A stretch of DNA of 60,062 nt from Patescibacteria group bacterium (lineage in GTDB: Bacteria > Patescibacteriota > UBA1384 > 2-12-FULL-50-11), in assembly GCA_040900165.1 (NCBI GenBank), contig JBBDZM010000015.1, forward strand, positions 5,383 through 65,444, read 5' to 3'. Under the pieces are notes generated by a model. The model was given only the letters and a program-made list of their open reading frames with translations. It had not been told where the DNA came from and did not search any database. This document shows positions 1 to 60,062 of the stretch, in pieces (positions within the stretch are counted from its first letter, which is position 1; every line of letters starts with the position of its first letter). A program made the position numbers and the translations under genes.

Positions 1-2
1 TA

Positions 3-287
3 CTGCTTTACGCCAATGATCGCGGCAAAGTCAGGGAGCTGAGAATTGAGCTGGATATGCACACTCGCTCCGTCACGGTAGCCAACGTGCGCTGTAGCGG
101 CTGGTATCTCCGACACTTCCCCAACCGAGTCATTGACGGCCTGCTACCATTGGTCAAATTGGCTCTTGGTCAGTACTCGCTGGAAAGGCCTTGGGAAGAT
201 GGAAACTGGGTAATTGAGATGGACTTTACCAACCCACTCAGCCAGCCCCGGGCGATCTTTCGTCTCGCCCCAGACCTGGCCGCTTAG
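3..287 (+). CDS. C-terminal fragment of an unidentified protein (gene continues upstream of window)
   Basis: Frame +3 is open from base 3 to TAG 285-287. The 57..287 track ORF is only its Met-limited part. A hairpin plus T-run follows. No family recognised. Confidence 0.4.
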   Translation: MLYANDRGKVRELRIELDMHTRSVTVANVRCSGWYLRHFPNRVIDGLLPLVKLALGQYSLERPWEDGNWVIEMDFTNPLSQPRAIFRLAPDLAA

Positions 288-294
288 ATATTCG

Positions 295-323
295 GCGCCG
301 CGGCAACGCGGCGCTATTTCTTT
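295..323 (+). terminator. intrinsic terminator-like hairpin
   Basis: GCGCCGCG-GCAA-CGCGGCGC (8-bp GC stem) followed by TATTTCTTT. Overlaps the recX stop on the other strand. Confidence 0.5.
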
Positions 324-799
324 AAGATCTCCCTTATTACCGCCCCGGGAAAACCCCGCCGTTGGAGCAAGTGAACCGATTTTTCGTAGCGTTTGCGCTC
401 GGTTAGATCCCGCCACTGACGCTCTTTACTCTCTAACAGGCTGCGGGCGGCCTCCAGCTCTTGATCCTGCTCAATACCGCCAATCGCTTCGTTAATTAGA
501 TCCTTGGGTACCCCTTTTTGGAGAAGCTCCAGAAAAATCCGATGCCTCCCCCGCCGATAGATTCGAATCTTATCGTGAGTATAATTTTGAGCGTATTTTT
601 GATCGTCGAGCAGGCCGATTTTTTCCAATTTCTCAACAGTAGCGACGACCTCATTGTCTTCGTAGCCCTTATCACGTAGTTTAACCAACATATCCCGCTT
701 GGTGCGGGCGCGGTTACGCAATAAATACAGTGCGTACTGCAAAGGTGGCAATTTCCGGCCTCCGCCTCCGCCAGCCGGCGGATTTAGCGGATAGGCCAT
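314..799 (-). CDS. recX: recombination regulator RecX
   Basis: 161 aa with a three-repeat helical RecX-like sequence (ALYLLRNRARTKRDMLVKLRDKGY..., IFLELLQKGVP). ATG overlaps the recA stop (TAATG), the classic recA-recX arrangement. Confidence 0.85.
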   Translation of the reverse strand: MAYPLNPPAGGGGGRKLPPLQYALYLLRNRARTKRDMLVKLRDKGYEDNEVVATVEKLEKIGLLDDQKYAQNYTHDKIRIYRRGRHRIFLELLQKGVPKDLINEAIGGIEQDQELEAARSLLESKERQWRDLTERKRYEKSVHLLQRRGFPGAVIREILKK

Positions 800-1842
800 T
801 ATTCTTCGGCCAGAGGAATACCGAGCGGTCCTTTAGCGGCTAACTCCCGGATTTTTTTGTCCATTTCGGCGGCTAGCTTGGTATCGCCTTTAAGGAAAGC
901 TTTGGCAGCCTCCCGTCCCTGCCCAAGCTTCTGTTCCCCATATTGGAACCACGATCCACTCCTATCAATCAGGCCGGCTTTAACGCCGAGGTCGAGTAGA
1001 TCGCCCTCTTTAGATATACCGGAATCAAACATTAAATCAAACTCGGCCACCCGAAACGGCGGGGCGATTTTATTCTTGACAATTTTTACCCTGACCCTGT
1101 TGCCAATCGGCGTTTCGCCGTCTTTAATCTGCTCACTGCGACGGATATCCAGCCGAACTGACGCGTAAAATTTAAGGGCGTTACCGCCGGAAGTAGTTTC
1201 GGGGTTACCGAACATTACGCCAATTTTCATCCGGATTTGGTTAATAAAAATCAACGTCGCTTTCGATTTGGAGACGGCGCCGGTCAGCTTGCGCAGAGCC
1301 TGGCTCATCAAGCGGGCCTGGACGCCAACCATCGCATCGCCCATCTCACCCTCAATCTCCGCCCTTGGCACCAAGGCGGCTACCGAGTCAACTACGACCA
1401 CATCGACAGCATTGGAACGAATTAGTGTTTCAACAATCTCCAAGGCCTGCTCGCCGGTATCGGGCTGGGAAATGAGCAGGTTCTCCAAATCCACCCCCAG
1501 TTTGGCGGCGTAACTTGGTTCGAAAGCGTGCTCGGCGTCAACTAAAGCGCCCAAGCCACCGCGCTGTTGGGCGGAAGCAATCGCCGAAAGGGCCAAGGAA
1601 GTTTTGCCGGAAGACTCTGGACCGTAGATTTCAACAATCCGGCCCCGGGGAAAGCCACCGGCACCGAGGGCAACGTCTAGCGACAAAGAGCCGGTCGGGA
1701 TCGTTTCAATATTCAGATGAGTCTGCTCCCCAAGTTTCATAATCGAGCCAGCACCGAACTGTTTTTCGATTTGCGCCAGAGCCGATTGGAGGGCCTCTTC
1801 GCGGCCGGGATTAGCGGGAAAATTTTTTGGTTGCTTTGCCAT
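799..1842 (-). CDS. recA: recombinase RecA
   Basis: Walker [10 protein letters not shown] plus the IFINQIR and [17 protein letters not shown] motifs. The track ORF begins at TTG 1881. ATG at 1842 (MAKQPKN) is the likelier start. Confidence 0.97.
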
Positions 1843-1889
1843 GTCTTTTACCTTTCTAATGGCCAAAGACTGTTTTGGCAAGGGCTTAT

Positions 1890-2612
1890 TTAATTAACTG
1901 GTTTAGTAGAGTTGGCCTTGGCGAGATCTTGTTTGTAGAGCACCTTAACTGTTAGACGAGATTCCTTATCGGCCCGATTCGTTGACTGGACAACTATCTG
2001 ATTAATCCCGGGGGAGAGCTGGACGTCTTGAGAAAAATCGCCAGCGGCCGAGACAAAAATCGACTCCGAATTCATCGAGACAACTGCCCCCTCGGAGGTC
2101 CTGCCGGCTAAAACAACGGTGTCTTTATTGCTGGTAAACTCGGTCGGAACATTGGTGATCTCAAGCATCGGCGGCTCGGCAAATTTTCTGACCTGAAAGA
2201 TTATATAACCGGATATTCCACCAAAGATTGCCAGCATCCCCACGATACTCAGTAACTTGGGGGTAACGAGAAAATTCCAATCGCCGACCCGGCGGGGCCG
2301 CAGTTGGGTAGTATTACTGCCCACTAGCGACATACTCCGTTCGGAGCGCTCTAGGCGATAAAGTTGGACAACTCTCTCTGGATTTAATTTTAGAAACTCG
2401 GCGTAACAGCGCACGTAGCCGATATTATAGGCCTCGGCCGGCATTTGGTCGTAACGACCACCTTCCAGGGCTAATAGATACTTGGCAGACACTTTGGTCT
2501 GTTCCTCGGCTTGTTCAATTGTAAAGTTGGCTTTGGTCCGAGCGGTCTTAAGAATCGCTCCTAACGAACGCTTTTTGCCACCGATTTTTTTGGTCACAAA
2601 ACCAGCCGTCAT
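1890..2612 (-). CDS. RodZ-like HTH membrane protein
   Basis: N-terminal XRE-type HTH ([23 protein letters not shown]), one TM helix and a beta-rich C-terminal domain, which is the RodZ architecture. Confidence 0.6.
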
Positions 2613-2766
2613 CGGTTGGACAGGTGGGACACACAGTAAAGGGAAGCGAGCACTCTCATCCTGTACTATTTACGCTACGCCAAAAAAAATAGAGCGTCAA
2701 ACCCTAATACTTACGAACGCTTTGCGACACCATATTTATTATCTTTTAGTTATTATCTGGAGTTAC

Positions 2767-4809
2767 TTACGGCCCCATATAGTCGTCCGGCTGGACCAAC
2801 ACATCGCGCGGTTTAGCGCCGTCGGCCGGACCAATTACTCCCTCTGCCTCCAACAAATCAAGCAAACGAGCCGCCCGGGCGTAGCCGACTTTCAGACGAC
2901 GCTGTAAGAGCGAAGCCGAGGCCTTGCCGGCCTGAATAACTAGCTCTTGGGCTTCGTTAAATAGCTCGTCGTCTTCACCGGTTGCAACGGTATGATCGCC
3001 ACTGGCCTTAACGCCGCCCCGGTAGCTGGTAATTGTTTCGTCGTAGACAGCTGGCGCCTGGTTCTTAACGAACTCGGTAACAGTGCGGATCTCTTTATCC
3101 TGCAAAAACACACCCTGAACCCGCCGTGGTTGGGGTTGGTCGGAGTTGATATAAAGCATGTCGCCCTTACCCAGCAGTTTCTCCGCCCCGCCTTGGTCGA
3201 GAATTGTTCGGGAATCGGCCATGCTTGGAACAGCAAAGGCAATCCGAGCCGGGATATTAGCTTTAATCAGACCAGTAATCACGTCAACCGACGGCCGCTG
3301 GGTGGCAACAATTAAATGCATACCAACCGCTCGGGCCATCTGGGCGATTCGGACAATCGAGGCCTCAACTTCGTTAGCGGCCTGGGTCATTAAGTCCGCT
3401 AACTCATCGATAATTACCACAATGTAGGGCATCTTGGTTTGTTCGGCCGGCAAATCGCTATTAAAGGCCTCAATATTCCGGCGATTATGGGTCGAAAGCA
3501 AGTGATAGCGCCGTTCCATTTCGGCGACTGCCCAGCGCAGGGCGGAGATAGTTTTGTCGGTATCAATAACTACGTTGGTTAGCAAGTGAGCCATATTATT
3601 GTATTCGGTAAACTCTACTCTCTTAGGATCGATCAGTAGTAGTCGAAGATCTTCCGGCGAGTTTTTATAGAGTAAGTTAACCAAGATCGAGTTCATTGAG
3701 ACCGACTTGCCGCTACCGGTTGCCCCAGCAATTAGTAAGTGCGGCATTTTTTTGAGGTCGGCAACCATTACTTTTCCGGCCACATCCCGCCCCAAACCAA
3801 GAGCAAGATTGGAGTCGGTCTCTTTGTAATCCGCTGATTCCAACACTTCCCGCAAACTAACCGTTGCCGCCACTTTATTCGGTACTTCGATACCAACCAA
3901 CGATTTACCAGGAATTGGCGCCTCGATTCTAATTGGGTGAGCGGCCAGAGCTAGGGCAATATCGTTAGAACGAGCGGTAATGGCGCTTAATTTCATCCCT
4001 TCGGCCGGTTTAAGGGTGTATTGGGTGAGGGTTGGGCCAACGTTAACCTCGCGCATCGCTACCTCAACCCCAAAATCTTTGAGGGTTTTCTTAATCGTTT
4101 CAACGTTCTTACCGATATCGCCAGACTCGGCTTTGGTTGAGTTGGAGTATTCCAAAAGCCCCAATTCCGGGAACTGCCACTGACCGTTGCCGGCCACTAG
4201 GGCTACCGGCGAACCGCCGGGCTGTTGTTTCATATTGCGCACCGGTATTCGTGAGTTCTCATTGATTCTCACTCCTCCGGATTTTCGCTCGGCAAAGTTT
4301 AAGTTAAAGCGCTCCATCAGGACTTTAATGGAAGTATCGGTTGCTAAAAGTGTGGCAACGGCGCTGGCCACTAGCACAGTAATGTAGCTGCCGGCTGTAC
4401 CAAGCGCCGAGTGAAAAATATTGAATACTCCTTGGCCGATCGAACCGCCGGCAGTATTGAACAGTGCTGGTACGAGGATAAACAGTAAAATTGTGCCGAT
4501 AACGCTCGTGGCCCGAATGTAGTCGGTTTTCAAAAACAGTAGCCGGTAGCCAATGTAAAATAGGGCAAACGGCGCAACATAGGCCAGCAGGCCAAAGAGG
4601 GCAGTTGAAAGATGTAAAAAGGCCTCGCCGAACGATCCGGCTAAGCGAAAAAGACCAAGCCCAAAAAGCAGAGCTAATAGCAGTAAAATAACGGCGACAA
4701 TCTCCCTGGCCGTATCGGGGTCTACTGCCCAAACCAGATTGTCCCAGATTGTTGGCAGACGCTTGCGCCGGCGCGATCCATAGCTCCTTCTTCGTCGAAA
4801 CAATCCCAT
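2767..4809 (-). CDS. ftsK: DNA translocase FtsK/SpoIIIE
   Basis: N-terminal TM helices, Walker A GATGSGKS, IVVIIDELADL, and a C-terminal gamma winged-helix (LLQRRLKVGYARAARLLDLLEAEGV). Confidence 0.95.
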   Translation of the reverse strand: MGLFRRRRSYGSRRRKRLPTIWDNLVWAVDPDTAREIVAVILLLLALLFGLGLFRLAGSFGEAFLHLSTALFGLLAYVAPFALFYIGYRLLFLKTDYIRATSVIGTILLFILVPALFNTAGGSIGQGVFNIFHSALGTAGSYITVLVASAVATLLATDTSIKVLMERFNLNFAERKSGGVRINENSRIPVRNMKQQPGGSPVALVAGNGQWQFPELGLLEYSNSTKAESGDIGKNVETIKKTLKDFGVEVAMREVNVGPTLTQYTLKPAEGMKLSAITARSNDIALALAAHPIRIEAPIPGKSLVGIEVPNKVAATVSLREVLESADYKETDSNLALGLGRDVAGKVMVADLKKMPHLLIAGATGSGKSVSMNSILVNLLYKNSPEDLRLLLIDPKRVEFTEYNNMAHLLTNVVIDTDKTISALRWAVAEMERRYHLLSTHNRRNIEAFNSDLPAEQTKMPYIVVIIDELADLMTQAANEVEASIVRIAQMARAVGMHLIVATQRPSVDVITGLIKANIPARIAFAVPSMADSRTILDQGGAEKLLGKGDMLYINSDQPQPRRVQGVFLQDKEIRTVTEFVKNQAPAVYDETITSYRGGVKASGDHTVATGEDDELFNEAQELVIQAGKASASLLQRRLKVGYARAARLLDLLEAEGVIGPADGAKPRDVLVQPDDYMGP

Positions 4810-5012
4810 GATTGTATCCTAGCAACTGGTGGGATGTTATGGAAGAAACCTCCCGCCAGATATTTCCTTAAAAGACGCCGTTGAAGTTTCCGGCGAACTT
4901 CACTGCTTAGGTCTCGGTGTTTTCACCGCTTTGCGGTACCAAGCGAAAACACCTGCGACATACTTTTCAGTAAACATCTGACGTATATAATCCCCTGTCC
5001 TCTGCAAAATAC

Positions 5013-6989
5013 TTAAACGTTTATTACAACCGAGATAACCATCGGACTGCGCTGGGTTTTGTTGAATAGGTAGTCAGTCATATCTTCGCGTAGCTGCCGT
5101 TTGAAACTGTCCCAATTCTTGGTTTTGCGCGACAGCGCTTGGGCATGGAGCTTGCGCACCAAGGCGCGGGCGCCGCCGATTAGTTCCTCGGATTCTTTCA
5201 TATAGACAAAGCCGCGGGAAATTATATCCGGCGAGGACATTAACCGGCCCGACTTACCATCGACAGTCATAACCACCATAAACAGGCCGTCTTTGGCCAT
5301 GGTTTGGCGGTCGCGTAGAACAATTTCGCCGACGTCTCCTACCCCAGAGCCGTCAATCAGCACTTGGCCAACTGGCACTCGTTCCGAGGTAATCTGGCCC
5401 TTGGCATCAGCGGTAAACTCGGCCACTCGGCCGTTCTCTAGAATTAACCCGTGATCCTCCGGCATACCGGTTTGGACGGCAATCTTGATGTGTTCGACAA
5501 AACGGCGGTAGTCGCCGTGAATCGGGATTAGATACTTTGGCTTGAGAAGATTAAGCATAATCTTAATTTCTTCAATGTTGGCGTGGCCGGACGAGTGAAT
5601 ATCGAGTTTTTTATTGGTAATAACTTCCGCTCCCTCGCGGTAGAGGTTGTTAATAGTTGCTTCGATACCCTTCTCGTTACCAGGAACTTGCGAAGCCGAT
5701 AAGACAACCGTGTCGCCCTTTTTAATTTTGATGTGGCGGTGCTCGCCTAACGCCATTCGGACTAACGCCGAGAATTCCTCGCCTTGGCTACCAGTACACA
5801 TGACGACAATTTTATCGTCGGGCAAGTTGTTAACCGTTCTAATATCGGTCATTACCCCCTTTGGAACTTTCAGGTAGCCCAGCTCCATGGCGATATTGGC
5901 GTTGCGCTCCATTGAGCGGCCAGATAGCGCCAAGTGGCGGCCAATCTTGGCACAAGCGGTCACGACGTGCTGAATTCGATCGATGCGACTCGAGAAGCTC
6001 GAAACAATGATTCGTCCTTTGGCTTCAACGAAAACGTCCTCGATGGCTTTGCCAACGACCTGCTCGCTCATTGTATGGCCTTCTTCCATAACATTAGTCG
6101 AGTCAGAGAGTAGGCAGAGAATCCCCCGCTCTGAGAGTTCGGTTAATTTGGCAAAGTCGGTTGGCTCGCCGAACGGCGGGTTCATATCGATTCGCCAGTC
6201 GGTAGCGTGGTAAATCAGACCAACTGGGGTGGTGATAGCGAAACCAAGGATATCGGGGATTGAGTGGGTCATTCTGACCGGCTCAACGGTAAAGGCACCG
6301 ATCTGAATCTTGTCGTTTGGCTGAACAATTCGAAACTCGGCATTAGTAATTCCGTGCTCCTCAAATTTGGCTTTAATAAAGCCAGCGGTTAGTGGAGCGG
6401 TGTAAATCGGCACTGGGTACTTCGGCCAGACGTAGGGGAAGGCCCCGATGTGGTCCTCATGACCATGAGTAACCAAGAAAGCCCGAATCCGGTCTTTGTT
6501 TTCGTCGAGATAGGTGGTGTCGGCAATAATATAGTCAATCCCTGGCATAGTGGCGTCGGGAAACTGGATACCGGCATCGATAATAATAATGTCGTTGTCG
6601 TACTCGAACACCAGCATATTTTTCTCGCCGACTTCTTTAGAGCCGCCGAGCGGAATGATCCTCAAGGTTTTAGTTGGGGCGCGGCGAATTAGCCGGGCGC
6701 CTTCTTCGCGCTTGTTCTCGCTTAAAGAAATCCGGCGGGGCGGTAGCGGCTTATTGCGGCGCATCCGGGAGCCGGGGCGGCTGTCCGAATGGCGCGGTGG
6801 CCGGTTCGGATTACTGTTACCGCTTGGCCGGTTTTGATTATTACGGTTGCGCGGAGGCCAGCTCTTCTTTTTGGCTGGCTGTGAGTTGGCAGTTGGCTGT
6901 AAAACCGAGCCTGCGTCTGATATGTCGACGGCCTTTTTTTGCTCTGGCGTCAGAGAGCTGTCCGTATTGGACGGTAATTGCGTATTCAA
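5013..6989 (-). CDS. rnj: ribonuclease J with a basic N-terminal extension
   Basis: Metallo-beta-lactamase motif HGHEDHIG, beta-CASP and a C-terminal domain. TTG start at 6989 is preceded by AAGGAAG about 5 nt upstream. Confidence 0.9.
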   Translation of the reverse strand: MNTQLPSNTDSSLTPEQKKAVDISDAGSVLQPTANSQPAKKKSWPPRNRNNQNRPSGNSNPNRPPRHSDSRPGSRMRRNKPLPPRRISLSENKREEGARLIRRAPTKTLRIIPLGGSKEVGEKNMLVFEYDNDIIIIDAGIQFPDATMPGIDYIIADTTYLDENKDRIRAFLVTHGHEDHIGAFPYVWPKYPVPIYTAPLTAGFIKAKFEEHGITNAEFRIVQPNDKIQIGAFTVEPVRMTHSIPDILGFAITTPVGLIYHATDWRIDMNPPFGEPTDFAKLTELSERGILCLLSDSTNVMEEGHTMSEQVVGKAIEDVFVEAKGRIIVSSFSSRIDRIQHVVTACAKIGRHLALSGRSMERNANIAMELGYLKVPKGVMTDIRTVNNLPDDKIVVMCTGSQGEEFSALVRMALGEHRHIKIKKGDTVVLSASQVPGNEKGIEATINNLYREGAEVITNKKLDIHSSGHANIEEIKIMLNLLKPKYLIPIHGDYRRFVEHIKIAVQTGMPEDHGLILENGRVAEFTADAKGQITSERVPVGQVLIDGSGVGDVGEIVLRDRQTMAKDGLFMVVMTVDGKSGRLMSSPDIISRGFVYMKESEELIGGARALVRKLHAQALSRKTKNWDSFKRQLREDMTDYLFNKTQRSPMVISVVINV

Positions 6990-7069
6990 AGTTACTTCCT
7001 TTCTAAATGAGTAATAATTTCTCTCAATTTCCGTTGTGGGAGCTCAGGAATATTGAGTTGAACATCTAA

Positions 7070-7098
7070 ACACTACAGTAATAATCGATAATAGTCAA
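7070..7098 (-). promoter_or_regulatory. candidate sigma70-type promoter for rnj
   Basis: On the minus strand, TTGACT, a 17-nt spacer, then TAGTGT, about 75 nt upstream of the rnj start. Confidence 0.3.
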
Positions 7099-7203
7099 TC
7101 AACCGATTAGTTGCCGGCTGATATTTTGTCCATAGCATCGCGGGAACTCGCGATGATAAGTCGCACGAATGTGCGGCTATATATGCGGGGATTTTGGCTT
7201 CAT

Positions 7204-7857
7204 TCAATTCTCGAAATTTTTCTCACTAATCCTATCCATTAACTCCGGTATGCGTTTAAAGTCGTCTAGCAGGGTTTGGCGCATGCCGCCGTTGTAGAGT
7301 GCCGCGGCAGGATGGTAGAGCGGCAGGTAGGCAATTGGGTACTGGAAACTGGATGCTGGAGACTGGGCTTCGGATTTTAATTTCTCCAGTTTCTCGTCTC
7401 TAGTCTCTAGTTTCGCGCTCCAAACCAGCTCGCCGTGGGCTTTGGAGATCGGGCCGATATCCGGCAAGAACGCCCCCATTGAATGCCGGCCCAAAAAACA
7501 GATTAATTTCGGCTGGATAATAGCGATTTGTTTCTTCAAAAACGGCAGTTGAAATTGAATTTCTTCCGGCAGTGGATCGCGGTTACCCGGCGGCTGGTAC
7601 TTAATAATATTGGCAATAAACACGTCGCCACGCTCCAAACCAATCGAGTTGAGCATCTCTTCTAAAAATTTCCCGGCGGCGCCAACAAATGGCCGGCCGG
7701 TCTCGTTTTCCTTGGCGCCCGGCGCCTCGCCGATAAACATAATCTGGGCATCCGGGTTACCTTCGCCCGGCACCGGGTTCTGGCCGGCAACATATTTACA
7801 CTTTTCGCATTTGGCGATGCGTTCGGCTACCAGCGCAAGCGCTTCTTGCTTGGTCAT
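7204..7857 (-). CDS. uracil-DNA glycosylase, family 4
   Basis: CEKCKY Fe-S cysteines, GEGNPDAQIMFIGEAPG and the PLYHPAAAL motif. Carries a 25-codon low-complexity insertion (see repeat 7342-7416). Confidence 0.85.
   Translation of the reverse strand: MTKQEALALVAERIAKCEKCKYVAGQNPVPGEGNPDAQIMFIGEAPGAKENETGRPFVGAAGKFLEEMLNSIGLERGDVFIANIIKYQPPGNRDPLPEEIQFQLPFLKKQIAIIQPKLICFLGRHSMGAFLPDIGPISKAHGELVWSAKLETRDEKLEKLKSEAQSPASSFQYPIAYLPLYHPAAALYNGGMRQTLLDDFKRIPELMDRISEKNFEN
7342..7416 (-). repeat. period-7 inverted heptad array, in frame inside udg
   Basis: Coding strand reads GAAACTA GAGACTA GAGACGA GAAACTG GAGAAAT ... CAGTCTC CAGCATC CAGTTTC. It is 75 nt and encodes AKLETRDEKLEKLKSEAQSPASSFQ. Confidence 0.8.
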
Positions 7858-7996
7858 AGTCGGCAGTATAGCCGACTAAATGGTTCATAAACCATTATTA
7901 GGAACGGTATAGTAGTTTTTTACCATAAAATCATTGATTGGCGCTTTTATTGGTGGTAAAATTACCACGTTTTCGATCCTGAAAATCTAGGTAGAC

Positions 7997-8629
7997 ATGA
8001 GAAGAAAAAATAAATCAACCGCCATCGTTGTCGCTGACCTGCGAGTCTCTGAACGCGCACTTGTCCGAGCCGGTCTGCTCAATGCCGAAGGCCAAAAGGA
8101 AGTACACGAACTCTCTCAAAAATTCGGCTATAGTGCCTCTGCGATCGTTAGGCACGTGGCCAACGGTCATTCACTCCACACCATCAACGAATGTTTGGAG
8201 ACGTGGGATGACATCAGGGGCATGTGCCCGAACGCTACACTTGGAGTAGTGGTTCGTTGCTACGATCGACTTGGGCTAACGCCCAATATCACCGCCGAAG
8301 GCAGCCACTTCCCCGCTTTCATGGCAGAAGTGGCCGAACTGGCGGTGGGTATTAGCGGCCGCCAAGCTCAATTCAACAATGCAATGCCGCTCCAAGCGTT
8401 CATTCGCAGAGTTGATGTGCATTTCAACGGCAATATGTTGAAGGCTCTTTACCAGGCCAACAACGACCCGGAGAAGTTCGTCGAAAAGATGCGCGACCGG
8501 AATACTGCCCTCACTGGTACTGATCCTCGGCACATTGTTTCTATCGGGAAACATGCAGCCGCCGCAATCCATGCGGCTAAAAATGATCCACGGATCAAGC
8601 TCGAGGCGAAGAAGACCTATATCGGATAA
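7997..8629 (+). CDS. hypothetical protein with a possible HTH
   Basis: 210-aa ORF with an ATG start and an HTH-like stretch (ELSQKFGYSASAIVRHV). No family recognised. Confidence 0.5.
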   Translation: MRRKNKSTAIVVADLRVSERALVRAGLLNAEGQKEVHELSQKFGYSASAIVRHVANGHSLHTINECLETWDDIRGMCPNATLGVVVRCYDRLGLTPNITAEGSHFPAFMAEVAELAVGISGRQAQFNNAMPLQAFIRRVDVHFNGNMLKALYQANNDPEKFVEKMRDRNTALTGTDPRHIVSIGKHAAAAIHAAKNDPRIKLEAKKTYIG

Positions 8630-8634
8630 TCGCT

Positions 8635-9618
8635 ATGTCAGACACCCCATTCTTTCGTACTGGGCTCGATGTTAAAATCATCGGGCCACTCGCCCGTGAT
8701 CCGGCTCGGTTGCGAACTGCCCTGGAGCGGTTTCGTAAACTGGTGGTCGGCCCAACTCTTCATCCGGACATAAACCCGGACGACGACAAAACCTTTGCCG
8801 ACATTAGCGGCGCTGTTGACGAGCTAACTAACCTTTCCGATAAAGAACTTTCCCAGCAGGCTATGGCCTATGTGGAGTTCGTCAAGGAGAAGGGTAACGA
8901 CCCAATGCTGCGGAAAGTTATCCGCGACGAGTTCGAAGCGGAGATTACTAACTTGCAGCGTGACATTGAGATTGGGCAAAAAGCCCATCAATCAACAATG
9001 ACAGCGTTGAGCGCTGAGAAAAGGCGTTCGGATAACTTCCGAACCGTCTTCTCGGATGCCCTCCAACAAGTCATTGTCCGCATCAAGTCCAGCCGGGCAG
9101 ACAGCCTCTTTTCACTCTATAATTTCCGCAACCGCCATTTTTGCGCTGTTGAGGAGAAAAAAGGGAAGGAAGATAAGGTTTGGAAGCTCATCTTAAAGCT
9201 CTACCTTGTCGGTAACGACGGTTGGGTCTACGAGAACAGGCTGACCGTCCTGGATCGGCAAGGAGCATCTTGGACCAGCGTCGAAAGCGACGAAGCAATC
9301 AAAATGGCCAAACGCCAAGCACTGGCCGCGATCGTTAAGCTACAAAGCGGTACGACCGAGGGCTGGAGCTGCATCGGCTTGCTGATTGGCTTCTTAGAAA
9401 AACACCCACCGGCTCCAAGGCGATCTTCTGACTTCGGCTCCCTCATCCAACGGGAGCAGCTGACAGCGGAATTCACTCCGAAGACCGAGTCGTTGGCCGT
9501 AATAGCCCTGGACCGACAATCGTTGATGATGACCAGGGGTGAGGTTCTCACCGTCATTTACGTAAAGTTCGAGCCAGCTGACCCAGCGCTGACCAACTTT
9601 ACACTCAAAAAACCCTAG
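8635..9618 (+). CDS. hypothetical protein with a J-domain-like N-terminus
   Basis: 327 aa, starting 5 nt after the upstream stop. Residues around LERFRKLVVGPTLHPDINPDDDKTFADISGAVDELTN resemble J-domain helix II, the HPD loop and helix III. A coiled coil and a beta-rich C-terminal part follow. Confidence 0.5.
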   Translation: MSDTPFFRTGLDVKIIGPLARDPARLRTALERFRKLVVGPTLHPDINPDDDKTFADISGAVDELTNLSDKELSQQAMAYVEFVKEKGNDPMLRKVIRDEFEAEITNLQRDIEIGQKAHQSTMTALSAEKRRSDNFRTVFSDALQQVIVRIKSSRADSLFSLYNFRNRHFCAVEEKKGKEDKVWKLILKLYLVGNDGWVYENRLTVLDRQGASWTSVESDEAIKMAKRQALAAIVKLQSGTTEGWSCIGLLIGFLEKHPPAPRRSSDFGSLIQREQLTAEFTPKTESLAVIALDRQSLMMTRGEVLTVIYVKFEPADPALTNFTLKKP

Positions 9619-9648
9619 TCGTCCTTAGACGATTAGGGTTCTTTTTTT
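9607..9648. terminator. bidirectional intrinsic terminator
   Basis: 13-bp stem AACCCTAGTCGTC / GACGATTAGGGTT (one G-U pair), loop CTTA, with an A-run upstream and a T7 run downstream. Sits between convergent genes. Confidence 0.75.
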
Positions 9649-9655
9649 ATATATA

Positions 9656-11752
9656 CTATACCTTTGCCAAGGAAATTCGGCCGCGGTCTGGGTCGACGTC
9701 TTTGACTTTGACGGTTAGGGTGTCGCCAATTTTAACAACGTCAGAGACGTTTTGAACAAACTGGCCGTTGCCCAGCGCCGAGATATGAATCATGCCGTCG
9801 CGGTTGGGAGTTAGCTGAACGATCGCCCCAATTTCTTTGCCGGAGTTGCGGTCTTTGACGATTTGAACCACCGGACCGGTAAACTCTTGGCCAAGCTCAA
9901 TCGGTTTGCCGATTCCTTCGACAATTTCTTTAGCGGCGGCGGCGACTTTGGCGTCAGCGGTAGTAATCATCACCGTGCCGTCGTCGTCGATATCAATGCC
10001 CAGCACATCCGGGCCGCCGTGCTCATCAATAATCTTGTTGATAGTTTTGCCGCCCGGGCCAATTAACTCGCCGATTTTCTCGGGGTCAATCTTGCAGGTA
10101 ATAATTTTTGGCGCGTACGGCGAGAGTTCCTTGCGTGGCTCGGCGATAACTTTCAGCATCGCTGCCATAATCTGCTCGCGGCCTTTCAGCCCATCGACAA
10201 ATGTCTGGTGAATCATCTCGGCGGTTAGGCCGTTGTTTTTAACGTCCAACTGGATAGCGGTGATGCCTTTTTGGGTACCGGCAATTTTAAAGTCCATCTC
10301 CCCGGCAAAGTCTTCCAGGCCCTGGAGGTCGGTTAATACCTGGAAATTACTGTCAGATTCAGCGACCAAGCCCATGGCAATACCGGCCACCGGGGCTTTA
10401 ATCGGGACACCAGCGTCCATCAGCGCCAACGTCGAGCCGCAAGTTGCGGCCATCGAGCTTGAGCCGTTCGAGCCAAGGGTCTCGGAGACTAAACGAATCG
10501 TGTAAGGAAATGTTTCGCGATCGGGAATCATTGGGATCAGGGCTTTTTCGGCCAGAGCGCCGTGGCCGATTTCCCGGCGGTTCATGCCGCCCATTCGCTT
10601 AATTTCGCCGGTTGAGTACGGCGGGAAATTATAGTGGTGGATGTAGCGTTTTTTGCCGAACTGCTCGAGGGTATCAATCCACTGTTCCTGGCTGGGGCCG
10701 GCGAGCGTCGCAATCGTTAAGGCCTGGGTTTCGCCGCGATTAAACAAACCGGAGCCGTGCACTCGGGGCAGCAAGCCAACTTCCATGGAGAGCTCGCGGA
10801 CTTCGTCCATTTTTCGGCCGTCGGGCCGCTGTTTTTGCTCGATAATCATCGCCCGAACGGCTTTTAGGAAATAGGCGTCAACGGCTTCGGCTACTTGGGC
10901 GGCGTCAAACTGCTCGGCCAATTCTTTGGTTAATTTAGCGGTTAATTCGCCGATCTTTTCTTTGCGAGCGGAGTAGTCGGTTTCTTTGACGATTTCCTGG
11001 AGCTCGCTCCAGGCTTTTTTCTTGATAACATCCCAGTGCTCGGGATCGGTATGAACAATTTTTTCTTTGTCTTTGTTAATAAATACTTCCTGGGGAGCAA
11101 TGGCGGCGGCGATGGCAGCTTGGGCAAAAGTGAGGGCTTCTTCCATCTCTTTTTCGGGAATCTCCAGCGAAGCCACTTCAATCATCGTAATTTTGTTGGT
11201 GGTACCGGCGGCCAACAGGTCGAGATCGCTTTTTTCCATTTCCTCGTTGGTCGGGCTCAAAATTAGCTTGCCGTCCACCCGGCCCACCTTAACGGCGGCC
11301 ACCGGCCCGTTAAACGGAGCGTCCGTCTGCATTAGAGCGGCGGATGCGCCAACTACTGCCATGGCCGAAGTGTCGTGAGTATCGTCGTAGGAAAGGGTGG
11401 TGGCGATAATCTGCACTTCTCGGCGAAAGCCCTTGGGAAACATTGGGCGAATTGAGCGATCAATAATCCGGCCACGCAAGACGGCGTCTTCACTTGGCCG
11501 ACCCTCGCGCTTCATAAATTTCGAGCTGGATATTTTGCCGGCGGCGTACATCCGCTCCTCGTAATCAACAGTCATTGGGAAAAAGTCAGTGCCTTCGCGC
11601 GCTTCACTAGCCACGACGACCGTTACTAACAGAACTGTCTCGCCTTGAGTAACAACGACAGAGCCGCTCGCCTGTTTAGCGAGTTTGCCGGATTCAATTT
11701 TTAAGTCAGTGGCGCCAAAGGGAATTGTGGTGGAGTTTTTGGAAACTGACAT
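9656..11752 (-). CDS. pnp: polyribonucleotide nucleotidyltransferase (PNPase)
   Basis: 698 aa with two RNase PH domains plus KH (GPGGKTINKI) and S1 (GAIVQL...GMIHIS). Confidence 0.97.
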   Translation of the reverse strand: MSVSKNSTTIPFGATDLKIESGKLAKQASGSVVVTQGETVLLVTVVVASEAREGTDFFPMTVDYEERMYAAGKISSSKFMKREGRPSEDAVLRGRIIDRSIRPMFPKGFRREVQIIATTLSYDDTHDTSAMAVVGASAALMQTDAPFNGPVAAVKVGRVDGKLILSPTNEEMEKSDLDLLAAGTTNKITMIEVASLEIPEKEMEEALTFAQAAIAAAIAPQEVFINKDKEKIVHTDPEHWDVIKKKAWSELQEIVKETDYSARKEKIGELTAKLTKELAEQFDAAQVAEAVDAYFLKAVRAMIIEQKQRPDGRKMDEVRELSMEVGLLPRVHGSGLFNRGETQALTIATLAGPSQEQWIDTLEQFGKKRYIHHYNFPPYSTGEIKRMGGMNRREIGHGALAEKALIPMIPDRETFPYTIRLVSETLGSNGSSSMAATCGSTLALMDAGVPIKAPVAGIAMGLVAESDSNFQVLTDLQGLEDFAGEMDFKIAGTQKGITAIQLDVKNNGLTAEMIHQTFVDGLKGREQIMAAMLKVIAEPRKELSPYAPKIITCKIDPEKIGELIGPGGKTINKIIDEHGGPDVLGIDIDDDGTVMITTADAKVAAAAKEIVEGIGKPIELGQEFTGPVVQIVKDRNSGKEIGAIVQLTPNRDGMIHISALGNGQFVQNVSDVVKIGDTLTVKVKDVDPDRGRISLAKV

Positions 11753-11756
11753 CCCC

Positions 11757-12026
11757 TTACTTTCGCAGACCCAACGAAGTGATTAATTTTTTGTAGGAAT
11801 CAGCTTGTTTTTTCTCGAGATACGAGAGCAAACTACGGCGGTGGCTAATCATTTTTAGCAGTCCCATTCGCGAATCGGTATCTTTCTTATGAGCCGAAAG
11901 ATGCTTGGAGAGCTGATCGATCTTCTCGGTTAGAACCGCTACCTGGACCTCGGTGGAGCCGGTGTCTTTGGCGTTGCGCTGAAATTTCTTGATAGTTTTT
12001 TCTTTTTTGGTGGATTTCTTTGTCAT
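11757..12026 (-). CDS. rpsO: 30S ribosomal protein S15
   Basis: 89 aa with GSTEVQVAVLTEKI..L..HL..HKKD..SR.GLL motifs, immediately upstream of pnp. Confidence 0.95.
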   Translation of the reverse strand: MTKKSTKKEKTIKKFQRNAKDTGSTEVQVAVLTEKIDQLSKHLSAHKKDTDSRMGLLKMISHRRSLLSYLEKKQADSYKKLITSLGLRK

Positions 12027-12063
12027 GCTTAGAAATAAATTCTACCAGAGTTTTCTAACGGGT

Positions 12064-13239
12064 TCAACTGGTTCGAGAAGCTTTGGAGTGACGGCGGGCA
12101 ATCTCTTCGGTAATTGATTTAATTATTTCCGGCTCTTTTTCATCGAGCGTTCCTGGGATGCTAAAGCCGGAAGCCGGTGTATGTCCGCCGCCACCAAATA
12201 GCTGGGCGACCTCGGCCACATTAAAGCCGCTCTTGACCGAGCGCAAACTACCGTTAACCCGGCCTTCTTTTTCACTTAGCAGAAAAACAAAATCAACATC
12301 GGCAACATTCTTGAGTAGTTCATCGATTAGCTCGCCCTTGGAGACTTTTTCGGAGCCAGTGACTTCTTTGATCTCCCGCTCCCGAATCGATGCCCAAGCA
12401 AAACCCAGTTCTTGATTCTCGACAATGTTGGAGAGAATCCTCCCCCACAGTTTCAGCATCGCCAGGGACTTAGTCCGAAAAACTTTATCAATAATTTCCT
12501 GTTGATGGGCACCAGCCGCTACCAGCTGGGCGGCCACGGTTAAGGATTTGGGCGTGGTTGAGGGATTCTGAAAGCTGCCGGTATCGGTGATTAGGCCTGT
12601 TAGTAAACAAGTGGCGATATTCTCATCTAGTAGAGTTTCGTTGCGACCAAGCGCTTCTATCAAAGATAGTAGGATCTCGGCAGTGGCTGTTGATGTCATA
12701 TCGACCCAGTTAACCTTGGCAAAATAGGAATTGGTGCTGTGATGGTCGATCGAGACGGTCGGAACTTCGTAGAGTAGATCCGGGTGCTTGGTTAGGACAT
12801 CGCCAAGACGGTCTTGGTCGGCGCAGTCAAGGATAACCACCAGGTCGTATTTTGGTCGGGCGCGGGTAACGGTGATATCTTCTGGCACCAGCGTGCCCTT
12901 TTGGGGCGAGACGATAATTGTTACCTGGTGTTTTTCCGGTAGTTTTTTGTGACCTAAGCGCAGATCCTCACCGGTCGAGCGGGTATCAATAGTTAGTACT
13001 AGTTCGTTACCGCTATCGAGTTCGGTTTTAGCTTCGGCAAAGCCCGGCAAAAACTTGAGATTCTCGGCCACTTCGCCGGTGAATATAACATCAACTTTCT
13101 TTTTGAGCTTTAACAAAGATAGTCGTAGACCAAGCGACGAGCCAATGGCATCGCCGTCTGGATCGCCGTGAGTCAGGATTAGAATAGAGTCGGCGCTGCG
13201 GATTAGTTCAACAATTTGCGCTTTGGGCGTTACTTCCAT
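12064..13239 (-). CDS. DHH/DHHA1 phosphoesterase (NrnA-like)
   Basis: DHH motifs HGDPDGDAIGS and DHH(S), plus the DHHA1 motif GGGGH. Confidence 0.8.
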   Translation of the reverse strand: MEVTPKAQIVELIRSADSILILTHGDPDGDAIGSSLGLRLSLLKLKKKVDVIFTGEVAENLKFLPGFAEAKTELDSGNELVLTIDTRSTGEDLRLGHKKLPEKHQVTIIVSPQKGTLVPEDITVTRARPKYDLVVILDCADQDRLGDVLTKHPDLLYEVPTVSIDHHSTNSYFAKVNWVDMTSTATAEILLSLIEALGRNETLLDENIATCLLTGLITDTGSFQNPSTTPKSLTVAAQLVAAGAHQQEIIDKVFRTKSLAMLKLWGRILSNIVENQELGFAWASIREREIKEVTGSEKVSKGELIDELLKNVADVDFVFLLSEKEGRVNGSLRSVKSGFNVAEVAQLFGGGGHTPASGFSIPGTLDEKEPEIIKSITEEIARRHSKASRTS

Positions 13240-13413
13240 TTAACGAAGCTTTCTAGTGAGTTAATTCGAAGCATTGCTTAAGATTTTGAAAAAATTATTA
13301 TTTTTGAAAAAGAAAGCAGTGATAGAGTTGTTGGCCTTGCCTTAAAGGTCACTGCTTTCATACTGAAGTCAGTATAGCGGAAAATTGATTCTCATCAAGG
13401 TTGCCGTGACGGG

Positions 13414-13442
13414 TTTACAGGGGTGGGCTAATTCGTTATAAT
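13414..13442 (+). promoter_or_regulatory. sigma70-type promoter for rpsT
   Basis: TTTACA (13414-13419), a 17-nt spacer, then TATAAT (13437-13442), 75 nt upstream of the rpsT ATG. Confidence 0.55.
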
Positions 13443-13516
13443 TTCCAAGTAATGCCAACTAGTGACAGCGCCGTGCTGGAGCTAGTGGCTTATGAAATAA
13501 TATAAAAGAAATACAT

Positions 13517-13870
13517 ATGCCAATTAGCAAATCCGCCAAAAAAGCCCTCCGCGTTAGCAACCGCAAAGCGTCTGTTAACCGCCACCGCAAGGCTCTCGTC
13601 AAAGAGGCCCTCAAAAACGTCGACGGCAAAACTATCAACAAAGCTGTCTCGATGATAGCCCCCGATAAGGAAGGGCTTAGCAGAGCTTTCTCTGCTATTG
13701 ACAAGGGCGTCAAATGGGGTATTTTCCACGCTAACAAAGCTGCTCGCCTCAAGAGCCAGCTCTCCAAGAAAATCGACACTAAGCCAGCAAAAGAAAAGAC
13801 CGCCACCAAGGCTAAATCAAAAACTGCTGTCAAGGCCAAAAAAGCTCCGAGCAAAACCAAGAAATCTTAG
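13517..13870 (+). CDS. rpsT: 30S ribosomal protein S20 with a Lys/Ala-rich C-terminal tail
   Basis: The N-terminus (MPISKSAKKALRVSNRKASVNRHRKALVK) is typical of S20. A tail of about 30 aa (KPAKEKTATKAKSKTAVKAKKAPSKTKKS) is appended. Confidence 0.9.
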   Translation: MPISKSAKKALRVSNRKASVNRHRKALVKEALKNVDGKTINKAVSMIAPDKEGLSRAFSAIDKGVKWGIFHANKAARLKSQLSKKIDTKPAKEKTATKAKSKTAVKAKKAPSKTKKS

Positions 13871-13927
13871 TCCGTCGCTCCTGACGGATTGGCGTTAGCC
13901 AACCACTCGAAAACTTCGTACACTGGA

Positions 13928-14485
13928 ATGGTGAGAGATACACGATTCCTTGGTCTATCCCTAAACATCTTTGCCCTAGTGCGCACCGCGCTACTAATTA
14001 TCGTTGTCGTGGCATCACTAATTATTTTTGTCGGCGTTCCCCTGCCTGTTAGCGGCAACAGTATGGTGCCAAATTTCCAGTCCGGGGAATTGGTAGTGGT
14101 CGAAAAGCTTAGTTATTGGAGCGATAAACCAATTAAACGCGGCGATGTCGTGGCCGCCAAATTCCCGGCCGACCCTCAAAAAACCCGCTTGATTAAACGA
14201 GTTATTGGCCTACCCGGTGAGCTAATCGAGTATCGGGACCAGACATTCTACATTGATCATAAAAAACTACTTGAGGGCTACGATATCACCGCCGGCGAGC
14301 CACCCTATCAAGAGCTAACGACAGTACTGCTCAAGTCTGATGAGTATTTCCTGGTTGGCGATAATCGCCCAGGCTCGAGCGACTCCCGCTTGTGGGGAGC
14401 AGCTCAACGACAGGATATTCAAGGCCGGGTGGCCTTTGTGCTGTTCCCGATCGCCAATATCCGCTATATCGACCGTTTTCTTTAA
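13928..14485 (+). CDS. lepB: signal peptidase I
   Basis: GNSMVPNF (catalytic Ser), RGDVV, and the GDNRPGSSDSRLWG box. The track ORF starts at TTG 13889. ATG 13928 precedes the TM helix. Confidence 0.85.
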   Translation: MVRDTRFLGLSLNIFALVRTALLIIVVVASLIIFVGVPLPVSGNSMVPNFQSGELVVVEKLSYWSDKPIKRGDVVAAKFPADPQKTRLIKRVIGLPGELIEYRDQTFYIDHKKLLEGYDITAGEPPYQELTTVLLKSDEYFLVGDNRPGSSDSRLWGAAQRQDIQGRVAFVLFPIANIRYIDRFL

Positions 14486-14616
14486 CGAAAACGACGTTTT
14501 GCGCAGCCGCAATATCGACCGTTTTCTTTAACGAAAACGACGTTTTGCGCAGCCGCAATATCGACCGTTTTCTTTAACGAAAACGACGCTTTGCGCAGCC
14601 GCATATCGACCGCTTC
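14466..14616. repeat. 46-bp tandem repeat, about 3.3 copies, each with a hairpin
   Basis: Unit is ATATCGACCGTTTTCTTTAACGAAAACGACGTTTTGCGCAGCCGCA at 14466, 14512 and 14558 (1 mismatch), plus a partial fourth copy. Copy 1 encodes the last lepB codons and the stop. Each unit has CGTTTTC-TTTAAC-GAAAACG. Confidence 0.9.
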
Positions 14617-14619
14617 TAA

Positions 14620-16140
14620 TTACCGGCTAGCCGGTTGAGTTGTCACCGTTAAGACGTGGGAAAGGTAGCCAAATAACGGAAAGATTTTGTTTGCAAACTG
14701 ATCGACAGTGTTAATGTTGGCGGCGATATACCAGTCCGGCTGGAAGAACGGCAAATCGTAAAAACGCCTGGTCCACTCGCTTTCTACCTCAAAGACCACG
14801 GCGTACGGCAAGTAGGCCAGGTACTTTTCTTGACTGTGAGCGGCATAGTTGATCGGCTCTTTGGAGGTTAGATAATTGGAGAAACCTAACCATTTGGCTA
14901 GCTCCCTGTCCCCGTAAATTGTTCGGGCCGGGATTCCCCGGGAGAACCAAAACACCAGTAACGCCGAGATAATCATTCCCAGCCAGAAAAATAAAAATAA
15001 CTGGGCGCCGCTAATGAGAAAGAGATTGACGAAAAAGCCAGCAACCCCTAATAAAAACATTAATAACCCGGCAATTTGGTAGCGCAGATGTAGGCGCAAC
15101 GGATTAGTATTAAAGAACCCTAAATCACCGATTTTTTTATAGGCCAAAATAAACGACTGACTAACCCGCTTGCTAAAGACTTCTTGAGCCAGTGAAAAAT
15201 TAATTTCCTCAGCGCTGGTTTGGTTGTTGCTTGTACCGAATATTTGGTCGAGCAGGGCTTGTTCAAAATCCTCCAGCTTGTCGACGCCGTCCTGGCGGCG
15301 AAATCGAAAATCGTCGCTGGAGAGATGGCGGATCACCAAATGCCCTCGTCTGGCTAAATCTAGTAGCGTTGCCGCCACTTCCCGGTTGGTTAGCCGCCCT
15401 CGCAAAAGAATCCCCACCAATGCTGGAGCTAACCGGCTCGGCGGCTGTTCAATCACTTGCCGTATTGAGCCCACTCGCCGGTTACGAGCCAGAGTCGTAA
15501 TCAACAGTATCAACGCCGCCAGAGCCGGCAAGGCAATCGAAACCCCCGCCCAGAGCGCCGGTGGCAGCTGGGTGAGGCGTTCCCGTAGTTGAAAAATGGC
15601 GCTACGGCTAATAAAAGCTTGGGGTACCTCGAACTCAATTGCTAACTGCGACTGCGGTGAGATATTTGTCGCCGTGAACAACAGCGTCCGGGCATCGTAC
15701 AGACTCGCTTGCGCCGTATCGGCGCCGCCGTTATTAATCATCCGGTAGCCAACGGTGTCCTCGGTGCCGTTAAACGGCAGTCGGACGACAAAATTTAACT
15801 CCGAGATAAACTCTGTCGGGGTATCTACTACTTGTAGCCGAAAACGGTAAGTTGTGTCGCCTTTAAAAATTTCCGCTCCAGCACGCGTTTTCCCGAGATA
15901 GACGTTGCCGTCACTGGCCAAGTCATAGTAAACGGTACTTTCGGGATTGCCGGTGTAGCCAAACGACTCGACTGGGTCATCAGCTCGCAAGGAGCGCATT
16001 TGGAACAGCACCAATAGCGCCACAAAAATTAACAAATAAATCCCAAGCGAGCGTTTATACAAACCGACGGACTTAAATAGTCCTCCAACGACACTCTCGC
16101 CGTTTACCCGCCTAGATTCTCCTCCCATTGCTCCTCCCAT
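14620..16140 (-). CDS. DUF2207-like membrane protein
   Basis: N-terminal TM, a beta-rich extracellular domain, a cluster of C-terminal TM helices and an aromatic-rich tail, which is the DUF2207-type architecture. Start is uncertain (overlaps the holA end). Confidence 0.55.
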   Translation of the reverse strand: MGGAMGGESRRVNGESVVGGLFKSVGLYKRSLGIYLLIFVALLVLFQMRSLRADDPVESFGYTGNPESTVYYDLASDGNVYLGKTRAGAEIFKGDTTYRFRLQVVDTPTEFISELNFVVRLPFNGTEDTVGYRMINNGGADTAQASLYDARTLLFTATNISPQSQLAIEFEVPQAFISRSAIFQLRERLTQLPPALWAGVSIALPALAALILLITTLARNRRVGSIRQVIEQPPSRLAPALVGILLRGRLTNREVAATLLDLARRGHLVIRHLSSDDFRFRRQDGVDKLEDFEQALLDQIFGTSNNQTSAEEINFSLAQEVFSKRVSQSFILAYKKIGDLGFFNTNPLRLHLRYQIAGLLMFLLGVAGFFVNLFLISGAQLFLFFWLGMIISALLVFWFSRGIPARTIYGDRELAKWLGFSNYLTSKEPINYAAHSQEKYLAYLPYAVVFEVESEWTRRFYDLPFFQPDWYIAANINTVDQFANKIFPLFGYLSHVLTVTTQPASR

Positions 16141-16961
16141 ACTACCCGTTTTTGACGAGATTTTGGTAGGTCGGTGCGCATCAAGGCAATTGCCGAGCTC
16201 TCATCGATTAACCCGGTTTTTAGACCCAAGTCCAAATCGGCTAGTGTATTGACCAGCTCTCGGTAATTGGCCGGCTGGTTAGACTTACGAATGGCCGAGG
16301 CTATTGAACCAATCAACAGCTCGATTGGTACTCCCGCCGCGTGATCTTTAAGCAGCAATTTTTTAGCTTGAAGCCAGTTGCCGGTTTGGACGGCCCGATA
16401 AAAGGCAAACGGCTCGCTGGCCCTGACCTTGCTCTGGCTCTGCTCGCTACCAAGCGACATTACGGCTAATTCGGTTTCCATTCCCCAGAGATCGTTGCCA
16501 AAATCACCCTGCAGCCGATTTTTCTGCTCGCCGGTTAACGCTATTTGATGATGTTTGGATCGAGCATCGATATGCTTGGCCAGCGCCAAACCGGTAAGAG
16601 GGGCGGTGTTGATTTTTTTTACCGAGGTCGCCGAAAGTCTATCGAGCAATTGGCCTTTTTTGAGTGGCTTGCCGTCCCAAATCACTACTACCGAGCTCTC
16701 TGGCAAATTGGAGAGATAATTGGCCAAGCTTTCCTGCTCGCTAGTAATTAAAGCGCTAACTTGGCGAATAAAAATCAGCCGGTTCTGGGCAAAGAGCGGT
16801 GCTGCCCGCAGATCCGCCCAGTTAATCGGTTGTTCGCTGGCATCAGCGTCCATCAGCTCAACGCCGTCAGGATTCTTGGCCAGATACTTGTCTTTGAGCT
16901 GGCGGATAATCTGATGAGCTAAAAAACTTTCGTTACCTTGAATAAAGATTAGCATGGCCAC
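16104..16961 (-). CDS. holA: DNA polymerase III subunit delta
   Basis: 285 aa with an N-terminus (MLIFIQGNESFL..., ...LFAQNRLIFIR) typical of HolA, directly downstream of polA. ATG at 16955 is an alternative start. Confidence 0.7.
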   Translation of the reverse strand: MAMLIFIQGNESFLAHQIIRQLKDKYLAKNPDGVELMDADASEQPINWADLRAAPLFAQNRLIFIRQVSALITSEQESLANYLSNLPESSVVVIWDGKPLKKGQLLDRLSATSVKKINTAPLTGLALAKHIDARSKHHQIALTGEQKNRLQGDFGNDLWGMETELAVMSLGSEQSQSKVRASEPFAFYRAVQTGNWLQAKKLLLKDHAAGVPIELLIGSIASAIRKSNQPANYRELVNTLADLDLGLKTGLIDESSAIALMRTDLPKSRQKRVVWEEQWEENLGG

Positions 16962-16964
16962 ATC

Positions 16965-19664
16965 CTAGCCAAATTTCGGGTGATGCAGGAGATCGGCCCA
17001 GTTACTGCCGGTTTTAACGTCAACGACCATCGGCACTTTTAGCTCGGCGGCACTGCCCATTATCTCCCGAACTACGCCGGCAACTTTCTCCTCTAACCCC
17101 TTATCAATCTCAAACAACAGTTCGTCGTGAATCTGCAGGAGCATCGCCGCCCCCTCGGGGAGCTGTTCGGCAACTTTGATCATCGATTTCTTCATTAAAT
17201 CGGCCACCGCCCCCTGGCAGGGCATATTAACGGCAATTCGCTCAGCGGCGGCGCGCAACATCATATTGGGCGAGTGAATCTCTGGCAGATACCGACGACG
17301 GCCAAACATCGTCTGGGCGTAGCCGTTCTCCCGAGCAAACTGTTTTGATTTCTCAATAAACTGGCGGACCCCGGGGAATGTCTCAAAATATTTGTCGATA
17401 AAAGCCTTGGCTTCGGTGGTAGGAATCCCTAAATCGTTGGCTAAGGCGTTAGCGCCCAGCCCATAGATAATTCCAAAGTTAATCGCTTTGGCGCTACGCC
17501 GATCGACCATTAGTTTTTCGCCAACCTGCTTGTGAAAGTCTTCTCCAGAGTGGAAAGCCTCAATCAAACCCGGATCCTCACAGAGATGAGCCAACACCCG
17601 CAGTTCGGCCTGGGAGTAATCGGCCCCCAACAAGACCTTACCTTTTTCAGCCACAAAGGCCCGGCGGACTTTATTGCCGAGCTCGGTCCGGATTGGGATA
17701 TTTTGGAGGTTCGGATTGTTGGACGAGAGTCGGCCGGTGGCCGCCCCAATCTGGCCGTAGCTGGTATGGACCCGGTCGTTTTTGTCCATTAGCGCCGGCA
17801 GAGTGTCGATATAGGTATTGAGCAGTTTGGCTAGCTCCCGATACTCTAAAATTAGCTTGATCGCTGGGTGTTTGCCGCGCAGTTTGCTCAAAGAATCGGC
17901 GTCGGTCGAGTAGCCATTTTTGTTCTTTTTGATGCCGACCACCGGCAGGTTTAGTTTGTTAAAAAGCGCGTCCTGGAGCTGGGAGGGCGAGGCGATGTTT
18001 ACCTCGGCGCCCAATTCCTTTTTGGCGGCTTTTTCGATTTTGGCGAGCTGAATTTTGAGCTCTTTGCCCAAATCGATCAGATATTTCCGGTCGATCTTAA
18101 TACCAATCGACTCCATTTTTTCCAGCACCGGCAATAATGGCATCTCGATGTCGTAAAACACCCGCTTGATCCCGGGGGCTTCCAAGTCTTTGTGGCAATG
18201 CTCGAACAACCGCCAGGTAATTAGCACGTCCTCGCAAGAATACGCCGCCAGCTTTTCGATTAGGACGGTCGCCATTGAGACATCTTTACCCTTGCCAATT
18301 AGTTGGGTAATGGAAATCTTTTTAAAGCCCAGCTCGGAAAAAGCGATATCGTCAAGTTTGTGGGAATAGAGTTGGGAGTTGACCAGTTGGGAGGCGATCA
18401 TCGTGTCAAACCAAATCCCTTCCACCTGGAAGCCGGCTCGGCGCAGAACTCCCAAATCGTATTTCAAATTGTGACCAACTTTGCGGATTTGAGCATTTCC
18501 CAATACCTCTTGCAGACCAGCGTGAACTTTCTCTAGCTCGACCCCGCCTGGATAAGCCGGAGCGAGCGGCAGGTAGGCGGCGTCATCAGCAGACCACGCA
18601 AATGCCACCCCAATCAGTTCGCCCTCCAAGTTAACTGTCTCGGTATCAATAGCCAGTATCGGTTGGTTTAACAGAATCGGTTTTAATTCTTCCCAGCGCT
18701 CCAGCGTTGTTACGGCCTCAAACGGCAGCTGGGGCGCGAACTCTGGCTCGGCCGCCTCACTGGTGCCAAACAAACTGCTCTGGCCGCCTTTAGTACCTTC
18801 CGGCAGTTTGGTCAGCAGGGATTTGAAATCGAGCTCGTGAAACAGGCCGACAACTTTCGAAAAGTCGAAGTTTTTAACGTCAGCTTCTTTTAAGTCCAAA
18901 TCGATTTTCAGATCTTTCTTAATCTCGGCCAGCTCCTGGCTCATCAACACCTGCTTTTTGTTATCGCGCAGGATGGTGGCTGTCCGCTCTTTCAGCTCGT
19001 CCAAATGCTCGTAAACCCCGGCCAAAGTTTGATATTTCCCCAGCAACTCAACGGCGGTTTTCGGGCCAATTCCTGGAGCCCCGGGAATATTGTCGGAGCT
19101 ATCGCCGGCCAGGGCTTTGTAATCAACAATCTGCTCCGGAAAAACGCCGACTTTGGCCTTGACGGCCGCTCGGTCGTAGGTGAGCGTGTCAGTTACTCCC
19201 CGGCGCAAGGAGTAAACGGAAACCATATCGCCCACCAGCTGGAGGGCGTCGTTGTCGCCGGTGACAATCACTGCCTGAATACCTTGCTCCTTGGCAATGT
19301 GGGCAAGTGAGCCAACTAAGTCGTCGGCCTCCACCCCTTTTTGGGCAAAGAGCGGGATATTAAGCACTTCAACGATTTCCTTGACCCGAGGGATCTGCAA
19401 AGTTAAGGCGTGGTCGGTTTCTTGGCGATGAGCTTTGTAGCCGTCAAATATTTTGTTGCGGAAAGTTTCTTTGCCGACATCAAAACAGGCCACGACGTAG
19501 TCGGGCTTTTCGTCTTTAATTGCTTTCAATAGTGCGTTGGCAAAGCCGTAGACGGCGTTCACTTGCTCGCCCTTGGGCGTGGTTAACGGCGGAATGGCGT
19601 GAAACGACCGGTGAATTAAGGCATTGGAATCCAACAATAAAATCTTCGGCAACCCCTTTGACAT
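16965..19664 (-). CDS. polA: DNA polymerase I
   Basis: 5'-nuclease domain (LLLDSNALIHRSFHA, GIGPKTA), 3'-5' exo-like domain, and polymerase motifs DYSQAELRVLAH, RRSAKAINFGIIYG and QIHDELLFE. ATG at 19664 (MSKGLPK) is preferred over the longer track ORF. Confidence 0.95.
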   Translation of the reverse strand: MSKGLPKILLLDSNALIHRSFHAIPPLTTPKGEQVNAVYGFANALLKAIKDEKPDYVVACFDVGKETFRNKIFDGYKAHRQETDHALTLQIPRVKEIVEVLNIPLFAQKGVEADDLVGSLAHIAKEQGIQAVIVTGDNDALQLVGDMVSVYSLRRGVTDTLTYDRAAVKAKVGVFPEQIVDYKALAGDSSDNIPGAPGIGPKTAVELLGKYQTLAGVYEHLDELKERTATILRDNKKQVLMSQELAEIKKDLKIDLDLKEADVKNFDFSKVVGLFHELDFKSLLTKLPEGTKGGQSSLFGTSEAAEPEFAPQLPFEAVTTLERWEELKPILLNQPILAIDTETVNLEGELIGVAFAWSADDAAYLPLAPAYPGGVELEKVHAGLQEVLGNAQIRKVGHNLKYDLGVLRRAGFQVEGIWFDTMIASQLVNSQLYSHKLDDIAFSELGFKKISITQLIGKGKDVSMATVLIEKLAAYSCEDVLITWRLFEHCHKDLEAPGIKRVFYDIEMPLLPVLEKMESIGIKIDRKYLIDLGKELKIQLAKIEKAAKKELGAEVNIASPSQLQDALFNKLNLPVVGIKKNKNGYSTDADSLSKLRGKHPAIKLILEYRELAKLLNTYIDTLPALMDKNDRVHTSYGQIGAATGRLSSNNPNLQNIPIRTELGNKVRRAFVAEKGKVLLGADYSQAELRVLAHLCEDPGLIEAFHSGEDFHKQVGEKLMVDRRSAKAINFGIIYGLGANALANDLGIPTTEAKAFIDKYFETFPGVRQFIEKSKQFARENGYAQTMFGRRRYLPEIHSPNMMLRAAAERIAVNMPCQGAVADLMKKSMIKVAEQLPEGAAMLLQIHDELLFEIDKGLEEKVAGVVREIMGSAAELKVPMVVDVKTGSNWADLLHHPKFG

Positions 19665-19758
19665 TTGGTTTGAGGATACCGGATTAACCCTGTTGTGGGA
19701 AGGGAAAATAGGGTAAAGAAATAGCCGCGCTTTCGCGCGGCAATCGATACGACTCTTC

Positions 19759-20109
19759 TCAAGCACTTAGTCGAAACATGACGAGTTCCTGATCTTCTCC
19801 CCAAAGATCGCCAGTCATGTGATGTGGCTCGGGGCGACAGATCACCCACTCCTTGAAAAAGCCTTTTGGCGGGAAGATGAAGCCGAAGGTCGCTTTTACG
19901 ACTTCTGGAGCATCGTCCATTTGGGGAGTTGGTGTCATCCGCACATCTCCTGGCCGTGGCGCTATATCGAACGCCAACATACCAGGTACGCTCTCGAGCT
20001 CTTCGCAGGTCGCCGGATGCCCAAGCAATTTACCAACAGTTGTTGCTATTAGCTCGACGGTATGACTTTTTTCCTCGCTTCTTACGGTGATGGTCATTAT
20101 TATGTTCAT
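19759..20109 (-). CDS. hypothetical small protein
   Basis: ORF with ATG at 20109 (MNIIMTITV...). No family recognised and weak support. Confidence 0.3.
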   Translation of the reverse strand: MNIIMTITVRSEEKSHTVELIATTVGKLLGHPATCEELESVPGMLAFDIAPRPGDVRMTPTPQMDDAPEVVKATFGFIFPPKGFFKEWVICRPEPHHMTGDLWGEDQELVMFRLSA

Positions 20110-20181
20110 TTTGTCTCTCGCTGGCGAATTCCGCACCAGATGTGGCAGAACTATACCATATCTACCCTGAAAAGTCAAGGA

Positions 20182-21522
20182 TTAAACCCGATACTTCTGT
20201 AGTAATTCTTCCAGCACCGCTCGGTCGGAGAACGGCACTAATTGGCTTCCTACCGCCATCACTTTTTCGGCGCCTTTGCCGGTAACCAGCACCACGTCTT
20301 GCGGCCGGGCCAGCTCCAGGGCTTGGGCGATTGCTTCTTTGCGATCCGACACCCGCCACCACCATAAATCTTCACCGGATTCGCGGTACTTGAACGGCAC
20401 TTCCGATTCACGATTGACCTTCATCCGGCCCCGTTTGGGCCGGCCCTTGGAGATGCCGTTGGCCACTTCGTTGATAATTTGCTCGGGGTCTTCGTCGTAG
20501 GGGTCTTCGTTGGTGACAAACACGTAATCGGCATAGGTTCCGGCCAGTGCCCCTAAAATTGGCCGCTTGGTCTTGTCGCGCCGGCCGGTGGCGCCCAGCA
20601 CGGAGATTAACTTGCCGCGAACGGTTGGTTTGACGGTTTCGTAGACCTTTTGCAGGGCATCCGGGGTGTGAGCGTAGTCGACAATCACCGTAAAGGCCTG
20701 ACCGGCATCGACCACTTCCATTCGTCCCGGCACGGCGGTGACCCGACGCAACCCAACGACCACTGCTTCAATCGGTAGGCCCAGCCCGATCCCCACTGTC
20801 GCGGCCGCCAAGGCGTTGTAAACATTGAATTCCCCCGGCAGGGGCAAGTTAATACTGGCTTGGCGCTGGCCGATAACCAGCACAAAATCCGTCCCGCCCG
20901 GGCGGGCGTAGAGTTTTTTGGCGGCAATCAACGGCGAGCCGTGCAGGCCGTAGGTTAATACATGATCGGCCGGATATTTCAGAAAATCCTTGGCGTAGGG
21001 GTCGTCGTGGTTGACCACCGAAAGCTCGGGATGGTGGGCAAAGAGCTGCTCTTTGGCCTGGCGGTACTCGGTCATGGTGGTGTGGTAATCGAGGTGGTCG
21101 TGGGTGAGATTGGTAAATACCGCCGCCTGGAACTCCAGCCCCCAGAGACGGTGCTGGTCCAGGGCGATGGAAGTAACTTCAACAACGGCGTCTTCACAGC
21201 CGGCCTCAACCATTTTTTTCAAGAGTTTTTGCAGGGCAAATGGGCTGACTGTCGTCATTTTGATGTTGTTTTCAATTAATTCCTCGCCAATTTTGAAGGT
21301 GGTGGTGGAGCTCATGCCAACTTTCCGGCCGCCGGCCTCCAGGATTGAGGCAATCATGTGGCAAGTAGTGGTTTTGCCGTTAGTGCCGGTGACGCCAATA
21401 ATCCGTAGTTTTTTGGCCGGGAAGCCGTAAATAACGTTAGCCAAAACGGCCATCACCAGGTGGTAGCGGTTAATGGATGTGCGAGAGAAAATTTTTCGAC
21501 CAATTTGTTTGAGGAAATTCAT
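20182..21522 (-). CDS. murE: Mur ligase, MurE-like (UDP-MurNAc-tripeptide synthetase)
   Basis: GVTGTNGKTTT P-loop, DYAHTPDAL and GATGRRDKTKRP. TNEDP replaces the mDAP-type DNPR motif. The N-terminal domain is very short. Confidence 0.75.
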   Translation of the reverse strand: MNFLKQIGRKIFSRTSINRYHLVMAVLANVIYGFPAKKLRIIGVTGTNGKTTTCHMIASILEAGGRKVGMSSTTTFKIGEELIENNIKMTTVSPFALQKLLKKMVEAGCEDAVVEVTSIALDQHRLWGLEFQAAVFTNLTHDHLDYHTTMTEYRQAKEQLFAHHPELSVVNHDDPYAKDFLKYPADHVLTYGLHGSPLIAAKKLYARPGGTDFVLVIGQRQASINLPLPGEFNVYNALAAATVGIGLGLPIEAVVVGLRRVTAVPGRMEVVDAGQAFTVIVDYAHTPDALQKVYETVKPTVRGKLISVLGATGRRDKTKRPILGALAGTYADYVFVTNEDPYDEDPEQIINEVANGISKGRPKRGRMKVNRESEVPFKYRESGEDLWWWRVSDRKEAIAQALELARPQDVVLVTGKGAEKVMAVGSQLVPFSDRAVLEELLQKYRV

Positions 21523-21601
21523 GTTGTTACTTTCCGCCGGCGCTTCTCGGCTAATTTGTACAAGTTAAAACGCGAGCTCTGCGAGCGGTTATGATGTATC
21601 A

Positions 21602-22558
21602 TCAAAAAGCTTTTCTCCTGCGCCTTTCTGCAAACCGATACATCGTATACCAGAAGCGGCTACCGATCAAATCCCAGCTGCCGAGCAGATGAATGCTCTG
21701 GCCACCAAATTGGGTCTTGAAACGGGTTAGGCCGGCATAAGGATGATTGAATGCTGCCGACGCCGCTGCGTCGGCAGGAGGAGAAATAGCCAGAAGATCA
21801 TAAATTTTACAGCCACGGCTCTTCGCTCGCTTCATCACTTCCCAATGCATCAAATACGGCGCCATTAGCGATCGCTCCGCCGGCTGGCGGACGGAGCCGC
21901 CGTAGAGATAGCTAGCCATTGAGCCGTAGTAAAGAATAATCCCGGCAGCCAGCGCCTTTTGGCCTTGGTAGACCGCGACGATTTCGCCCTGGTTATTTTC
22001 GGCCAAAAGGTTACAGAGATCTTGGAAGTATTTGGCGCCGCGACCGGAGAATTTGGAGCGCTTGGCTGTTTCAAAATATAAATCGAAAAAATCGCTAAGG
22101 AGTTGGTTGGTTAGGCCGGTTTTCACTTGTAGGTTATTGCGTTCGGCCACGCCGACGTTGTAGCGGCCTTTTGGCTTCATCTGCTTCAGAATTTCCTCTT
22201 CGCTACCTTCCAGGGACACCCATTGGCGATGCTCCGGCTGGACGTCTTCGAAAGATTTTTGCAGGCCCAGTTCGTAGAGCGTTTGGGCGGCCGGCTGGCT
22301 CCAGGGCGTTAAAAATTCAAAGCGGGTGAAGATATGCTTTTTGTGCGTGCCGTCGCGGATAATTTTGCCGATAGTTGCTATCGACTCTTCGGAAAACGGG
22401 ATCTCCGGGAAATACAGCATCGACTTGCCCAGCGGTAGCCGGCGAGCCAGACCGAGCAGGTTGTCGTAACGCCTGGCCGTCCAGCCAAAGCCGGCCTTAA
22501 ATTTCCCCCAAGAATCAGTTTGAAAATATGACGGGATCACACAATAAGTATACTGCAA
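21602..22558 (-). CDS. FemAB-family peptidoglycan interpeptide-bridge aminoacyltransferase
   Basis: 318 aa with a FemAB-like N-terminus (FQTDSWGKFKAGFGW) and a GNAT-like duplicated fold pattern. TTG start. Confidence 0.65.
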   Translation of the reverse strand: MQYTYCVIPSYFQTDSWGKFKAGFGWTARRYDNLLGLARRLPLGKSMLYFPEIPFSEESIATIGKIIRDGTHKKHIFTRFEFLTPWSQPAAQTLYELGLQKSFEDVQPEHRQWVSLEGSEEEILKQMKPKGRYNVGVAERNNLQVKTGLTNQLLSDFFDLYFETAKRSKFSGRGAKYFQDLCNLLAENNQGEIVAVYQGQKALAAGIILYYGSMASYLYGGSVRQPAERSLMAPYLMHWEVMKRAKSRGCKIYDLLAISPPADAAASAAFNHPYAGLTRFKTQFGGQSIHLLGSWDLIGSRFWYTMYRFAERRRRKAF

Positions 22559-22587
22559 TTAAACCTGAAAATCTGTAAGATTAGAGG

Positions 22588-22686
22588 GTGAAGATACTGG
22601 CGATTGAGACATCCTGTGACGATTTCGAGACTCATTTGAGAATACAATGGTTTATGTCGAGAACTCCGAGCAGGAGGTCAACATGA
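22588..22686 (+). other. relic copy of the tsaD 5' end (short upstream ORF)
   Basis: GTG AAG ATA CTG GCG ATT GAG ACA TCC TGT GAC GAT encodes (M)KILAIETSCDD, matching KILAIETSCDE of the real start at 22683. Three of the four codon differences are synonymous. The 32-codon ORF ends at a TGA overlapping the true ATG. Confidence 0.6.
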
Positions 22687-23726
22687 AAATATTAGCAATT
22701 GAGACATCCTGTGACGAAACCGCGGCCTCCATTGTCGAAGAAGACAATTTCCGCCCGGTTGTTTTGAGCGAAGCGGTGGCCTCGCAGATGGCTATCCATG
22801 CCGAGAGCGGTGGGGTTATTCCTAATGTTGCCGCCCGTTTGCACGTCGAAAATTTGCCAGCCGTGCTGAAGAAAGCCACCGACTCGCAGCGGCTGGACTA
22901 CGATGCTGTCGCGGTTACCGTTGGGCCCGGCTTGATCGGCTCACTCTTGGTTGGCGTGGCCGCCGCCAAAACGATTGCGATGGCTAAAGATTTGCCGTTT
23001 TTTGCCGTTAACCATATGGCTGGACATGTATATAGCGCTTGGCTAGCGCCAAGCGAAACTGGAGACTCGAAACTAGAGACTGGGTTGCCCCAGCTACCGG
23101 CGCTGTTTGTGATTGTCTCCGGCGGGCACACCGAATTGGTGTTGATGGAGCGGCATTACCGCTTCCAGCTGCTCGGCGCTACCCGGGATGACGCCGCCGG
23201 CGAGGCCTTCGACAAGGTTGCCCGGATGCTCGGCCTGCCCTACCCCGGCGGCCCGGCGATTTCGGAGCTGGCCCGCCATGGTCGAAGCGACGCCATTGAT
23301 TTCCCGATCGGCCTGAACGAACGCGACAACCTGGACTTTTCCTTCAGCGGTCTGAAAGGCGCTGTTTTCCACGAAATTCAAAAACACCCGGCTCCGCTTT
23401 CCGAGCATCTCCGCGCCGACATCGCCGCCAGCTTTCAAGACACCGTTGCCCGGACTATCAGCCGCAAAACCGTCGCCGCTCTGCAATCCAACCCGGAGGT
23501 TCGCTCGGTCTGTTTGGTCGGCGGCGTGGCGGCTAATAAGCATCTGCGAGTTGAGCTAGAAAAGGCCGTCAAAAATGCCCGGGGCGATGTTCAATTCCAT
23601 TTAGCTCCGCTGCAGTACTGTACCGACAACGCCGCCATGATTGGCGCGGCGGCAATTTTCAAACACCTATTTTCCAAGCCAGACGATTGGAGCCTGGTCG
23701 AAGCAAATCCAAACTTCGAACTATGA
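22683..23726 (+). CDS. tsaD: tRNA N6-adenosine threonylcarbamoyltransferase TsaD
   Basis: MKILAIETSCDETA, NHMAGH, SGGHTEL and GGVAANK motifs. AGGAGG lies 7 nt upstream of ATG 22683, so the track ORF start at 22647 is probably too long. Confidence 0.93.
   Translation: MKILAIETSCDETAASIVEEDNFRPVVLSEAVASQMAIHAESGGVIPNVAARLHVENLPAVLKKATDSQRLDYDAVAVTVGPGLIGSLLVGVAAAKTIAMAKDLPFFAVNHMAGHVYSAWLAPSETGDSKLETGLPQLPALFVIVSGGHTELVLMERHYRFQLLGATRDDAAGEAFDKVARMLGLPYPGGPAISELARHGRSDAIDFPIGLNERDNLDFSFSGLKGAVFHEIQKHPAPLSEHLRADIAASFQDTVARTISRKTVAALQSNPEVRSVCLVGGVAANKHLRVELEKAVKNARGDVQFHLAPLQYCTDNAAMIGAAAIFKHLFSKPDDWSLVEANPNFEL
23055..23082 (+). repeat. period-7 heptad array in frame inside tsaD
   Basis: GAAACTG GAGACTC GAAACTA GAGACTG encodes ETGDSKLETG. 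It shares GAAACTAGAGACT with the udg insertion. Confidence 0.7.
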
Positions 23727-23771
23727 CATTGACCAACCAATACAAAGGATGTACTATTTATTTACTAAAAC

Positions 23772-23806
23772 GCCCTGTGAGGCCTCTGGCATTTGCAGGG
23801 CTTTTT
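23772..23806 (+). terminator. intrinsic terminator after tsaD
   Basis: GCCCTG ... CAGGGC stem followed by TTTTT. Confidence 0.5.
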
Positions 23807-23822
23807 ACATACCATATAACAG

Positions 23823-24362
23823 ATGAAACTTCGGGTTACGGTACTGATTGACGGCAGTAATTTTTATTTCAAATTAAAAGACTTGAAGTTGAACAACCTC
23901 TTGGGCTTTAACTTCGGGACATTTGTCAGAGACCTGGTTGGCGAGAAAAACAATTTGGTTCATGCCACCTACTACGTCGGGCGAATTAGACAAGATGGCA
24001 GCAAAAAAACCGAGAAATTATTTGCCAGTCAACAAAAACTAATTGCCGCCCTGAAGAAGCACGGCGTCCGCTACTCTTTTGGGTATCTTCTGAAAACTGA
24101 TGGGCGCTATCACGAAAAAGGCGTCGATGTCCAAATGGCGACGGATATTTTGGTGGCTTCCTACGAAAATACCTGCGACAAAGTTGTCCTTGTTTCTTCC
24201 GATACCGATTTAGCTCCAGCGATAAAAAAATCCCGGGAAAAGAAAAGACGTGTTGAGTATATCGGCTTTTCCCACCAGCCCAGCGTTGCGATGGTTAGCT
24301 TCTGTTCCTCGTCGCGTCTATTAACAAAAGAGGAAATAAATCAGTACGCCTCGGGAAAATAA
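23823..24362 (+). CDS. NYN/LabA-like domain protein
   Basis: VLIDGSNFYF, GVDVQMATDIL and VLVSSDTDLAPA are acidic NYN/PIN-like nuclease motifs. The stop overlaps the valS ATG (TAATG). Confidence 0.75.
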   Translation: MKLRVTVLIDGSNFYFKLKDLKLNNLLGFNFGTFVRDLVGEKNNLVHATYYVGRIRQDGSKKTEKLFASQQKLIAALKKHGVRYSFGYLLKTDGRYHEKGVDVQMATDILVASYENTCDKVVLVSSDTDLAPAIKKSREKKRRVEYIGFSHQPSVAMVSFCSSSRLLTKEEINQYASGK

Positions 24363-26509
24363 TGAACGAAATTCCTACCCGTTACGACCACGCTAAAGAG
24401 CCGGATTTGTATAAATCTTGGGAGGAGGCCGGCGAGTTTAAACCGACTGGCAACGGCGAGCCGTTCTCGATGATTATCCCGCCGCCCAACGTCACCGGCG
24501 ATCTCCATTTAGGCCACGGCCTGACTTACGCCGTCCACGACACCATTGCTCGGCACCAGCGCCGGCTTGGCAAAGATGTTTTGCTGCTACCGGGCGCCGA
24601 CCACGCCGCCATTGCCGTCCAACACTTGGTGGAGAAAAAACTCCAAAAAGATGGGGTGCGCCGGACGGAAATGGGCCGAGAAAAATTCCTCGAAGAGGTC
24701 TGGAAGTGGACTAACTATTATCTGCCGCGGATTCAAGCGAGTTTGCGCCGGTTTGGCTTGTCGGCCGACTGGAGTCGGTTTCGTTTTACGATGGACGAAC
24801 AGTCGCAGAAAGCCGTGACCGAGGCCTTTGTCCGCTTGCACGAGCAGGGATTAATTTACCAAGGAACGTATCTAATCAACTGGGACCCGAAGCTGCAGAC
24901 GGCCGTCTCGGACGACGAAGTTAACTATCAGCAAATTACCGGCAAACTTTATTGGATTAAGTACGGCCCGATCAGCGTGGCCACTACCCGGCCGGAGACG
25001 AAGCTGGGCGACACGGCCATCGCCGTCAACCCGATCGACCAGCGCTATAAAAAGTACGTCGGCCAAGAAATTGAGTTCAAAAACGAGCAGGGAGCCATGC
25101 AGAAACTGCCGGTGATTGCCGACGAGTCGGTTGACCCGGAGTTTGGCACTGGCGCTCTCAAGGTAACCCCCGCCCACGACCCGCTGGACTGGGAGCTCGG
25201 CCAAAAACACAAATTACCGAGCAAGCAGGTGATCGATCAATTCGGCAAAATCTCGGCCGAAGGCCCGTACGCCGGGCTGAAAACACTGGAAGCCCGGGAA
25301 AAAATTGTGGCCGACTTAGAAAAGCTGGGTTTGCTGGAAAAAGTGACCGAGCACAACATCCGCCAGCCAATCTCGGAACGCTCCGGAGCGATCATTGAGC
25401 CGCTGCCGTCAAAACAGTGGTTTATGAAAACCACCGCTCTCAAAAACGAGGCGGCCAAAGCCGTCCAAAGCGGCGCGATTAAGTTTTACCCAAAGAACGT
25501 CGAGAAAATTTACTTTCATTGGCTGGAGAATCTGCACGACTGGTGTATCTCTCGGCAGTTGTGGTGGGGACACCACATTCCGGCTTGGTACTGCCGGAAT
25601 GCAAGTGGCAAGGGTCAAGTAGCAAGTAGCAAAGAGCCGGTTATTGCTGCCCAAAGGCCGAAAAAATGCCCAATTTGCGGGGAATGCGAGATGGTTCAGG
25701 ACCCGGATGTGCTGGACACTTGGTTTTCGGCGGGGATTTGGCCGTTCTCGACGTTAGGCTGGCCTTTACCCCGAGCGAAGTCGAGGGGTTCCGACGATAT
25801 CGCTTCTCAACAATCCGATTTCACCCGCTACTTCCCCACTTCCCTGCTGGAAACTGGTGCCGATATACTGTTTTTCTGGGTCGCCCGGATGATTATGATG
25901 AGCCAAGCCCTGACTAAACAAATTCCATTCAAAGAAGTTTACTTTCACGGCCTGGTTTTGGACGATCAGGGGCAGAAAATGAGCAAGAGCAAGGGCAACG
26001 TACTGGATCCGCTGGCATTAATTGACAAATACGGCGCCGATGCTGTCCGGATGAGCTTAATCGGCGGTAACTCCGCCGGACTACCGCAACGGTTCTCCGA
26101 GCAGAAAGTGCTGAAATACCGCAATTTTGTCACTAAAATCTGGAATGCCGCCCGCTTCACCGCACTCTCAGCGGGAAATTCTAAACTCGAAACTCTAAAC
26201 TCTAAAAGTCTTGATGAAACTGAAAAGAAATTCATTAAACGCTTAGATGCTCTGGAGAAAGACAATCCGCGCTTAATCGCCGGCTACAAGCTGGGCGTGG
26301 CGCTGGAGGCGCTCTACGAATTTTTCTGGCATGATTTTGCCGACCAATTAATCGAGTACGAAAAGAAAATTATCCAAGAATCTACCGATCCGGGCCGAGT
26401 CCGCCAAAGCCAAGAGTTTCTGATGCTGGTGCTAAAACGCCAACTAACGCTGCTGGAAGATTTCGCGCCGTTTGTGGTCCGGACGATTAAAAAAGAGATG
26501 CTCCATTGA
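24362..26509 (+). CDS. valS: valine--tRNA ligase (short form, no C-terminal coiled coil)
   Basis: PPPNVTGDLHLGHG (HIGH), TTRPETKLGDTAIAV and KMSKSKGN. Only 715 aa. Confidence 0.92.
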   Translation: MNEIPTRYDHAKEPDLYKSWEEAGEFKPTGNGEPFSMIIPPPNVTGDLHLGHGLTYAVHDTIARHQRRLGKDVLLLPGADHAAIAVQHLVEKKLQKDGVRRTEMGREKFLEEVWKWTNYYLPRIQASLRRFGLSADWSRFRFTMDEQSQKAVTEAFVRLHEQGLIYQGTYLINWDPKLQTAVSDDEVNYQQITGKLYWIKYGPISVATTRPETKLGDTAIAVNPIDQRYKKYVGQEIEFKNEQGAMQKLPVIADESVDPEFGTGALKVTPAHDPLDWELGQKHKLPSKQVIDQFGKISAEGPYAGLKTLEAREKIVADLEKLGLLEKVTEHNIRQPISERSGAIIEPLPSKQWFMKTTALKNEAAKAVQSGAIKFYPKNVEKIYFHWLENLHDWCISRQLWWGHHIPAWYCRNASGKGQVASSKEPVIAAQRPKKCPICGECEMVQDPDVLDTWFSAGIWPFSTLGWPLPRAKSRGSDDIASQQSDFTRYFPTSLLETGADILFFWVARMIMMSQALTKQIPFKEVYFHGLVLDDQGQKMSKSKGNVLDPLALIDKYGADAVRMSLIGGNSAGLPQRFSEQKVLKYRNFVTKIWNAARFTALSAGNSKLETLNSKSLDETEKKFIKRLDALEKDNPRLIAGYKLGVALEALYEFFWHDFADQLIEYEKKIIQESTDPGRVRQSQEFLMLVLKRQLTLLEDFAPFVVRTIKKEMLH
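25601..25635 (+). repeat. period-7 array in frame in the valS Zn-knuckle region
   Basis: GCAAGTG GCAAGGG TCAAGTA GCAAGTA GCAAAGA encodes ASGKGQVASSKE, between WYC and CPICGEC. Confidence 0.6.
26175..26209 (+). repeat. period-7 array in frame in valS
   Basis: GAAATTC TAAACTC GAAACTC TAAACTC TAAAAGT encodes GNSKLETLNSKS. Confidence 0.7.
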
Positions 26510-26543
26510 CAAACGTACACTTTGTCTGTACGTTAAATGTCTA

Positions 26544-26795
26544 ATGCCTAAATCGATTAAAATAACTTCTTTGCGAGATAACTTAGCCGAGGCTCTTAAG
26601 CAGGCAAAAGACGATAACTTTTTAATTGTTACAAAAAATAATCAGCCCATTAGCGCTTTGGTTGATATTGATTATTTTGAAGATTTACTAACAATCTCTA
26701 ACCCTCGGTTTCTATCTTCGTTAGAAGAATCGAAGCGCCAGGTGAAAAATGGCGAAATCTACACCTTGGAAGAGGTAATGAAAGAGCTTAACTAA
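26544..26795 (+). CDS. Phd/YefM-type antitoxin
   Basis: 83 aa with SLRDNLAEALKQAK...FLIVTKNNQPISALVDIDYFEDLL, directly upstream of a RelE/ParE toxin. ATG at 26544 is preferred over the track start. Confidence 0.75.
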   Translation: MPKSIKITSLRDNLAEALKQAKDDNFLIVTKNNQPISALVDIDYFEDLLTISNPRFLSSLEESKRQVKNGEIYTLEEVMKELN

Positions 26796-26809
26796 GGCGC
26801 CGGTTTCTA

Positions 26810-27067
26810 ATGGCGCACTACCAGGTAATATTAGCTAAGAACGCTCGTCGGGACTTAGTAAAACTTGATCGTATTACCAGAGGAAGGGCAACGAAAGTGC
26901 TGTTGTTGTTAGCAGAGGATCCGCTGCGTGGTGTTGTTAAGCTCCGGGGGAAAGACGAAACGCTCCTCCGTGCTCGCGCCGGTTCCTACAGGATTGTTTT
27001 TAGGGTTGTTTCGAATACGGTCGAGATTCTTCGGATTGCTCATCGTAAAGACATTTACAAGAGATGA
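26810..27067 (+). CDS. RelE/ParE-family toxin
   Basis: 85 aa with the ...LRARAGSYRIVFRVVSNTVEILRIAHRKDIY C-terminal signature. Confidence 0.8.
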   Translation: MAHYQVILAKNARRDLVKLDRITRGRATKVLLLLAEDPLRGVVKLRGKDETLLRARAGSYRIVFRVVSNTVEILRIAHRKDIYKR

Positions 27068-27417
27068 ACACCCGTTTTTGGTTATATTTATTGGCGGCAA
27101 TTATTATTAGCGGTTTGGGTAGTTATTTGAGCTGGGTTAAAACCAGCCAGGCCGGCGAGCTAGCCGCCATTGAGCGGCAGGCGGCCGAAACGCGACTAGC
27201 GACGATGGATAGCTACTTGGCCAAACAGACCGATGGCCGAAAAATGATCAGCTTGGCTAAAAAAGTAGAGAAAAGCGCGCCGGAGCTGGTGGAGCCAATC
27301 GTGCTGAAAGCGTACGAACTGCTACCCAACAGCCGCGACGCGGCGCTGCTGGCCAGCCACTACCGGCCGGAATTAAAAGATAAGGTCAAAGAACTCGACC
27401 CACTTTATTCGCAGTAA
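27064..27417 (+). CDS. hypothetical membrane-anchored protein
   Basis: ATGA overlap with the toxin stop, one N-terminal TM helix and a helical remainder. Confidence 0.45.
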   Translation: MNTRFWLYLLAAIIISGLGSYLSWVKTSQAGELAAIERQAAETRLATMDSYLAKQTDGRKMISLAKKVEKSAPELVEPIVLKAYELLPNSRDAALLASHYRPELKDKVKELDPLYSQ

Positions 27418-27446
27418 AGAAAAAGGGGCGCACTTGCGCGCGCCCC
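27418..27446 (-). terminator. intrinsic terminator for the lipoprotein gene
   Basis: GGGGCGC ... GCGCCCC GC-rich stem. On the minus strand it is followed by TTTTTCT. Confidence 0.5.
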
Positions 27447-27462
27447 TGGTACAGTGGGGATT

Positions 27463-28314
27463 TCAATAGTCGACTGGGATTTCCTCTCCAGGTTTTGGTA
27501 AGGGTGTCCCAGGGATGTCCGGCTTTTTGAAAGCATAAAGCCGACCATTAAATGTGCTGAACTTCCCTGTGCCAAGGTAGATGTGGTAAGTACTTGATTT
27601 CTCCATTGAGAAATCATCACACAACCTAATGATCGCACTGTGTTCTCCAGTAGAAAAGTCAGTGTCGGTGATTTTTTCGATGGTTTTACCATCGTAATAT
27701 GCACTTACCGTCAACAAGTTATTACCAACGGTTCCCTTGGCATGGAGCCTAACTCGATCAACTTTTGAATCCCAAAGACTAGAAGAGAACCTAGCGTCCT
27801 CTTCGTCAATGTCAAAATAAGCTAGTAGCTCATTAATAGTGGGCAATGGTTCTCTCAAGGTTCTACTATTGACTGCGACAGCAAGGATTATTCCGGTACC
27901 GGTATCAACTGATGCCATACAGTTAAGATTCCAGTCCGACAATATTTCTTGCTTCCCGTCTTTTTTGGGGAAGTACCAATCATATTCAATGAATGTGACT
28001 CCCTCATGCGTAAATGGTCCTGTTTTACCCCCAGGTTCTCCAAGAACAGTACCAAGCCTCTGAGCATCTTTACCAACGAGCTCGAACATGTCTACTAGGA
28101 TTCTGTTCTCTGTGATCCATATCGGTTTAACTGGTTCTTGCTCAGCCAACATACCAACTTGCAGATCTTCGGTTGTTGCTGTCTGCTGGTACTGATCAGC
28201 TTGCAACCCCTGATCGTTACTGCCTGAATAGCCAACCTCTTCGGCGTTACAGGAAACAGCGAAAATTGTGAGAGCCGCCCAAGCGGCTAGAATGATTACT
28301 TTGAGTTTTCTCAT
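27463..28314 (-). CDS. hypothetical lipoprotein
   Basis: Signal peptide with lipobox-like FAVSC (MRKLKVIILAAWAALTIFAVSCNAEE). No family recognised. Divergent from the T4SS-like operon. Confidence 0.5.
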   Translation of the reverse strand: MRKLKVIILAAWAALTIFAVSCNAEEVGYSGSNDQGLQADQYQQTATTEDLQVGMLAEQEPVKPIWITENRILVDMFELVGKDAQRLGTVLGEPGGKTGPFTHEGVTFIEYDWYFPKKDGKQEILSDWNLNCMASVDTGTGIILAVAVNSRTLREPLPTINELLAYFDIDEEDARFSSSLWDSKVDRVRLHAKGTVGNNLLTVSAYYDGKTIEKITDTDFSTGEHSAIIRLCDDFSMEKSSTYHIYLGTGKFSTFNGRLYAFKKPDIPGTPLPKPGEEIPVDY

Positions 28315-28418
28315 GTGAAGTACGCTCCTCTGTGCGAGTTGGCCAAAGCTTAGCAGAAATAGCTGCCGAAGTCAGCCCAAATTTCACACTTTTTTCTCAA
28401 GGCTGGTATGCTGGGAAT

Positions 28419-30044
28419 ATGAACTGGAGGGGAAGATTGAAATCACTTCTGCCGTTTTTAGCGATAGTCGGGTTGCTGTGCATATCGGTCAGCCCCATGC
28501 TTCGACCATTAACAGCTCACGCTTTAGGCGACGCAAAATTTTTATTAACAAGGGGGACTTTAGACCTTAGAAGGACCACGGATACAGAGGTGGTGTCATC
28601 CGCTAGATTCCAAGTATCTGAAGATGGCGCGCCAGACGAAGAGATCGGCTTTGTCACGATAAATTTATCGCTAGCTAAAGTCTCTACAAATGGGGTTTTT
28701 GAGCGCTGGAAGGTTAACAAAATAACTTTTACCAATGGAAACTTTAAACCGTACACAAGGGGCGGGCAGACGCTACCAAACAAAAGTACGGCTAACGGAT
28801 CGGTTTTGACGCTCTACAACGATGATCAACAGCTAGTAAAAAGATTCGATTATTCTAGCTCCGTACCAAACTACGGGTATGTGATTATCAACCAAAAGGC
28901 AATAACAAGTATCAACGCTGATTACCCGGGTATTTACGTTAAAGACGTAGGTTCTGGCAATGAGTCCATTATTCCCTACGATCGAATTACTCAAAACGAG
29001 TTAAGCCCCATTTCCGCTATGGCTCAAACCTATAAATTTGCCGGGAGCATTGCCAGTGTCGGTGAGATTGCTGGTCAAACCTTTGTGCCGTACTCGCCAG
29101 TTTTTAATTACGATTTAAACCCTGAGAATTCTTCCATTGATGCTGTTAGTAAAGAACAGGCTGAGGGTTGGTATGCGGGACAGAACCTGGGGAAGCTAAT
29201 GATCCAACGGTTTGAAGAACAAAATAAACCGCCTTTTGTAGATATAGCAGCCCATAGTGGTCTACGACGACCAAAAATAAGATTTGTTCTTTCTCATATG
29301 GGCGCAGAAGGTTCGGGTTGGTTTCTTTGGGATAATATGACTTGGGCAGTTTTTACTGCTCACCGGGTTGATAGTAACGGCCAAGAATCTTCATCAGTAA
29401 GTAGCAACCTTTATCTTCTGGTTAACGATAACGGTGACGCTAGTATCGCCTACGACGAAGACCGCCTAGGCATTGAAAAAGGTAAATTTGAACCTATCGT
29501 CGATGTTAATATCCCCGATGATAATATTAACCAGTTTTATGGCTACGCCTACACCCACGTGCCCCAAAATACCCAACAAGAGAACTGCGGCGAGGAGCTG
29601 ACTTACACGATTGGACCAAGCGGTGCTGACTATCGGCACTATACCAATATCCCTGGGCGTCCCGACCCAGCTAGTGAGCTCAACGGCAACTGTCTTGCGG
29701 ATAGTCCCGTTGGTTGGCCAGTTTACTGGGGCGTCACTGTTAATAGTGTGCCTTCCAACGCGTTAGGCGATGGTGGTTGTAGCCTTAACTGGATAATAAA
29801 TGGCGGAATCGCCGGACAATTAGCAGGGGCGGGTAAAGATTCCCCACCGTCAATAATTACTGATTTAGATATTGACGAGAGCCAACTAACTAACCCCATG
29901 GCTCGCATTGCTGTGTGTATGTATCAGTGGCTGGTTGATCCATTAGTTAAATGGGGGGCGGATCTAATAACTAACGTTGGTGGAGTAGCGTATAAACACG
30001 CACCCGAGTATAAATTTGAAAGCATCATATACTACGATGCGTAA
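28419..30044 (+). CDS. secreted hypothetical protein (first gene of the T4SS-like operon)
   Basis: ATG 28419 gives signal peptide MNWRGRLKSLLPFLAIVGLLCISVSPMLRPLTAHA. The track ORF starts at GTG 28332. No family recognised. Confidence 0.55.
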   Translation: MNWRGRLKSLLPFLAIVGLLCISVSPMLRPLTAHALGDAKFLLTRGTLDLRRTTDTEVVSSARFQVSEDGAPDEEIGFVTINLSLAKVSTNGVFERWKVNKITFTNGNFKPYTRGGQTLPNKSTANGSVLTLYNDDQQLVKRFDYSSSVPNYGYVIINQKAITSINADYPGIYVKDVGSGNESIIPYDRITQNELSPISAMAQTYKFAGSIASVGEIAGQTFVPYSPVFNYDLNPENSSIDAVSKEQAEGWYAGQNLGKLMIQRFEEQNKPPFVDIAAHSGLRRPKIRFVLSHMGAEGSGWFLWDNMTWAVFTAHRVDSNGQESSSVSSNLYLLVNDNGDASIAYDEDRLGIEKGKFEPIVDVNIPDDNINQFYGYAYTHVPQNTQQENCGEELTYTIGPSGADYRHYTNIPGRPDPASELNGNCLADSPVGWPVYWGVTVNSVPSNALGDGGCSLNWIINGGIAGQLAGAGKDSPPSIITDLDIDESQLTNPMARIAVCMYQWLVDPLVKWGADLITNVGGVAYKHAPEYKFESIIYYDA

Positions 30045-32469
30045 GTTTCTGTTTATTATTTTGGGGGCAATCACTTTATCTATACTACCGGTGAGTTTGT
30101 CGTTAACTAGCAATACAACCGCCGAACCCCAGCGAGTTTATGCTCAACAAAACTGCGACAGCGACAAAGCTGGGCCGTGTTCGCTAGCTGAAAGGATTTC
30201 CGAGCCGTCTGGCTTTGTTTTCCCTGCCTGGAAGGCCACAAGGGGGATAATAAACGTTCTGTTAATCTTGGCCCTGTTGTTAATTTCATTTTCAAACATC
30301 TCCCATGGCTTGTTTGGCCTTAATCTTGACTCCTATACTATTAAGAAAGCCCTGCCCAACCTTTTCTTGGGAATTATCTTGGCAAACGCCAGTATGTTTA
30401 TCATTCGCTATCTTGCCGACATCGCTACGGTTGTTGTTTACTTTTTTGTCGAATTGGCGAGAGGTCCGGGGGCATTGTTTAGTGAGTTCCTTACGGCCGT
30501 TATCGGTACCGTTGGAATTAAAACCATTGTTGCTACCCAGAGTGCTTCCTTGGCAGGTGTGGCATCGATAATTTATTTAATCTTAGGGTTGGTTATCGCT
30601 GTTGGGATGATCTGGCTAGCGGTCATTCTTTATATTCGATTGGCAGTGGTCTACCTATTAACAATCCTCTCTCCATTAGCATTTGTTGCTTATGGTATCC
30701 CCGGTATGGGTAAGTACTTTACCCAGTGGTGGCAACTATTTATTAAGTGGCTGTTTATATTGCCGGCGATGTGCGCAGTATTCTGGTTGATGTTGGAGAT
30801 TCATAAATCCGGTGAGGTATCGCTAATAAGAACTGTGCTCACCTATATTCTATTCTTTACAGCACTAACCATACCTACCAAGTGGGGAGGAGCGATTGTC
30901 AGTAAGACACAAAATGCATTTAAGAAGGCTGGGTTAGTAGCAGGGGCTACGTCGCAGAACCTAGGGCTGGATGCGTCTTTAGCTGGTTCTAACCTAGCCA
31001 AAAGAGCAGAAAAAGCTAAGGGACTTAGGAAGTTACTCCCCGGAGCGGGTGCTGGAGTCCTAAAGGGGATTGGTGTAATTGCCGCCCCAACTAGAATTAA
31101 AGCTGGCCTAGATAGAAGATGGAAAGGCAAGCAGAAGGCACGAGAGTTTGAGACCAAACAGTCGGGTCTATATAAGCGATTGGCCGGCAAAGACGCGCGC
31201 TACATGGACGCTATGGAGAAACAGTTTGAAGACCTCAACGGCCTCTCTGCTGACGATATTTTTGAAGATCTGAAGTCGGTTGACGATAAAGGGAACGAAA
31301 TAAAAGAGAAAAAAGCCTTGCAGAAATGGTTTGATGGGCTGAGCCCAAAAGACCGCCACAGCCTACTAACAACACCTTTCAACTCTTGGCTCGCTGCCAG
31401 TAAAAACAAACCCCCGGGGAGCTTAGAAGACGCCGGCAAATTCGCTGCCTCAATGAAGCGCTACAATATGGAGTCCAGAAGAAGAACTCAACGTGTCGGT
31501 GGAGCGGAGGCACTCAAGAACGCCGGCTGGGATCATGAAAAAGTTAAACAGCAGCAGGCTGATGAGAAAGGTACCAATCCCTACGGTAATATCGCCGGGC
31601 TGTCAGCTACACATTTAACGGCGATAAATAACGCTATCAAACAAGGGAAAACTCCCGAAGAGGTTGCGGCAACCCTGGGCGGACAGTATGGCCTCGACCC
31701 CAAACAGGTAGCAGCTGCTGCCCGAGATTTAGAGGCCGACATCCATCTTAAGCTTCATATCGACCATTTCGCCGGCAATTTCGGTCCAGCTGCTTCTAAA
31801 GAGATCGCCGAAGCCGGCGCAAAGCTTAGTGAAGAATTCGACGAAGCCTTCGAATCTAAGAGTAACCCCTCATTCGACCGGATTATTAGTAGCTCACAAG
31901 AGTTCTTAAAGAAGGCTGGGTATTTTGGAGCCCCCGATCTTGGCGGCGACAAGCAGCCCGCCGAGCAAGCAGCGGAAATGCAGAGAAAGGTTCGGCTAGT
32001 TAGCAGTGGGGCAAACGCAGTAGCCAACAACCAAACTGCTTCTGCGACCAACAGGCTGGGAAGCTCGATAGAGTCTATGGGGGGACAGCTCGATCAGCTG
32101 GCAGGTTCGGGCGCATCACATGAGCGGCAGGCAGCAGTTATCCAGGACAACGAGCAAGTGAATCAGATTATCACAAACAATGTGACCCAACAGGCCCAGA
32201 TACTAAACAAAAATTTAAGCGCAGAAGAAATCAACAATATTAGCCAAAACGTAAAGAACAGCGTCCTGACAGGCCTAACAGAAAAACACACCTTAAAACG
32301 TATCTTTGGTTCGGAGAAATTCCAACAGACATTAAAGAACACTATTATCAGCTCCGGAATTGGGTCGCAGACCACCACCCCGCCGCCTACCCAAGATAGT
32401 TCAGCAGAACCCCCGCCGCAAGAAACGGCTCCGGTAGATAATTCCGCCCCGCCACCTCCAGAAGCATAG
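30037..32469 (+). CDS. VirB6/TrbL-like polytopic membrane protein with a long hydrophilic tail
   Basis: Signal/TM then about 6-7 TM helices in the first 300 aa or so, a C-terminal region of about 450 aa, and a Pro-rich end (TTTPPPTQ..APPPPEA). ATG 30037 overlaps the upstream stop. Confidence 0.55.
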   Translation: MRKFLFIILGAITLSILPVSLSLTSNTTAEPQRVYAQQNCDSDKAGPCSLAERISEPSGFVFPAWKATRGIINVLLILALLLISFSNISHGLFGLNLDSYTIKKALPNLFLGIILANASMFIIRYLADIATVVVYFFVELARGPGALFSEFLTAVIGTVGIKTIVATQSASLAGVASIIYLILGLVIAVGMIWLAVILYIRLAVVYLLTILSPLAFVAYGIPGMGKYFTQWWQLFIKWLFILPAMCAVFWLMLEIHKSGEVSLIRTVLTYILFFTALTIPTKWGGAIVSKTQNAFKKAGLVAGATSQNLGLDASLAGSNLAKRAEKAKGLRKLLPGAGAGVLKGIGVIAAPTRIKAGLDRRWKGKQKAREFETKQSGLYKRLAGKDARYMDAMEKQFEDLNGLSADDIFEDLKSVDDKGNEIKEKKALQKWFDGLSPKDRHSLLTTPFNSWLAASKNKPPGSLEDAGKFAASMKRYNMESRRRTQRVGGAEALKNAGWDHEKVKQQQADEKGTNPYGNIAGLSATHLTAINNAIKQGKTPEEVAATLGGQYGLDPKQVAAAARDLEADIHLKLHIDHFAGNFGPAASKEIAEAGAKLSEEFDEAFESKSNPSFDRIISSSQEFLKKAGYFGAPDLGGDKQPAEQAAEMQRKVRLVSSGANAVANNQTASATNRLGSSIESMGGQLDQLAGSGASHERQAAVIQDNEQVNQIITNNVTQQAQILNKNLSAEEINNISQNVKNSVLTGLTEKHTLKRIFGSEKFQQTLKNTIISSGIGSQTTTPPPTQDSSAEPPPQETAPVDNSAPPPPEA

Positions 32470-32475
32470 GCTCAT

Positions 32476-33381
32476 ATGGAGCAGTTGGATTACACACCGG
32501 AAGATAGCGAGAATTTAGAGGAAAATTCAGACATTTTTGAGATGTCTGCCTTTCCAGAAGCGTACCAAGATATTGTTGGCCGCCATAACGAGGAGTTCAG
32601 GGCAATACTAGAGCAAACACTCCCGGCCGAGCTTATTGACGGGGCCATTTCGAGAATCACCTTCGAACGTGATGACCCCACTGAAGTAAACCGTGCCTAT
32701 GGCGTCAGCGCCGTTGCCGTTTGTGAAACAGGTGGCGTAATAAAAATATTTGAGGGCTTCTTTGAGAAAACCTACGCGGAGCAGCAGTATATATTGGCGC
32801 ACGAAACTGGGCACGCACTAACACAGATTATTTTCTCGGGGGCAAAGACTTACGAAGAGTTATCCCGACTAAACGCATCCAGTGACAGTGCCGGCGAAAC
32901 ACTGTATGTGCAACACATGGCGGAGATGGTACAACGTGGGAAACTAGATCAAAGAGCTCTTTTTCACGAACAAACGGCCGAGAGAATGGCCGCTTACATA
33001 TTAGGGGGAGGCGACTTTGCAAATATGTTGGAGATTCAAGCAATTTATTTACGTGAGCCTGGCGAACTTTTCAGGGGCATTCCCGAAGACATATTGAAAG
33101 ATAAAGATGCCCTGCGCAACTTTCTAAACAATAATGAAACCGATAATAAGCTATTAGAAATGACTAGAGAGTATCACAGGCTGATTAATGGAGCGGTTCG
33201 CCAGACAGAGCAAACATCTGGAGAAGTGGTGGACTGGCACTTTAGGGCAGTCGATGACTCGACTTTGGGCGAAAGCCCATTCCTAAGCGCCCACTCCAAG
33301 CACCACGAAGAGGCCCCACTGCAGACAAAATCTCTCTGGAGCTTCTTATTAGAGTTCTTGCTCCAGACAAAACAGCCTTAA
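32476..33381 (+). CDS. HExxH motif protein (putative zinc metallopeptidase-like), no signal peptide
   Basis: YILAHETGHALTQ motif, an acidic N-terminus and no TM or signal sequence. Confidence 0.45.
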   Translation: MEQLDYTPEDSENLEENSDIFEMSAFPEAYQDIVGRHNEEFRAILEQTLPAELIDGAISRITFERDDPTEVNRAYGVSAVAVCETGGVIKIFEGFFEKTYAEQQYILAHETGHALTQIIFSGAKTYEELSRLNASSDSAGETLYVQHMAEMVQRGKLDQRALFHEQTAERMAAYILGGGDFANMLEIQAIYLREPGELFRGIPEDILKDKDALRNFLNNNETDNKLLEMTREYHRLINGAVRQTEQTSGEVVDWHFRAVDDSTLGESPFLSAHSKHHEEAPLQTKSLWSFLLEFLLQTKQP

Positions 33382-33454
33382 GATATCGAACAGTTTAGGC
33401 TACACTGTTCATTATGGAGGGTTATGCAGTTGAGGGGTTGCATACGATGGGCTG

Positions 33455-33877
33455 ATGCAGTTTAAAGTGCCTCAGAACATTGATATGGAGGATAAGATTA
33501 TTGGGCCGCTGACGCTGACCCAGTTCTTCTATTTGCTGTTTGGCGGCGTTATTATCTACATCCTTTTTGGCAAGCTGGTTCTAACCGGCTATTCGTTTTT
33601 GTTCTGGATTTTAGCCATACCGCTTGGGACTTTTAGCTTTGCCATGGCTTTTATCAAAATCCAAGACCGGCCGTTCCCGTCGTTTTTCTTTGCGATGATT
33701 AAATACATCACCACCCCCCGGGCTCGAGTTTGGCAGCACTATACCAGACCCAACCAAGTCAAGCCGAAAGCGCCCGTTGCCAAACCAACCAACTACTCCA
33801 AAAAGTCGTTCGACACCGTCCGAGTTAACGAGTTGGCCGAGATAATGGATAAAGACCTACCAAGGGCAAAGGAATAA
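33455..33877 (+). CDS. PrgI/VirB3-like small membrane protein
   Basis: FKVPQNIDMEDKIIGPLTLTQFFYLLFG followed by two TM helices, immediately upstream of and overlapping virB4 (TAATG). Confidence 0.6.
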   Translation: MQFKVPQNIDMEDKIIGPLTLTQFFYLLFGGVIIYILFGKLVLTGYSFLFWILAIPLGTFSFAMAFIKIQDRPFPSFFFAMIKYITTPRARVWQHYTRPNQVKPKAPVAKPTNYSKKSFDTVRVNELAEIMDKDLPRAKE

Positions 33878-36555
33878 TGGCTAAAAAAGATCAGATCAAA
33901 CCAGTTGCAACTCAAAAGTACCTGCAGATCGAGCGAATCCGCGAGGGAATAATTATTCTTAAAGACGGTCGCCTGCGCAAAATTGTTAAATGTATGCCGC
34001 TTAATTTTGATTTAAAGAGTGAAAAAGAAAAAGAAGTCGCCGTTTACCAATACCAAAATTTTCTTAACTCCTTAAAGTTCCCGCTCCAAATTGTCGTTCA
34101 GTCCCGCCGGGTTGATCTATCGGCTTATATCGAGAAAGTCGAGCACGCCAGCGCTAACGAGATTAACGAGCTTTTGCAAAAGCAGTCCACAGACTACCTC
34201 GATTTCATCAAGACCTTGAGTGAGCAGGTCAATATTATGGAGAAATCTTTTTACTTAATCGTTGGCCATACTGTTAAAGGCGCCGTTGAACAACAAACGT
34301 TTATCGACAAAGTTCTTGGTAAAAAACGGATTGGCTTGACCGATGTTAGCGACACGGACTTTGCTGCCTACAAAGAAGTCCTTCAGGAGCGAACCCGCAC
34401 AGTTGCCGGCCGGTTGAATTCGTTAGGCATTCAAACCCACGATCTGGACACCAAGGAAATTATCGAGCTCTTCTATAACTCCTACAACCCCGAGGAGTCG
34501 TTTACCCAACATATGAGCAACCCCGACCAAGTAACGGCGCCGGTGATTGAGAAGGGCCAAGACCTGCTTAAACAAGCCGGAGTGGTTGAGCAAAAAGCCG
34601 ACGGCACTCCGGCTCCGCCAGCTGGCGGACCAGCCAGCTCGCAAGAGGGCGAGGTGAAAATTGACCAAGCGGCGGCCGCCGACATTGGTAACGAGGCCAA
34701 AACGATGCGCAAAACGACCGTCAATCAGATTTTTAACCGGCTGGGCATTAAAGCCACCGACGAGCAGAACACCGAGGCGGTCTTGCGCCAAGGGATTGCC
34801 AGCATTCTGGACGTAATTGCCCCGGGCGGTATGAACATTACCCCCAACTACGTTCAGCTTGGTAGCTACTACCTGCGCACTCTGTTTGTCTACACCTACC
34901 CCCGATATTTACAGGCCAACTGGCTCTCGCCGATTATCAACTACGACACCACGCTGGATTTGGGAATGTTTATCTACCCAGTTGAGACTAATATTTTAGT
35001 CGGGCAACTGCGCCGCAAAACCACTCAACTGCAATCGAGCCTGCAGATCGAATCCGAAAAGGGCCTGGTCCGTAATCCGGAGCTGGAGACGGCCGTTGGC
35101 GACATCGAAGAGCTGCGCGACACCCTTCAAAAAGGCGAAACCCGGCTGTTCCAAATGGGGCTGTATTTTACAATTTACGCCAGCACGATCGACGAGCTCA
35201 ACAAGCTCTCCAAACAGTTTGAGTCGATTCTCGGCGGCCAATTAATCTACACCAAACAGGCACTCCTGCAGATGGAGCAGGGCTTTAACTCAACGATGCC
35301 ACTGTTGGACGACCAGATGGATATCGTCCGCAACCTCGATACCGCCTCACTCTCCACCACCTTCCCGTTCACCTCGGCCGAGTTAAGCCACCACGACGGC
35401 GTGCTCTACGGCATTAACCTGCACAATAGCTCGTTAGTGCTGTTTGATCGCTTCAAAATGGAGAACGCCAACCAAGTGGTTTTTGCCAAATCCGGCGCCG
35501 GTAAATCCTACGCCGTTAAATTGGAGGCGATCCGTTCGCTGATGCTCGGCACCGAAGTAATTATTATCGACCCAGAAAACGAATACAAAGCTCTCGCTCA
35601 AGCGGTCGGCGGCAGCTACGTCGACTTATCGCTTAACTCCAGCCAAAAAATTAATCCGTTTGATCTGCCGAAATACCGCGAAGGCTCCGGCGAAACCGGC
35701 GAACAACTACTGCGTAGCACCGTTACCTCGGTCCACGGCCTAGTTAGTTTGATGGCCGGCGGTCTAAACCCCGAGGAAGACAACTTGCTCGACAAAGGGC
35801 TCTACGAAACTTACGCGCTGCGCGATATCACCAGCGATCCGGCCAGCCACGCTAACACCCCACCAACGATGAGCGATTTGGTAACGGTTCTGCAAAATAT
35901 GAGCGCGACCGAATCGTTGGTTAATCGCTTGGCCAAATACACCGACGGCAGTTTTGCTGGATTATTTAACTCCCAAACCAATATCGATATGAACAACAAG
36001 GTGACCGTTTTCTCGATCCGCGATATGGAAGATGAGCTCCGCCCAATCGCTATGTATATGTCGCTTAACTATATTTGGAGCCGGGTCAAAAGCGACCTGC
36101 GCAAACGGATGATGATTATCGATGAGGGTTGGGTAATGATGCGCTTTGAGGATTCGGCCAAGTTTGTTAACGCAATCGCTAAGCGGGCTCGCAAATATTA
36201 TCTGGGCCTAACGGTGATCAGCCAGGACGTTGAGGACTTTTTGAACTCGCCGTACGGCCGGTCGGTCGTTAACAACTCCTCCACCCAGCTGCTGCTAGGG
36301 CAGTCAACCGCCGCCATCGATAAAATTGCCGAAGTCTTCAAGCTAACTGACGGCGAAAAGTTCTTCCTGACCGAGGCCGAGGTCGGCCAAGGCCTGTTTT
36401 TTGCCGGCAACAACCGAGCGGCGATTCAGATAGTTTCGTCGTACACCGAGGATCAAATTATCACTACTGATCCAAAGCAGCTGCTGGAGATGTACGGAAT
36501 CAGCGGCGGCGCAGGCACCGAGCCCGCAGCCCCTACCATAAACCCAAATGGCTGA
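33877..36555 (+). CDS. virB4: VirB4/TraE-type T4SS ATPase
   Basis: 892 aa with Walker A FAKSGAGKSY, Walker B-like MMIIDEGW, and the size and position typical of VirB4/PrgJ/TcpF-type ATPases. Confidence 0.85.
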   Translation: MAKKDQIKPVATQKYLQIERIREGIIILKDGRLRKIVKCMPLNFDLKSEKEKEVAVYQYQNFLNSLKFPLQIVVQSRRVDLSAYIEKVEHASANEINELLQKQSTDYLDFIKTLSEQVNIMEKSFYLIVGHTVKGAVEQQTFIDKVLGKKRIGLTDVSDTDFAAYKEVLQERTRTVAGRLNSLGIQTHDLDTKEIIELFYNSYNPEESFTQHMSNPDQVTAPVIEKGQDLLKQAGVVEQKADGTPAPPAGGPASSQEGEVKIDQAAAADIGNEAKTMRKTTVNQIFNRLGIKATDEQNTEAVLRQGIASILDVIAPGGMNITPNYVQLGSYYLRTLFVYTYPRYLQANWLSPIINYDTTLDLGMFIYPVETNILVGQLRRKTTQLQSSLQIESEKGLVRNPELETAVGDIEELRDTLQKGETRLFQMGLYFTIYASTIDELNKLSKQFESILGGQLIYTKQALLQMEQGFNSTMPLLDDQMDIVRNLDTASLSTTFPFTSAELSHHDGVLYGINLHNSSLVLFDRFKMENANQVVFAKSGAGKSYAVKLEAIRSLMLGTEVIIIDPENEYKALAQAVGGSYVDLSLNSSQKINPFDLPKYREGSGETGEQLLRSTVTSVHGLVSLMAGGLNPEEDNLLDKGLYETYALRDITSDPASHANTPPTMSDLVTVLQNMSATESLVNRLAKYTDGSFAGLFNSQTNIDMNNKVTVFSIRDMEDELRPIAMYMSLNYIWSRVKSDLRKRMMIIDEGWVMMRFEDSAKFVNAIAKRARKYYLGLTVISQDVEDFLNSPYGRSVVNNSSTQLLLGQSTAAIDKIAEVFKLTDGEKFFLTEAEVGQGLFFAGNNRAAIQIVSSYTEDQIITTDPKQLLEMYGISGGAGTEPAAPTINPNG

Positions 36556-37996
36556 GCCAATCCAACCCTTAGTTCCGGAGGATATCGGCCCAGAAGAGCT
36601 GGAGGAAGCTCTCGAGCCGCAAGAGCTAGAGGTAGAAGATCAAGATCAGGGCCCCGATCGAATCGATCAGCTCAAAGATCAGCTCAAAGAAAAATATAGA
36701 GAAAACCAAGAACGGAAACGTCAAGAGCAGGAACAAGCCAAGCAAACAGAGGCCGAAAAACCACCCCAACAAACCGAACAACCGGCTGAAAACCCCGAAC
36801 TAACCGAGCGCAAACAAGCCAAAACCCAAAACGAAGTTGATCGGGTTAAATCTGGTGAACAGAAGCTCCAAAAGGCCACTGGCAAAGTGGAAAAAACCGT
36901 CGGCAAAGAAGCGGTTGGGGCGGCCGAGCGAGAAACAGCCGTCGCCGCCAAACAAGGGGCAAAAGTTGCCGGCAAAGCCGCGGGACAGGCGGCCAAAGCC
37001 GCTGCCCAGGCAACCGCTCAAGCGGTTAGGGCGGCCGTTGCTGCTACCTCGGAAATCTGGGGCCCAGTGCTGATTGTTATTTTAATTATTGTGGTAATTG
37101 TGGCGGTTATTTTCATACTCTTCTCGTTTAGTAAAGGTACCGGCAAGGGCCCGGCCCAGTACCCGGCAACTGCCTACGACCAAACGCAGATTGTTTCGTT
37201 GTTAGCCGTCTCCAGCGACAGTAATGCCACCCGTGAAAAAGTTCTAACAGAAATTAATAAAATGGAGGAGAGGTTAAACGGCCTTAAGAGCGACGCCCGC
37301 AAGAAATACAACGCCACCAAAGCCCAGGCCGCCGGAGCGGAAATTGATATTATTATTGAGCAGATTAACCTGTTAAAACCGGTCGCTGACGACCCAGTTG
37401 GCCGAAAGACGATAATCGATAAAATTAATATCTCGCTGGGAAGCTTGGCTACAAAGTACCCGGAGCTACTGTTTTCGGCCGGCAACTGCGGCGACCTCCA
37501 GAGCTACATTGACGGCGGCCAGTTTGTAATTGCTCGCAGCCCGGAGCGGTCCACTATCGCCAAAGGGTATCTCGTTCGGGGTGGTCACTCCTCAATCGCT
37601 CGCTCCGAACAGGGACAGGTCCAGATCAACCCGAAACTTTGTAACGTTATTCTATTTGTTTTGAAAAACGGCTACGACATTGGCGGAGTCACCCTAACTT
37701 TTGGGCACCGCAAATATTCATCTGGCACCACTTTCTCCCAGCACTACGTTGCAGAGGCTATCGACATTGCATCGCTCAACGGCGCATCGTTTGGTAGTGC
37801 CAAATGGAAATCACAGTCGAGTACTTTAATGCAGTTGCTTCAGCAGAACTATCAACAGCTGGGGATTTGGGAGCTGTGGGGGCCGGCTAATTTCTCCGTT
37901 AACGACTGTAAAACGACTGGACAAACCATCGGCGGGCACGACAACCATATTCACCTGGGGGTAACCAACCCAACCAAGGAGCAATCATGTCGGTAG
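36548..37996 (+). CDS. bitopic membrane protein with a C-terminal LAS (M15/hedgehog-type) zinc-peptidase-like domain
   Basis: Acidic then Lys/Ala/Gln-rich N-terminus and one TM helix (IWGPVLIVILIIVVIVAVIFILF). Has SQHYVAEAIDI (37736-) and HDNHIHLG (37937-), which resemble the SxHxxGxAxD and terminal His motifs. Confidence 0.55.
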   Translation: MAEPIQPLVPEDIGPEELEEALEPQELEVEDQDQGPDRIDQLKDQLKEKYRENQERKRQEQEQAKQTEAEKPPQQTEQPAENPELTERKQAKTQNEVDRVKSGEQKLQKATGKVEKTVGKEAVGAAERETAVAAKQGAKVAGKAAGQAAKAAAQATAQAVRAAVAATSEIWGPVLIVILIIVVIVAVIFILFSFSKGTGKGPAQYPATAYDQTQIVSLLAVSSDSNATREKVLTEINKMEERLNGLKSDARKKYNATKAQAAGAEIDIIIEQINLLKPVADDPVGRKTIIDKINISLGSLATKYPELLFSAGNCGDLQSYIDGGQFVIARSPERSTIAKGYLVRGGHSSIARSEQGQVQINPKLCNVILFVLKNGYDIGGVTLTFGHRKYSSGTTFSQHYVAEAIDIASLNGASFGSAKWKSQSSTLMQLLQQNYQQLGIWELWGPANFSVNDCKTTGQTIGGHDNHIHLGVTNPTKEQSCR

Positions 37997-40900
37997 AGCA
38001 AGCCCGAACAATTATTATCAACGGCTTTATTGCTGCCACCATCTTACTGTCGATGCCGATTAGTTTGGTCGGCCAGGCTTGGGCCCAGGAGCAGAATCCG
38101 CCAATCAACCAAACGCTCGAGCAGGATTACGCCGACGAAGACCCGAGCGACGGCGGCGTGTCCGCCGAATACGTGGCGGAGTACGACAATAAGCAGATTA
38201 CTACCCAGCTCAACGGGCTGGAGAAGCTAGCTGACTACCACGACAGTATTAGAATGTCGCCGCAAGACGCCCAAGCCCTCCGCGATGGCCGGGTTGATGT
38301 TCGGGTCACTGACTACCTGCTCTATTTAGTTACCCCGCTCGAGTTGGGCGGTGCTGGCCTGGATAATATTAAGATCCAGCGGATTCTCAAAAACTACAAC
38401 ACCGACGGAATTGGCCGGTTCGACCGCGAAACGCTCTCGTCGATCGAAGAGGGCGAGAACTTTGTGTCGGCCCATAACTCCGGCCAGGCCATTGATATCT
38501 CGGAAGTCGGGGCCGTCACCTGTAAATTAATCAAAAAGAGCTATTTAGGCGGCTCCTCCACCAGCTTCCAACGAGCCAAACCAATCAAAATCGCCTGGCA
38601 AAGCCGAGAAGGAATCAACCGCACCCCCACACCAAGGGGGCCAAGCCTTTACGAGGTGGCTAGCAATATGAGCGCCCAGAGCATCCTGCAGATGCTTAAC
38701 GACTCCGGGGAAATGGACGACTTTGCCGACTACGTTAAGGGGCTGTCTGTTGAAGAAATATTCCAGTACGTCGGCGCCAATATCCTAATGAAGCACTACG
38801 GGACGGGCGATATTATGGTTGATCCTCGCTCGGGCGACATCGCCGATGTACTTGGGGCCTTGATTCTTCAGAGGCTTATCCCCAATCTACCCCCTGGCCT
38901 GCCAACTGCCCAAGCTAACGACGATATTCGGGTGGCAATCGCTCGAGCCCATTTAGAAGACCTATTAAATCTCCCGCCCGGCTCGTTAAGAGGCAGTGGC
39001 TGGAACGAGATCCTCGCCAGCACGGGTAAGCGGACCATGGAAAATGCCCTGGGATTGCCAGCGCTAACTTTTGATAGTCGTTCGCTAGCGGAGGTACTAA
39101 AGAACGGCTCAGTTCAAGCATCGCTCAAACAGTTCAAAAAAGACGACAGCTCTTTTGGGGTATTACCAGGAACAATTGCGATCATTGCCAAAGGAGATGA
39201 CCAAGGGTTCATCTGGGCTGGCGCCAATTTATTCGCTGATGCTCTCCGGTTAAGCGACGCCCAGAAACAACAGCTGATTCAAGCCGTCAAGAACTCACAA
39301 ACCCCAAACATCACCCTTAGCTCAACCGGCTCCGACGTGGCGGCGCCAATCAATGTTTTGGAGGCTCTGCTCGACAAAACGGGAGGGACTTCCGTCCTTA
39401 AGGATTTTGGACAGAAATATTTAGGGCAAATCCTGGGGAAAGTCGTTCCAAATGAGCTACTCGGGCTAACAAAAGCGGTTGTTGGTCAGTTAGCTAATTC
39501 GACCAGTAATGTTGTCTACGGCGACCTGCGCCGATCCATTGGCAGCCGGAAGATTGCTTCCGACAGCTCGATACCGCCAGCCCAGGCCGACGCTCTAAAA
39601 AATGGCACTGGTAACAATCGATATTACTCGCAGATTGCTAATACCCTAAATAACGAATTTGCTATCGATTCAAATAGCCAGTTAACCGCCAGCGATATTA
39701 GTAGTCTTTTCACCAGCGGCGGTGATGCAGTGTTGGCAAAAGTTGGCGGCAACCAGGCCGATAAAGCGATAGGCTGGAACCCCGGCACCGGCTATGCGGT
39801 AATTAACGGCGATAAAACTCTTGCCCAAGGTCTGCAGGAAGTATTCACCAGCACCATCACCCAGATCGCTGGACTGCGCCAAGGGACGACCGTTAGCCTG
39901 AATGGCGACTTGTCTCGTAACTACGGCGATGCTCTAGTTGAGCAATCATTGGGCATAAATATTGCCGGCAACGGATCGGCTACCGACATCAGCCCCCAAA
40001 CTCTTTATCCGGCGTTTGGCATTAGCGATTCCCGGTCACTAGCACAGTTGCGTAGTGACTCTGGTTTTTGGAGTAAAAATAACGTCAAAGACGCCCTGGA
40101 GTTTACCGATGTCCGTCTCGGTGTGGCCCTCGGGACCAGCGAGGATTACCTGCGCGGTAAAATTAATAACGACAAGCTGTCGAAAACGGTAGCCCAGGAG
40201 AACCTGGGGAAGATTACCCAGGAAAAAGTCCTTAGTTTCCTCGATCTCGACGACGCCTTCAAACTAAGCAAGGACGAACTTGGCTATATTATTACCACTA
40301 TTGGCAGCTGGGATAGCGCTGGCTTGAGCGCCCAGCAAAAAGTTCTCAATCTCGGCCTAAAACTAATTGGCCGGACTTGGGATCAGCGAACCGCCTTTGG
40401 TAAAGATGCTTTTTTAAATATTGTCCAAAGCAAAGATCAGGCCGCATTGGTTGACCAACTAATTGATCAAGGGATTCGTCGGTTAGCCGGTGCCCTTGGC
40501 GCCAATATCGACAGCTTTGAGCCGGCCGATCTAAAGATCCTGTCCCGTTTAATTACGGATGCCTATAACGGTGGCATCAATGGGAGCACCGGCGCCTATG
40601 GTCTCACGGCCGAGGCGCTGATTACCAAATGGCTAACTGACGCAACAAAAATCCCGGTAACAAGCGACGTTAAAACCTTTATCACCGGGGATTTCCGAGC
40701 CGGGTTGGAGTACTGGTCAGCTGCCCAAATGGTCGAGTTTGCCACTAAATTCTTGCCCGACGGCTCAACACTAACTTACGACGAGATGCGCAATGCTATC
40801 GATCTTACCGACAGTTCCCTAATCAATCTCCGGGCCCAAACAATTGCCGCCAAAGAAGGGGGTACTGCCGATAAGTACACCGACCAAGCCCGCCGCGAGT

Positions 40901-42297
40901 TAATGCAAGAAGCGCGCGATAACTCCAAGTACAAAATTTCCGACGCCTTCCTGCGCCAAGCCGAGATTCCGGTTCCCGCCAATTTCTCGCAAACGATGTT
41001 TGCCGGCTCAACCCAAGAACGCTCGGAGATGATGACTAATGTCGTCTTTTCGTATATCGATCGGGAGCTCCAGAAGATTAATCCAAATTATGTCCCGGGG
41101 ACGCTTGCGGGAATCTTTGCCGGCGATATCGATCCGCTCCAGACCGACCAAATTATTAGCAATATCGTCAGTAATAGCTCGGTGTCGCTTGGATCGTTCT
41201 CAACCGGATTTATCGCTAATTTTTATCAATTTATTAAAGCCGGCGATAAAACCAGCTTCTTCACCGACAGCAAACACAGCTCGATGTGGCAGTATATGGA
41301 GAACTGGCTCGGCAATAATTTGGGAATTAGCGGTCTGTCGGCTGGCTACGCCAAAACCATCTACTATGCCTCCCAACACGGCTGGAGCACTAGCGCCTCG
41401 CTAACCCAGAACGGCAAGGTTATCGTCCCGTCGATTAACCAACTGGGGCAGGCCTTGGTCGCCAGCCGCCTCACCCAGATGGCCGACAAAGTTATGAATC
41501 TGCCAGTTGGCTCTAGCTACCAAATTTACCAAGCGGCCACCGGCGTTGCTAGCGCTTCGCGCGCACTAGCGGCGGCCCGAGCGGCCGGTGATGCCGGGAG
41601 AATTTCGCAAGCGCAGAACGGTTTGGCTAGTGCCCAGAACGAGCTAACTGTCATTGCCATTACTATCGCCCTGAACTCCTGCCAGGCCTGCCAGCAGTTT
41701 TTCTCCTCGATTGATCGACTAATCGCCGCCCCGCCGGGCTTCACTAACGCCCTGGTCGCCGGAGCGATTGCTGCAGCATTTGGACTGGGTCCGGCCGGAT
41801 TAATCGCCGCGGCGGCAATATTTCTCTTTGGCGTCTACAAAGTCGAGTACAAATGCCCTCTGCCACCGCCGGACCGCTTTGCCCTAACCCAGTTTGACGA
41901 CCCGCTTGATCAGCTGGAGCCGTCGAAAAATACTTACTACAGCGATCCTAATAAGCCCGTCAAAGACCACCCGGCCCCCGGTGAAAACCCGTTTGATTGG
42001 GACGACGGCGTACCGTTCGTTGACGGCAATAACCCGGAGCTGTGGATGGCCTGGAGCCGTTACTTTACCGGCAAACTCTTAGATTCAACGATGGCGTTTG
42101 GCGCCAGCAATACCGGTGCTAAGAAACCAGTCCAAGTAATTACCTTCCGCCAGGCCAACGCCGAGTATTTTGCCCCGAAATCGCTTGCGACATTTGGTCC
42201 GGAAGAAATCGGCAACAATCGGGTTGGACTCGGGTTCACCCAGGCCTCAACTAAAACCACTGACTGGGTCCACACCGCTTTTGGAGGGTTCTTTTAA
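37987..42297 (+). CDS. giant (1436 aa) secreted/membrane-anchored protein of unknown function
   Basis: N-terminal signal-like segment (..SLVGQAWAQEQ), SAHNSGQAIDIS motif at about 38467-38502, a long Gly/Ala/Ser/Asn-rich body and hydrophobic helices near residues 1230-1270. Confidence 0.6.
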   Translation: MSVEQARTIIINGFIAATILLSMPISLVGQAWAQEQNPPINQTLEQDYADEDPSDGGVSAEYVAEYDNKQITTQLNGLEKLADYHDSIRMSPQDAQALRDGRVDVRVTDYLLYLVTPLELGGAGLDNIKIQRILKNYNTDGIGRFDRETLSSIEEGENFVSAHNSGQAIDISEVGAVTCKLIKKSYLGGSSTSFQRAKPIKIAWQSREGINRTPTPRGPSLYEVASNMSAQSILQMLNDSGEMDDFADYVKGLSVEEIFQYVGANILMKHYGTGDIMVDPRSGDIADVLGALILQRLIPNLPPGLPTAQANDDIRVAIARAHLEDLLNLPPGSLRGSGWNEILASTGKRTMENALGLPALTFDSRSLAEVLKNGSVQASLKQFKKDDSSFGVLPGTIAIIAKGDDQGFIWAGANLFADALRLSDAQKQQLIQAVKNSQTPNITLSSTGSDVAAPINVLEALLDKTGGTSVLKDFGQKYLGQILGKVVPNELLGLTKAVVGQLANSTSNVVYGDLRRSIGSRKIASDSSIPPAQADALKNGTGNNRYYSQIANTLNNEFAIDSNSQLTASDISSLFTSGGDAVLAKVGGNQADKAIGWNPGTGYAVINGDKTLAQGLQEVFTSTITQIAGLRQGTTVSLNGDLSRNYGDALVEQSLGINIAGNGSATDISPQTLYPAFGISDSRSLAQLRSDSGFWSKNNVKDALEFTDVRLGVALGTSEDYLRGKINNDKLSKTVAQENLGKITQEKVLSFLDLDDAFKLSKDELGYIITTIGSWDSAGLSAQQKVLNLGLKLIGRTWDQRTAFGKDAFLNIVQSKDQAALVDQLIDQGIRRLAGALGANIDSFEPADLKILSRLITDAYNGGINGSTGAYGLTAEALITKWLTDATKIPVTSDVKTFITGDFRAGLEYWSAAQMVEFATKFLPDGSTLTYDEMRNAIDLTDSSLINLRAQTIAAKEGGTADKYTDQARRELMQEARDNSKYKISDAFLRQAEIPVPANFSQTMFAGSTQERSEMMTNVVFSYIDRELQKINPNYVPGTLAGIFAGDIDPLQTDQIISNIVSNSSVSLGSFSTGFIANFYQFIKAGDKTSFFTDSKHSSMWQYMENWLGNNLGISGLSAGYAKTIYYASQHGWSTSASLTQNGKVIVPSINQLGQALVASRLTQMADKVMNLPVGSSYQIYQAATGVASASRALAAARAAGDAGRISQAQNGLASAQNELTVIAITIALNSCQACQQFFSSIDRLIAAPPGFTNALVAGAIAAAFGLGPAGLIAAAAIFLFGVYKVEYKCPLPPPDRFALTQFDDPLDQLEPSKNTYYSDPNKPVKDHPAPGENPFDWDDGVPFVDGNNPELWMAWSRYFTGKLLDSTMAFGASNTGAKKPVQVITFRQANAEYFAPKSLATFGPEEIGNNRVGLGFTQASTKTTDWVHTAFGGFF

Positions 42298-42342
42298 ATG
42301 AATTTTAGAAGACTAAATGAATTTTTTAGAAGACTAAATGAA
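42295..42342 (+). repeat. tandem duplication of the start region (TAAATGAA x3)
   Basis: TAAATGAATTTTAGAAGAC / TAAATGAATTTTTTAGAAGAC / TAAATGAA. The ATGs at 42298 and 42317 open 17- and 6-codon decoy ORFs. The ATG at 42338 opens the real gene. Confidence 0.8.
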
Positions 42343-43522
42343 AAAAGGTAGCGCAACAACTTATATTTTAATTGGCGTTCTACTATTAGCGATCGGCCTG
42401 ATCGTCGCCCCGATACTGCTGATTGGAACATATTTAGGAGGGCACCTGGACAAGGCAACCGGGGCGTTCGGGCCGGGTGGGCTGGGCTGTTTTATCGCTG
42501 ATTCAGCCTTTACCGATACGTCGATCGTTGCCAAACAAGATTCGATTATTGCCCAAATTACGGCCAAGTGGCCGGCGGCGAAAACCAACGAAAAATATGT
42601 TAAGGAAGTATTCACCCGGGGGGAAAAAGAAGGAATTAACCCGTTAATACCGCTGGCGATCTGGGCCGGAGAGCAAACATTTAGCCACCCAGAAAAAGCT
42701 TTTGGTTATGGCTATAAAGACAGCGGGATAATTGCTGGCGTCACTAATTGGGACGCCCAACTGAATGGCGTTTACAACAGTATCGATGACACGATCAACA
42801 ACACCGGCAACTACACCAACCCCACCGACGGCAACCGCTTTACCCGCCTTTTCTATAACTACACCACCGCAATGAAGAATGCCTATTCGCAAGCGGGAAA
42901 CTCTTGGAGTGAAAATTTCCCCGTCGTTAGTGCCCGGTTGGCGATTTTCCGCCTCGTCAATGAGAGCAGTATCACTTGCCAACAGAATACCTTACTGGCA
43001 AGTGCCACCACCGGCAACGACGGAGTACCGCTCTATAAACAAGCCCACTTCCCCCAGAAATACGGTCTGGGGACTATTGCTAGCTCTGGCTGTTGTACGG
43101 TTTCGGCAACAATGATTTTGAATTACTACGGCATAAACGTCGACCCAGTAACTATCTCCAATCTCTCTTACGAAAACGGATTCTACGCGACTAGGGTGAA
43201 CCCAGATACTGGCAAGGTTGAGGGCGCGGGGACTAATCATCTGGGCTTTTACCCATTCTTGGCCAACAAATACGGCCTTCGCCTGGAGAATCTTGGGGTT
43301 GACTGGGATAAGGCCCTTAACAGCTTAAAGAACGGTCAGCCAATCATTGCCCGGGGCAAGGGTGCAGAGCCCTATACCACTAGCGGCCACTGTCTGGTCT
43401 TAACTGGTTACGATAGTGCCACCGGAATGGTTCGTGTTAACAACCCCGCCAACGGAGATGGACCTTATCAGCTTAACTATCTAAAACAAGAGACAACCGT
43501 ACTATACTTATTTAGCAAATGA
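42338..43522 (+). CDS. membrane-anchored cell-wall hydrolase: lysozyme-like N-domain plus peptidase C39-like C-domain
   Basis: N-terminal TM helix, GINPLIPLAIWAGEQTF (glycosidase-like), and C39-like Cys/His motifs SSGCCTVSATMILNYYG and SGHCLVLTGYD. Confidence 0.6.
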   Translation: MKKGSATTYILIGVLLLAIGLIVAPILLIGTYLGGHLDKATGAFGPGGLGCFIADSAFTDTSIVAKQDSIIAQITAKWPAAKTNEKYVKEVFTRGEKEGINPLIPLAIWAGEQTFSHPEKAFGYGYKDSGIIAGVTNWDAQLNGVYNSIDDTINNTGNYTNPTDGNRFTRLFYNYTTAMKNAYSQAGNSWSENFPVVSARLAIFRLVNESSITCQQNTLLASATTGNDGVPLYKQAHFPQKYGLGTIASSGCCTVSATMILNYYGINVDPVTISNLSYENGFYATRVNPDTGKVEGAGTNHLGFYPFLANKYGLRLENLGVDWDKALNSLKNGQPIIARGKGAEPYTTSGHCLVLTGYDSATGMVRVNNPANGDGPYQLNYLKQETTVLYLFSK

Positions 43523-44097
43523 TTAAACGCAACCTTATCCCAATATTAGCAATCGCATTTGTAGGCTTGGTGACCCTGTTTGTTTTCTCGTCTCAAAAAG
43601 GAACCGTCGTTGCCAGCATCAGCGATAAGAGCGAGATTAAAGACAATGTGGCGATAAGTTTCAGCGCCGATAAATACAAAAAATCCTACTTAGTCCCTGG
43701 CAGTATTAAGCTTCGCCCGGGTAGTTATTCCTTTAGTGCCTATGCGCCTGGTTCGAGTATTCTAGAGGGTAAGGTTACTGTTGCTAACGGACAAGATGCG
43801 GCTATAACTATCCTGCTGACTAAAAACCCTGACGCCGATCTGCCCGGGAGCAACCCAGACAGTCTCGACGATATCCCCAACTACGGTCTCTTTCCTCACG
43901 TAACCGGCGATTATCGGTTGGAGGCGGTGCTAAATAGTGACAGTACTAAAATAGATCATCTGCGGTTAACGGTTTACCATCACTTTGCGACTAGTTTTAA
44001 CGAGCAGGATCGTCAGGCGGCGTTAGCCGACGCTAAAAAATGGCTGGCCGATAACAACATTTCCGACACTTTCAAAATTACCGTCGTTGACGAGTAA
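43519..44097 (+). CDS. bitopic membrane protein, PEGA-like beta domain
   Basis: ATGA overlap with the upstream gene, an N-terminal TM helix, and LRPGSYSFSAYAPGSSILEGKVTVANGQDAAITILL. Confidence 0.45.
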   Translation: MIKRNLIPILAIAFVGLVTLFVFSSQKGTVVASISDKSEIKDNVAISFSADKYKKSYLVPGSIKLRPGSYSFSAYAPGSSILEGKVTVANGQDAAITILLTKNPDADLPGSNPDSLDDIPNYGLFPHVTGDYRLEAVLNSDSTKIDHLRLTVYHHFATSFNEQDRQAALADAKKWLADNNISDTFKITVVDE

Positions 44098-44361
44098 TTA
44101 GTAGCTCACTTTCACCCGGACTGTATAGCCGTGGCCCTTGCCAAGAATATTGGTTAGCTGGGCGTAGAGCTGGGCGCGGCGCAGTCGGAAAAACGTCGCC
44201 TGGGCGGGACTTTTGCACGACAAAACGACTAATTTATTTCTAACCACCACCTTGACTGGTTCCTTGTGAAAAGTTTTTAGATACTGCTGCAGCTTGGTTG
44301 ATAGATATATCCGCGACAAATAGTCGCTGTTTGAGCCGAGAATACTCCCCAAGTGCTCCAT
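44098..44361 (-). CDS. DUF721-like protein downstream of recF
   Basis: 87 aa in the conserved position after recF, with ...VVRNKLVVLSCKSPAQATFFRLRRAQLYAQL resembling DUF721. Confidence 0.55.
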   Translation of the reverse strand: MEHLGSILGSNSDYLSRIYLSTKLQQYLKTFHKEPVKVVVRNKLVVLSCKSPAQATFFRLRRAQLYAQLTNILGKGHGYTVRVKVSY

Positions 44362-45389
44362 TAGATTTTTAGCTCTTCCCAGCCCTTAAATGCGTTGAGT
44401 TTTTTAACGCTGGTGGCAATTAACTGGAACTTGTCACCATAAATTGAGAACAGCCAATCCACATTTTCCTCATCTAACTCCGAAACTAGGTCGTCCAATA
44501 AGATAATCGGTGTGGTCTCAATCTGGCGCTCTAAGTATTTGGCTTCGATGGCTTTGAGCAGAGCAATAGTTGAGCGGGCTTGCCCCCGCGAAGCAAATCG
44601 CCTAGCTAATCGATCGTTGGTGAGAATTTTCAGGTCGTCGCGGTGGGGGCCAAATAAATTGTGCCCTAGCCTGATTTCTTGTTGCTGAAGATCGGCCATT
44701 GTATCCGCCGAAACCTCCATCGACAGCTCGACAGCAATTTTACCGGGCAGGGTGTCGCTTAGCTCCTTAATGGTAGCAGTGGCAAACTTCACAAATTCCT
44801 CCCGGGCCCGGCGAATCTTTTGCGCCAAATTTAACAGCAGCTCATCCCACGGCTGGAGCTCGTCGATCGAAGCCCGGTTAATCTTTAAAAAGAACAGTAG
44901 TTGCGAGCGCTCTCGTAAAACTTGGTTGTAGTCTATTTGGTTCCGGCGAAACTCGGGATCGGACTGCCAAAGAATCCCATCGATAAACTGCCGGCGCAAC
45001 GAGGGCTGTTCAGTAATGATATCGACGTCCTTGGGCACGAACGACACCGACGGCAACATCCCCAGAAACTCCATATAGGTAATTGGTTTGCCACCGACCG
45101 TTAGGCGCCGCTCCACACTTGGATCTTCGCTGAATTGATTACCGTAAAAGAATTCATATTTTTTGGATTTGGCGGTTAAAGAAACCCTCAAATAGGGCTG
45201 ATCAAATTCGGTTAGGTCCTCGATCTTGCTAGTGCGAAAGCTCTTCCCCACCGACACCACCCGAATCGCTTCTAATACCGAGGTTTTCCCCGAACCATTA
45301 TCCCCGGTAATAATTGTTTTGGGAGCGAGAGTAAGTTTTCTATCTGGTTGATTTCGGAAATGCTCTAGACGAAGTGCCGTTACATCCAT
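44361..45389 (-). CDS. recF: DNA replication/repair protein RecF
   Basis: Walker A GDNGSGKTSVLEAI, the signature region, and LLDDLVSELD (Walker B). Confidence 0.9.
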   Translation of the reverse strand: MDVTALRLEHFRNQPDRKLTLAPKTIITGDNGSGKTSVLEAIRVVSVGKSFRTSKIEDLTEFDQPYLRVSLTAKSKKYEFFYGNQFSEDPSVERRLTVGGKPITYMEFLGMLPSVSFVPKDVDIITEQPSLRRQFIDGILWQSDPEFRRNQIDYNQVLRERSQLLFFLKINRASIDELQPWDELLLNLAQKIRRAREEFVKFATATIKELSDTLPGKIAVELSMEVSADTMADLQQQEIRLGHNLFGPHRDDLKILTNDRLARRFASRGQARSTIALLKAIEAKYLERQIETTPIILLDDLVSELDEENVDWLFSIYGDKFQLIATSVKKLNAFKGWEELKI

Positions 45390-46474
45390 TACTCGCTACG
45401 AAGCGGCATCACCAAATATAAGTAGTTGTCTTCGTTAGCGAATTTGGCGACAATCGGGCTGTTTTCGTCGGTAAATTCCAGGATAAAATCACCGTTTAGG
45501 GCGTTAAGCGCATCAATTAGGTACTGGGAGTTGAGCGAGATAGAAAAATCCTTCTCTGAGTCATTTCCCACTGCCACCGCGCTTTTGCTTTCGCCCAATT
45601 GGGGCGAGATAGCGATTACTTCGATGCTGTCTTTTTTGATTAAAAACTTAGTGCTGTAGGCGGAATCGCGCGAGAACAAACTGGCGACTTTCAGAGCATT
45701 TAGCAAAGCCGCCCCGCTCCCGGTAACGCTGATATTTTTTGATTTGGGAATCCGTGATTCAAACGACGGGAAATTACCGTCGATCAGCCGGCTAACTAAA
45801 ATGGTTTTACCCAACGTAAACTGGATCTGTGACTGACTGATGCTAATTTTTACGGAGCTCTCGCCGAGTAACCGCTGGAGCTCGACCAGCGCTTTTTTGG
45901 GGACAATAAACCGACCGTCAGCGGCTTTGGTAGTATGTTCGTATTTGGCTAGCCGATAACCGTCGGTCCCAACAATTGTTAAAGTATTATCTTTAAAATC
46001 AAATAATAGTCCGGTTAAAATCGGTCTGGTGTCGTCGTTAGCGGCCGCGAATAAACAAGTTGATATCGCCCTGTCTAAGATTGAGCTGTCGATAAAAATC
46101 TCCGTATCCGCCGAGACTGCCTGGCTAGTTGGATATTCTTGAGCCGACATTCCTTTGAGTTTTACTTGGTGGTTGGCGGATTTAATTGTCACCGATAAAT
46201 CATTATCAATAACAGTGATTCGTTCGTCGGAGTTATTCTGGAGAAAATCCATAATTAGCCGGGTGGGGATTGTTACTGCCCCCTCTTCTTGGACCTCGGC
46301 CTCAATTACTACTTCAATTGTCTGCTCTAAATCCGTTGCTCGAACGATTAACTCCCCTTCTTTTGCCCCCAAGTAAACGTTTTGTAGTATCGGCAGAGTG
46401 GAGCGGGTAGAGGATAATCTCCCCACTGAATTAAGCGCTTTTACTAGGTCGTTTTTCTTGGAAATTAATTTCAT
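45389..46474 (-). CDS. dnaN: DNA polymerase III beta sliding clamp
   Basis: 361 aa with a three-domain clamp pattern (LPILQNVYL, RPILTGLLF, TDGYRLA), positioned between dnaA and recF. Confidence 0.93.
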   Translation of the reverse strand: MKLISKKNDLVKALNSVGRLSSTRSTLPILQNVYLGAKEGELIVRATDLEQTIEVVIEAEVQEEGAVTIPTRLIMDFLQNNSDERITVIDNDLSVTIKSANHQVKLKGMSAQEYPTSQAVSADTEIFIDSSILDRAISTCLFAAANDDTRPILTGLLFDFKDNTLTIVGTDGYRLAKYEHTTKAADGRFIVPKKALVELQRLLGESSVKISISQSQIQFTLGKTILVSRLIDGNFPSFESRIPKSKNISVTGSGAALLNALKVASLFSRDSAYSTKFLIKKDSIEVIAISPQLGESKSAVAVGNDSEKDFSISLNSQYLIDALNALNGDFILEFTDENSPIVAKFANEDNYLYLVMPLRSE

Positions 46475-46695
46475 CTAGTGAATCCCTGTTTTACTTTTTT
46501 TCTCAATTAAGAACAAGTAATAACTATAAGGGCGGGGATATAGTGGACGTTGACCAACAAACCCCTGTGCAGAAGTTGTTGAAAACTGTGGATAAGTTGT
46601 TGAAACAGCTGGGATAAGTTTTTGAACCATATCTAAGTAGTTAGCTAGGACAACTTTAGTAAAGTTATTAACAGTTATCCACATCATTTTCCACA
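46475..46695. other. oriC candidate (dnaA-dnaN spacer)
   Basis: Perfect DnaA boxes TGTGGATAA (46587-46595) and TTATCCACA (46675-46683), plus TTTTCCACA (46687-46695). AGTTGTTGAAA is repeated next to the boxes. An AT-rich stretch lies at about 46485-46530. Confidence 0.7.
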
Positions 46696-48117
46696 TCAAC
46701 CGATTAGTTTTTCCTGAATATTTCTAATGTCACTTTCAACGGCCGGGTCGTTTTTTTTCTTGGTGATTATTTTATTGACGCCGTATATAACCGTGGTGTG
46801 ATCCTTACCGCCGAGCATCTCTCCAATCTGCGGGTAGGACTGATTAAGGGTTTCCCGCAGAAAATACATTACCACATGTCGGGGGTAAACTAACTCCTTG
46901 ACTCGCCGACTACCCAAGATATCGCTCGGTTCAATCGAAAAATATTCAGCCACTATTTGGACAACTTTTCGGCTGGAAATATTCGGTGCCCCGCTACGCA
47001 AGATGTCTTTAAGGGTTTTAACGGCATAGTCCTTGGTGATTGGCGCACTCTCGAGCGCGGCCATAGTGGCCAGCTTAATTAGCGAGCCCTCTAGCTCCCG
47101 GACGTTGCTGGTCACAGTGGTGGCAATATAGTTAATTACCTCTTCCGGTATATCCAAGCCCTTTTCTTTGGCTTTTTCCTGGAGAATCGCTGCCCTTGTT
47201 TCAAAATTCGGTGTTTGGATATCGGCGATTAATCCCCAGCCCAGCCGTGATATTAGCCGGTCTTCCAGCTCGGTCATCTCCTTGGGAACTCGGTCTGAGG
47301 TTAAAACAATCTGTCGGTTGGCTTGATGAAGGATGTTAAAAGTGTGGAAAAACTCTTCTTGGGTGCCTTCTTTGTTGGCCAAGAATTGGATGTCGTCGAT
47401 TAGTAGCACGTCGGCCTTGCGGTATTTGTTCTTGAACTCACTGATCCGTTTCTCTTGGATGGCGGTAACAAAATCGGTGGTGAAGGCTTCGCAAGAGGTA
47501 TAAACAATATTCTTTTTCGGCCAGCGCCCCCGGACGCCATTGCCGATAGCTTGCATTAAGTGGGTTTTCCCCAACCCAACGCCACCGTAGATAAATAACG
47601 GGTTATAGGTCTGGCCCGGTTTCTCGGCGACGGCCTGGCAGGCAGCAAAAGCCAGGCGGTTGTTGTTGCCGACAATAAAACTATCAAATGTATAGATTGG
47701 GTTAAACTCCCGGTTTGCCGACTCTTCGGCCTCGGCGACAACCCCCGGCGAGCTGACTGGCTCTTCGTTGACGGGATCCTCGTGGAGCAGGGGTAGATCG
47801 TCTAGCGGTTTTTTAGCTTCTTTGGCAACTACGACCAACGCTACTGATTCTAGGTTGGGGAAATGCCCTTGGAGATTTTTCTTGATTTCATCTAAGCAAT
47901 TTTTCTCAATCCAATCTTTGGCGTAGGGGTTGGCAACCCCGATTTTTACCAAGCCGGACTGCTCGCCGATAAAAGTGGTGGGCTTGAGCCAGGTAGAAAA
48001 GTTCGGTCGGCTGATCGATTTTTCAAGCGTTGCTAGGACTTCCGACCAGATTAACGACATCGTCGCTAAAGTACCGGAGTTTTCCACAGGGGTCAATTGT
48101 TGTTGAGAGTTTTCCAC
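46696..48117 (-). CDS. dnaA: chromosomal replication initiator DnaA
   Basis: AAA+ Walker A GGVGLGKTHL, DDIQF, and the C-terminal HTH (RHVVMYF..., LGGKDHTTV). The track start is GTG 48117. ATG 48060 (MSLIWSEVL) matches the usual DnaA N-terminus and may be the true start. Confidence 0.95.
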   Translation of the reverse strand: MENSQQQLTPVENSGTLATMSLIWSEVLATLEKSISRPNFSTWLKPTTFIGEQSGLVKIGVANPYAKDWIEKNCLDEIKKNLQGHFPNLESVALVVVAKEAKKPLDDLPLLHEDPVNEEPVSSPGVVAEAEESANREFNPIYTFDSFIVGNNNRLAFAACQAVAEKPGQTYNPLFIYGGVGLGKTHLMQAIGNGVRGRWPKKNIVYTSCEAFTTDFVTAIQEKRISEFKNKYRKADVLLIDDIQFLANKEGTQEEFFHTFNILHQANRQIVLTSDRVPKEMTELEDRLISRLGWGLIADIQTPNFETRAAILQEKAKEKGLDIPEEVINYIATTVTSNVRELEGSLIKLATMAALESAPITKDYAVKTLKDILRSGAPNISSRKVVQIVAEYFSIEPSDILGSRRVKELVYPRHVVMYFLRETLNQSYPQIGEMLGGKDHTTVIYGVNKIITKKKNDPAVESDIRNIQEKLIG

Positions 48118-48118
48118 A
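48080..48118. promoter_or_regulatory. two DnaA boxes at or upstream of the dnaA start
   Basis: TTTTCCACA at 48080-48088 and at 48110-48118, each one mismatch from consensus. Confidence 0.55.
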
Positions 48119-48225
48119 TGTCACTACCCAACAGCCCACAACCGGTTGAATAGTTGTTGAAAAACCAGTAAAATTGCCAAAGAATCATCAAATATTTAGA
48201 AAATAATTGTTTTAAGAAGACTTAA

Positions 48226-48345
48226 ATGAAACGAACATACCAAGGTAATAAACGCAAACGAGCGAAAGCTCACGGCTTCCGGGGCCGATCGAAAACAGTT
48301 CTAACCAACCGCCGCCGCAAAGGCCGGGCTAAATTAGCGCTCTAA
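48226..48345 (+). CDS. rpmH: 50S ribosomal protein L34
   Basis: Not in the ORF track because it is under 60 aa. Translates to [39 protein letters not shown]. Canonical position upstream of rnpA. Confidence 0.9.
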
Positions 48346-48346
48346 T

Positions 48347-48688
48347 ATGCTTAAAAGTATTAACCGTCTGAAAAAAGATACGGATTTTCAGGCGGTTTGG
48401 CGCTCCGGCAAGCGAACGGCTTGCGGGGATTTAGCGATATTGATTATGCCAAATAGCACCAATCAGTCACGCTGTGGGGTGGTTGTGTCTAAAAAAATCA
48501 GCCGCAATGCCGTTAACCGCAACCGGATTCGCCGGATTATTTTGTCGGAGCTATCAGAATTACTTTATCAAGGCACTCTACCGACCGGCAGCGATATCGT
48601 TGTTAGGATACTACGACTACCGCAAGACATTGATAATTCCCAAGCAATCAGGACCCAACTACGAGAATGTTTCGCCAAGCTGTCGTAG
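48347..48688 (+). CDS. rnpA: ribonuclease P protein component
   Basis: 113 aa, basic, with the RNR motif-like VNRNRIRR, in the rpmH-rnpA-yidD-yidC synteny. Confidence 0.85.
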   Translation: MLKSINRLKKDTDFQAVWRSGKRTACGDLAILIMPNSTNQSRCGVVVSKKISRNAVNRNRIRRIILSELSELLYQGTLPTGSDIVVRILRLPQDIDNSQAIRTQLRECFAKLS

Positions 48689-48912
48689 GGCTAATCTCCA
48701 TCTATCAACGAACGCTATCGCCGGATCACGGATTGCTGAAGTTTTTTTACCCAAACGGCGCTTGCCGGTTTCAGCCAACCTGCTCCGAATATACCAAAGA
48801 TGCGGTGGCTCGCTACGGGGTGATAAAGGGGCTATACTTGGGCTCGAAGCGAGTTAGTCGCTGCCACCCGGGGAAAATTGGTGGCTACGACCCAGTCCCC
48901 AAAAAACAATGA
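48667..48912 (+). CDS. yidD: membrane protein insertion efficiency factor YidD
   Basis: LISIYQRTLSP....CRFQPTCSEY signature. Confidence 0.85.
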   Translation: MFRQAVVGLISIYQRTLSPDHGLLKFFYPNGACRFQPTCSEYTKDAVARYGVIKGLYLGSKRVSRCHPGKIGGYDPVPKKQ

Positions 48913-49015
48913 AATACGAATATCGAAATTCGAAACAATATCCAAATCCAAATTTTGAAAATTTAAAACGTTTTAAATTTGTTTCGGATTTCGAGCTTGG
49001 TGCTTCGGATTTTTG
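48911..49015. repeat. period-7 inverted heptad arrays (yidD-yidC spacer)
   Basis: Left arm GAAATAC GAATATC GAAATTC GAAACAA, central 22-bp perfect palindrome AAATTTAAAACGTTTTAAATTT (48959-48980), right arm GTTTCGG ATTTCGA GCTTGGT GCTTCGG ATTTTTG. Confidence 0.8.
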
Positions 49016-49024
49016 TAATTACTG

Positions 49025-49771
49025 ATGGTTGCTGATTTTTTCCGAGCAATTCTTTACACACCTCTTTTTAACCTTTTGGTATTTTTCGCCTGGTTGATAC
49101 CGGGTCACAGCATTGGCTGGTCGATTATTATCGTCACCCTAATTGTTAAGGCAATCCTCTGGGTGCCATCGGCCAAATCAATCCGCTCCCCGATTCAGAT
49201 GCGCCAATACCAAGATGAGATCAAAGAACTCCAGGATCGTCACAAAGACAACAAGGCCGCCCAGAGCCAGGCGTTAATGGCGTTTTACAAAGAGAAGGGG
49301 ATTAATCCCCTCTCCGGCTGTTTGCCGTTATTAATCCAGTTGCCGGTAATCTTTGTGCTTTACCGAGTGTTTATTGCCGGTTTGGGTGATGTCCATTTTG
49401 ACCTGGTTTACTCGTTCGTCCCCCACCTCGATGCCATTAACACCCACTTTTTCGGCATTGATTTAGCCCATCCAAGCAAAATTGTTCTACCGATTATCGC
49501 CGGTGGCCTGCAATTTTTACAGAGTCGCCATATGATGTTGTTGAATCCGCCATCCAAGACCAGTAAAGACCCGACGGCGATGATGCAGAAACAGATGATG
49601 TACCTATTCCCAGTGATGACTTACTTTATTGCCAGCTCTTTGCCGGCGGGATTAGCTCTTTACTGGGCGACCAACGCCCTGGTTTCTACTGCCCAACAGG
49701 AAGTAATCCGCCGAACCTACCACCCAACCGAGCCGAAGGTTAAGGTGACCGTTCGGACAAAGAACAAATAA
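49025..49771 (+). CDS. yidC: membrane protein insertase YidC (short form)
   Basis: 248 aa with five TM segments and the motifs GINPLSGCLPLLIQLPV and LPAGLALYW. Confidence 0.85.
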   Translation: MVADFFRAILYTPLFNLLVFFAWLIPGHSIGWSIIIVTLIVKAILWVPSAKSIRSPIQMRQYQDEIKELQDRHKDNKAAQSQALMAFYKEKGINPLSGCLPLLIQLPVIFVLYRVFIAGLGDVHFDLVYSFVPHLDAINTHFFGIDLAHPSKIVLPIIAGGLQFLQSRHMMLLNPPSKTSKDPTAMMQKQMMYLFPVMTYFIASSLPAGLALYWATNALVSTAQQEVIRRTYHPTEPKVKVTVRTKNK

Positions 49772-49774
49772 TTG

Positions 49775-49847
49775 CGCGCCCGGGAAGACTCGAACTTCCG
49801 ACCTCTTGCTCCGCAAGCAAGCACTCTATCCACTGAGCTACGGGCGC
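49775..49847 (-). tRNA. tRNA-Arg (anticodon GCG)
   Basis: Manual cloverleaf: acceptor GCGCCCG/CGGGCGC, D arm GCTC-AGTGGATA-GAGT, anticodon arm CTTGC-TTGCGGA-GCAAG, T arm GGAAG-TTCGAGT-CTTCC. No encoded CCA. Confidence 0.85.
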
Positions 49848-49901
49848 ATAAGCGACATTAGGAGCGTTGCGACAGTAGCTAGGGGAATGACTGCCTGGGA
49901 G

Positions 49902-49924
49902 TATCCACTGAGCTACGGGCGCAT
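49902..49924 (-). pseudogene. truncated copy of the tRNA-Arg 5' end
   Basis: A 23-nt perfect repeat of 49827-49849 (acceptor 5' strand through the D loop plus 2 nt upstream), with no matching 3' half. Confidence 0.6.
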
Positions 49925-49926
49925 TG

Positions 49927-50013
49927 CGGAGGCGGTAGGATTCGAACCCACGAGGAGCTTGCACCCCTAACAGTTTTCAAGACTGCCGCATTCGTCCACT
50001 CTGCCACGCCTCC
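49927..50013 (-). tRNA. tRNA-Ser (anticodon TGA)
   Basis: Acceptor GGAGGCG/CGCCTCC, anticodon loop CTTGAAA, long variable arm, T arm GTGGG-TTCGAAT-CCTAC. Confidence 0.85.
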
Positions 50014-50035
50014 ATTATCAATTGTACGCCTTGAA

Positions 50036-50064
50036 ATTATAGCGAAAAACTAACCAGATAAACA
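50036..50064 (-). promoter_or_regulatory. candidate promoter for the tRNA-Ser/Arg pair
   Basis: On the minus strand, TGTTTA, a 17-nt spacer, then TATAAT, about 22 nt upstream of tRNA-Ser(TGA). Confidence 0.4.
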
Positions 50065-50067
50065 GGG

Positions 50068-50748
50068 TTAACCGTGGCAAATTGTAATTGCCCAAATTTC
50101 CCTTGTGCCCCGCCGTTTGGCCAGCTTGGCCAGCGCCCCCAAAGTTGAGCCGGTAGTAATAACGTCGTCGGCAATCACTAAATATTCCGGCAATTGTCTG
50201 GTAGTAAGTGAAAAAACTTTCCGAACGTTTTTCTTGCGCTTAGCTTTGGTTAATTTGGTCTGGCTCTCGGTCTCTCTAACTTTCTCGAAAATTGTCACGG
50301 AATCCAACCCATATTTATCAAACTCTTTGGCGATCAATTCAGCCGGATTGAACCCCCGTTCCCGAGCTTTCTTGCTGGTCATCGGCACAAAAGTAATTTG
50401 GTCGAAATTATCCGGCAATAACCTGGCGATCTTGCCGGCCAATTTTTCGCTAATAAATTTTAGGGCGTCGTGGTAGCCGTAATATTTAGAGCTGTAAATT
50501 AGCTGCTGGGATTCCGGTAACCGGTACGGGAGAACCGAAATAATCCCGTCCAGCCCCGTTTCAATCTGGCATTTCTGGCAAATCCCCGTGCTAGCGACTT
50601 TCGAGCAAATAAAACAGTTCTCCAGGCGAATTTTTTGGAAGCGCTTAAGGCAAGTCGGGCAGAGCCAATCTCCCTCTTGGCCACAGCCCAGGCAGTCGAT
50701 TGGGTGGATAAGATCGATAATTTTCTTTGTGAGTGTTAGTTTAGACAT
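50068..50748 (-). CDS. comFC: ComF-family phosphoribosyltransferase-like protein
   Basis: N-terminal Cys-rich Zn-finger (CLGCG...CPTC...CFIC..CQKC) and the C-terminal PRTase motif VIADDVITTGST. Confidence 0.8.
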   Translation of the reverse strand: MSKLTLTKKIIDLIHPIDCLGCGQEGDWLCPTCLKRFQKIRLENCFICSKVASTGICQKCQIETGLDGIISVLPYRLPESQQLIYSSKYYGYHDALKFISEKLAGKIARLLPDNFDQITFVPMTSKKARERGFNPAELIAKEFDKYGLDSVTIFEKVRETESQTKLTKAKRKKNVRKVFSLTTRQLPEYLVIADDVITTGSTLGALAKLAKRRGTREIWAITICHG

Positions 50749-50755
50749 CGTTACC

Positions 50756-50784
50756 TTGACACGCCCTCCCTGTAACGGGACAAT
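50756..50784 (+). promoter_or_regulatory. candidate promoter for hsp20 (near-leaderless)
   Basis: Perfect TTGACA (50756-50761), a 17-nt spacer, then GACAAT. The ATG at 50796 has no visible Shine-Dalgarno. Confidence 0.3.
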
Positions 50785-50795
50785 ATAGACATATC

Positions 50796-51176
50796 ATGGC
50801 AAAGAAAAACGAACAAATTCAGGAGGAGTGGTTGGAGGAGGAAGAAGAGGGTCAGCTAGCTGTTGACGCTTACCAGGACGACGAGAACGTTATCCTCAAA
50901 GCCCCGATCGCTGGCGTTAATATGGAAGATCTGGAGATTTCCATCACCGACGAAGTCGTGACCATTAAGGGTCAGCGTCGCAACGAGACAGAAGTCGACC
51001 GCCAAAACTACTTTGTCCAGGAATGTTACTGGGGTGGGTTTATGCGCTCCTACATCTTGCCAGTCTCGGTTGACGCCTCCAAAGCCGAAGCCTTTCTGCG
51101 CAACGGCATTCTAACGATCAAAATTCCTAAGCAAGAAAAAACCAAGACCCGAGTTTTGAAGGTCCAGGTTGGTTAG
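50796..51176 (+). CDS. Hsp20/alpha-crystallin family small heat-shock protein
   Basis: 126 aa with an alpha-crystallin domain pattern (..AVDAYQDDENVILKAPIAGV..., GILTIKIPK). Confidence 0.85.
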   Translation: MAKKNEQIQEEWLEEEEEGQLAVDAYQDDENVILKAPIAGVNMEDLEISITDEVVTIKGQRRNETEVDRQNYFVQECYWGGFMRSYILPVSVDASKAEAFLRNGILTIKIPKQEKTKTRVLKVQVG

Positions 51177-51292
51177 GAAGAATTAAGTAGTAAGAATTAC
51201 GAATTAAGAAATCGACGAAATCTGGTGGATTTTTTATCGTTATTCTTAATTCATAATACATAATTCTTTCTTATGAATCTTGAATCTCTTCG
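51177..51292. repeat. period-7 inverted heptad arrays (hsp20-SBP spacer)
   Basis: Left arm GAATTAA GTAGTAA GAATTAC GAATTAA GAAATCG, then an inner hairpin plus T-run (AAATC-TGGTG-GATTTTTT), then right arm TTCTTAA TTCATAA TACATAA TTCTTTC TTATGAA TCTTGAA TCTCTTC. Confidence 0.8.
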
Positions 51293-51315
51293 TGTTTTAA
51301 GCGACGCTATTAGTG

Positions 51316-52659
51316 ATGAAGCGAGGGGTTCTTATTATTGCCGGCCTGGTAGTAGTTTTGGTAGCGGTTTTCGTTGTCGTTACCCTGGTTAACCGCGGCA
51401 ACGTGGTGTCGGAAGATAAAAGCCTAACCGTTTATTTACCCTTTGACGAAGTTAAAACTTACCAGAAAATCTCCGAGCAATTTATTACTGCCAACCCTGG
51501 CGCTGAGCTAAATTTTAAGTTTATCGATGCCAAGGACGCTAAAGAATACGAGGCGAAAGTTGTTAACGAAATCGCCGACGGTGCTGGACCAGATATCTGG
51601 GTAGTCCGAAGCGATTGGATCCCTAAACACGCCGCCAAATCCCTGCCGTACACTGCTGACAACGAAAATCCCATCGCAAGCGCGAAAACCGTAATTGAAC
51701 CAGCCTTAGTCGATTTGAATATTTACCAGGGGGAGCTCTACGGTGTTCCGCTTTTTGCTGATTCGTTAGCGGTTATCTATAACGTCGACTTTATTAGAGC
51801 AGTTGCCGATGGTGCCTCCGCTTCGGTTGTAAAAACATTGAGCCAGTTTCCTGCTACCTGGAAGGTTGTTCAGGATCAGGCGGCGCTTGTTAGTAAAAAA
51901 TCCGGCAGTGTTATCACCCGTTCAGCAATTGCCTTGGGCACAATTGAAACCGGTTACGCTCCGGTCGATGTTCTCTCGGCAATGTTGGTTCAAAACGGAG
52001 CCAGTGTTCTCAACGACGACGAAACTAAAGTCGCCTTTGATCTAGCTCAGTTCAAAGATGGCAAATCCAGCTTCCCAGCCACCGAGGCGCTGGATCTATT
52101 CACTAGTTTTGCACGTTCCTCCAAGAGTAACTACAGCTGGAATAACGACCTCGGCGCCGCTTTAGAGGCTTTTAAGGCCGGTAAAACAGGGGCAATTATT
52201 GGTTATTACTCCTTGTTGCGTGAGTTGGTAGATGAGGAACCGTCATTCGAGATCGGTGTTGCCGCTCTTCCACAAATTTCCACTAAAACTGACCGAGTTG
52301 ATTTCGGGATAACTTGGAGCCATATCATCAATGCTCAGTCGACAGCCCCAGTGCTAGCCAAAAGCTACCTTTCTTACTTGACTCAAGGAGATGTCCAGAA
52401 GGCCTATATTGAATTAACCGGGAAGATCGGAGCAGCGCCGTTAGAGCAAGAAGTCTCTGATGATATTAGCAGCCCCGGCTTGGCGGCAAGCGAAGTTTAC
52501 TGGCCGCAGCTCAAGACCGTCCAACAACTTACCAAAAAAGACTGGCAGAGGGTCGACGAGATTCTCCAGGATACCGTTAAGTTGGTCATTAACTCTAAGG
52601 GGTCGCTCCAGTCGGCTATTAACACCGCCGCCAAGCAACTAGAAGAGCTGATTAAATAA
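51316..52659 (+). CDS. extracellular solute-binding protein (ABC sugar-type SBP), TM-anchored
   Basis: N-terminal TM anchor and family-1 SBP-like sequence (DIWVVRSDWIP, ...GAIIGYYS). No permease or ATPase gene is adjacent. The stop overlaps the first pilin ATG (TAATG). Confidence 0.7.
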   Translation: MKRGVLIIAGLVVVLVAVFVVVTLVNRGNVVSEDKSLTVYLPFDEVKTYQKISEQFITANPGAELNFKFIDAKDAKEYEAKVVNEIADGAGPDIWVVRSDWIPKHAAKSLPYTADNENPIASAKTVIEPALVDLNIYQGELYGVPLFADSLAVIYNVDFIRAVADGASASVVKTLSQFPATWKVVQDQAALVSKKSGSVITRSAIALGTIETGYAPVDVLSAMLVQNGASVLNDDETKVAFDLAQFKDGKSSFPATEALDLFTSFARSSKSNYSWNNDLGAALEAFKAGKTGAIIGYYSLLRELVDEEPSFEIGVAALPQISTKTDRVDFGITWSHIINAQSTAPVLAKSYLSYLTQGDVQKAYIELTGKIGAAPLEQEVSDDISSPGLAASEVYWPQLKTVQQLTKKDWQRVDEILQDTVKLVINSKGSLQSAINTAAKQLEELIK

Positions 52660-53030
52660 TGGCCTGGCTCAATCTGCTAGTTGTTCGGGCGCACGCCTAT
52701 ACGATTAATGTACCGATTGCCAGTAATTGCGGCCCCGATGGAATAAAAGGTGTCGTTGACGGCGTGAAGGGCACGGTCGGCAAAACTAAATGCACTAGTT
52801 ACGGCGGCTTCAGCGACTACTTTTTGGACTTGATCAACTACGCCGTAAACATTGCCTTTGGCTTGGCGACGTTGGTGATAATTTTCGGGGCATTTAAATA
52901 TGTCACGAGCGGCGGCGACGATACCAAAGCCAAAGAAGGCAAGGACATAATAGTCGGCGCACTAATTGGGCTAGCCCTTCTCTTGTTAATTAAAGTCATT
53001 GTTCCACTGGTAGGATTGGAAACGCCATGA
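52659..53030 (+). CDS. TrbC/VirB2-like T4SS pilin paralogue 1
   Basis: Leader ending AHA, then two TM helices flanking FKYVTSGGDDTKAKEGKDIIVGALIG. Confidence 0.7.
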   Translation: MAWLNLLVVRAHAYTINVPIASNCGPDGIKGVVDGVKGTVGKTKCTSYGGFSDYFLDLINYAVNIAFGLATLVIIFGAFKYVTSGGDDTKAKEGKDIIVGALIGLALLLLIKVIVPLVGLETP

Positions 53031-53326
53031 TTATCGGTAAGGTGTTTGCCCAGATAAACATCGACACAACTCAGAACACTTTCCCGGGCACCAAATTAAG
53101 TTTGGATCAACTATTCTCCGGCGGTATTAATTTATTTCTGGGAGCGATTGCCGTTGCCGCTTTTGCCGGGCTAATTTATAGCGGGTTTACATATATAACC
53201 GCAGGTGGCGATGCTTCAAAGGCGGAGAAGGCCCGCAAAAACATTATGTGGACGCTACTATCTCTGGTGGTTGTGTCGTTATCGTACGTAGTAATCCGAA
53301 TGGCTGCTAATTTACCAAATCTATGA
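53027..53326 (+). CDS. TrbC/VirB2-like T4SS pilin paralogue 2
   Basis: Leader ending VFA|Q, with the motif GFTYITAGGDASKAEKARKNIMWTLLS. ATGA overlap with paralogue 1. Confidence 0.7.
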   Translation: MIIGKVFAQINIDTTQNTFPGTKLSLDQLFSGGINLFLGAIAVAAFAGLIYSGFTYITAGGDASKAEKARKNIMWTLLSLVVVSLSYVVIRMAANLPNL

Positions 53327-53730
53327 AAAGGCTAATTTTTTCTCTACTAACTCTGATAGCCTTGGCTCTTTGGTCGGCACCGGCATTAGCTCAAGATCTG
53401 TCAAGTGGAAGTGCTTTGGACAACTTAGACCAGAACGGGGAAAGTTTTTTGATACCAGAGTGTCTTCAAAAGTCCGAACAAGTCAGAACGGCTCCCGCTA
53501 CCTGCGTGACCGACACAATCACTTTTTACACCAACCTACTCTTGCTGGTTGTGGCGATCGGGGCGTTTCTCTATATGCTCTACGGCGCTTTTCTCTACGC
53601 CACCACCTTTGGCGACGACGCCAAAGCCACCCAAGCCAAAAAAGTTGTCACTCACGCCATTGTTGGGATAATTATCGCCGGGATGTCAGCGTTGTTAGTC
53701 GCGCTGGTTAAATCTTTACTTAAAGCCTAG
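53323..53730 (+). CDS. TrbC/VirB2-like T4SS pilin paralogue 3
   Basis: Signal peptide ending ALA|QD, with the motif AFLYATTFGDDAKATQAKKVVTHAIVG. ATGA overlap. Confidence 0.65.
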   Translation: MKRLIFSLLTLIALALWSAPALAQDLSSGSALDNLDQNGESFLIPECLQKSEQVRTAPATCVTDTITFYTNLLLLVVAIGAFLYMLYGAFLYATTFGDDAKATQAKKVVTHAIVGIIIAGMSALLVALVKSLLKA

Positions 53731-53742
53731 CTCGCACCGCCC

Positions 53743-53773
53743 TTGACAAGTCAGTGTCAGAACATCTTAATAT
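53743..53773 (+). promoter_or_regulatory. candidate promoter for pilin paralogue 4
   Basis: Perfect TTGACA (53743-53748), an 18-19 nt spacer, then TAATAT. AGGAGG lies 6 nt before ATG 53800. Confidence 0.4.
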
Positions 53774-53799
53774 AGCTAAGGAAGCAAACAGGAGGAATT

Positions 53800-54162
53800 A
53801 TGAAACTATTTGAACTCATTTCAACAGCGCATGCCCAACTCCCAGGTAGTGGTGGCAACACCAAAGTTGAACGGGACTTTGGCTTAGGTGATTTTAACTT
53901 TCTAAACCCATTTAAAGGTTCGAATATTGATAGCGTTTTTGGGAAGATTGTCGGCATTGTTATGATTGTTGCCGCAGTTGTCGCCTTCTTCTATTTAATT
54001 GTTTCTGGCTTCCAGTATATAACCGCCGGTGGTGATGCCGCCAAAGCTCAAACTGCTCGCCAGGGAATCGTTAACGCTTTGATTGGTATCGTCGTTATTC
54101 TTGTCGCCTACATCGTCCTACGCTACGTCGGTGATTCTTTCTCGGCGCCTTTTTCACCATAA
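53800..54162 (+). CDS. TrbC/VirB2-like T4SS pilin paralogue 4
   Basis: Leader ending AHA|Q, with the motif GFQYITAGGDAAKAQTARQGIVNALIG. Has a strong RBS. Confidence 0.7.
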   Translation: MKLFELISTAHAQLPGSGGNTKVERDFGLGDFNFLNPFKGSNIDSVFGKIVGIVMIVAAVVAFFYLIVSGFQYITAGGDAAKAQTARQGIVNALIGIVVILVAYIVLRYVGDSFSAPFSP

Positions 54163-54196
54163 AATAACGCCACATCCGAAATAAACTTAAATACAC

Positions 54197-54220
54197 AGGC
54201 GGTTCTCAGACCGCTTTTGT
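54197..54220 (+). terminator. intrinsic terminator after the pilin cluster
   Basis: GCGGT-TCTCAG-ACCGC stem-loop followed by TTTTG. Confidence 0.5.
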
Positions 54221-54224
54221 ATTA

Positions 54225-55811
54225 CTATCCAACTACCGAGCGGATTTCTTCTTCAGTGGTCAGCCCTTGAGCGACTTTTTCCAAGCCGTCTTGTAGCAAC
54301 GATTTATTACCGGACTCTTGGAAGTGTTTATCAAACTCACTTAAGGTCGCCTCGCGCTTAATTAGCTCAACGGTCTGGGAATCTGGCTGGTAGTGTTCGG
54401 AGATTAATATCCGACCGTGAAAACCGGTGTTATTACAGCGCTCGCATTTGGCGCCGTGACAGTTATCGCAGAGCTTACGAACTAACCGTTGGGCCACCAC
54501 CAATGTAATGGCATCGGCCAGTAAGTATTTGGGCACACCCATCTGGATCAATCGGGCAAAAGCCGCCGACGAGCTGTTGGTATGGAGCGTACTTAAAACC
54601 ATATGCCCAGTTAGCGAGGCGTTAACGGCGATCTCCGCCGTCTCCCGGTCGCGAATTTCCCCGACCATAATAATATCCGGATCTTGGCGCAGGGCGGCTT
54701 TGAGGGCTTCAGCAAAATCAAAGCCGGCCACGCTGGTCCCCCGGGTTTTTTCTTGTTTCTCTTTCTCGGCCGAGTACTGGGCCTGAACCTCGGTGGCGGG
54801 CTGGATCTGGACCTGCTCAATCCCCTCGATTCGATACTCAACCGGATCCTCCAAGCTGACAATTTTTCGATCGGGTTTATTCAACAACTGCAAAACTGCA
54901 TAGAGGCTAGTGGTTTTTCCAGAGCCAGTCGGCCCGGTGAACAAAATTAGCCCCTCTGGCCGGCTAACGGCGTTAATAATTGCCTGCAAGGTTTCGGGAT
55001 TGAAGTTAAGCTGTTCGAGCTGAAGGAATTGGTGGTTGGAGAGCAATCGTAGTTCAATCGTCTGGCCGTAGCTGGTGGGCATGGCGTTAACCCGAATATC
55101 AAACGGAGAGTCGTTGAGCGGGATCGTCATCCGGCCGTCTTGGGCAACGTGTTGGATGTCTAATTTGATTTTGGCAGCGGTTTTAATCCGGCTCGAGAGT
55201 AGTTTGTAGGATTTTTCCGGCAGCTCCAGTGCTGGGACCAGCCGCCCATCGATACGGAAGCGAACGTGAACGGAATTAGCCATCGGCTCAAAATGGATAT
55301 CCGATGCCTCCAGACCAATTGCCCCAGAAATTAAAGTTTCCAATAGTTCGGTAGTCGAAACCCGGCTAACCTCGTCCTTTAGTTGATTAAGCGAGTTAAT
55401 CACTTTTTGCTGGTTTTGGCCCTCGCCAGTATGGGCGGAGATCGGCGGTTTTTTGGCTTTGGCAACTAACGTGTCGTAGCGCTCCAGGGCGTAATTTATC
55501 GAAGTTTGTGAGCAGATGAACGGCTCAAATTTTACTCCAGCAGCTTTGCCCAACCCTGACATTACTTGCCCAAGTCCTGGGGCAAATGGGTCGGGGGTGG
55601 CTACCCGGACAGTTTTGTCGCTCCTTAGAAAGGCGACAATTTTGTACTGATTGGCCGTCTCTTTCGGGATCAAACCAAGAATGTCACCAACAAAAGGGTA
55701 GCTAACCAGGTTAATATAAGGGAGCCCTTTCTGGGCAGCAAAAGCGCCTACTTGCTGCTCTTCCTGTTGTCGGTCAAAGTTCCGAACAACAGATTGGAGA
55801 TCGTTAGTCAT
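54225..55811 (-). CDS. pilB: GspE/PilB-family secretion ATPase
   Basis: T2SSE N-terminal domain, Walker A TGPTGSGKTT, Asp box, Walker B IIMVGEIRD, His box, and the tetracysteine CDNCHGAKCERCNNTG. Confidence 0.85.
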   Translation of the reverse strand: MTNDLQSVVRNFDRQQEEQQVGAFAAQKGLPYINLVSYPFVGDILGLIPKETANQYKIVAFLRSDKTVRVATPDPFAPGLGQVMSGLGKAAGVKFEPFICSQTSINYALERYDTLVAKAKKPPISAHTGEGQNQQKVINSLNQLKDEVSRVSTTELLETLISGAIGLEASDIHFEPMANSVHVRFRIDGRLVPALELPEKSYKLLSSRIKTAAKIKLDIQHVAQDGRMTIPLNDSPFDIRVNAMPTSYGQTIELRLLSNHQFLQLEQLNFNPETLQAIINAVSRPEGLILFTGPTGSGKTTSLYAVLQLLNKPDRKIVSLEDPVEYRIEGIEQVQIQPATEVQAQYSAEKEKQEKTRGTSVAGFDFAEALKAALRQDPDIIMVGEIRDRETAEIAVNASLTGHMVLSTLHTNSSSAAFARLIQMGVPKYLLADAITLVVAQRLVRKLCDNCHGAKCERCNNTGFHGRILISEHYQPDSQTVELIKREATLSEFDKHFQESGNKSLLQDGLEKVAQGLTTEEEIRSVVG

Positions 55812-55852
55812 ACCTACATTGTAGCGAAATCACAAAATATGGCTTGTAACTA

Positions 55853-55881
55853 TTCATTAATAGGTTGGTTTTAGGTAAAAT
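55853..55881 (+). promoter_or_regulatory. candidate promoter for tRNA-Ser(GCT)
   Basis: TTCATT, a 17-nt spacer, then TAAAAT, ending 11 nt before the tRNA. The same TTCAT..TAATAG..GGTAAAAT layout recurs at 57038-57066. Confidence 0.45.
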
Positions 55882-55892
55882 TGAGCTTGCAC

Positions 55893-55984
55893 GGAGAGGT
55901 GCCAGAGTGGTCGAATGGAGCTCACTGCTAATGAGTTGTCTGCCGTAAGGCGGACCCTGGGTTCGAATCCCAGCCTCTCCGCCA
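55893..55984 (+). tRNA. tRNA-Ser (anticodon GCT)
   Basis: Acceptor GGAGAGG/CCTCTCC, anticodon loop CTGCTAA, long variable arm, T loop GTTCGAATC, encoded CCA. Confidence 0.85.
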
Positions 55985-56009
55985 AGTTTCAAAACAGGAC
56001 TCAAACCCC

Positions 56010-56037
56010 TTGACTTTTCTCGAGAAACAGGTATACT
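56010..56037 (+). promoter_or_regulatory. sigma70-type promoter
   Basis: TTGACT (56010-56015), a 16-nt spacer, then TATACT (56032-56037), upstream of the 250-aa gene. Confidence 0.5.
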
Positions 56038-56089
56038 ACCAGCACACTTTCACAGCCCTCAAAAGTTGTGAAACGCACAGGTTAACATT

Positions 56090-56842
56090 ATGAAGAAGAC
56101 AGTTATCGTTTCTTTCGTCGTCCTTGCCCTGGTCTCTCTTTCGAGCGCCCAGAGCCCCGAATTGTTCGGGGATTCCCCGGTACCGCCAGGTGTTAAAATG
56201 AACACCTCACTTGGGTTGACAGAGTTCGACCCAAAGATCGTTAACCCGTGGTCGTACTACATCTCCAATGAGGAGGTGATGGGGAGAATTGCTTTTACCC
56301 ACGCCGATCACGGTGCCGGTCTTGGCCCGACGACCCGGGACATCTACAACGAGCTTCAGGACTATCAGTTCCGCAAGCGCGTCGATGTCCAGGAGCTGAT
56401 GAAGGAATCACGCCGCGCCCAAGGCAACCGCTTTGAGGATAGCGAATTCCGCGTCAGCAAGATCTCTACTGGTGGTCGTCCGACGACCTCCAATACTCAT
56501 AGGGTTACATTCGCTGGCGTCACTACGACAGTCGAATACGGCTCAACCTACTCCTTCATTGATATCGAGCTCGTTCACACGGTCTCGGGCAAGAAGAAGG
56601 TGTTCCGCTTCGAGAACAACTACGACTCGGACAATATCCTCGAGTTCAGTAGCCAGCAGTTCTCCGGCCTGTTCAGTGCTTTCAAGCGCTCAGGTATCCC
56701 CAATTTCCAATATGGGGAGAACGGTCGAACCGATCCGGCACTGCGTCGAGGGCTTGTGGGTATCGCCCAGCTCTTTAAGAAAGTCCATAAGGACTACGGC
56801 CAAGTCATCACTTGGATGGAGGAAGTTTCTCCCAACAAGTAG
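56090..56842 (+). CDS. secreted hypothetical protein
   Basis: Signal peptide MKKTVIVSFVVLALVSLSSAQS, with its own promoter and a strong terminator. No family recognised. Confidence 0.55.
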   Translation: MKKTVIVSFVVLALVSLSSAQSPELFGDSPVPPGVKMNTSLGLTEFDPKIVNPWSYYISNEEVMGRIAFTHADHGAGLGPTTRDIYNELQDYQFRKRVDVQELMKESRRAQGNRFEDSEFRVSKISTGGRPTTSNTHRVTFAGVTTTVEYGSTYSFIDIELVHTVSGKKKVFRFENNYDSDNILEFSSQQFSGLFSAFKRSGIPNFQYGENGRTDPALRRGLVGIAQLFKKVHKDYGQVITWMEEVSPNK

Positions 56843-56861
56843 TTCTAGCCCTTTCCCCTGC

Positions 56862-56896
56862 CCCCGCACCAGCTTACTGGTGCGGGGCTTTTCTTT
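56862..56896 (+). terminator. intrinsic terminator
   Basis: 11-bp perfect stem CCCCGCACCAG / CTGGTGCGGGG, loop CTTA, then CTTTTCTTT. Confidence 0.8.
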
Positions 56897-56998
56897 ACCC
56901 AAAAGCATTGACATCAAGCCCAACCTAATAGAAACTATACATACAGCCCGTTCGGGCGACCTGTAAAAGGGAGTACATTAGATTTAAAAAACAAAAAA

Positions 56999-57024
56999 GA
57001 TCCACCTTCGGGCGGGTCTTTTTT
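56999..57024 (+). terminator. second terminator-like hairpin
   Basis: GATCCACC-TTCG-GGCGGGTC (one mismatch) followed by TTTTTT, with an A-run upstream. Confidence 0.45.
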
Positions 57025-57037
57025 GTTGGCTAGATCC

Positions 57038-57066
57038 TTCATCTTTAATAGCGGAAAGGGTAAAAT
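57038..57066 (+). promoter_or_regulatory. candidate promoter for tRNA-Ser(CGA)
   Basis: TTCATC, a 17-nt spacer, then TAAAAT. Positioned relative to the truncated 5' tRNA copy rather than the intact gene. Confidence 0.4.
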
Positions 57067-57071
57067 ATAGG

Positions 57072-57095
57072 CGTTAGCACTCGGAGAGGTCGCAT
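57072..57095 (+). repeat. 24-nt direct repeat: duplicate of the tRNA-Ser(CGA) 5' end plus 11 upstream nt
   Basis: CGTTAGCACTCGGAGAGGTCGCAT is identical at 57072-57095 and 57125-57148. Confidence 0.85.
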
Positions 57096-57135
57096 CTCGC
57101 TTCCAGCTTGAGCCGACCCCTCCTCGTTAGCACTC

Positions 57136-57222
57136 GGAGAGGTCGCATAGTGGCCTAGTGCGCCGGTTTCGAAAACCGGTTGGCCCGCAAGGGTCTCGTG
57201 GGTTCGACTCCCACCCTCTCCG
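57136..57222 (+). tRNA. tRNA-Ser (anticodon CGA)
   Basis: Acceptor GGAGAGG/CCTCTCC, anticodon arm CCGGT-TTCGAAA-ACCGG, long variable arm, T arm GTGGG-TTCGACT-CCCAC. Confidence 0.85.
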
Positions 57223-57224
57223 CA

Positions 57225-57259
57225 GACAACAGAACCGGCTCAAAGCCGGTTCTGTTGTC
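57225..57259. terminator. 15-bp perfect hairpin after the tRNA (no U-tract)
   Basis: GACAACAGAACCGGC-TCAAA-GCCGGTTCTGTTGTC. Confidence 0.4.
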
Positions 57260-57355
57260 TGGGACGATATGGGAGAACCCGTTGCGTTAGGCAACAGGTT
57301 AGATAGCGACGAAGCAAGCTTGCGAGGAGCTCTCTGAGGCCTCAAAGAGGCCGAT

Positions 57356-57373
57356 GACTCCCACCCTCTCCGC
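57356..57373 (+). repeat. 18-nt duplicate of the tRNA-Ser(CGA) 3' end (att-like)
   Basis: GACTCCCACCCTCTCCGC is identical to 57206-57223. Confidence 0.8.
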
Positions 57374-57438
57374 CGTCGCCTCGCCGTAGCTCGGCTTTGG
57401 CGGACAAGTCCGCTAAGCTGAGCGTAGGCGGGAATGCA

Positions 57439-57466
57439 TTGACTAGTGATACACTTTTGATACACT
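57439..57466 (+). promoter_or_regulatory. promoter/operator of the toxin-antitoxin pair
   Basis: TTGACT, a 16-nt spacer, then TACACT. Direct repeats TGATACAC at 57447 and 57458 (11-bp spacing) overlap the spacer and the -10 element. Confidence 0.4.
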
Positions 57467-57472
57467 AATCAT

Positions 57473-57694
57473 ATGTCTACTATCAAGCCAAGGATTAATA
57501 TTACTACTGACGAAGACGTTCGACTGGCTCTTAAGGGTGCCGCCAAGCGTGATGGTGTACCCGTAGCTACTAAAGCCGCCGAGCTTATCTTGATTGGCTT
57601 AACCCTGGAAGAAGATATAATTTTGGCTAGTATCGCCGATCGTCGCACCGCCCGAGGTGCCAAGTTCATCGATCACGTCGATGCATGGAAATAG
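57473..57694 (+). CDS. RHH-type antitoxin (putative)
   Basis: 73 aa with an N-terminal beta-strand plus helices (RINITTDEDVRLALKGAAKRDG), overlapping the downstream RelE/ParE toxin. Confidence 0.6.
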   Translation: MSTIKPRINITTDEDVRLALKGAAKRDGVPVATKAAELILIGLTLEEDIILASIADRRTARGAKFIDHVDAWK

Positions 57695-57995
57695 GATTCT
57701 CTACCACCCCCTCGTTGTTAAACGGGACATCCCCAATCTCGGTAATTCAGCAGCCACGAAAATTCGTCGGGCCATCGAAGCCAAGCTAGTCGAGCGTCCG
57801 GAGATCTATGGCTCGCCACTAAGAGGAACGCTTAAAAAATACTGGAAGCTAAGAGTCGGAGACTACCGGGTTGTCTACGAACTGGTGAGGGGCGAAGTTA
57901 GGATATTGGTAATCGCCCATCGCCGGCATGTCTACACAATGGCGGACGAGAGAGATAAATATAGACGTTCGCAATCTGCTAAACTAGTTTTATGA
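57681..57995 (+). CDS. RelE/ParE-family toxin
   Basis: ...KKYWKLRVGDYRVVYELVRGEVRILVIAHRRHVY signature. ATG 57681 overlaps the antitoxin end. Confidence 0.7.
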   Translation: MHGNRILYHPLVVKRDIPNLGNSAATKIRRAIEAKLVERPEIYGSPLRGTLKKYWKLRVGDYRVVYELVRGEVRILVIAHRRHVYTMADERDKYRRSQSAKLVL

Positions 57996-58474
57996 AGACC
58001 CACACTAAAAAAGCCGACGGCAAAGTGATTGAGATTAACCCGAAAGACAGTATCCACCACGATAAAAACCAACTCTGGTACATCGGCGTTGGGATACTGT
58101 TGGTTGGTTTCTTGGTTTTGACGGTTAGCTCCAGAGACTACTTGCTAACAGCCGTTGTTGTTGCGGCGGCGATTGCTATATTTCGCCTGGCCAATCTCAA
58201 AATCGAGAAAAAAGACATTGCCTTGTCCGACAATGGTGTCCGTTGGGGCAAAGAGTCTTTTGGATTTCACAGTTTCCGGGCGTTCTGGGTTGGCACTCAC
58301 GGCGCTGACTACACCGTTTATCTCGACCGGCTTAACTGGCGGCCAACGATTAGTTTTACCATCGAAGAAAAAGACGTCGAATCAGTGATCGACGTTTTAG
58401 CCCAAAACCTGCCGTTCCACGCTCACCGCAACACTCCCCTGCCCGATCGCTTTGCTAGGCTGCTTAAGCTCTAG
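57992..58474 (+). CDS. hypothetical two-TM membrane protein (possibly bPH-like)
   Basis: ATGA overlap with the toxin stop, two adjacent TM helices, then a beta-rich domain of about 90 aa. Confidence 0.4.
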   Translation: MKTHTKKADGKVIEINPKDSIHHDKNQLWYIGVGILLVGFLVLTVSSRDYLLTAVVVAAAIAIFRLANLKIEKKDIALSDNGVRWGKESFGFHSFRAFWVGTHGADYTVYLDRLNWRPTISFTIEEKDVESVIDVLAQNLPFHAHRNTPLPDRFARLLKL

Positions 58475-59802
58475 CCAAAGATTAGTTGGCGTTTTAGGTA
58501 GAACAGTATTCCAAATATCACCAATATCAGACCAAGCCCGGCGATCCCAAAATTGCGATCCTTACTTTTTTGGGCGGCAACTAAGCTTGTTTGATTGGCT
58601 TGGGCGATTTGATATGCCTCGGTTTCGTCAGTGCTAAGGACAACAGTAACTTTTCCCCCTTCGGCAACGCTAACCTCAAACCCAACGGTGGGGCTGGGGC
58701 TAGTGGCTTGGGAGTCTTTTTTAGCCCGAACAACCAGCTGATAGTAGCCAGCGGCAATCGGCGAGTTAACGATTAGTTGCCAAGTCCCATCGGCACCGAT
58801 AATCGGGGCAGGGTATTTTTTGCTGTCGAGCTCCCAATCCGGCGTAATTGTTAGCTCAACGTTGTAGCCGGCCGGCCCAGTGCCAGTAATTTTTATACCC
58901 GTCAGAGTCCCGTGGTCGAGATCGTTGCTGTGATCGTCGGTTGTGGTAATTTCGATAATTGCCGGGATTGCCAACGACTGATCGGTTTGAGGGACAACGG
59001 TAATTTTAAAATGGGTTGTTGGTCCCCAGCCATCGGAGTTATTGGGGCGGATATGAAAGTAGTAAGTGCCAACTTTGTTGCCCTTAAATTCTACGGCGGT
59101 TTTAGTGGTTTTAATTTTGGTTGGCGGGGTGGTTTTATTCTTACTATCGAACACATAGGAATAGCCGTTGGCACCGTTGGACGGAGCTTTCCAGCTTAGT
59201 TTAATATCCGGGCTATCGTAGGATTTTTCTTGATTGGGGTGCGTCGATGAGCTGACGGCCACCGATCCTGGTGGCGTTGGCGCAGGAATAATTGTAAAGC
59301 TTGTGGAGCCACCGCTAGTGCCAACTTCCGACCCGGAGTAAGCCAGTCGCACACCGCTAACACTAACGTAGCCGCTGCCGGTACTGGTGCCGCGCAGGGT
59401 AATAGTGGCAACAGTTAAGGACGATCGGGCGCTGGTGATACCAACAAACTGATTGTTATTGGCCGGCGATTTACCGGGCAGCCAAGTAGCCGAGCCAGCA
59501 TAAAAAGAAACAATTGTTACCGGACCAACGACCGAAATTTTCCCCTGCAGGCTATCAAACGTTGTCCCACCAGCGAAAACCGAGACAGTAAAGTTACTGC
59601 CAGCGGTCTTGGTGCCGCCACCGCTGGCCGATATATAGCCACTACCCGCGGCCAGTGCCGAAGGCGGCAGAAACAAGAATATAGATTCAAGAATCAAGAA
59701 TAAGGATAAAAGACCCCTTAGCAATTTATATTTAGATGGGAGTGCCAAATCTTGAATTTTGAATCTTAAGTCTTGAATCTTGAATCTTGAATCTTGAATC
59801 AT
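58471..59802 (-). CDS. cell-surface protein: cohesin-like N-domain, Ig/FN3-like repeats, C-terminal TM anchor
   Basis: Signal peptide ...FLFLPPSALA. The domain GSNFTVSVFAGGTTFDSLQGKISVVGPVTIVSF...TVATITLRG resembles cohesin. Followed by HPNQ...YYFHIRPNNSDGWG and a TM helix plus KRQ tail. The start is uncertain because the first 40 codons or so lie in heptad repeats. Confidence 0.55.
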   Translation of the reverse strand: MIQDSRFKIQDLRFKIQDLALPSKYKLLRGLLSLFLILESIFLFLPPSALAAGSGYISASGGGTKTAGSNFTVSVFAGGTTFDSLQGKISVVGPVTIVSFYAGSATWLPGKSPANNNQFVGITSARSSLTVATITLRGTSTGSGYVSVSGVRLAYSGSEVGTSGGSTSFTIIPAPTPPGSVAVSSSTHPNQEKSYDSPDIKLSWKAPSNGANGYSYVFDSKNKTTPPTKIKTTKTAVEFKGNKVGTYYFHIRPNNSDGWGPTTHFKITVVPQTDQSLAIPAIIEITTTDDHSNDLDHGTLTGIKITGTGPAGYNVELTITPDWELDSKKYPAPIIGADGTWQLIVNSPIAAGYYQLVVRAKKDSQATSPSPTVGFEVSVAEGGKVTVVLSTDETEAYQIAQANQTSLVAAQKSKDRNFGIAGLGLILVIFGILFYLKRQLIFG

Positions 59803-59803
59803 T
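59670..59803. repeat. period-7 inverted heptad arrays at the 5' end of the surface-protein gene
   Basis: Plus-strand left arm GAAACAA GAATATA GATTCAA GAATCAA GAATAAG GATAAAA, a 36-nt spacer, then right arm AATCTTG AATTTTG AATCTTA AGTCTTG AATCTTG AATCTTG AATCTTG AATCATT. Confidence 0.85.
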
Positions 59804-59811
59804 TCTATACC

Positions 59812-60062
59812 TTATCCTTCATAACTATTAGCTAGCAATGACAGATCCAGCAGATCAACAATGTTGTCTTTGTCGGGATTCAAGTTGAGCGAGGCCTCGT
59901 CCTTAACAGTTAGACCCCAGGCATCACTCATCTTAGAGACGTCGAGTAAATCGACTACCTTGTCGCCGTTAATGTCCCCGACTTTCCGGCGGTCAATCGT
60001 AATCTTTTTCTGGGCGACAATCGTTGAGCCGTCTTTGTAGTAGATAAAGTAATTCTTTTTAC
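59812..60062 (-). CDS. C-terminal fragment of a dockerin-like repeat protein (gene continues beyond the window end)
   Basis: The minus-strand frame is open from the window edge to TAA (59812-59814). It reads ...VGDINGDKVVDLLDVSKMSDAWG...LNPDKDNIVDLLDLSLLANSYEG, two dockerin/EF-hand-like segments. It is absent from the ORF track because it has no Met start. Confidence 0.5.
   Translation of the reverse strand, partial: KKNYFIYYKDGSTIVAQKKITIDRRKVGDINGDKVVDLLDVSKMSDAWGLTVKDEASLNLNPDKDNIVDLLDLSLLANSYEG

Follow-up and report, generated by a model that had tools for sequence, protein, structure and literature searches.

Palindromic elements of about 150 bp, the RPEs, are inserted in frame in many genes of Rickettsia (Ogata et al. 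2000, as summarised in PMC10969869). Heptanucleotide repeats constitute the most abundant class of long SSRs and form convergent pairs in Xanthomonas, and polymerase slippage is the only cause that has been proposed for them (PMC4692102, PMC4679880). The known heptamer SSRs include the STRR of cyanobacteria, GGGAATC in Xanthomonas, GGGGAYT in Nostoc and TAACTGA in Beggiatoaceae (PMC4692102, PMC4679880). A further class of elements, the IVS, are selfish stem-loops that take the place of rRNA tetraloops and are excised by RNase III; some of them contain an S23p/PF05635 ORF (PMC4990558).

The stretch of DNA analysed here (the window) consists of 60,062 nucleotides and corresponds to C15:5383-65444 of the 589,614-bp genome, in 20 contigs, of a Berkelbacteria-type CPR bacterium. 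A first-pass annotation, made from the letters of the window alone, had described a dispersed family of heptamer-periodic elements, one of which was located in frame inside the gene for a uracil-DNA glycosylase (UDG). From the analysis presented below, this segment is probably a gene-less hairpin repeat with complementary arms of degenerate 7-nt units, of the type GAAACTN / NAGTTTC, inserted in a turn of the UDG, similar to a PF05635 cassette and of a MITE- or RPE-like nature.

The in-frame segment of the UDG gene

The host of the segment is a gene on the minus strand (7204..7857) for a family-4 UDG of 217 aa, as identified from its ORF, its Pfam domain (PF03167, E 1.7e-34) and its match to PDB 4zbx (E 3e-46). 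The GEAPG and LYHPAA motifs are both intact in this ORF, and the host reading frame is kept. When the minus strand was re-read, the limits annotated for the element, 7342..7416, and its length of 75 nt (25 aa) were found to be exact. From 7416 to 7342 the codons are gcg aaa cta gag act aga gac gag aaa ctg gag aaa tta aaa tcc gaa gcc cag tct cca gca tcc agt ttc cag, translated as AKLETRDEKLEKLKSEAQSPASSFQ directly N-terminal of YPIAYLPLYHPAA. The sequence itself, the comparison of orthologues and RNA folding define this segment as a heptamer-armed in-frame hairpin.

The GA-type arm, GAAACTA GAGACTA GAGACGA GAAACTG GAGAAAT, occupies 7383..7416 on the minus strand (TRF row 7383-7411), and the complementary arm, CAGTCTC CAGCATC CAGTTTC CAG, occupies 7342..7366 on the same strand (TRF row 7341-7366) and pairs with it in the fold. 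The third unit of the GA-type arm is edited from T to G exactly at a would-be in-frame TAG, and the complementary arm has CAG in place of the TAG that is expected from a perfect complement. Folding of the hairpin as RNA gave a dG of -22.7 kcal/mol and a z of -3.3. A reading of the segment as a DNA cruciform or hairpin was also considered and rejected, as the value obtained with DNA parameters (z -0.65) was not significant, and significance was reached with the RNA fold only.

The position of the insert in the protein was mapped on 4zbx, the best solved structure, which aligns to residues 6-146 and 175-206 of the UDG. In this structure the insert site is a turn between two strands, with 6 residues there vs 28 residues here. 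In an AlphaFold2 model of the UDG (mean pLDDT 82.6), the insert had values of 45-51, compared to 88-95 in the core. Thus, as the annotation had suggested that structure mapping could reveal, the segment is translated as about 25 extra residues that form a loop at a surface turn.

The comparison of udg orthologues, also put forward in the annotation, showed that the segment is an insertion. It was missing from all three genomes of the same genus (G001-G003), and most of the 29 relatives with a UDG split the query into residues 1-145 and 176-213 with about 6 residues between both parts. When 5.8 billion proteins were searched, about 90% of the best 120 homologues were 187-197 aa long, and the turn was short in all solved family-4 structures. 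In a tree of 46 UDG proteins, built with the insert columns left out, the UDG of the window was sister to the insert-free protein P0002, with support of 95/95 and 90% identity. The DNA of the empty site in L181, the relative with this insert-free sister protein, reads ATT GAA AAA GAT AGC CAA TTT TAC; comparison of the filled and the empty site revealed a net gain of 25 aa, with replacement of about 11 nt of the old turn, and neither a target-site duplication nor a clean boundary was visible in this comparison. The annotation had reasoned that an ancestral peptide would be shared by orthologues from distant lineages. Instead, the homologues with extra residues at the UDG turn carry peptides that are completely different between lineages.

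All these data have to be weighed against the alternative that the segment is an ancestral part of the UDG lineage that was lost in most of the relatives, which we consider extremely improbable. It is true that 7 of the 10 UDGs with a turn insert fall within one weakly supported group of the tree (82/84), but a single clade of the ten insert-bearing UDGs, and with it a single origin of the turn insert, was rejected by an AU test (delta lnL 79.6, p 0.004). The UDG trees comprise about 175 columns and are poorly resolved, a 22-taxon tree being too unresolved to decide on a single origin, and the relatives are non-independent samples. A Trp at the left junction tends to recur among the insert-bearing UDG alleles, APS is common to TsaD alleles, and an array in PpsA has an orthologue of equal length in a relative that is 84% identical at the protein level, all of which would fit with an ancestral segment; against it stand the insert-free sister of the window UDG, the short turn in most homologues and in the solved structures, and the wholly different peptides of each lineage.

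Other loci of the window and period-7 arrays across the genome

Elements of the same type had been annotated at several other loci of the window, most of them with two arms. In addition to both arms of the udg segment, period-7 arrays were detected by TRF at 25601-25632, 26176-26206, 51178-51210, 51242-51266, 59669-59701 and 59748-59800, and a period-14 array was detected in tsaD at 23054-23081. In this way, the loci in tsaD, in valS (two arrays), in the hsp20 spacer and in the surface-protein gene were all recovered, whereas the array between yidD and yidC is weaker and lies under the array-calling thresholds, yet it folds as a hairpin (z -3.1). The two-armed architecture held for the intergenic and surface-protein loci as well as for the udg copy, all of which folded as RNA hairpins when the arms were assayed as proposed (z -2.65 to -3.75). 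In contrast, no hairpin was found by RNA folding at the TsaD array or at both ValS arrays (z -0.6 to +1.0), which are one-armed.

The yidD-yidC hairpin (48911..49015, plus strand) fills the spacer of yidD (81-aa ORF, 48667-48912) and yidC (248-aa ORF, 49025-49771). In a similar position, a hairpin with units GAATTAA / TTAATTC (51177..51292, plus strand; z -3.75) fills the spacer between hsp20 (50796-51176) and the next ORF (51313-52659). A third hairpin, with units GATTCAA / TTGAATC (59670..59803, minus strand; z -2.65 to -3.07), is located at the 5' end of the surface-protein gene (58471-59802), where it is apparently translated, the GA arm giving MIQDSRFKIQDLRFKIQDL and the T-rich arm giving the signal-peptide core LSLFLILESIFLFL; the hydrophobic core of this leader is common to homologues. 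Gene spacers throughout this genome are filled by hairpins with the same build. A consensus scan for intrinsic terminators, consisting of a GC-rich stem plus a U-run, called none of the heptamer hairpins of the window, and Rfam gave no match for the hairpins, its only hits in the window being four tRNAs.

Regarding the coding loci, the one-armed array of TsaD, GAAACTG GAGACTC GAAACTA GAGACTG (23055..23082, plus strand; z -0.6), lies in a loop that follows HMAGHVYSAWL. This loop reads APSETGDSKLETG here, which amounts to about 10-11 residues more than the GEA of G002, the closest relative (88% identical). In ValRS, an array with unit GCAAGTA (25601..25635, plus strand; z +0.3) occupies a variable segment and is translated as NASGKGQVASSKE, and an array with unit AAACTCT (26175..26209, plus strand; z +1.0) occupies a linker and is translated as NSKLETLNSKS. 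The insertions that had been annotated in tsaD and valS were supported by the orthologues in the case of TsaD but not in that of the second ValS array, which is nearly length-neutral, with a gain of about 1 residue vs the closest relative. At the same place of this ValRS linker, relatives have other heptamer units.

Since 7 and 3 have no common factor, the three frames of a perfect heptamer array all yield one and the same cyclic peptide of 7 residues, which in the case of the unit GAAACTN contains K-L-E-T in any phase. The annotation had stressed that the coding copies stay open and spell KLET; this motif is indeed common to UDG, TsaD and the second ValS array (KLEA in DinB), but its presence is automatic because the unit GAAACTN is shared, and is by itself no evidence of selection. 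With respect to stop codons, any stop within a tandem unit recurs once per 21 nt in every frame, and GAAACTA-GA holds a TAG. The idea that the coding arrays are stop-free in all frames was rejected, as only one of the sense frames of the udg arm is open. Its two remaining TAGs are out of frame, the unit with the would-be in-frame TAG being GAGACGA, and the corresponding unit of tsaD reads GAGACTC. Unlike the shared KLET, these point edits that remove in-frame TAG codons are evidence of selection. The AT-rich units that are dominant in spacers carry TAA or TGA in every frame.

The genome-wide scan for period 7 that the annotation had recommended was performed by three procedures. TRF produced 63 period-7 rows, compared to 16 of period 6 and 13 of period 8. 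A lag-autocorrelation scan detected 30-31 segments at lag 7, against 0-4 at lags that are not multiples of 7 and about 0 in Markov shuffles, so that the signal was clearly above that of shuffled sequence. A looser detector identified 51 arrays at lag 7 vs 0-7 at lags 5, 6, 8, 9, 10 and 11. Period 7 is the sole over-represented repeat period in this 0.59-Mb genome.

About 70% of these arrays (36 out of 51) are located in the non-coding 12% of the genome, as defined by crude gene calls (88% coding), and they typically lie 2-20 nt past a stop codon and 6-25 nt ahead of the next start. The sequence of the unit varies from locus to locus, the consensus units of the genome including GAATTAA, GAAATTC, GAATTAT and GAAACTC among others. 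GAA or TTC was present in 38 of the 51 consensus units vs a chance expectation of about 24%, so the (GANNNNN)n anchor initially described can be sharpened to GAA. The GC content was 38% for coding arrays vs 25% for non-coding arrays (p 1.6e-4). That coding arrays are more degenerate than intergenic ones, as expected if slippage were counter-selected, was not supported, the medians being equal. Very long perfect arrays were exclusively non-coding, and perfect arrays of 9 x TCGTGAA and 7 x ATTCATA were found at C6:12566-12642 and C20:31085, respectively. The PpsA array mentioned above (C15:3947-3987) has the same position and length in L181 and is heptameric in both genomes; its orthology at this level of protein identity implies that coding arrays can persist, and some coding arrays other than that of udg, such as this one, are old.

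A selected function was also contemplated for the udg segment, either as an mRNA hairpin that serves regulation or processing (as target of RNase III or as stability element) or as an extra loop that provides the UDG with a new interaction surface. The RNA fold is significant and RNase III processes the IVS stems of the related cassette (PMC4990558), but the closest relatives lack the udg segment and the edits that avoid stops break the stem. Similarly, the intergenic copies exactly fill co-directional spacers and a hairpin arm was seemingly co-opted as signal peptide in the surface-protein family, whereas the hairpins are not called as terminators, match no Rfam family and, in udg, encode a peptide that lacks conservation from one lineage to another and is disordered in the model. 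On balance, a function of this kind is quite improbable, and the inserted peptide is most likely a tolerated passenger.

Copies in relatives and the PF05635 cassette

The loops that hold heptamer elements in the window also hold them in other genomes. At the same UDG turn, the relative G006 carries GGAACTA GGAGCTA GGAACTC GGAACTA ... TAGTACC TAGCTCC CAGTCCC TAGTACC, G010 carries CAGCTAT x5 ... GCTGAGA GCAGCAA GCTGACA, and G011 and G007 carry further variants of heptamer hairpins. The same loop of TsaD is occupied, in G006, G010, G009, G022, G023, G025 and G027, by heptamer arrays or hairpins built from other units, and the two variable segments of ValRS behave like the UDG turn and the TsaD loop. 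Within one genome, the udg and TsaD inserts are more alike than the orthologous inserts of different genomes. This recurrence could reflect a strong filter, if permissive loops are few, or a target preference.

The TsaD insert of G006 is 69 nt long and consists of CAGGAACTAGGAGCTAGGAACTTGGAACTAG-ATGGAAAACTAG-TACCTAGTCCCCAGTGCCCAGTCCCC. At least 7 near-full-length copies of this hairpin, with 71-100% identity, were found in the G006 genome, including copies in TsaD, in UDG, in the C-terminal tail of ribosomal protein L19, in Fpg/MutM and in a large membrane protein, where the arms are separated by 128 nt; one copy precedes the 5' end of the 16S rRNA by about 40 nt. All the coding copies are read in the sole stop-free frame, with QELGARNxELDGKLVPSxQSxVP as product, and the corresponding Fpg site is empty in the present genome. 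Multi-copy hairpin families exist inside unrelated housekeeping genes of relatives. As whole hairpins with the same loop occur at unlinked loci of G006, slippage in place is ruled out for them, leaving copy-and-paste or ectopic conversion, and a copy-and-paste spread supports an RPE-like reading. Together with the insertion in udg and its position in a surface loop, these copies gave support to the dispersed in-frame family resembling Rickettsia RPEs that had been claimed from the window. The multi-copy character of RPE-like elements was thus found in G006. For the udg copy, no close full-length sibling was detected in its own genome or in congeners, the only match being a 14-nt exact one to the TsaD array; mobility is consequently demonstrated for the class, in a relative, and not for the udg copy itself, which probably represents an older copy that has diverged. 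Neither a transposase nor a recombinase was identified, and no RAYT was found.

The lack of a sibling in its own genome would also be expected if the arrays had originated in place at each locus, by slippage of a seed heptamer with a polymerase step of about 7 nt and acquisition of the second arm by fold-back template switching, without any movement. Polymerase slippage has been proposed for heptamer SSRs (Mrazek 2007, as cited in PMC4679880, PMC4692102), the perfect arrays of TCGTGAA and ATTCATA bear the signature of recent slippage, units differ between loci, and the one-armed and the length-neutral coding arrays of TsaD, ValS and LeuRS fit with it. Such an origin does not account for the complete two-armed 69-nt hairpins with the same loop in unrelated G006 genes, for the greater similarity of the udg and TsaD inserts of one genome to each other than to orthologous inserts, or for the presence of the same arm units at both sides of PF05635 genes in 65% of 80 loci (see below), and it is therefore regarded as unlikely. 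Nevertheless, origin or remodelling in place may apply to part of the coding arrays, given that those of TsaD and ValS have a single arm and that one of the three is length-neutral.

PF05635 is the 23S rRNA intervening-sequence protein, an Avd-like four-helix bundle for which, to our knowledge, no enzymatic activity is known. A single PF05635 gene is present in the genome (C11:1248-1634; 134.8 bits, with a weak bAvd-like match), located between two surface-protein genes and bracketed by AAGATTTAAGAATATAGATTAAAGATTTAC and the complementary CTCTTAAATCTTTAATCTTAAATCTG. The whole cassette (C11:1217-1657) consists of a four-helix-bundle ORF in the loop of an inverted-repeat stem, an organization that was also found in 52 of 80 related loci. 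No Rfam rRNA match was obtained at this locus, and the cassette lies between protein-coding ORFs, not in 23S rRNA.

The 80 loci with PF05635 homologues, mostly labelled as Patescibacteria, were surveyed with one genome per species. A lag-7 array was present within 160 nt upstream of PF05635 in 62 of the 80 loci and within 160 nt downstream in 60 of them, compared to 0-2 per side for the control lags 5, 6, 8, 9 and 10. Arrays on both sides were found for PF05635 in 52 of the 80 loci (65%), whereas only 5 of 170 other genes at the same loci (2.9%) had them, and the array density was 4.6 per kb adjoining PF05635 vs 0.32 per kb in the remaining flanks. The upstream arms are of the GA type on the sense strand (GATTTAA, GATTTAT, GAATTAA, GATTCAT, GAATCAA and others), the downstream arms are their complements, and these units (GAATTAA, GAATTAT, GATTTAA, GAATCAA and others) overlap those of the gene-less hairpins of this genome. 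Hence, PF05635 genes across Patescibacteria are bracketed by arms of this same architecture, and many of the AT-rich units are shared as well. GAAACTN, the unit type of udg and TsaD, is not among the commonest units of the PF05635 arms, so that the udg segment is tied to the cassette by its architecture and by the GA(A) anchor that they have in common.

Under the reading of the udg segment as an inserted hairpin repeat, the element would have entered, and partly overwritten, the beta-hairpin turn located just before the catalytic LPLYHPAA strand of family-4 UDG. The hairpins would be non-autonomous, MITE/RPE-like derivatives of the PF05635 cassette, or would at least share its propagation mechanism. 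They may land widely and be kept only in spacers, or in frame within permissive surface loops when their units are poor in stops. Once inserted, point changes would remove in-frame TAG codons, and slipped-strand mispairing could lengthen or shorten the arms in 7-nt steps, a process that would be counter-selected in genes because a single step of 7 nt shifts the frame.

A more specific and rather doubtful proposal is that the heptamer-armed hairpins are the non-autonomous form of a widespread mobile cassette with PF05635 as its only gene, whose protein would read the 7-nt register of the arms and promote their copying. If true, it would solve a decades-old puzzle, that of the heptanucleotide repeats (STRR and kin), and would reveal where many of the loops, linkers and even signal peptides that are lineage-specific in CPR proteins come from, the hairpins being a major source of them.

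Comparison with known systems

In the literature searched, no account was found of in-frame heptamer hairpins in CPR or of heptamer arms around PF05635, which is not proof of novelty. The first-pass annotation had been unable to assign the arrays to a described repeat family; in this respect, heptanucleotide repeats and their inverted pairs were already described (PMC4692102, PMC4679880), although the published heptamer units (STRR units, GGGAATC, TAACTGA) were not among the consensus units of this genome.

The analysis indicates that unexplained heptanucleotide repeats of bacteria can act as copy-and-paste hairpin elements, and that in the ultra-small genomes of CPR such elements enter essential enzymes (UDG, TsaD, ValRS, LeuRS, DinB, MnmA, PpsA) as surface loops, in parallel to the RPEs of Rickettsia. 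The quantitative link to PF05635 makes it a testable candidate for the maker or mover of heptamer elements. For annotation purposes, the elements account for many 'CPR-specific insertions' and odd N-terminal leaders, and segments of this type should be taken as repeat-derived and not as functional domains.

When compared to Rickettsia RPEs, the element is likewise a short palindrome found in frame in unrelated housekeeping genes of a reduced genome, it is read through into additional residues at positions where the fold can accommodate them, and there are several families per genome. The heptamer hairpins differ from RPEs (about 150 nt) in their length of about 70-110 nt and in their arms, which are tandem heptanucleotide arrays with one peptide in all three frames; the heptamer class also fills intergenic spacers and brackets the PF05635 gene. 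The element is not filed within the Rickettsia RPE family proper, its host being a Berkelbacteria-type CPR bacterium.

As in the heptanucleotide SSRs, period 7 is over-represented, the arrays are mainly intergenic and frequently form inverted (convergent) pairs, and their length and sequence vary between close relatives. Unlike in these SSRs, the units are anchored in GAA, of many kinds with no dominant one, and do not form G-quadruplexes; moreover, whole two-armed hairpins are dispersed as copies, and a notable share of them is translated within essential genes.

The resemblance to the 23S rRNA IVS of Coxiella and Leptospira lies in an inverted-repeat stem-loop, with or without a four-helix-bundle ORF, that replaces a short turn or tetraloop, has a sporadic distribution and is regarded as selfish. 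However, the udg copy has no ORF, is inserted in a protein gene and is translated, presumably without being excised by RNase III, and the PF05635 cassette of this genome lies between protein genes, whereas the IVS are located in helix 9, 25 or 45 of 23S rRNA.

Finally, the hairpins share with the bacterial MITE, REP and BOX repeats a small size, a non-coding nature, the ability to form hairpins, the presence of multiple copies and a location mostly at gene ends. In contrast to these repeats, their inverted arms are internally periodic at 7 nt, and neither a target-site duplication nor a transposase partner nor a RAYT was detected for them. Taken together, the element, which is not filed as a sequence member of the RPE, the heptamer SSRs or the IVS, acts like an RPE, is built like a pair of heptamer SSRs and has the architecture of an IVS-protein cassette.

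Heptamer arrays in LeuRS, ValRS and PpsA

The LeuRS array (contig C9:12370-12400 of G000, the genome to which the window belongs; for example, FKIHESRFKI) and the ValRS array (window 26175-26209) both lie in variable segments. The latter changes the length of the protein little or not at all relative to orthologues, and the former presumably leaves it little changed or unchanged compared with a typical LeuRS sequence. Overwriting or conversion, rather than simple insertion, is thereby suggested for both arrays.

The in-frame array of PpsA (G000 C15:3947-3987, peptide NHDSRFMNLES) is orthologous to, and as long as, a heptameric array in a relative at 84% amino acid identity (locus L181:18404-18446, peptide NQESRIMSHES); some of the coding arrays are therefore old and stable.

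Coding features of the surface protein and the UDG

The gene of a 443-aa surface protein (window 58471-59802, minus strand) carries a heptamer hairpin at its 5' end (59670-59802), and the signal peptide appears to be the translation product of this hairpin. The GA arm encodes MIQDSRFKIQDLRFKIQDL and the T-rich arm the hydrophobic core LSLFLILESIFLFL, followed by PPSALA|AGSG; the ATG is preceded by AAGG 8 nt upstream. A similar hydrophobic core (FFLILYSIFLIL) is common to the homologues, the N-regions of which are repeat-like (NNELRIQK, EYRILNAG).

Of the four Fe-S cluster cysteines, the family-4 UDG (window 7204-7857, minus strand) has kept just the first and second (C17 and C20). The positions aligned with the other two in 4zbx, the best-matching solved structure, are occupied by Tyr87 and Gln103, neither of which varies across 46 Berkelbacteria-type homologues. 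A second insertion site, of about 15 residues (YSLPVKSDKLPLSSKPA-like), was found after LPG in a subset of relatives. Its carriers include same-genus genomes (L004 and L006, the UDG loci of G003 and of the closest relative, G002) and many homologues; the window UDG is without it.

Spacer arrays, a possible gene insertion, a candidate cassette and a hairpin near 16S rRNA

Two spacer arrays of G000, nine perfect copies of TCGTGAA (C6:12566-12642) and about seven of ATTCATA with a 95% match (C20:31085-31143), are so regular as to imply a probable recent expansion by slippage.

Between tsaD and valS lies a 179-aa NYN-domain gene (window 23823-24362, plus strand), which looks like a lineage-specific insertion, because tsaD of G002 ends 12 nt before valS. 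On G000 C9:26168-26666, inverted heptamer arms (GAATTAA... / ...TTAATTC) bracket a 115-aa ORF (26235-26582) that has a predicted membrane segment and no match in Pfam. Together, ORF and arms would be a second gene-bearing cassette, other than that of PF05635, the 23S rRNA intervening-sequence protein family.

In G006, a relative, one copy of that genome's hairpin family (L090, G006:C37:72-133) precedes the 5' end of the 16S rRNA (...AGAGTTTGATCATGGCTCAG) by some tens of nucleotides, about 40. This brings to mind rRNA processing stems and IVS elements.

Follow-up and report, generated by a model that had tools for sequence, protein, structure and literature searches.

What is the T4SS-like operon that sits beside the replication origin of this Patescibacteria bacterium for, if it is not a conjugation system? 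Among the few molecular handles on the exploitation of hosts by CPR bacteria is the T4SS of Patescibacteria, the first such system shown to be essential for its own carrier. We analyzed a stretch of 60,062 nucleotides (hereafter, the window), in which the plus-strand operon, at 28419–44097, comprises nine ORFs (A–I; Table 1). All nine are co-directional; an earlier note on this DNA had the direction right and the number, ten, wrong. The five junctions that it described are present as claimed—8-nt overlaps at 30037 and 36548, TAATG at 33875–33879, a 10-nt overlap at 37987, and ATGA at 43519—and the other intergenic gaps measure 6, 73, and 40 nt. Translational coupling links the nine genes, and their GC content is that of the flanks. 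A promoter scan found sites no more frequently than in shuffled sequence, while a terminator scan gave 35 hits vs. 23.5 ± 5.2 expected, with nothing remarkable at the operon ends.

Table 1. Coordinates of the T4SS operon, the origin block, and the pilin array in the window
Feature	Position	Strand	Description
Gene A	28419-30044	+	541 aa; alternative start GTG at 28332
Gene B	30037-32469	+	810 aa, polytopic
Gene C	32476-33381	+	301 aa, HExxH
Gene D	33455-33877	+	PrgI/VirB3-like
Gene E	33877-36555	+	892 aa, VirB4
Gene F	36548-37996	+	482 aa, bitopic
Gene G	37987-42297	+	1436 aa, giant envelope protein
Gene H	42338-43522	+	394 aa, cell-wall hydrolase
Gene I	43519-44097	+	192 aa, PEGA/Ig-like
Origin block	44098-48225	-	87-aa gene, recF, dnaN, dnaA, DnaA-box spacers, 108-bp spacer (48118-48225)
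VirB2-like T4SS pilin gene 1	52659-53030	+	PF18895
VirB2-like T4SS pilin gene 2	53027-53326	+	PF18895
VirB2-like T4SS pilin gene 3	53323-53730	+	PF18895
VirB2-like T4SS pilin gene 4	53800-54162	+	PF18895

How much of a T4SS core does the operon encode? Protein E is a VirB4 ATPase, as first proposed, with GAGKS and DEGW motifs: it passes the family cutoff of NF045971 (VirB4-like, CD1110 family; 2.6e-107, 359.9 bits vs. a cutoff of 325) and also matches the TraG P-loop domain PF19044 (2.1e-26). Its residues 21–137 match TrsD (NF041427, E = 4.9e-4), so that a TrsD-like N-terminal domain is fused to VirB4; in the related loci L010 and L008 the two parts match separate, noncontiguous segments, which in L010 are separate ORFs. 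Identity to the VirB4 proteins of at least 90 CPR and metagenome loci ranges from 41 to 90%. Directly upstream, across the TAATG junction, lies D, a protein with two TM helices by hydropathy, whose assignment as PrgI/VirB3-like is borne out by PF12666 (4.5e-11, 43.6 bits vs. a cutoff of 27). For the VirB6/TrbL-like protein claimed at gene B, topology and position fit: hydropathy gives a signal peptide, about six TM helices at aa 64–279, and a hydrophilic, low-complexity tail of about 500 aa, and the gene lies two genes upstream of the PrgI gene, upstream of which a B-like match occurs in 33 related loci. A profile match, however, is lacking for B itself among the VirB6 profiles of Pfam and NCBIfam. 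Among 23 homologues of B, one matches TrbL/VirB6 PF04610 (E = 6.8e-4), and the B family finds nothing significant in the PDB (TrwI, E = 2.1). B is a candidate VirB6-like channel subunit. Protein A, secreted or N-terminally anchored according to its single, N-terminal hydrophobic segment (hydropathy), is fast evolving with a conserved C-terminal Cys-containing motif; it has no match in Pfam or NCBIfam profiles and only two homologues in a word-indexed search. In L006 and L014, A and B form single in-frame fusion proteins of 1319 and 1239 aa, respectively, and A probably serves as the extracytoplasmic part of the VirB6-like protein. No protein of the operon matches a profile for a VirB8-like component (NTF2 fold, e.g., PrgL, TraM, TcpC).

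The system extends beyond the operon. An array of pilin genes that was absent from the earlier note's description lies at 52659–54162, 8.6 kb from the operon and on the other side of oriC, and belongs to the T4SS; its copies have diverged, and all score above the gathering score of 26.6 for PF18895 T4SS_pilin (40.6, 30.6, 28.5, and 34.7 bits, in gene order). A ComF-like gene is found near the array, and a PilB-like ATPase gene occupies 54225–55811.

What do the genes downstream of virB4 encode? Protein F has an acidic, low-complexity cytoplasmic N terminus, one TM helix at about aa 172–195, and a helical juxtamembrane domain (hydropathy and model), followed by a C-terminal LAS-type motif, S-x-H-x6-D...H-x2-H-x-H, seen in alignments; by this motif it is a putative peptidoglycan peptidase. 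Its AF2 model is poor (pLDDT 44.6) because the alignments are shallow—word-indexed searches yielded four matches for F, whose low-complexity N terminus swamped the first search, and one for its ectodomain—and the juxtamembrane part and ectodomain are predicted to be helical, not NTF2-like. In the giant protein G, hydropathy shows a signal or anchor at the N terminus, then a long extracytoplasmic stretch, a hydrophobic segment at aa 1255–1286, and a tail of about 150 aa. The conserved N-terminal domain of G carries an invariant S-x-H-x2-G-x-A-x-D, with no third His ligand found, and the protein is conserved over nearly its full length at 37–61% identity in L001, L002, L003, L005, and L006, and in two segments at 31–36% in L004. 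The motifs behind the original LAS-like claim are thus present, in F and G alike, while support beyond the motif level is not: PDB sequence and profile searches with F, G, H, the LAS module of F, and the N-terminal domain of G gave nothing significant, and the label stays at that level because the hhalign alignment of the two LAS-like modules covered no more than the 18-residue S-x-H...D motif. Protein H is membrane anchored, with a conserved N-terminal domain and a C-terminal C39-like cysteine peptidase (Peptidase_C39_2 PF13529, 4.6e-21, 76.3 bits vs. a cutoff of 24), and is the VirB1 equivalent, a cell-wall hydrolase; it had been read as lysozyme-like plus C39-like, and only the second half of that reading has a profile match. 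The operon closes with I, N-terminally anchored by hydropathy and weakly matching fn3_3 and CarboxypepD_reg. F and H have catalytic modules that are exchanged among close relatives. Orthologues of F replace the LAS module with NlpC/P60 (L002, 28.3 bits) or C39_2 (L003, 36.4 bits), and the protein in the position of H carries SLT+CHAP (L004), M23 (L002), Amidase_2 (L003), or C39_2 (L006), with glucosaminidase also found. This exchange counts in favor of action on a host wall, because the bacterium's own, slowly changing wall would hardly explain such variety.

Gene C marks a variable slot. Its product lacks a TM segment and signal peptide by hydropathy, and is thus predicted to be cytoplasmic. 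The family is rare, with 12 representatives among 1.84 billion, and its invariant residues are H109, E110, H113, Y144, E165, A168, and E169. For the AF2 model (pLDDT 75.5), the best Foldseek match is anthrax lethal factor (probability 0.90, E = 0.03), with abylysin also found and nothing at E ≤ 0.001, so the term “zincin-like” rests on the invariant HExxH...E together with these weak matches. C is accordingly termed a candidate accessory protein or substrate with a modeled zincin-like fold. Homologues occupy the same slot in L013 and L014, and an unrelated protein takes it in L001–L006 (hhalign probability 0.1%).

Might these genes simply build a pilus? In Gram-negative systems VirB4 drives pilus assembly, and an apparatus limited to assembly or adhesion, in which VirB4 polymerizes VirB2-like pilins to keep the epibiont attached to its host and nothing passes through, would draw on that role and would suit both the diverged four-gene pilin array and the missing coupling protein. 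However, pilus assembly does not call for four or more hydrolase modules, a giant envelope protein, and a variable protein of the cytoplasm, and attachment is reportedly already served in these bacteria by type IV pili (PMC12206443), the PilB-like ATPase being encoded in the window. We regard a pilus-only machine as extremely improbable.

Is the operon a mobile element? The nearest relatives are CPR metagenome-assembled genomes labeled Saccharibacteria, Saccharimonadales, Berkelbacteria, or Patescibacteria. In six of these relatives (L001–L006; VirB4 identity 72–90%) the order valS-o117-A-B-C-D-E-F-G-H-I-x87-recF-dnaN is identical, and therefore the operon is a fixed chromosomal locus and not an ICE; the variable presence that would mark an ICE was not seen, all six close relatives carrying the operon at the same site. 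The window holds 40 ORFs of at least 150 aa, and the scan took in the nine operon genes and 30 flanking ORFs. As stated in the earlier note, both flanks consist of core genes: the Pfam scan of the 30 flanking ORFs found these only, with no VirD4/TcpA, relaxase, or integrase, and no coupling protein, relaxase, or integrase lies within the 60 kb. Att-like direct repeats flanking the operon, and any notable inverted repeat next to it, are likewise absent. Two candidates were rejected. FtsK at 2767–4809, considered as a TcpA-type coupling protein, has 4TM, alpha, and gamma domains, of which the last two identify it as the chromosomal protein; an ICE remnant is at odds with gene-order conservation, with uniform GC, and with the lack of att repeats.

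A working conjugation or mobilization apparatus could still draw its coupling protein, relaxase, and oriT from elsewhere in the genome. The components are homologous to those of Gram-positive conjugative T4SSs, and a Patescibacteria-wide survey reports that VirD4-like genes are common in these genomes, far from virB4 (Quiñonero-Coronel et al. 2025, Microb Genom, PMC12102498). The same survey, however, counts relaxases in only 103 genomes vs. 2,474 virB4 genes detected and describes the distant T4CP of Southlakia epibionticum ML1 as nonessential while its T4SS is essential. Growth essentiality, as in ML1, is unexpected of a conjugation system, and so is a fixed site beside oriC in every relative examined, with integrase and att repeats absent. 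Conjugation is a very improbable function for this locus. The original proposal of a chromosomal contact or secretion apparatus, plausibly in an epibiotic CPR bacterium, instead of a conjugative element is supported, and it matches the published conclusion for the homologous locus.

How does the locus compare with known systems? In ML1, SEML1_0005-0019 encode a T4SS next to dnaA-dnaN-recF, on the opposite strand, that has no recognizable coupling protein or relaxase, and nearly all of its genes are essential in Tn-seq for epibiotic growth (Wang et al. 2023, Cell, PMC10633639). These include the pilin array SEML1_0014-0019, whose neighbors are Hsp20, a ComF-like gene, and tRNA-Ser (PMC10633639). 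Both loci are chromosomal, adjoin dnaA-dnaN-recF, converge on recF, and lack a recognizable coupling protein and relaxase; both have the pilin array with the same three neighbors; and both, read from the VirB4-distal side, run through comparable parts: PEGA-like protein, lysozyme/Cys-peptidase, giant DD-peptidase-type protein, VirB4, TrsD-like, PrgI, VirB6-like (here the candidate B). As counterparts we propose SEML1_0007 for G, from size and position, and, from position, SEML1_0006 for H and SEML1_0005 for I. SEML1_0007 is essential and has a Hedgehog/DD-peptidase domain by structure; SEML1_0006 combines two lysozyme-like domains with a cysteine proteinase; SEML1_0005 is an essential PEGA-domain protein with Ig-like and OmpATb-N-like domains, not NTF2; and the proposed counterparts of B were called VirB6-like from structure (PMC10633639). 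The loci differ in that ML1 has TrsD-like and VirB4 as two genes (SEML1_0009/0008), fused here into one; two VirB6-like genes plus an NTF2-like protein, where the window has one candidate VirB6-like gene and A; and six pilins adjoining the operon, compared with four across oriC. The bitopic hydrolase F and the HExxH protein C are not evident in ML1. The closest compared Saccharibacteria-labeled locus of this layout, L010, has a VirB4 about 52% identical, ML1 being likened by description.

More broadly, the 2025 survey describes a Patescibacteria-wide T4SS clade of MPF-FATA affinity, without relaxases and near dnaA (PMC12102498). The window shares with that clade an MPF-FATA-related VirB4, nearby PrgI, TrsD-like, candidate VirB6-like, and VirB2-like genes, the lack of a relaxase and of a T4CP near virB4, and closeness to dnaA, dnaN, rpmH, and rnpA; the survey's text does not treat orientation relative to the origin, nor, in the sections consulted, hydrolase-module swapping or a variable slot C. 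The conjugative MPF-FATA systems themselves (PrgH-I-J-K-L of pCF10, pIP501, and Clostridioides CTn with CD1110) have the same order of VirB6-like (here the candidate B), VirB3-like, VirB4, and wall hydrolase(s) and likewise lack outer-membrane components; VirB4 here passes the CD1110-family cutoff, and the H orthologue of L004 is a classic SLT+CHAP protein. They differ from the window, whose 60 kb hold no relaxase, T4CP, oriT, integrase, or sign of mobility, in which VirB8-like PrgL/TcpC was not found, and which adds VirB2-like pilins, the giant 1436-aa protein, and the PEGA-like protein. To our knowledge, Gram-positive T4SSs are without VirB2-like pilins. We also know of few T4SSs without a coupling protein, namely Bordetella Ptl and Brucella VirB. 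These are VirB4 driven, have no VirD4 homologue in the locus, and are put to nonconjugative use, but they are diderm MPF-T systems with VirB7, VirB9, VirB10, VirB11, and known substrates, homologous in the core proteins only.

What, then, would the apparatus do? Taking gene content and these comparisons together, we consider it quite probable that it is a pilus-bearing, contact-dependent machine whose target is the envelope of the host bacterium and whose exports are proteins (hydrolases or effectors), not DNA. Such a lineage would have derived from Gram-positive (MPF-FATA) conjugation machinery and been repurposed for an epibiotic lifestyle. B, with A as its outer module, would form the membrane channel; D would tether the VirB4 hexamer, which would power the extraction of pilins, the growth of the pilus, and the passage of substrates; F, G, and H, as membrane-anchored peptidoglycan hydrolases, would open a path through the cell wall; I may be a wall-spanning or adhesive Ig-like protein, and C a cytoplasmic zincin-like accessory protein or substrate.

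Could the traffic run inward? DNA import is known from the ComB T4SS in Helicobacter and from Ced in archaea, and the T4SS and pilus here might similarly import host macromolecules (DNA, RNA, nucleotides, or other nutrients). In favor of import, this organism's group lacks nucleotide and amino-acid synthesis (PMC10633639), the window encodes neither a coupling protein nor a relaxase, and the pilin array has a ComF-like gene close by. VirB4 also gives weak matches to two ATPases of Ced import, CedB (2.1e-7) and CedD (1.1e-4), both far short of the respective cutoffs. Those matches, however, reflect P-loop similarity of a generic kind, with the conjugative CD1110 type by far the best match, and the many wall hydrolases suit outward action and import equally. 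In ML1, deletion of comEC abolishes competence and leaves viability unaffected, whereas the T4SS stays essential (PMC12857230); therefore, its essential role is not ComEC-dependent DNA uptake. Uptake seems to us unlikely, and protein export at the host envelope is the reading that we carry forward.

Published work already covers the system, the missing relaxase, and the proximity to dnaA (PMC10633639, PMC12102498, PMC12857230), and our additions—the orientation, the F and H module swaps, the alternatives in slot C, and the A-B fusion—are small and incremental. The window offers no new principle; it is a compact, well-preserved example whose lineage is distant from the Saccharibacteria in culture. 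VirB4, PrgI, the VirB6-like core, and the giant protein G are its constant parts, while hydrolase modules, the slot C protein, and the position of the pilin array are exchanged among close relatives.

How does the operon lie relative to the origin? The stop codon of I (44095–44097) abuts that of the minus-strand 87-aa gene at 44098, beyond which come recF, dnaN, and dnaA; the base-to-base abutment is as first described, and the naming of the 87-aa gene as DUF721 is weak (DciA, E = 0.14). Both perfect DnaA boxes of the window, at 46587 and 46675, fall in the dnaA-dnaN spacer, 2.4 kb from the operon; one-mismatch boxes occur at 46687, 48080, and 48110, and GTTGTTGAAA repeats at 46565, 46586, and 48143. 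Past the 108-bp spacer upstream of dnaA, rpmH starts on the plus strand at 48226, and rpmH-rnpA-yidD-yidC diverge from dnaA. DnaA boxes and gene divergence therefore place oriC 2.4–4 kb to the right of the operon, which is transcribed toward it, in agreement with the head-on orientation originally noted; the placement is by boxes and gene order, GC skew within the window being too weak to locate the origin. We raise, as a doubtful possibility, that the arrangement beside oriC is selected and not incidental and would couple expression of a host-contact machine to replication initiation, or raise mutation and recombination. If so, coupling could arise from conflict between fork and polymerase or from antisense read-through that reaches the dnaA operon, and raised mutation or recombination would fit the F and H module swaps, the slot C alternatives, and the diverged pilins as host-range adaptation. 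The conserved orientation is itself a comparative lead: the operon is transcribed toward oriC in all 18 of the 18 related loci that show origin markers (within 10 kb), and it is so in two layouts, one on each side of the origin, which converge either on recF-dnaN-dnaA or on yidC. In the window and its close relatives, the intergenic distance is 0–55 bp.

What machinery does the operon encode? Its nine ORFs, here called A to I, lie on one strand and are tightly packed; the earlier note counted ten genes, although its own list names nine proteins, and every junction that it quoted was right (see coordinates table), the remaining gaps being 6, 73, and 40 nt. E scores above the cutoff of NCBIfam's CD1110 family, which comprises VirB4-like conjugal ATPases (2.6e-107; 359.9 bits vs. 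325), and has further matches to TraG P-loop and AAA_10. D belongs to the PrgI family (43.6 bits vs. a cutoff of 27), and H carries a Peptidase_C39_2 domain (76.3 bits vs. 24). These results bear out the VirB4 ATPase, PrgI/VirB3-like protein, and C39-like hydrolase recognized earlier. The other six proteins (A, B, C, F, G, and I) match nothing significantly in Pfam or NCBIfam. By hydropathy, A has an N-terminal signal or anchor; B a signal, about six transmembrane (TM) helices, and a 500-aa hydrophilic tail; D two TM helices; F a single central one; G an N-terminal anchor and a hydrophobic segment (aa 1255-1286); and H and I N-terminal anchors, while C and E are soluble. B is plausibly VirB6-like, given its topology, its position, and a TrbL match (6.8e-4) in 1 of 23 homologues. 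Because A and B form one in-frame fused ORF in two related loci (L006, 1319 aa; L014, 1239 aa), the fusion points to A as a putative outer module of the channel protein. F and G share an S-x-H-x6-D motif, to which F adds H-x2-H-x-H; both motifs are invariant in small alignments, and on this basis the two proteins are putatively "LAS-like." The N terminus of E gives a subthreshold TrsD match, a TrsD-like domain being fused to VirB4 here, whereas the two are separate genes in Southlakia epibionticum ML1 and separate, noncontiguous segments in loci L010 (as separate ORFs) and L008.

Coordinates of features in the window and in related loci (own coordinates)
Feature	Sequence	Position	Strand	Detail
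Operon A to I	window	28419-44097	+	nine ORFs
A/B junction	window	30037	+	8-nt overlap
C	window	32476-33381	+	HExxH protein
D/E junction	window	33875-33879	+	TAATG common to both
E/F junction	window	36548	+	8-nt overlap
F/G junction	window	37987	+	10-nt overlap
G-H spacer	window	42303-42342		19-nt tandem duplication
H/I junction	window	43519	+	ATGA common to both
Stop of I	window	44095-44097	+	abuts stop of x87
x87	window	44098-44361	-	87-aa gene
20-nt repeat	window	46565-46605		dnaA-dnaN spacer
20-nt repeat	window	48143-48162		upstream of dnaA
rpmH	window	from 48226		diverges from dnaA
Pilin array	window	52659-54162	+	four tandem genes
Phd/ParE pair	window	26472-27067	+	between valS and o117
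Hairpin	window	27424-27447		10 pairs, 8 G-C
ParE-like pair	window	57473-57995	+	near 57.5 kb
Surface protein	window	58471-59802	-	443 aa, predicted
A-B fusion	L006	4654-8613		1319 aa
A-B fusion	L014	3560-7279		1239 aa
C homologue	L013	2620-3528		same slot
C homologue	L014	7322-8374		same slot
Alternative slot-C protein	L001	8712-9500		unrelated to C
MazE/PIN pairs	L014	978-1654, 8457-9303		one directly after gene C

The pilins, absent from the earlier note, are encoded across the origin, 8.6 kb away from the operon, where four tandem small VirB2-like genes all exceed the gathering score of the T4SS pilin family PF18895. The array neighbors Hsp20, a ComF-like gene, and tRNA-Ser, and adjoins genes for a solute-binding protein and a PilB-like ATPase. 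An apparatus for pilus assembly and nothing else would account for the pilins; at least four hydrolase modules, a giant envelope protein, and a variable cytoplasmic protein go beyond what a pilus would require, and we rate this the least probable reading.

Is the locus mobile? Among 30 other ORFs of the window, a Pfam scan found only housekeeping genes (including recX, recA, RNase J, PNPase, polA, Mur ligase, FemAB, tsaD, valS, and yidC, and an ftsK with alpha and gamma domains), together with the PilB-like ATPase and two toxin-antitoxin pairs; as previously noted, no VirD4/TcpA, relaxase, or integrase was among them. No att-like direct repeats flanking the operon were found, and its GC content is in line with that of its flanks. 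A VirB4 scan of species-representative genomes recovered CPR metagenome-assembled genomes (72-90% identity) labeled Saccharibacteria, Saccharimonadales, Berkelbacteria, or Patescibacteria, and the annotation of an NCBI "Patescibacteria group bacterium" genome includes a copy of F with 99% identity. The synteny survey proposed in the earlier note gave the same order in six close relatives (L001-L006): valS-o117-(lipoprotein)-A-B-C-D-E-F-G-H-I-x87-recF-dnaN(-dnaA); in the window a Phd/ParE pair, lacking at this site in the relatives, is inserted downstream of valS. The locus is fixed and vertically inherited, not a mobile element. Toxin-antitoxin pairs are inserted at differing points in and around it, in the window and in L014.

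Homologous systems are already in print. The ML1 T4SS (SEML1_0006-0019), called unusual, is closest to Gram-positive conjugative systems, has pilins but no recognizable coupling protein or relaxase, is essential in Tn-seq, and immediately follows dnaA-dnaN-recF but on the other strand (Wang et al. 2023, PMC10633639, including its tables). Its order is PEGA protein, lysozyme (twice) plus Cys-peptidase, a 1113-aa Hedgehog/DD-peptidase-domain protein, and VirB4, followed by a 293-aa protein, PrgI, VirB6-like proteins, six pilins, Hsp20, ComF-like, and tRNA-Ser (PMC10633639); from the VirB4 side onward the window has the same layout. A phylum survey (Quiñonero-Coronel et al. 2025, PMC12102498) groups these VirB4 proteins in one monophyletic clade with affinity to MPF-FATA and finds homologues of TrsD, PrgI, VirB6, and VirB2 in the vicinity. 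According to this survey, very few genomes have a relaxase, T4CP homologues seldom lie close to virB4, and the locus is often near dnaA, dnaN, rpmH, and rnpA, which its authors read as a gene-dosage effect. In a 2025 FEMS review, these systems already figure as a new T4SS-superfamily branch. Because the ML1 system and the phylum-wide clade are published, the interpretation offered earlier is right but a rediscovery; the observation itself is confirmed with small corrections. Conserved order and the ML1 system support a chromosomal apparatus over a conjugative element. Conjugation through partner genes located elsewhere would suit the conjugal family of the ATPase, yet we consider it improbable. 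We think it likely that this is a pilus-bearing, VirB4-driven envelope apparatus that acts on a host cell and does not serve conjugation. It would, as we favor, export proteins; the chief alternative, though an unlikely one, would be that it takes up host macromolecules.

How is the operon oriented with respect to replication? We place oriC at about 46.5-48.2 kb because DnaA boxes lie there and rpmH, rnpA, yidD, and yidC diverge from dnaA: the 221-bp spacer separating dnaA from dnaN has the only two perfect boxes of the window, further boxes with one mismatch occur next to these and where dnaA starts, and GC skew within the window was uninformative. A 20-nt repeat containing GTTGTTGAAA alongside the boxes may be an oriC element. 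The operon, left of oriC, is transcribed toward it against the leftward fork, so the head-on orientation reported earlier stands; head-on genes make up about 23% of the window's coding sequence left of oriC without the operon and about half with it. Its last stop codon abuts that of x87, beyond which lie recF, dnaN, and dnaA; the abutting position of this gene was correctly described, while its DUF721 assignment is weak (DciA, formerly DUF721, E = 0.14). The 3' end of the operon, with no intergenic space, shows no convincing terminator. The sole convincing one nearby is a strong, GC-rich hairpin, flanked by T tracts, situated where o117 and a 283-aa lipoprotein gene converge. The G-H spacer contains a 19-nt sequence, TTTTAGAAGACTAAATGAA, duplicated exactly in tandem (period 21); the second copy contains the H start codon, and the first makes a six-codon mini-ORF.

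With 80 further virB4 loci from metagenomes we had 93 loci with VirB4, and in all 18 with dnaA, dnaN, recF, or yidC within their flanks these markers lie downstream of virB4; that is, the operon points at the origin. Ten loci (plus ML1, from published coordinates) converge on recF-dnaN-dnaA and eight on yidC, with dnaA beyond. The 18 form 5 clusters at 60% VirB4 identity and 11 at 70%; since origin-symmetric inversions preserve orientation, independent events may be few, and we treat orientation toward the origin as a conserved feature. The text of the 2025 survey (PMC12102498) does not mention gene orientation. This orientation rule and the hydrolase module swapping described next are incremental leads.

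The C-terminal modules of F and H differ between relatives. Orthologues of F keep the N-terminal part, TM helix, and helical juxtamembrane domain; the anchor is common to those of H, several relatives also retaining the N-terminal domain.

C-terminal modules of F and H
Locus	F	H
window	LAS motif	C39_2
L001	weak CHAP/NlpC-P60	Glucosaminidase (below cutoff)
L002	NlpC/P60	M23
L003	C39_2	Amidase_2
L004	LAS motif	SLT+CHAP
L006	weak NlpC/P60	C39_2

F of a further sequence, P0003, also has a LAS-type module. SLT+CHAP is the classic Gram-positive VirB1 type, and its occurrence in L004 fixes H as the VirB1 equivalent. Module turnover at 72-90% VirB4 identity to the window suggests that these enzymes face a changing substrate, for which the host wall would be the obvious candidate. 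A 443-aa predicted surface protein elsewhere in the window combines an RFKIQDL tandem repeat at its N terminus with Ig-like-looking repeats and a C-terminal TM anchor; it has no Pfam match and may be an adhesin.

The slot that separates the VirB6-like gene from the PrgI gene also varies. In the rare HExxH family to which the cytoplasmic C belongs, with 12 representatives out of 1.84 billion, the pattern HExxH...Y...E..AE is invariant. C has weak Pfam matches to M91, M48, and M78, and its AF2 model, usable at pLDDT 75.5, has only weak zincin-like neighbors, anthrax lethal factor (prob 0.90) and abylysin. In L013 and L014 homologues of C take this slot, whereas L001-L006 have an unrelated protein of ~250 aa with an EQxERR motif (hhalign probability 0.1%); both alternatives occur in genomes with similar VirB4.
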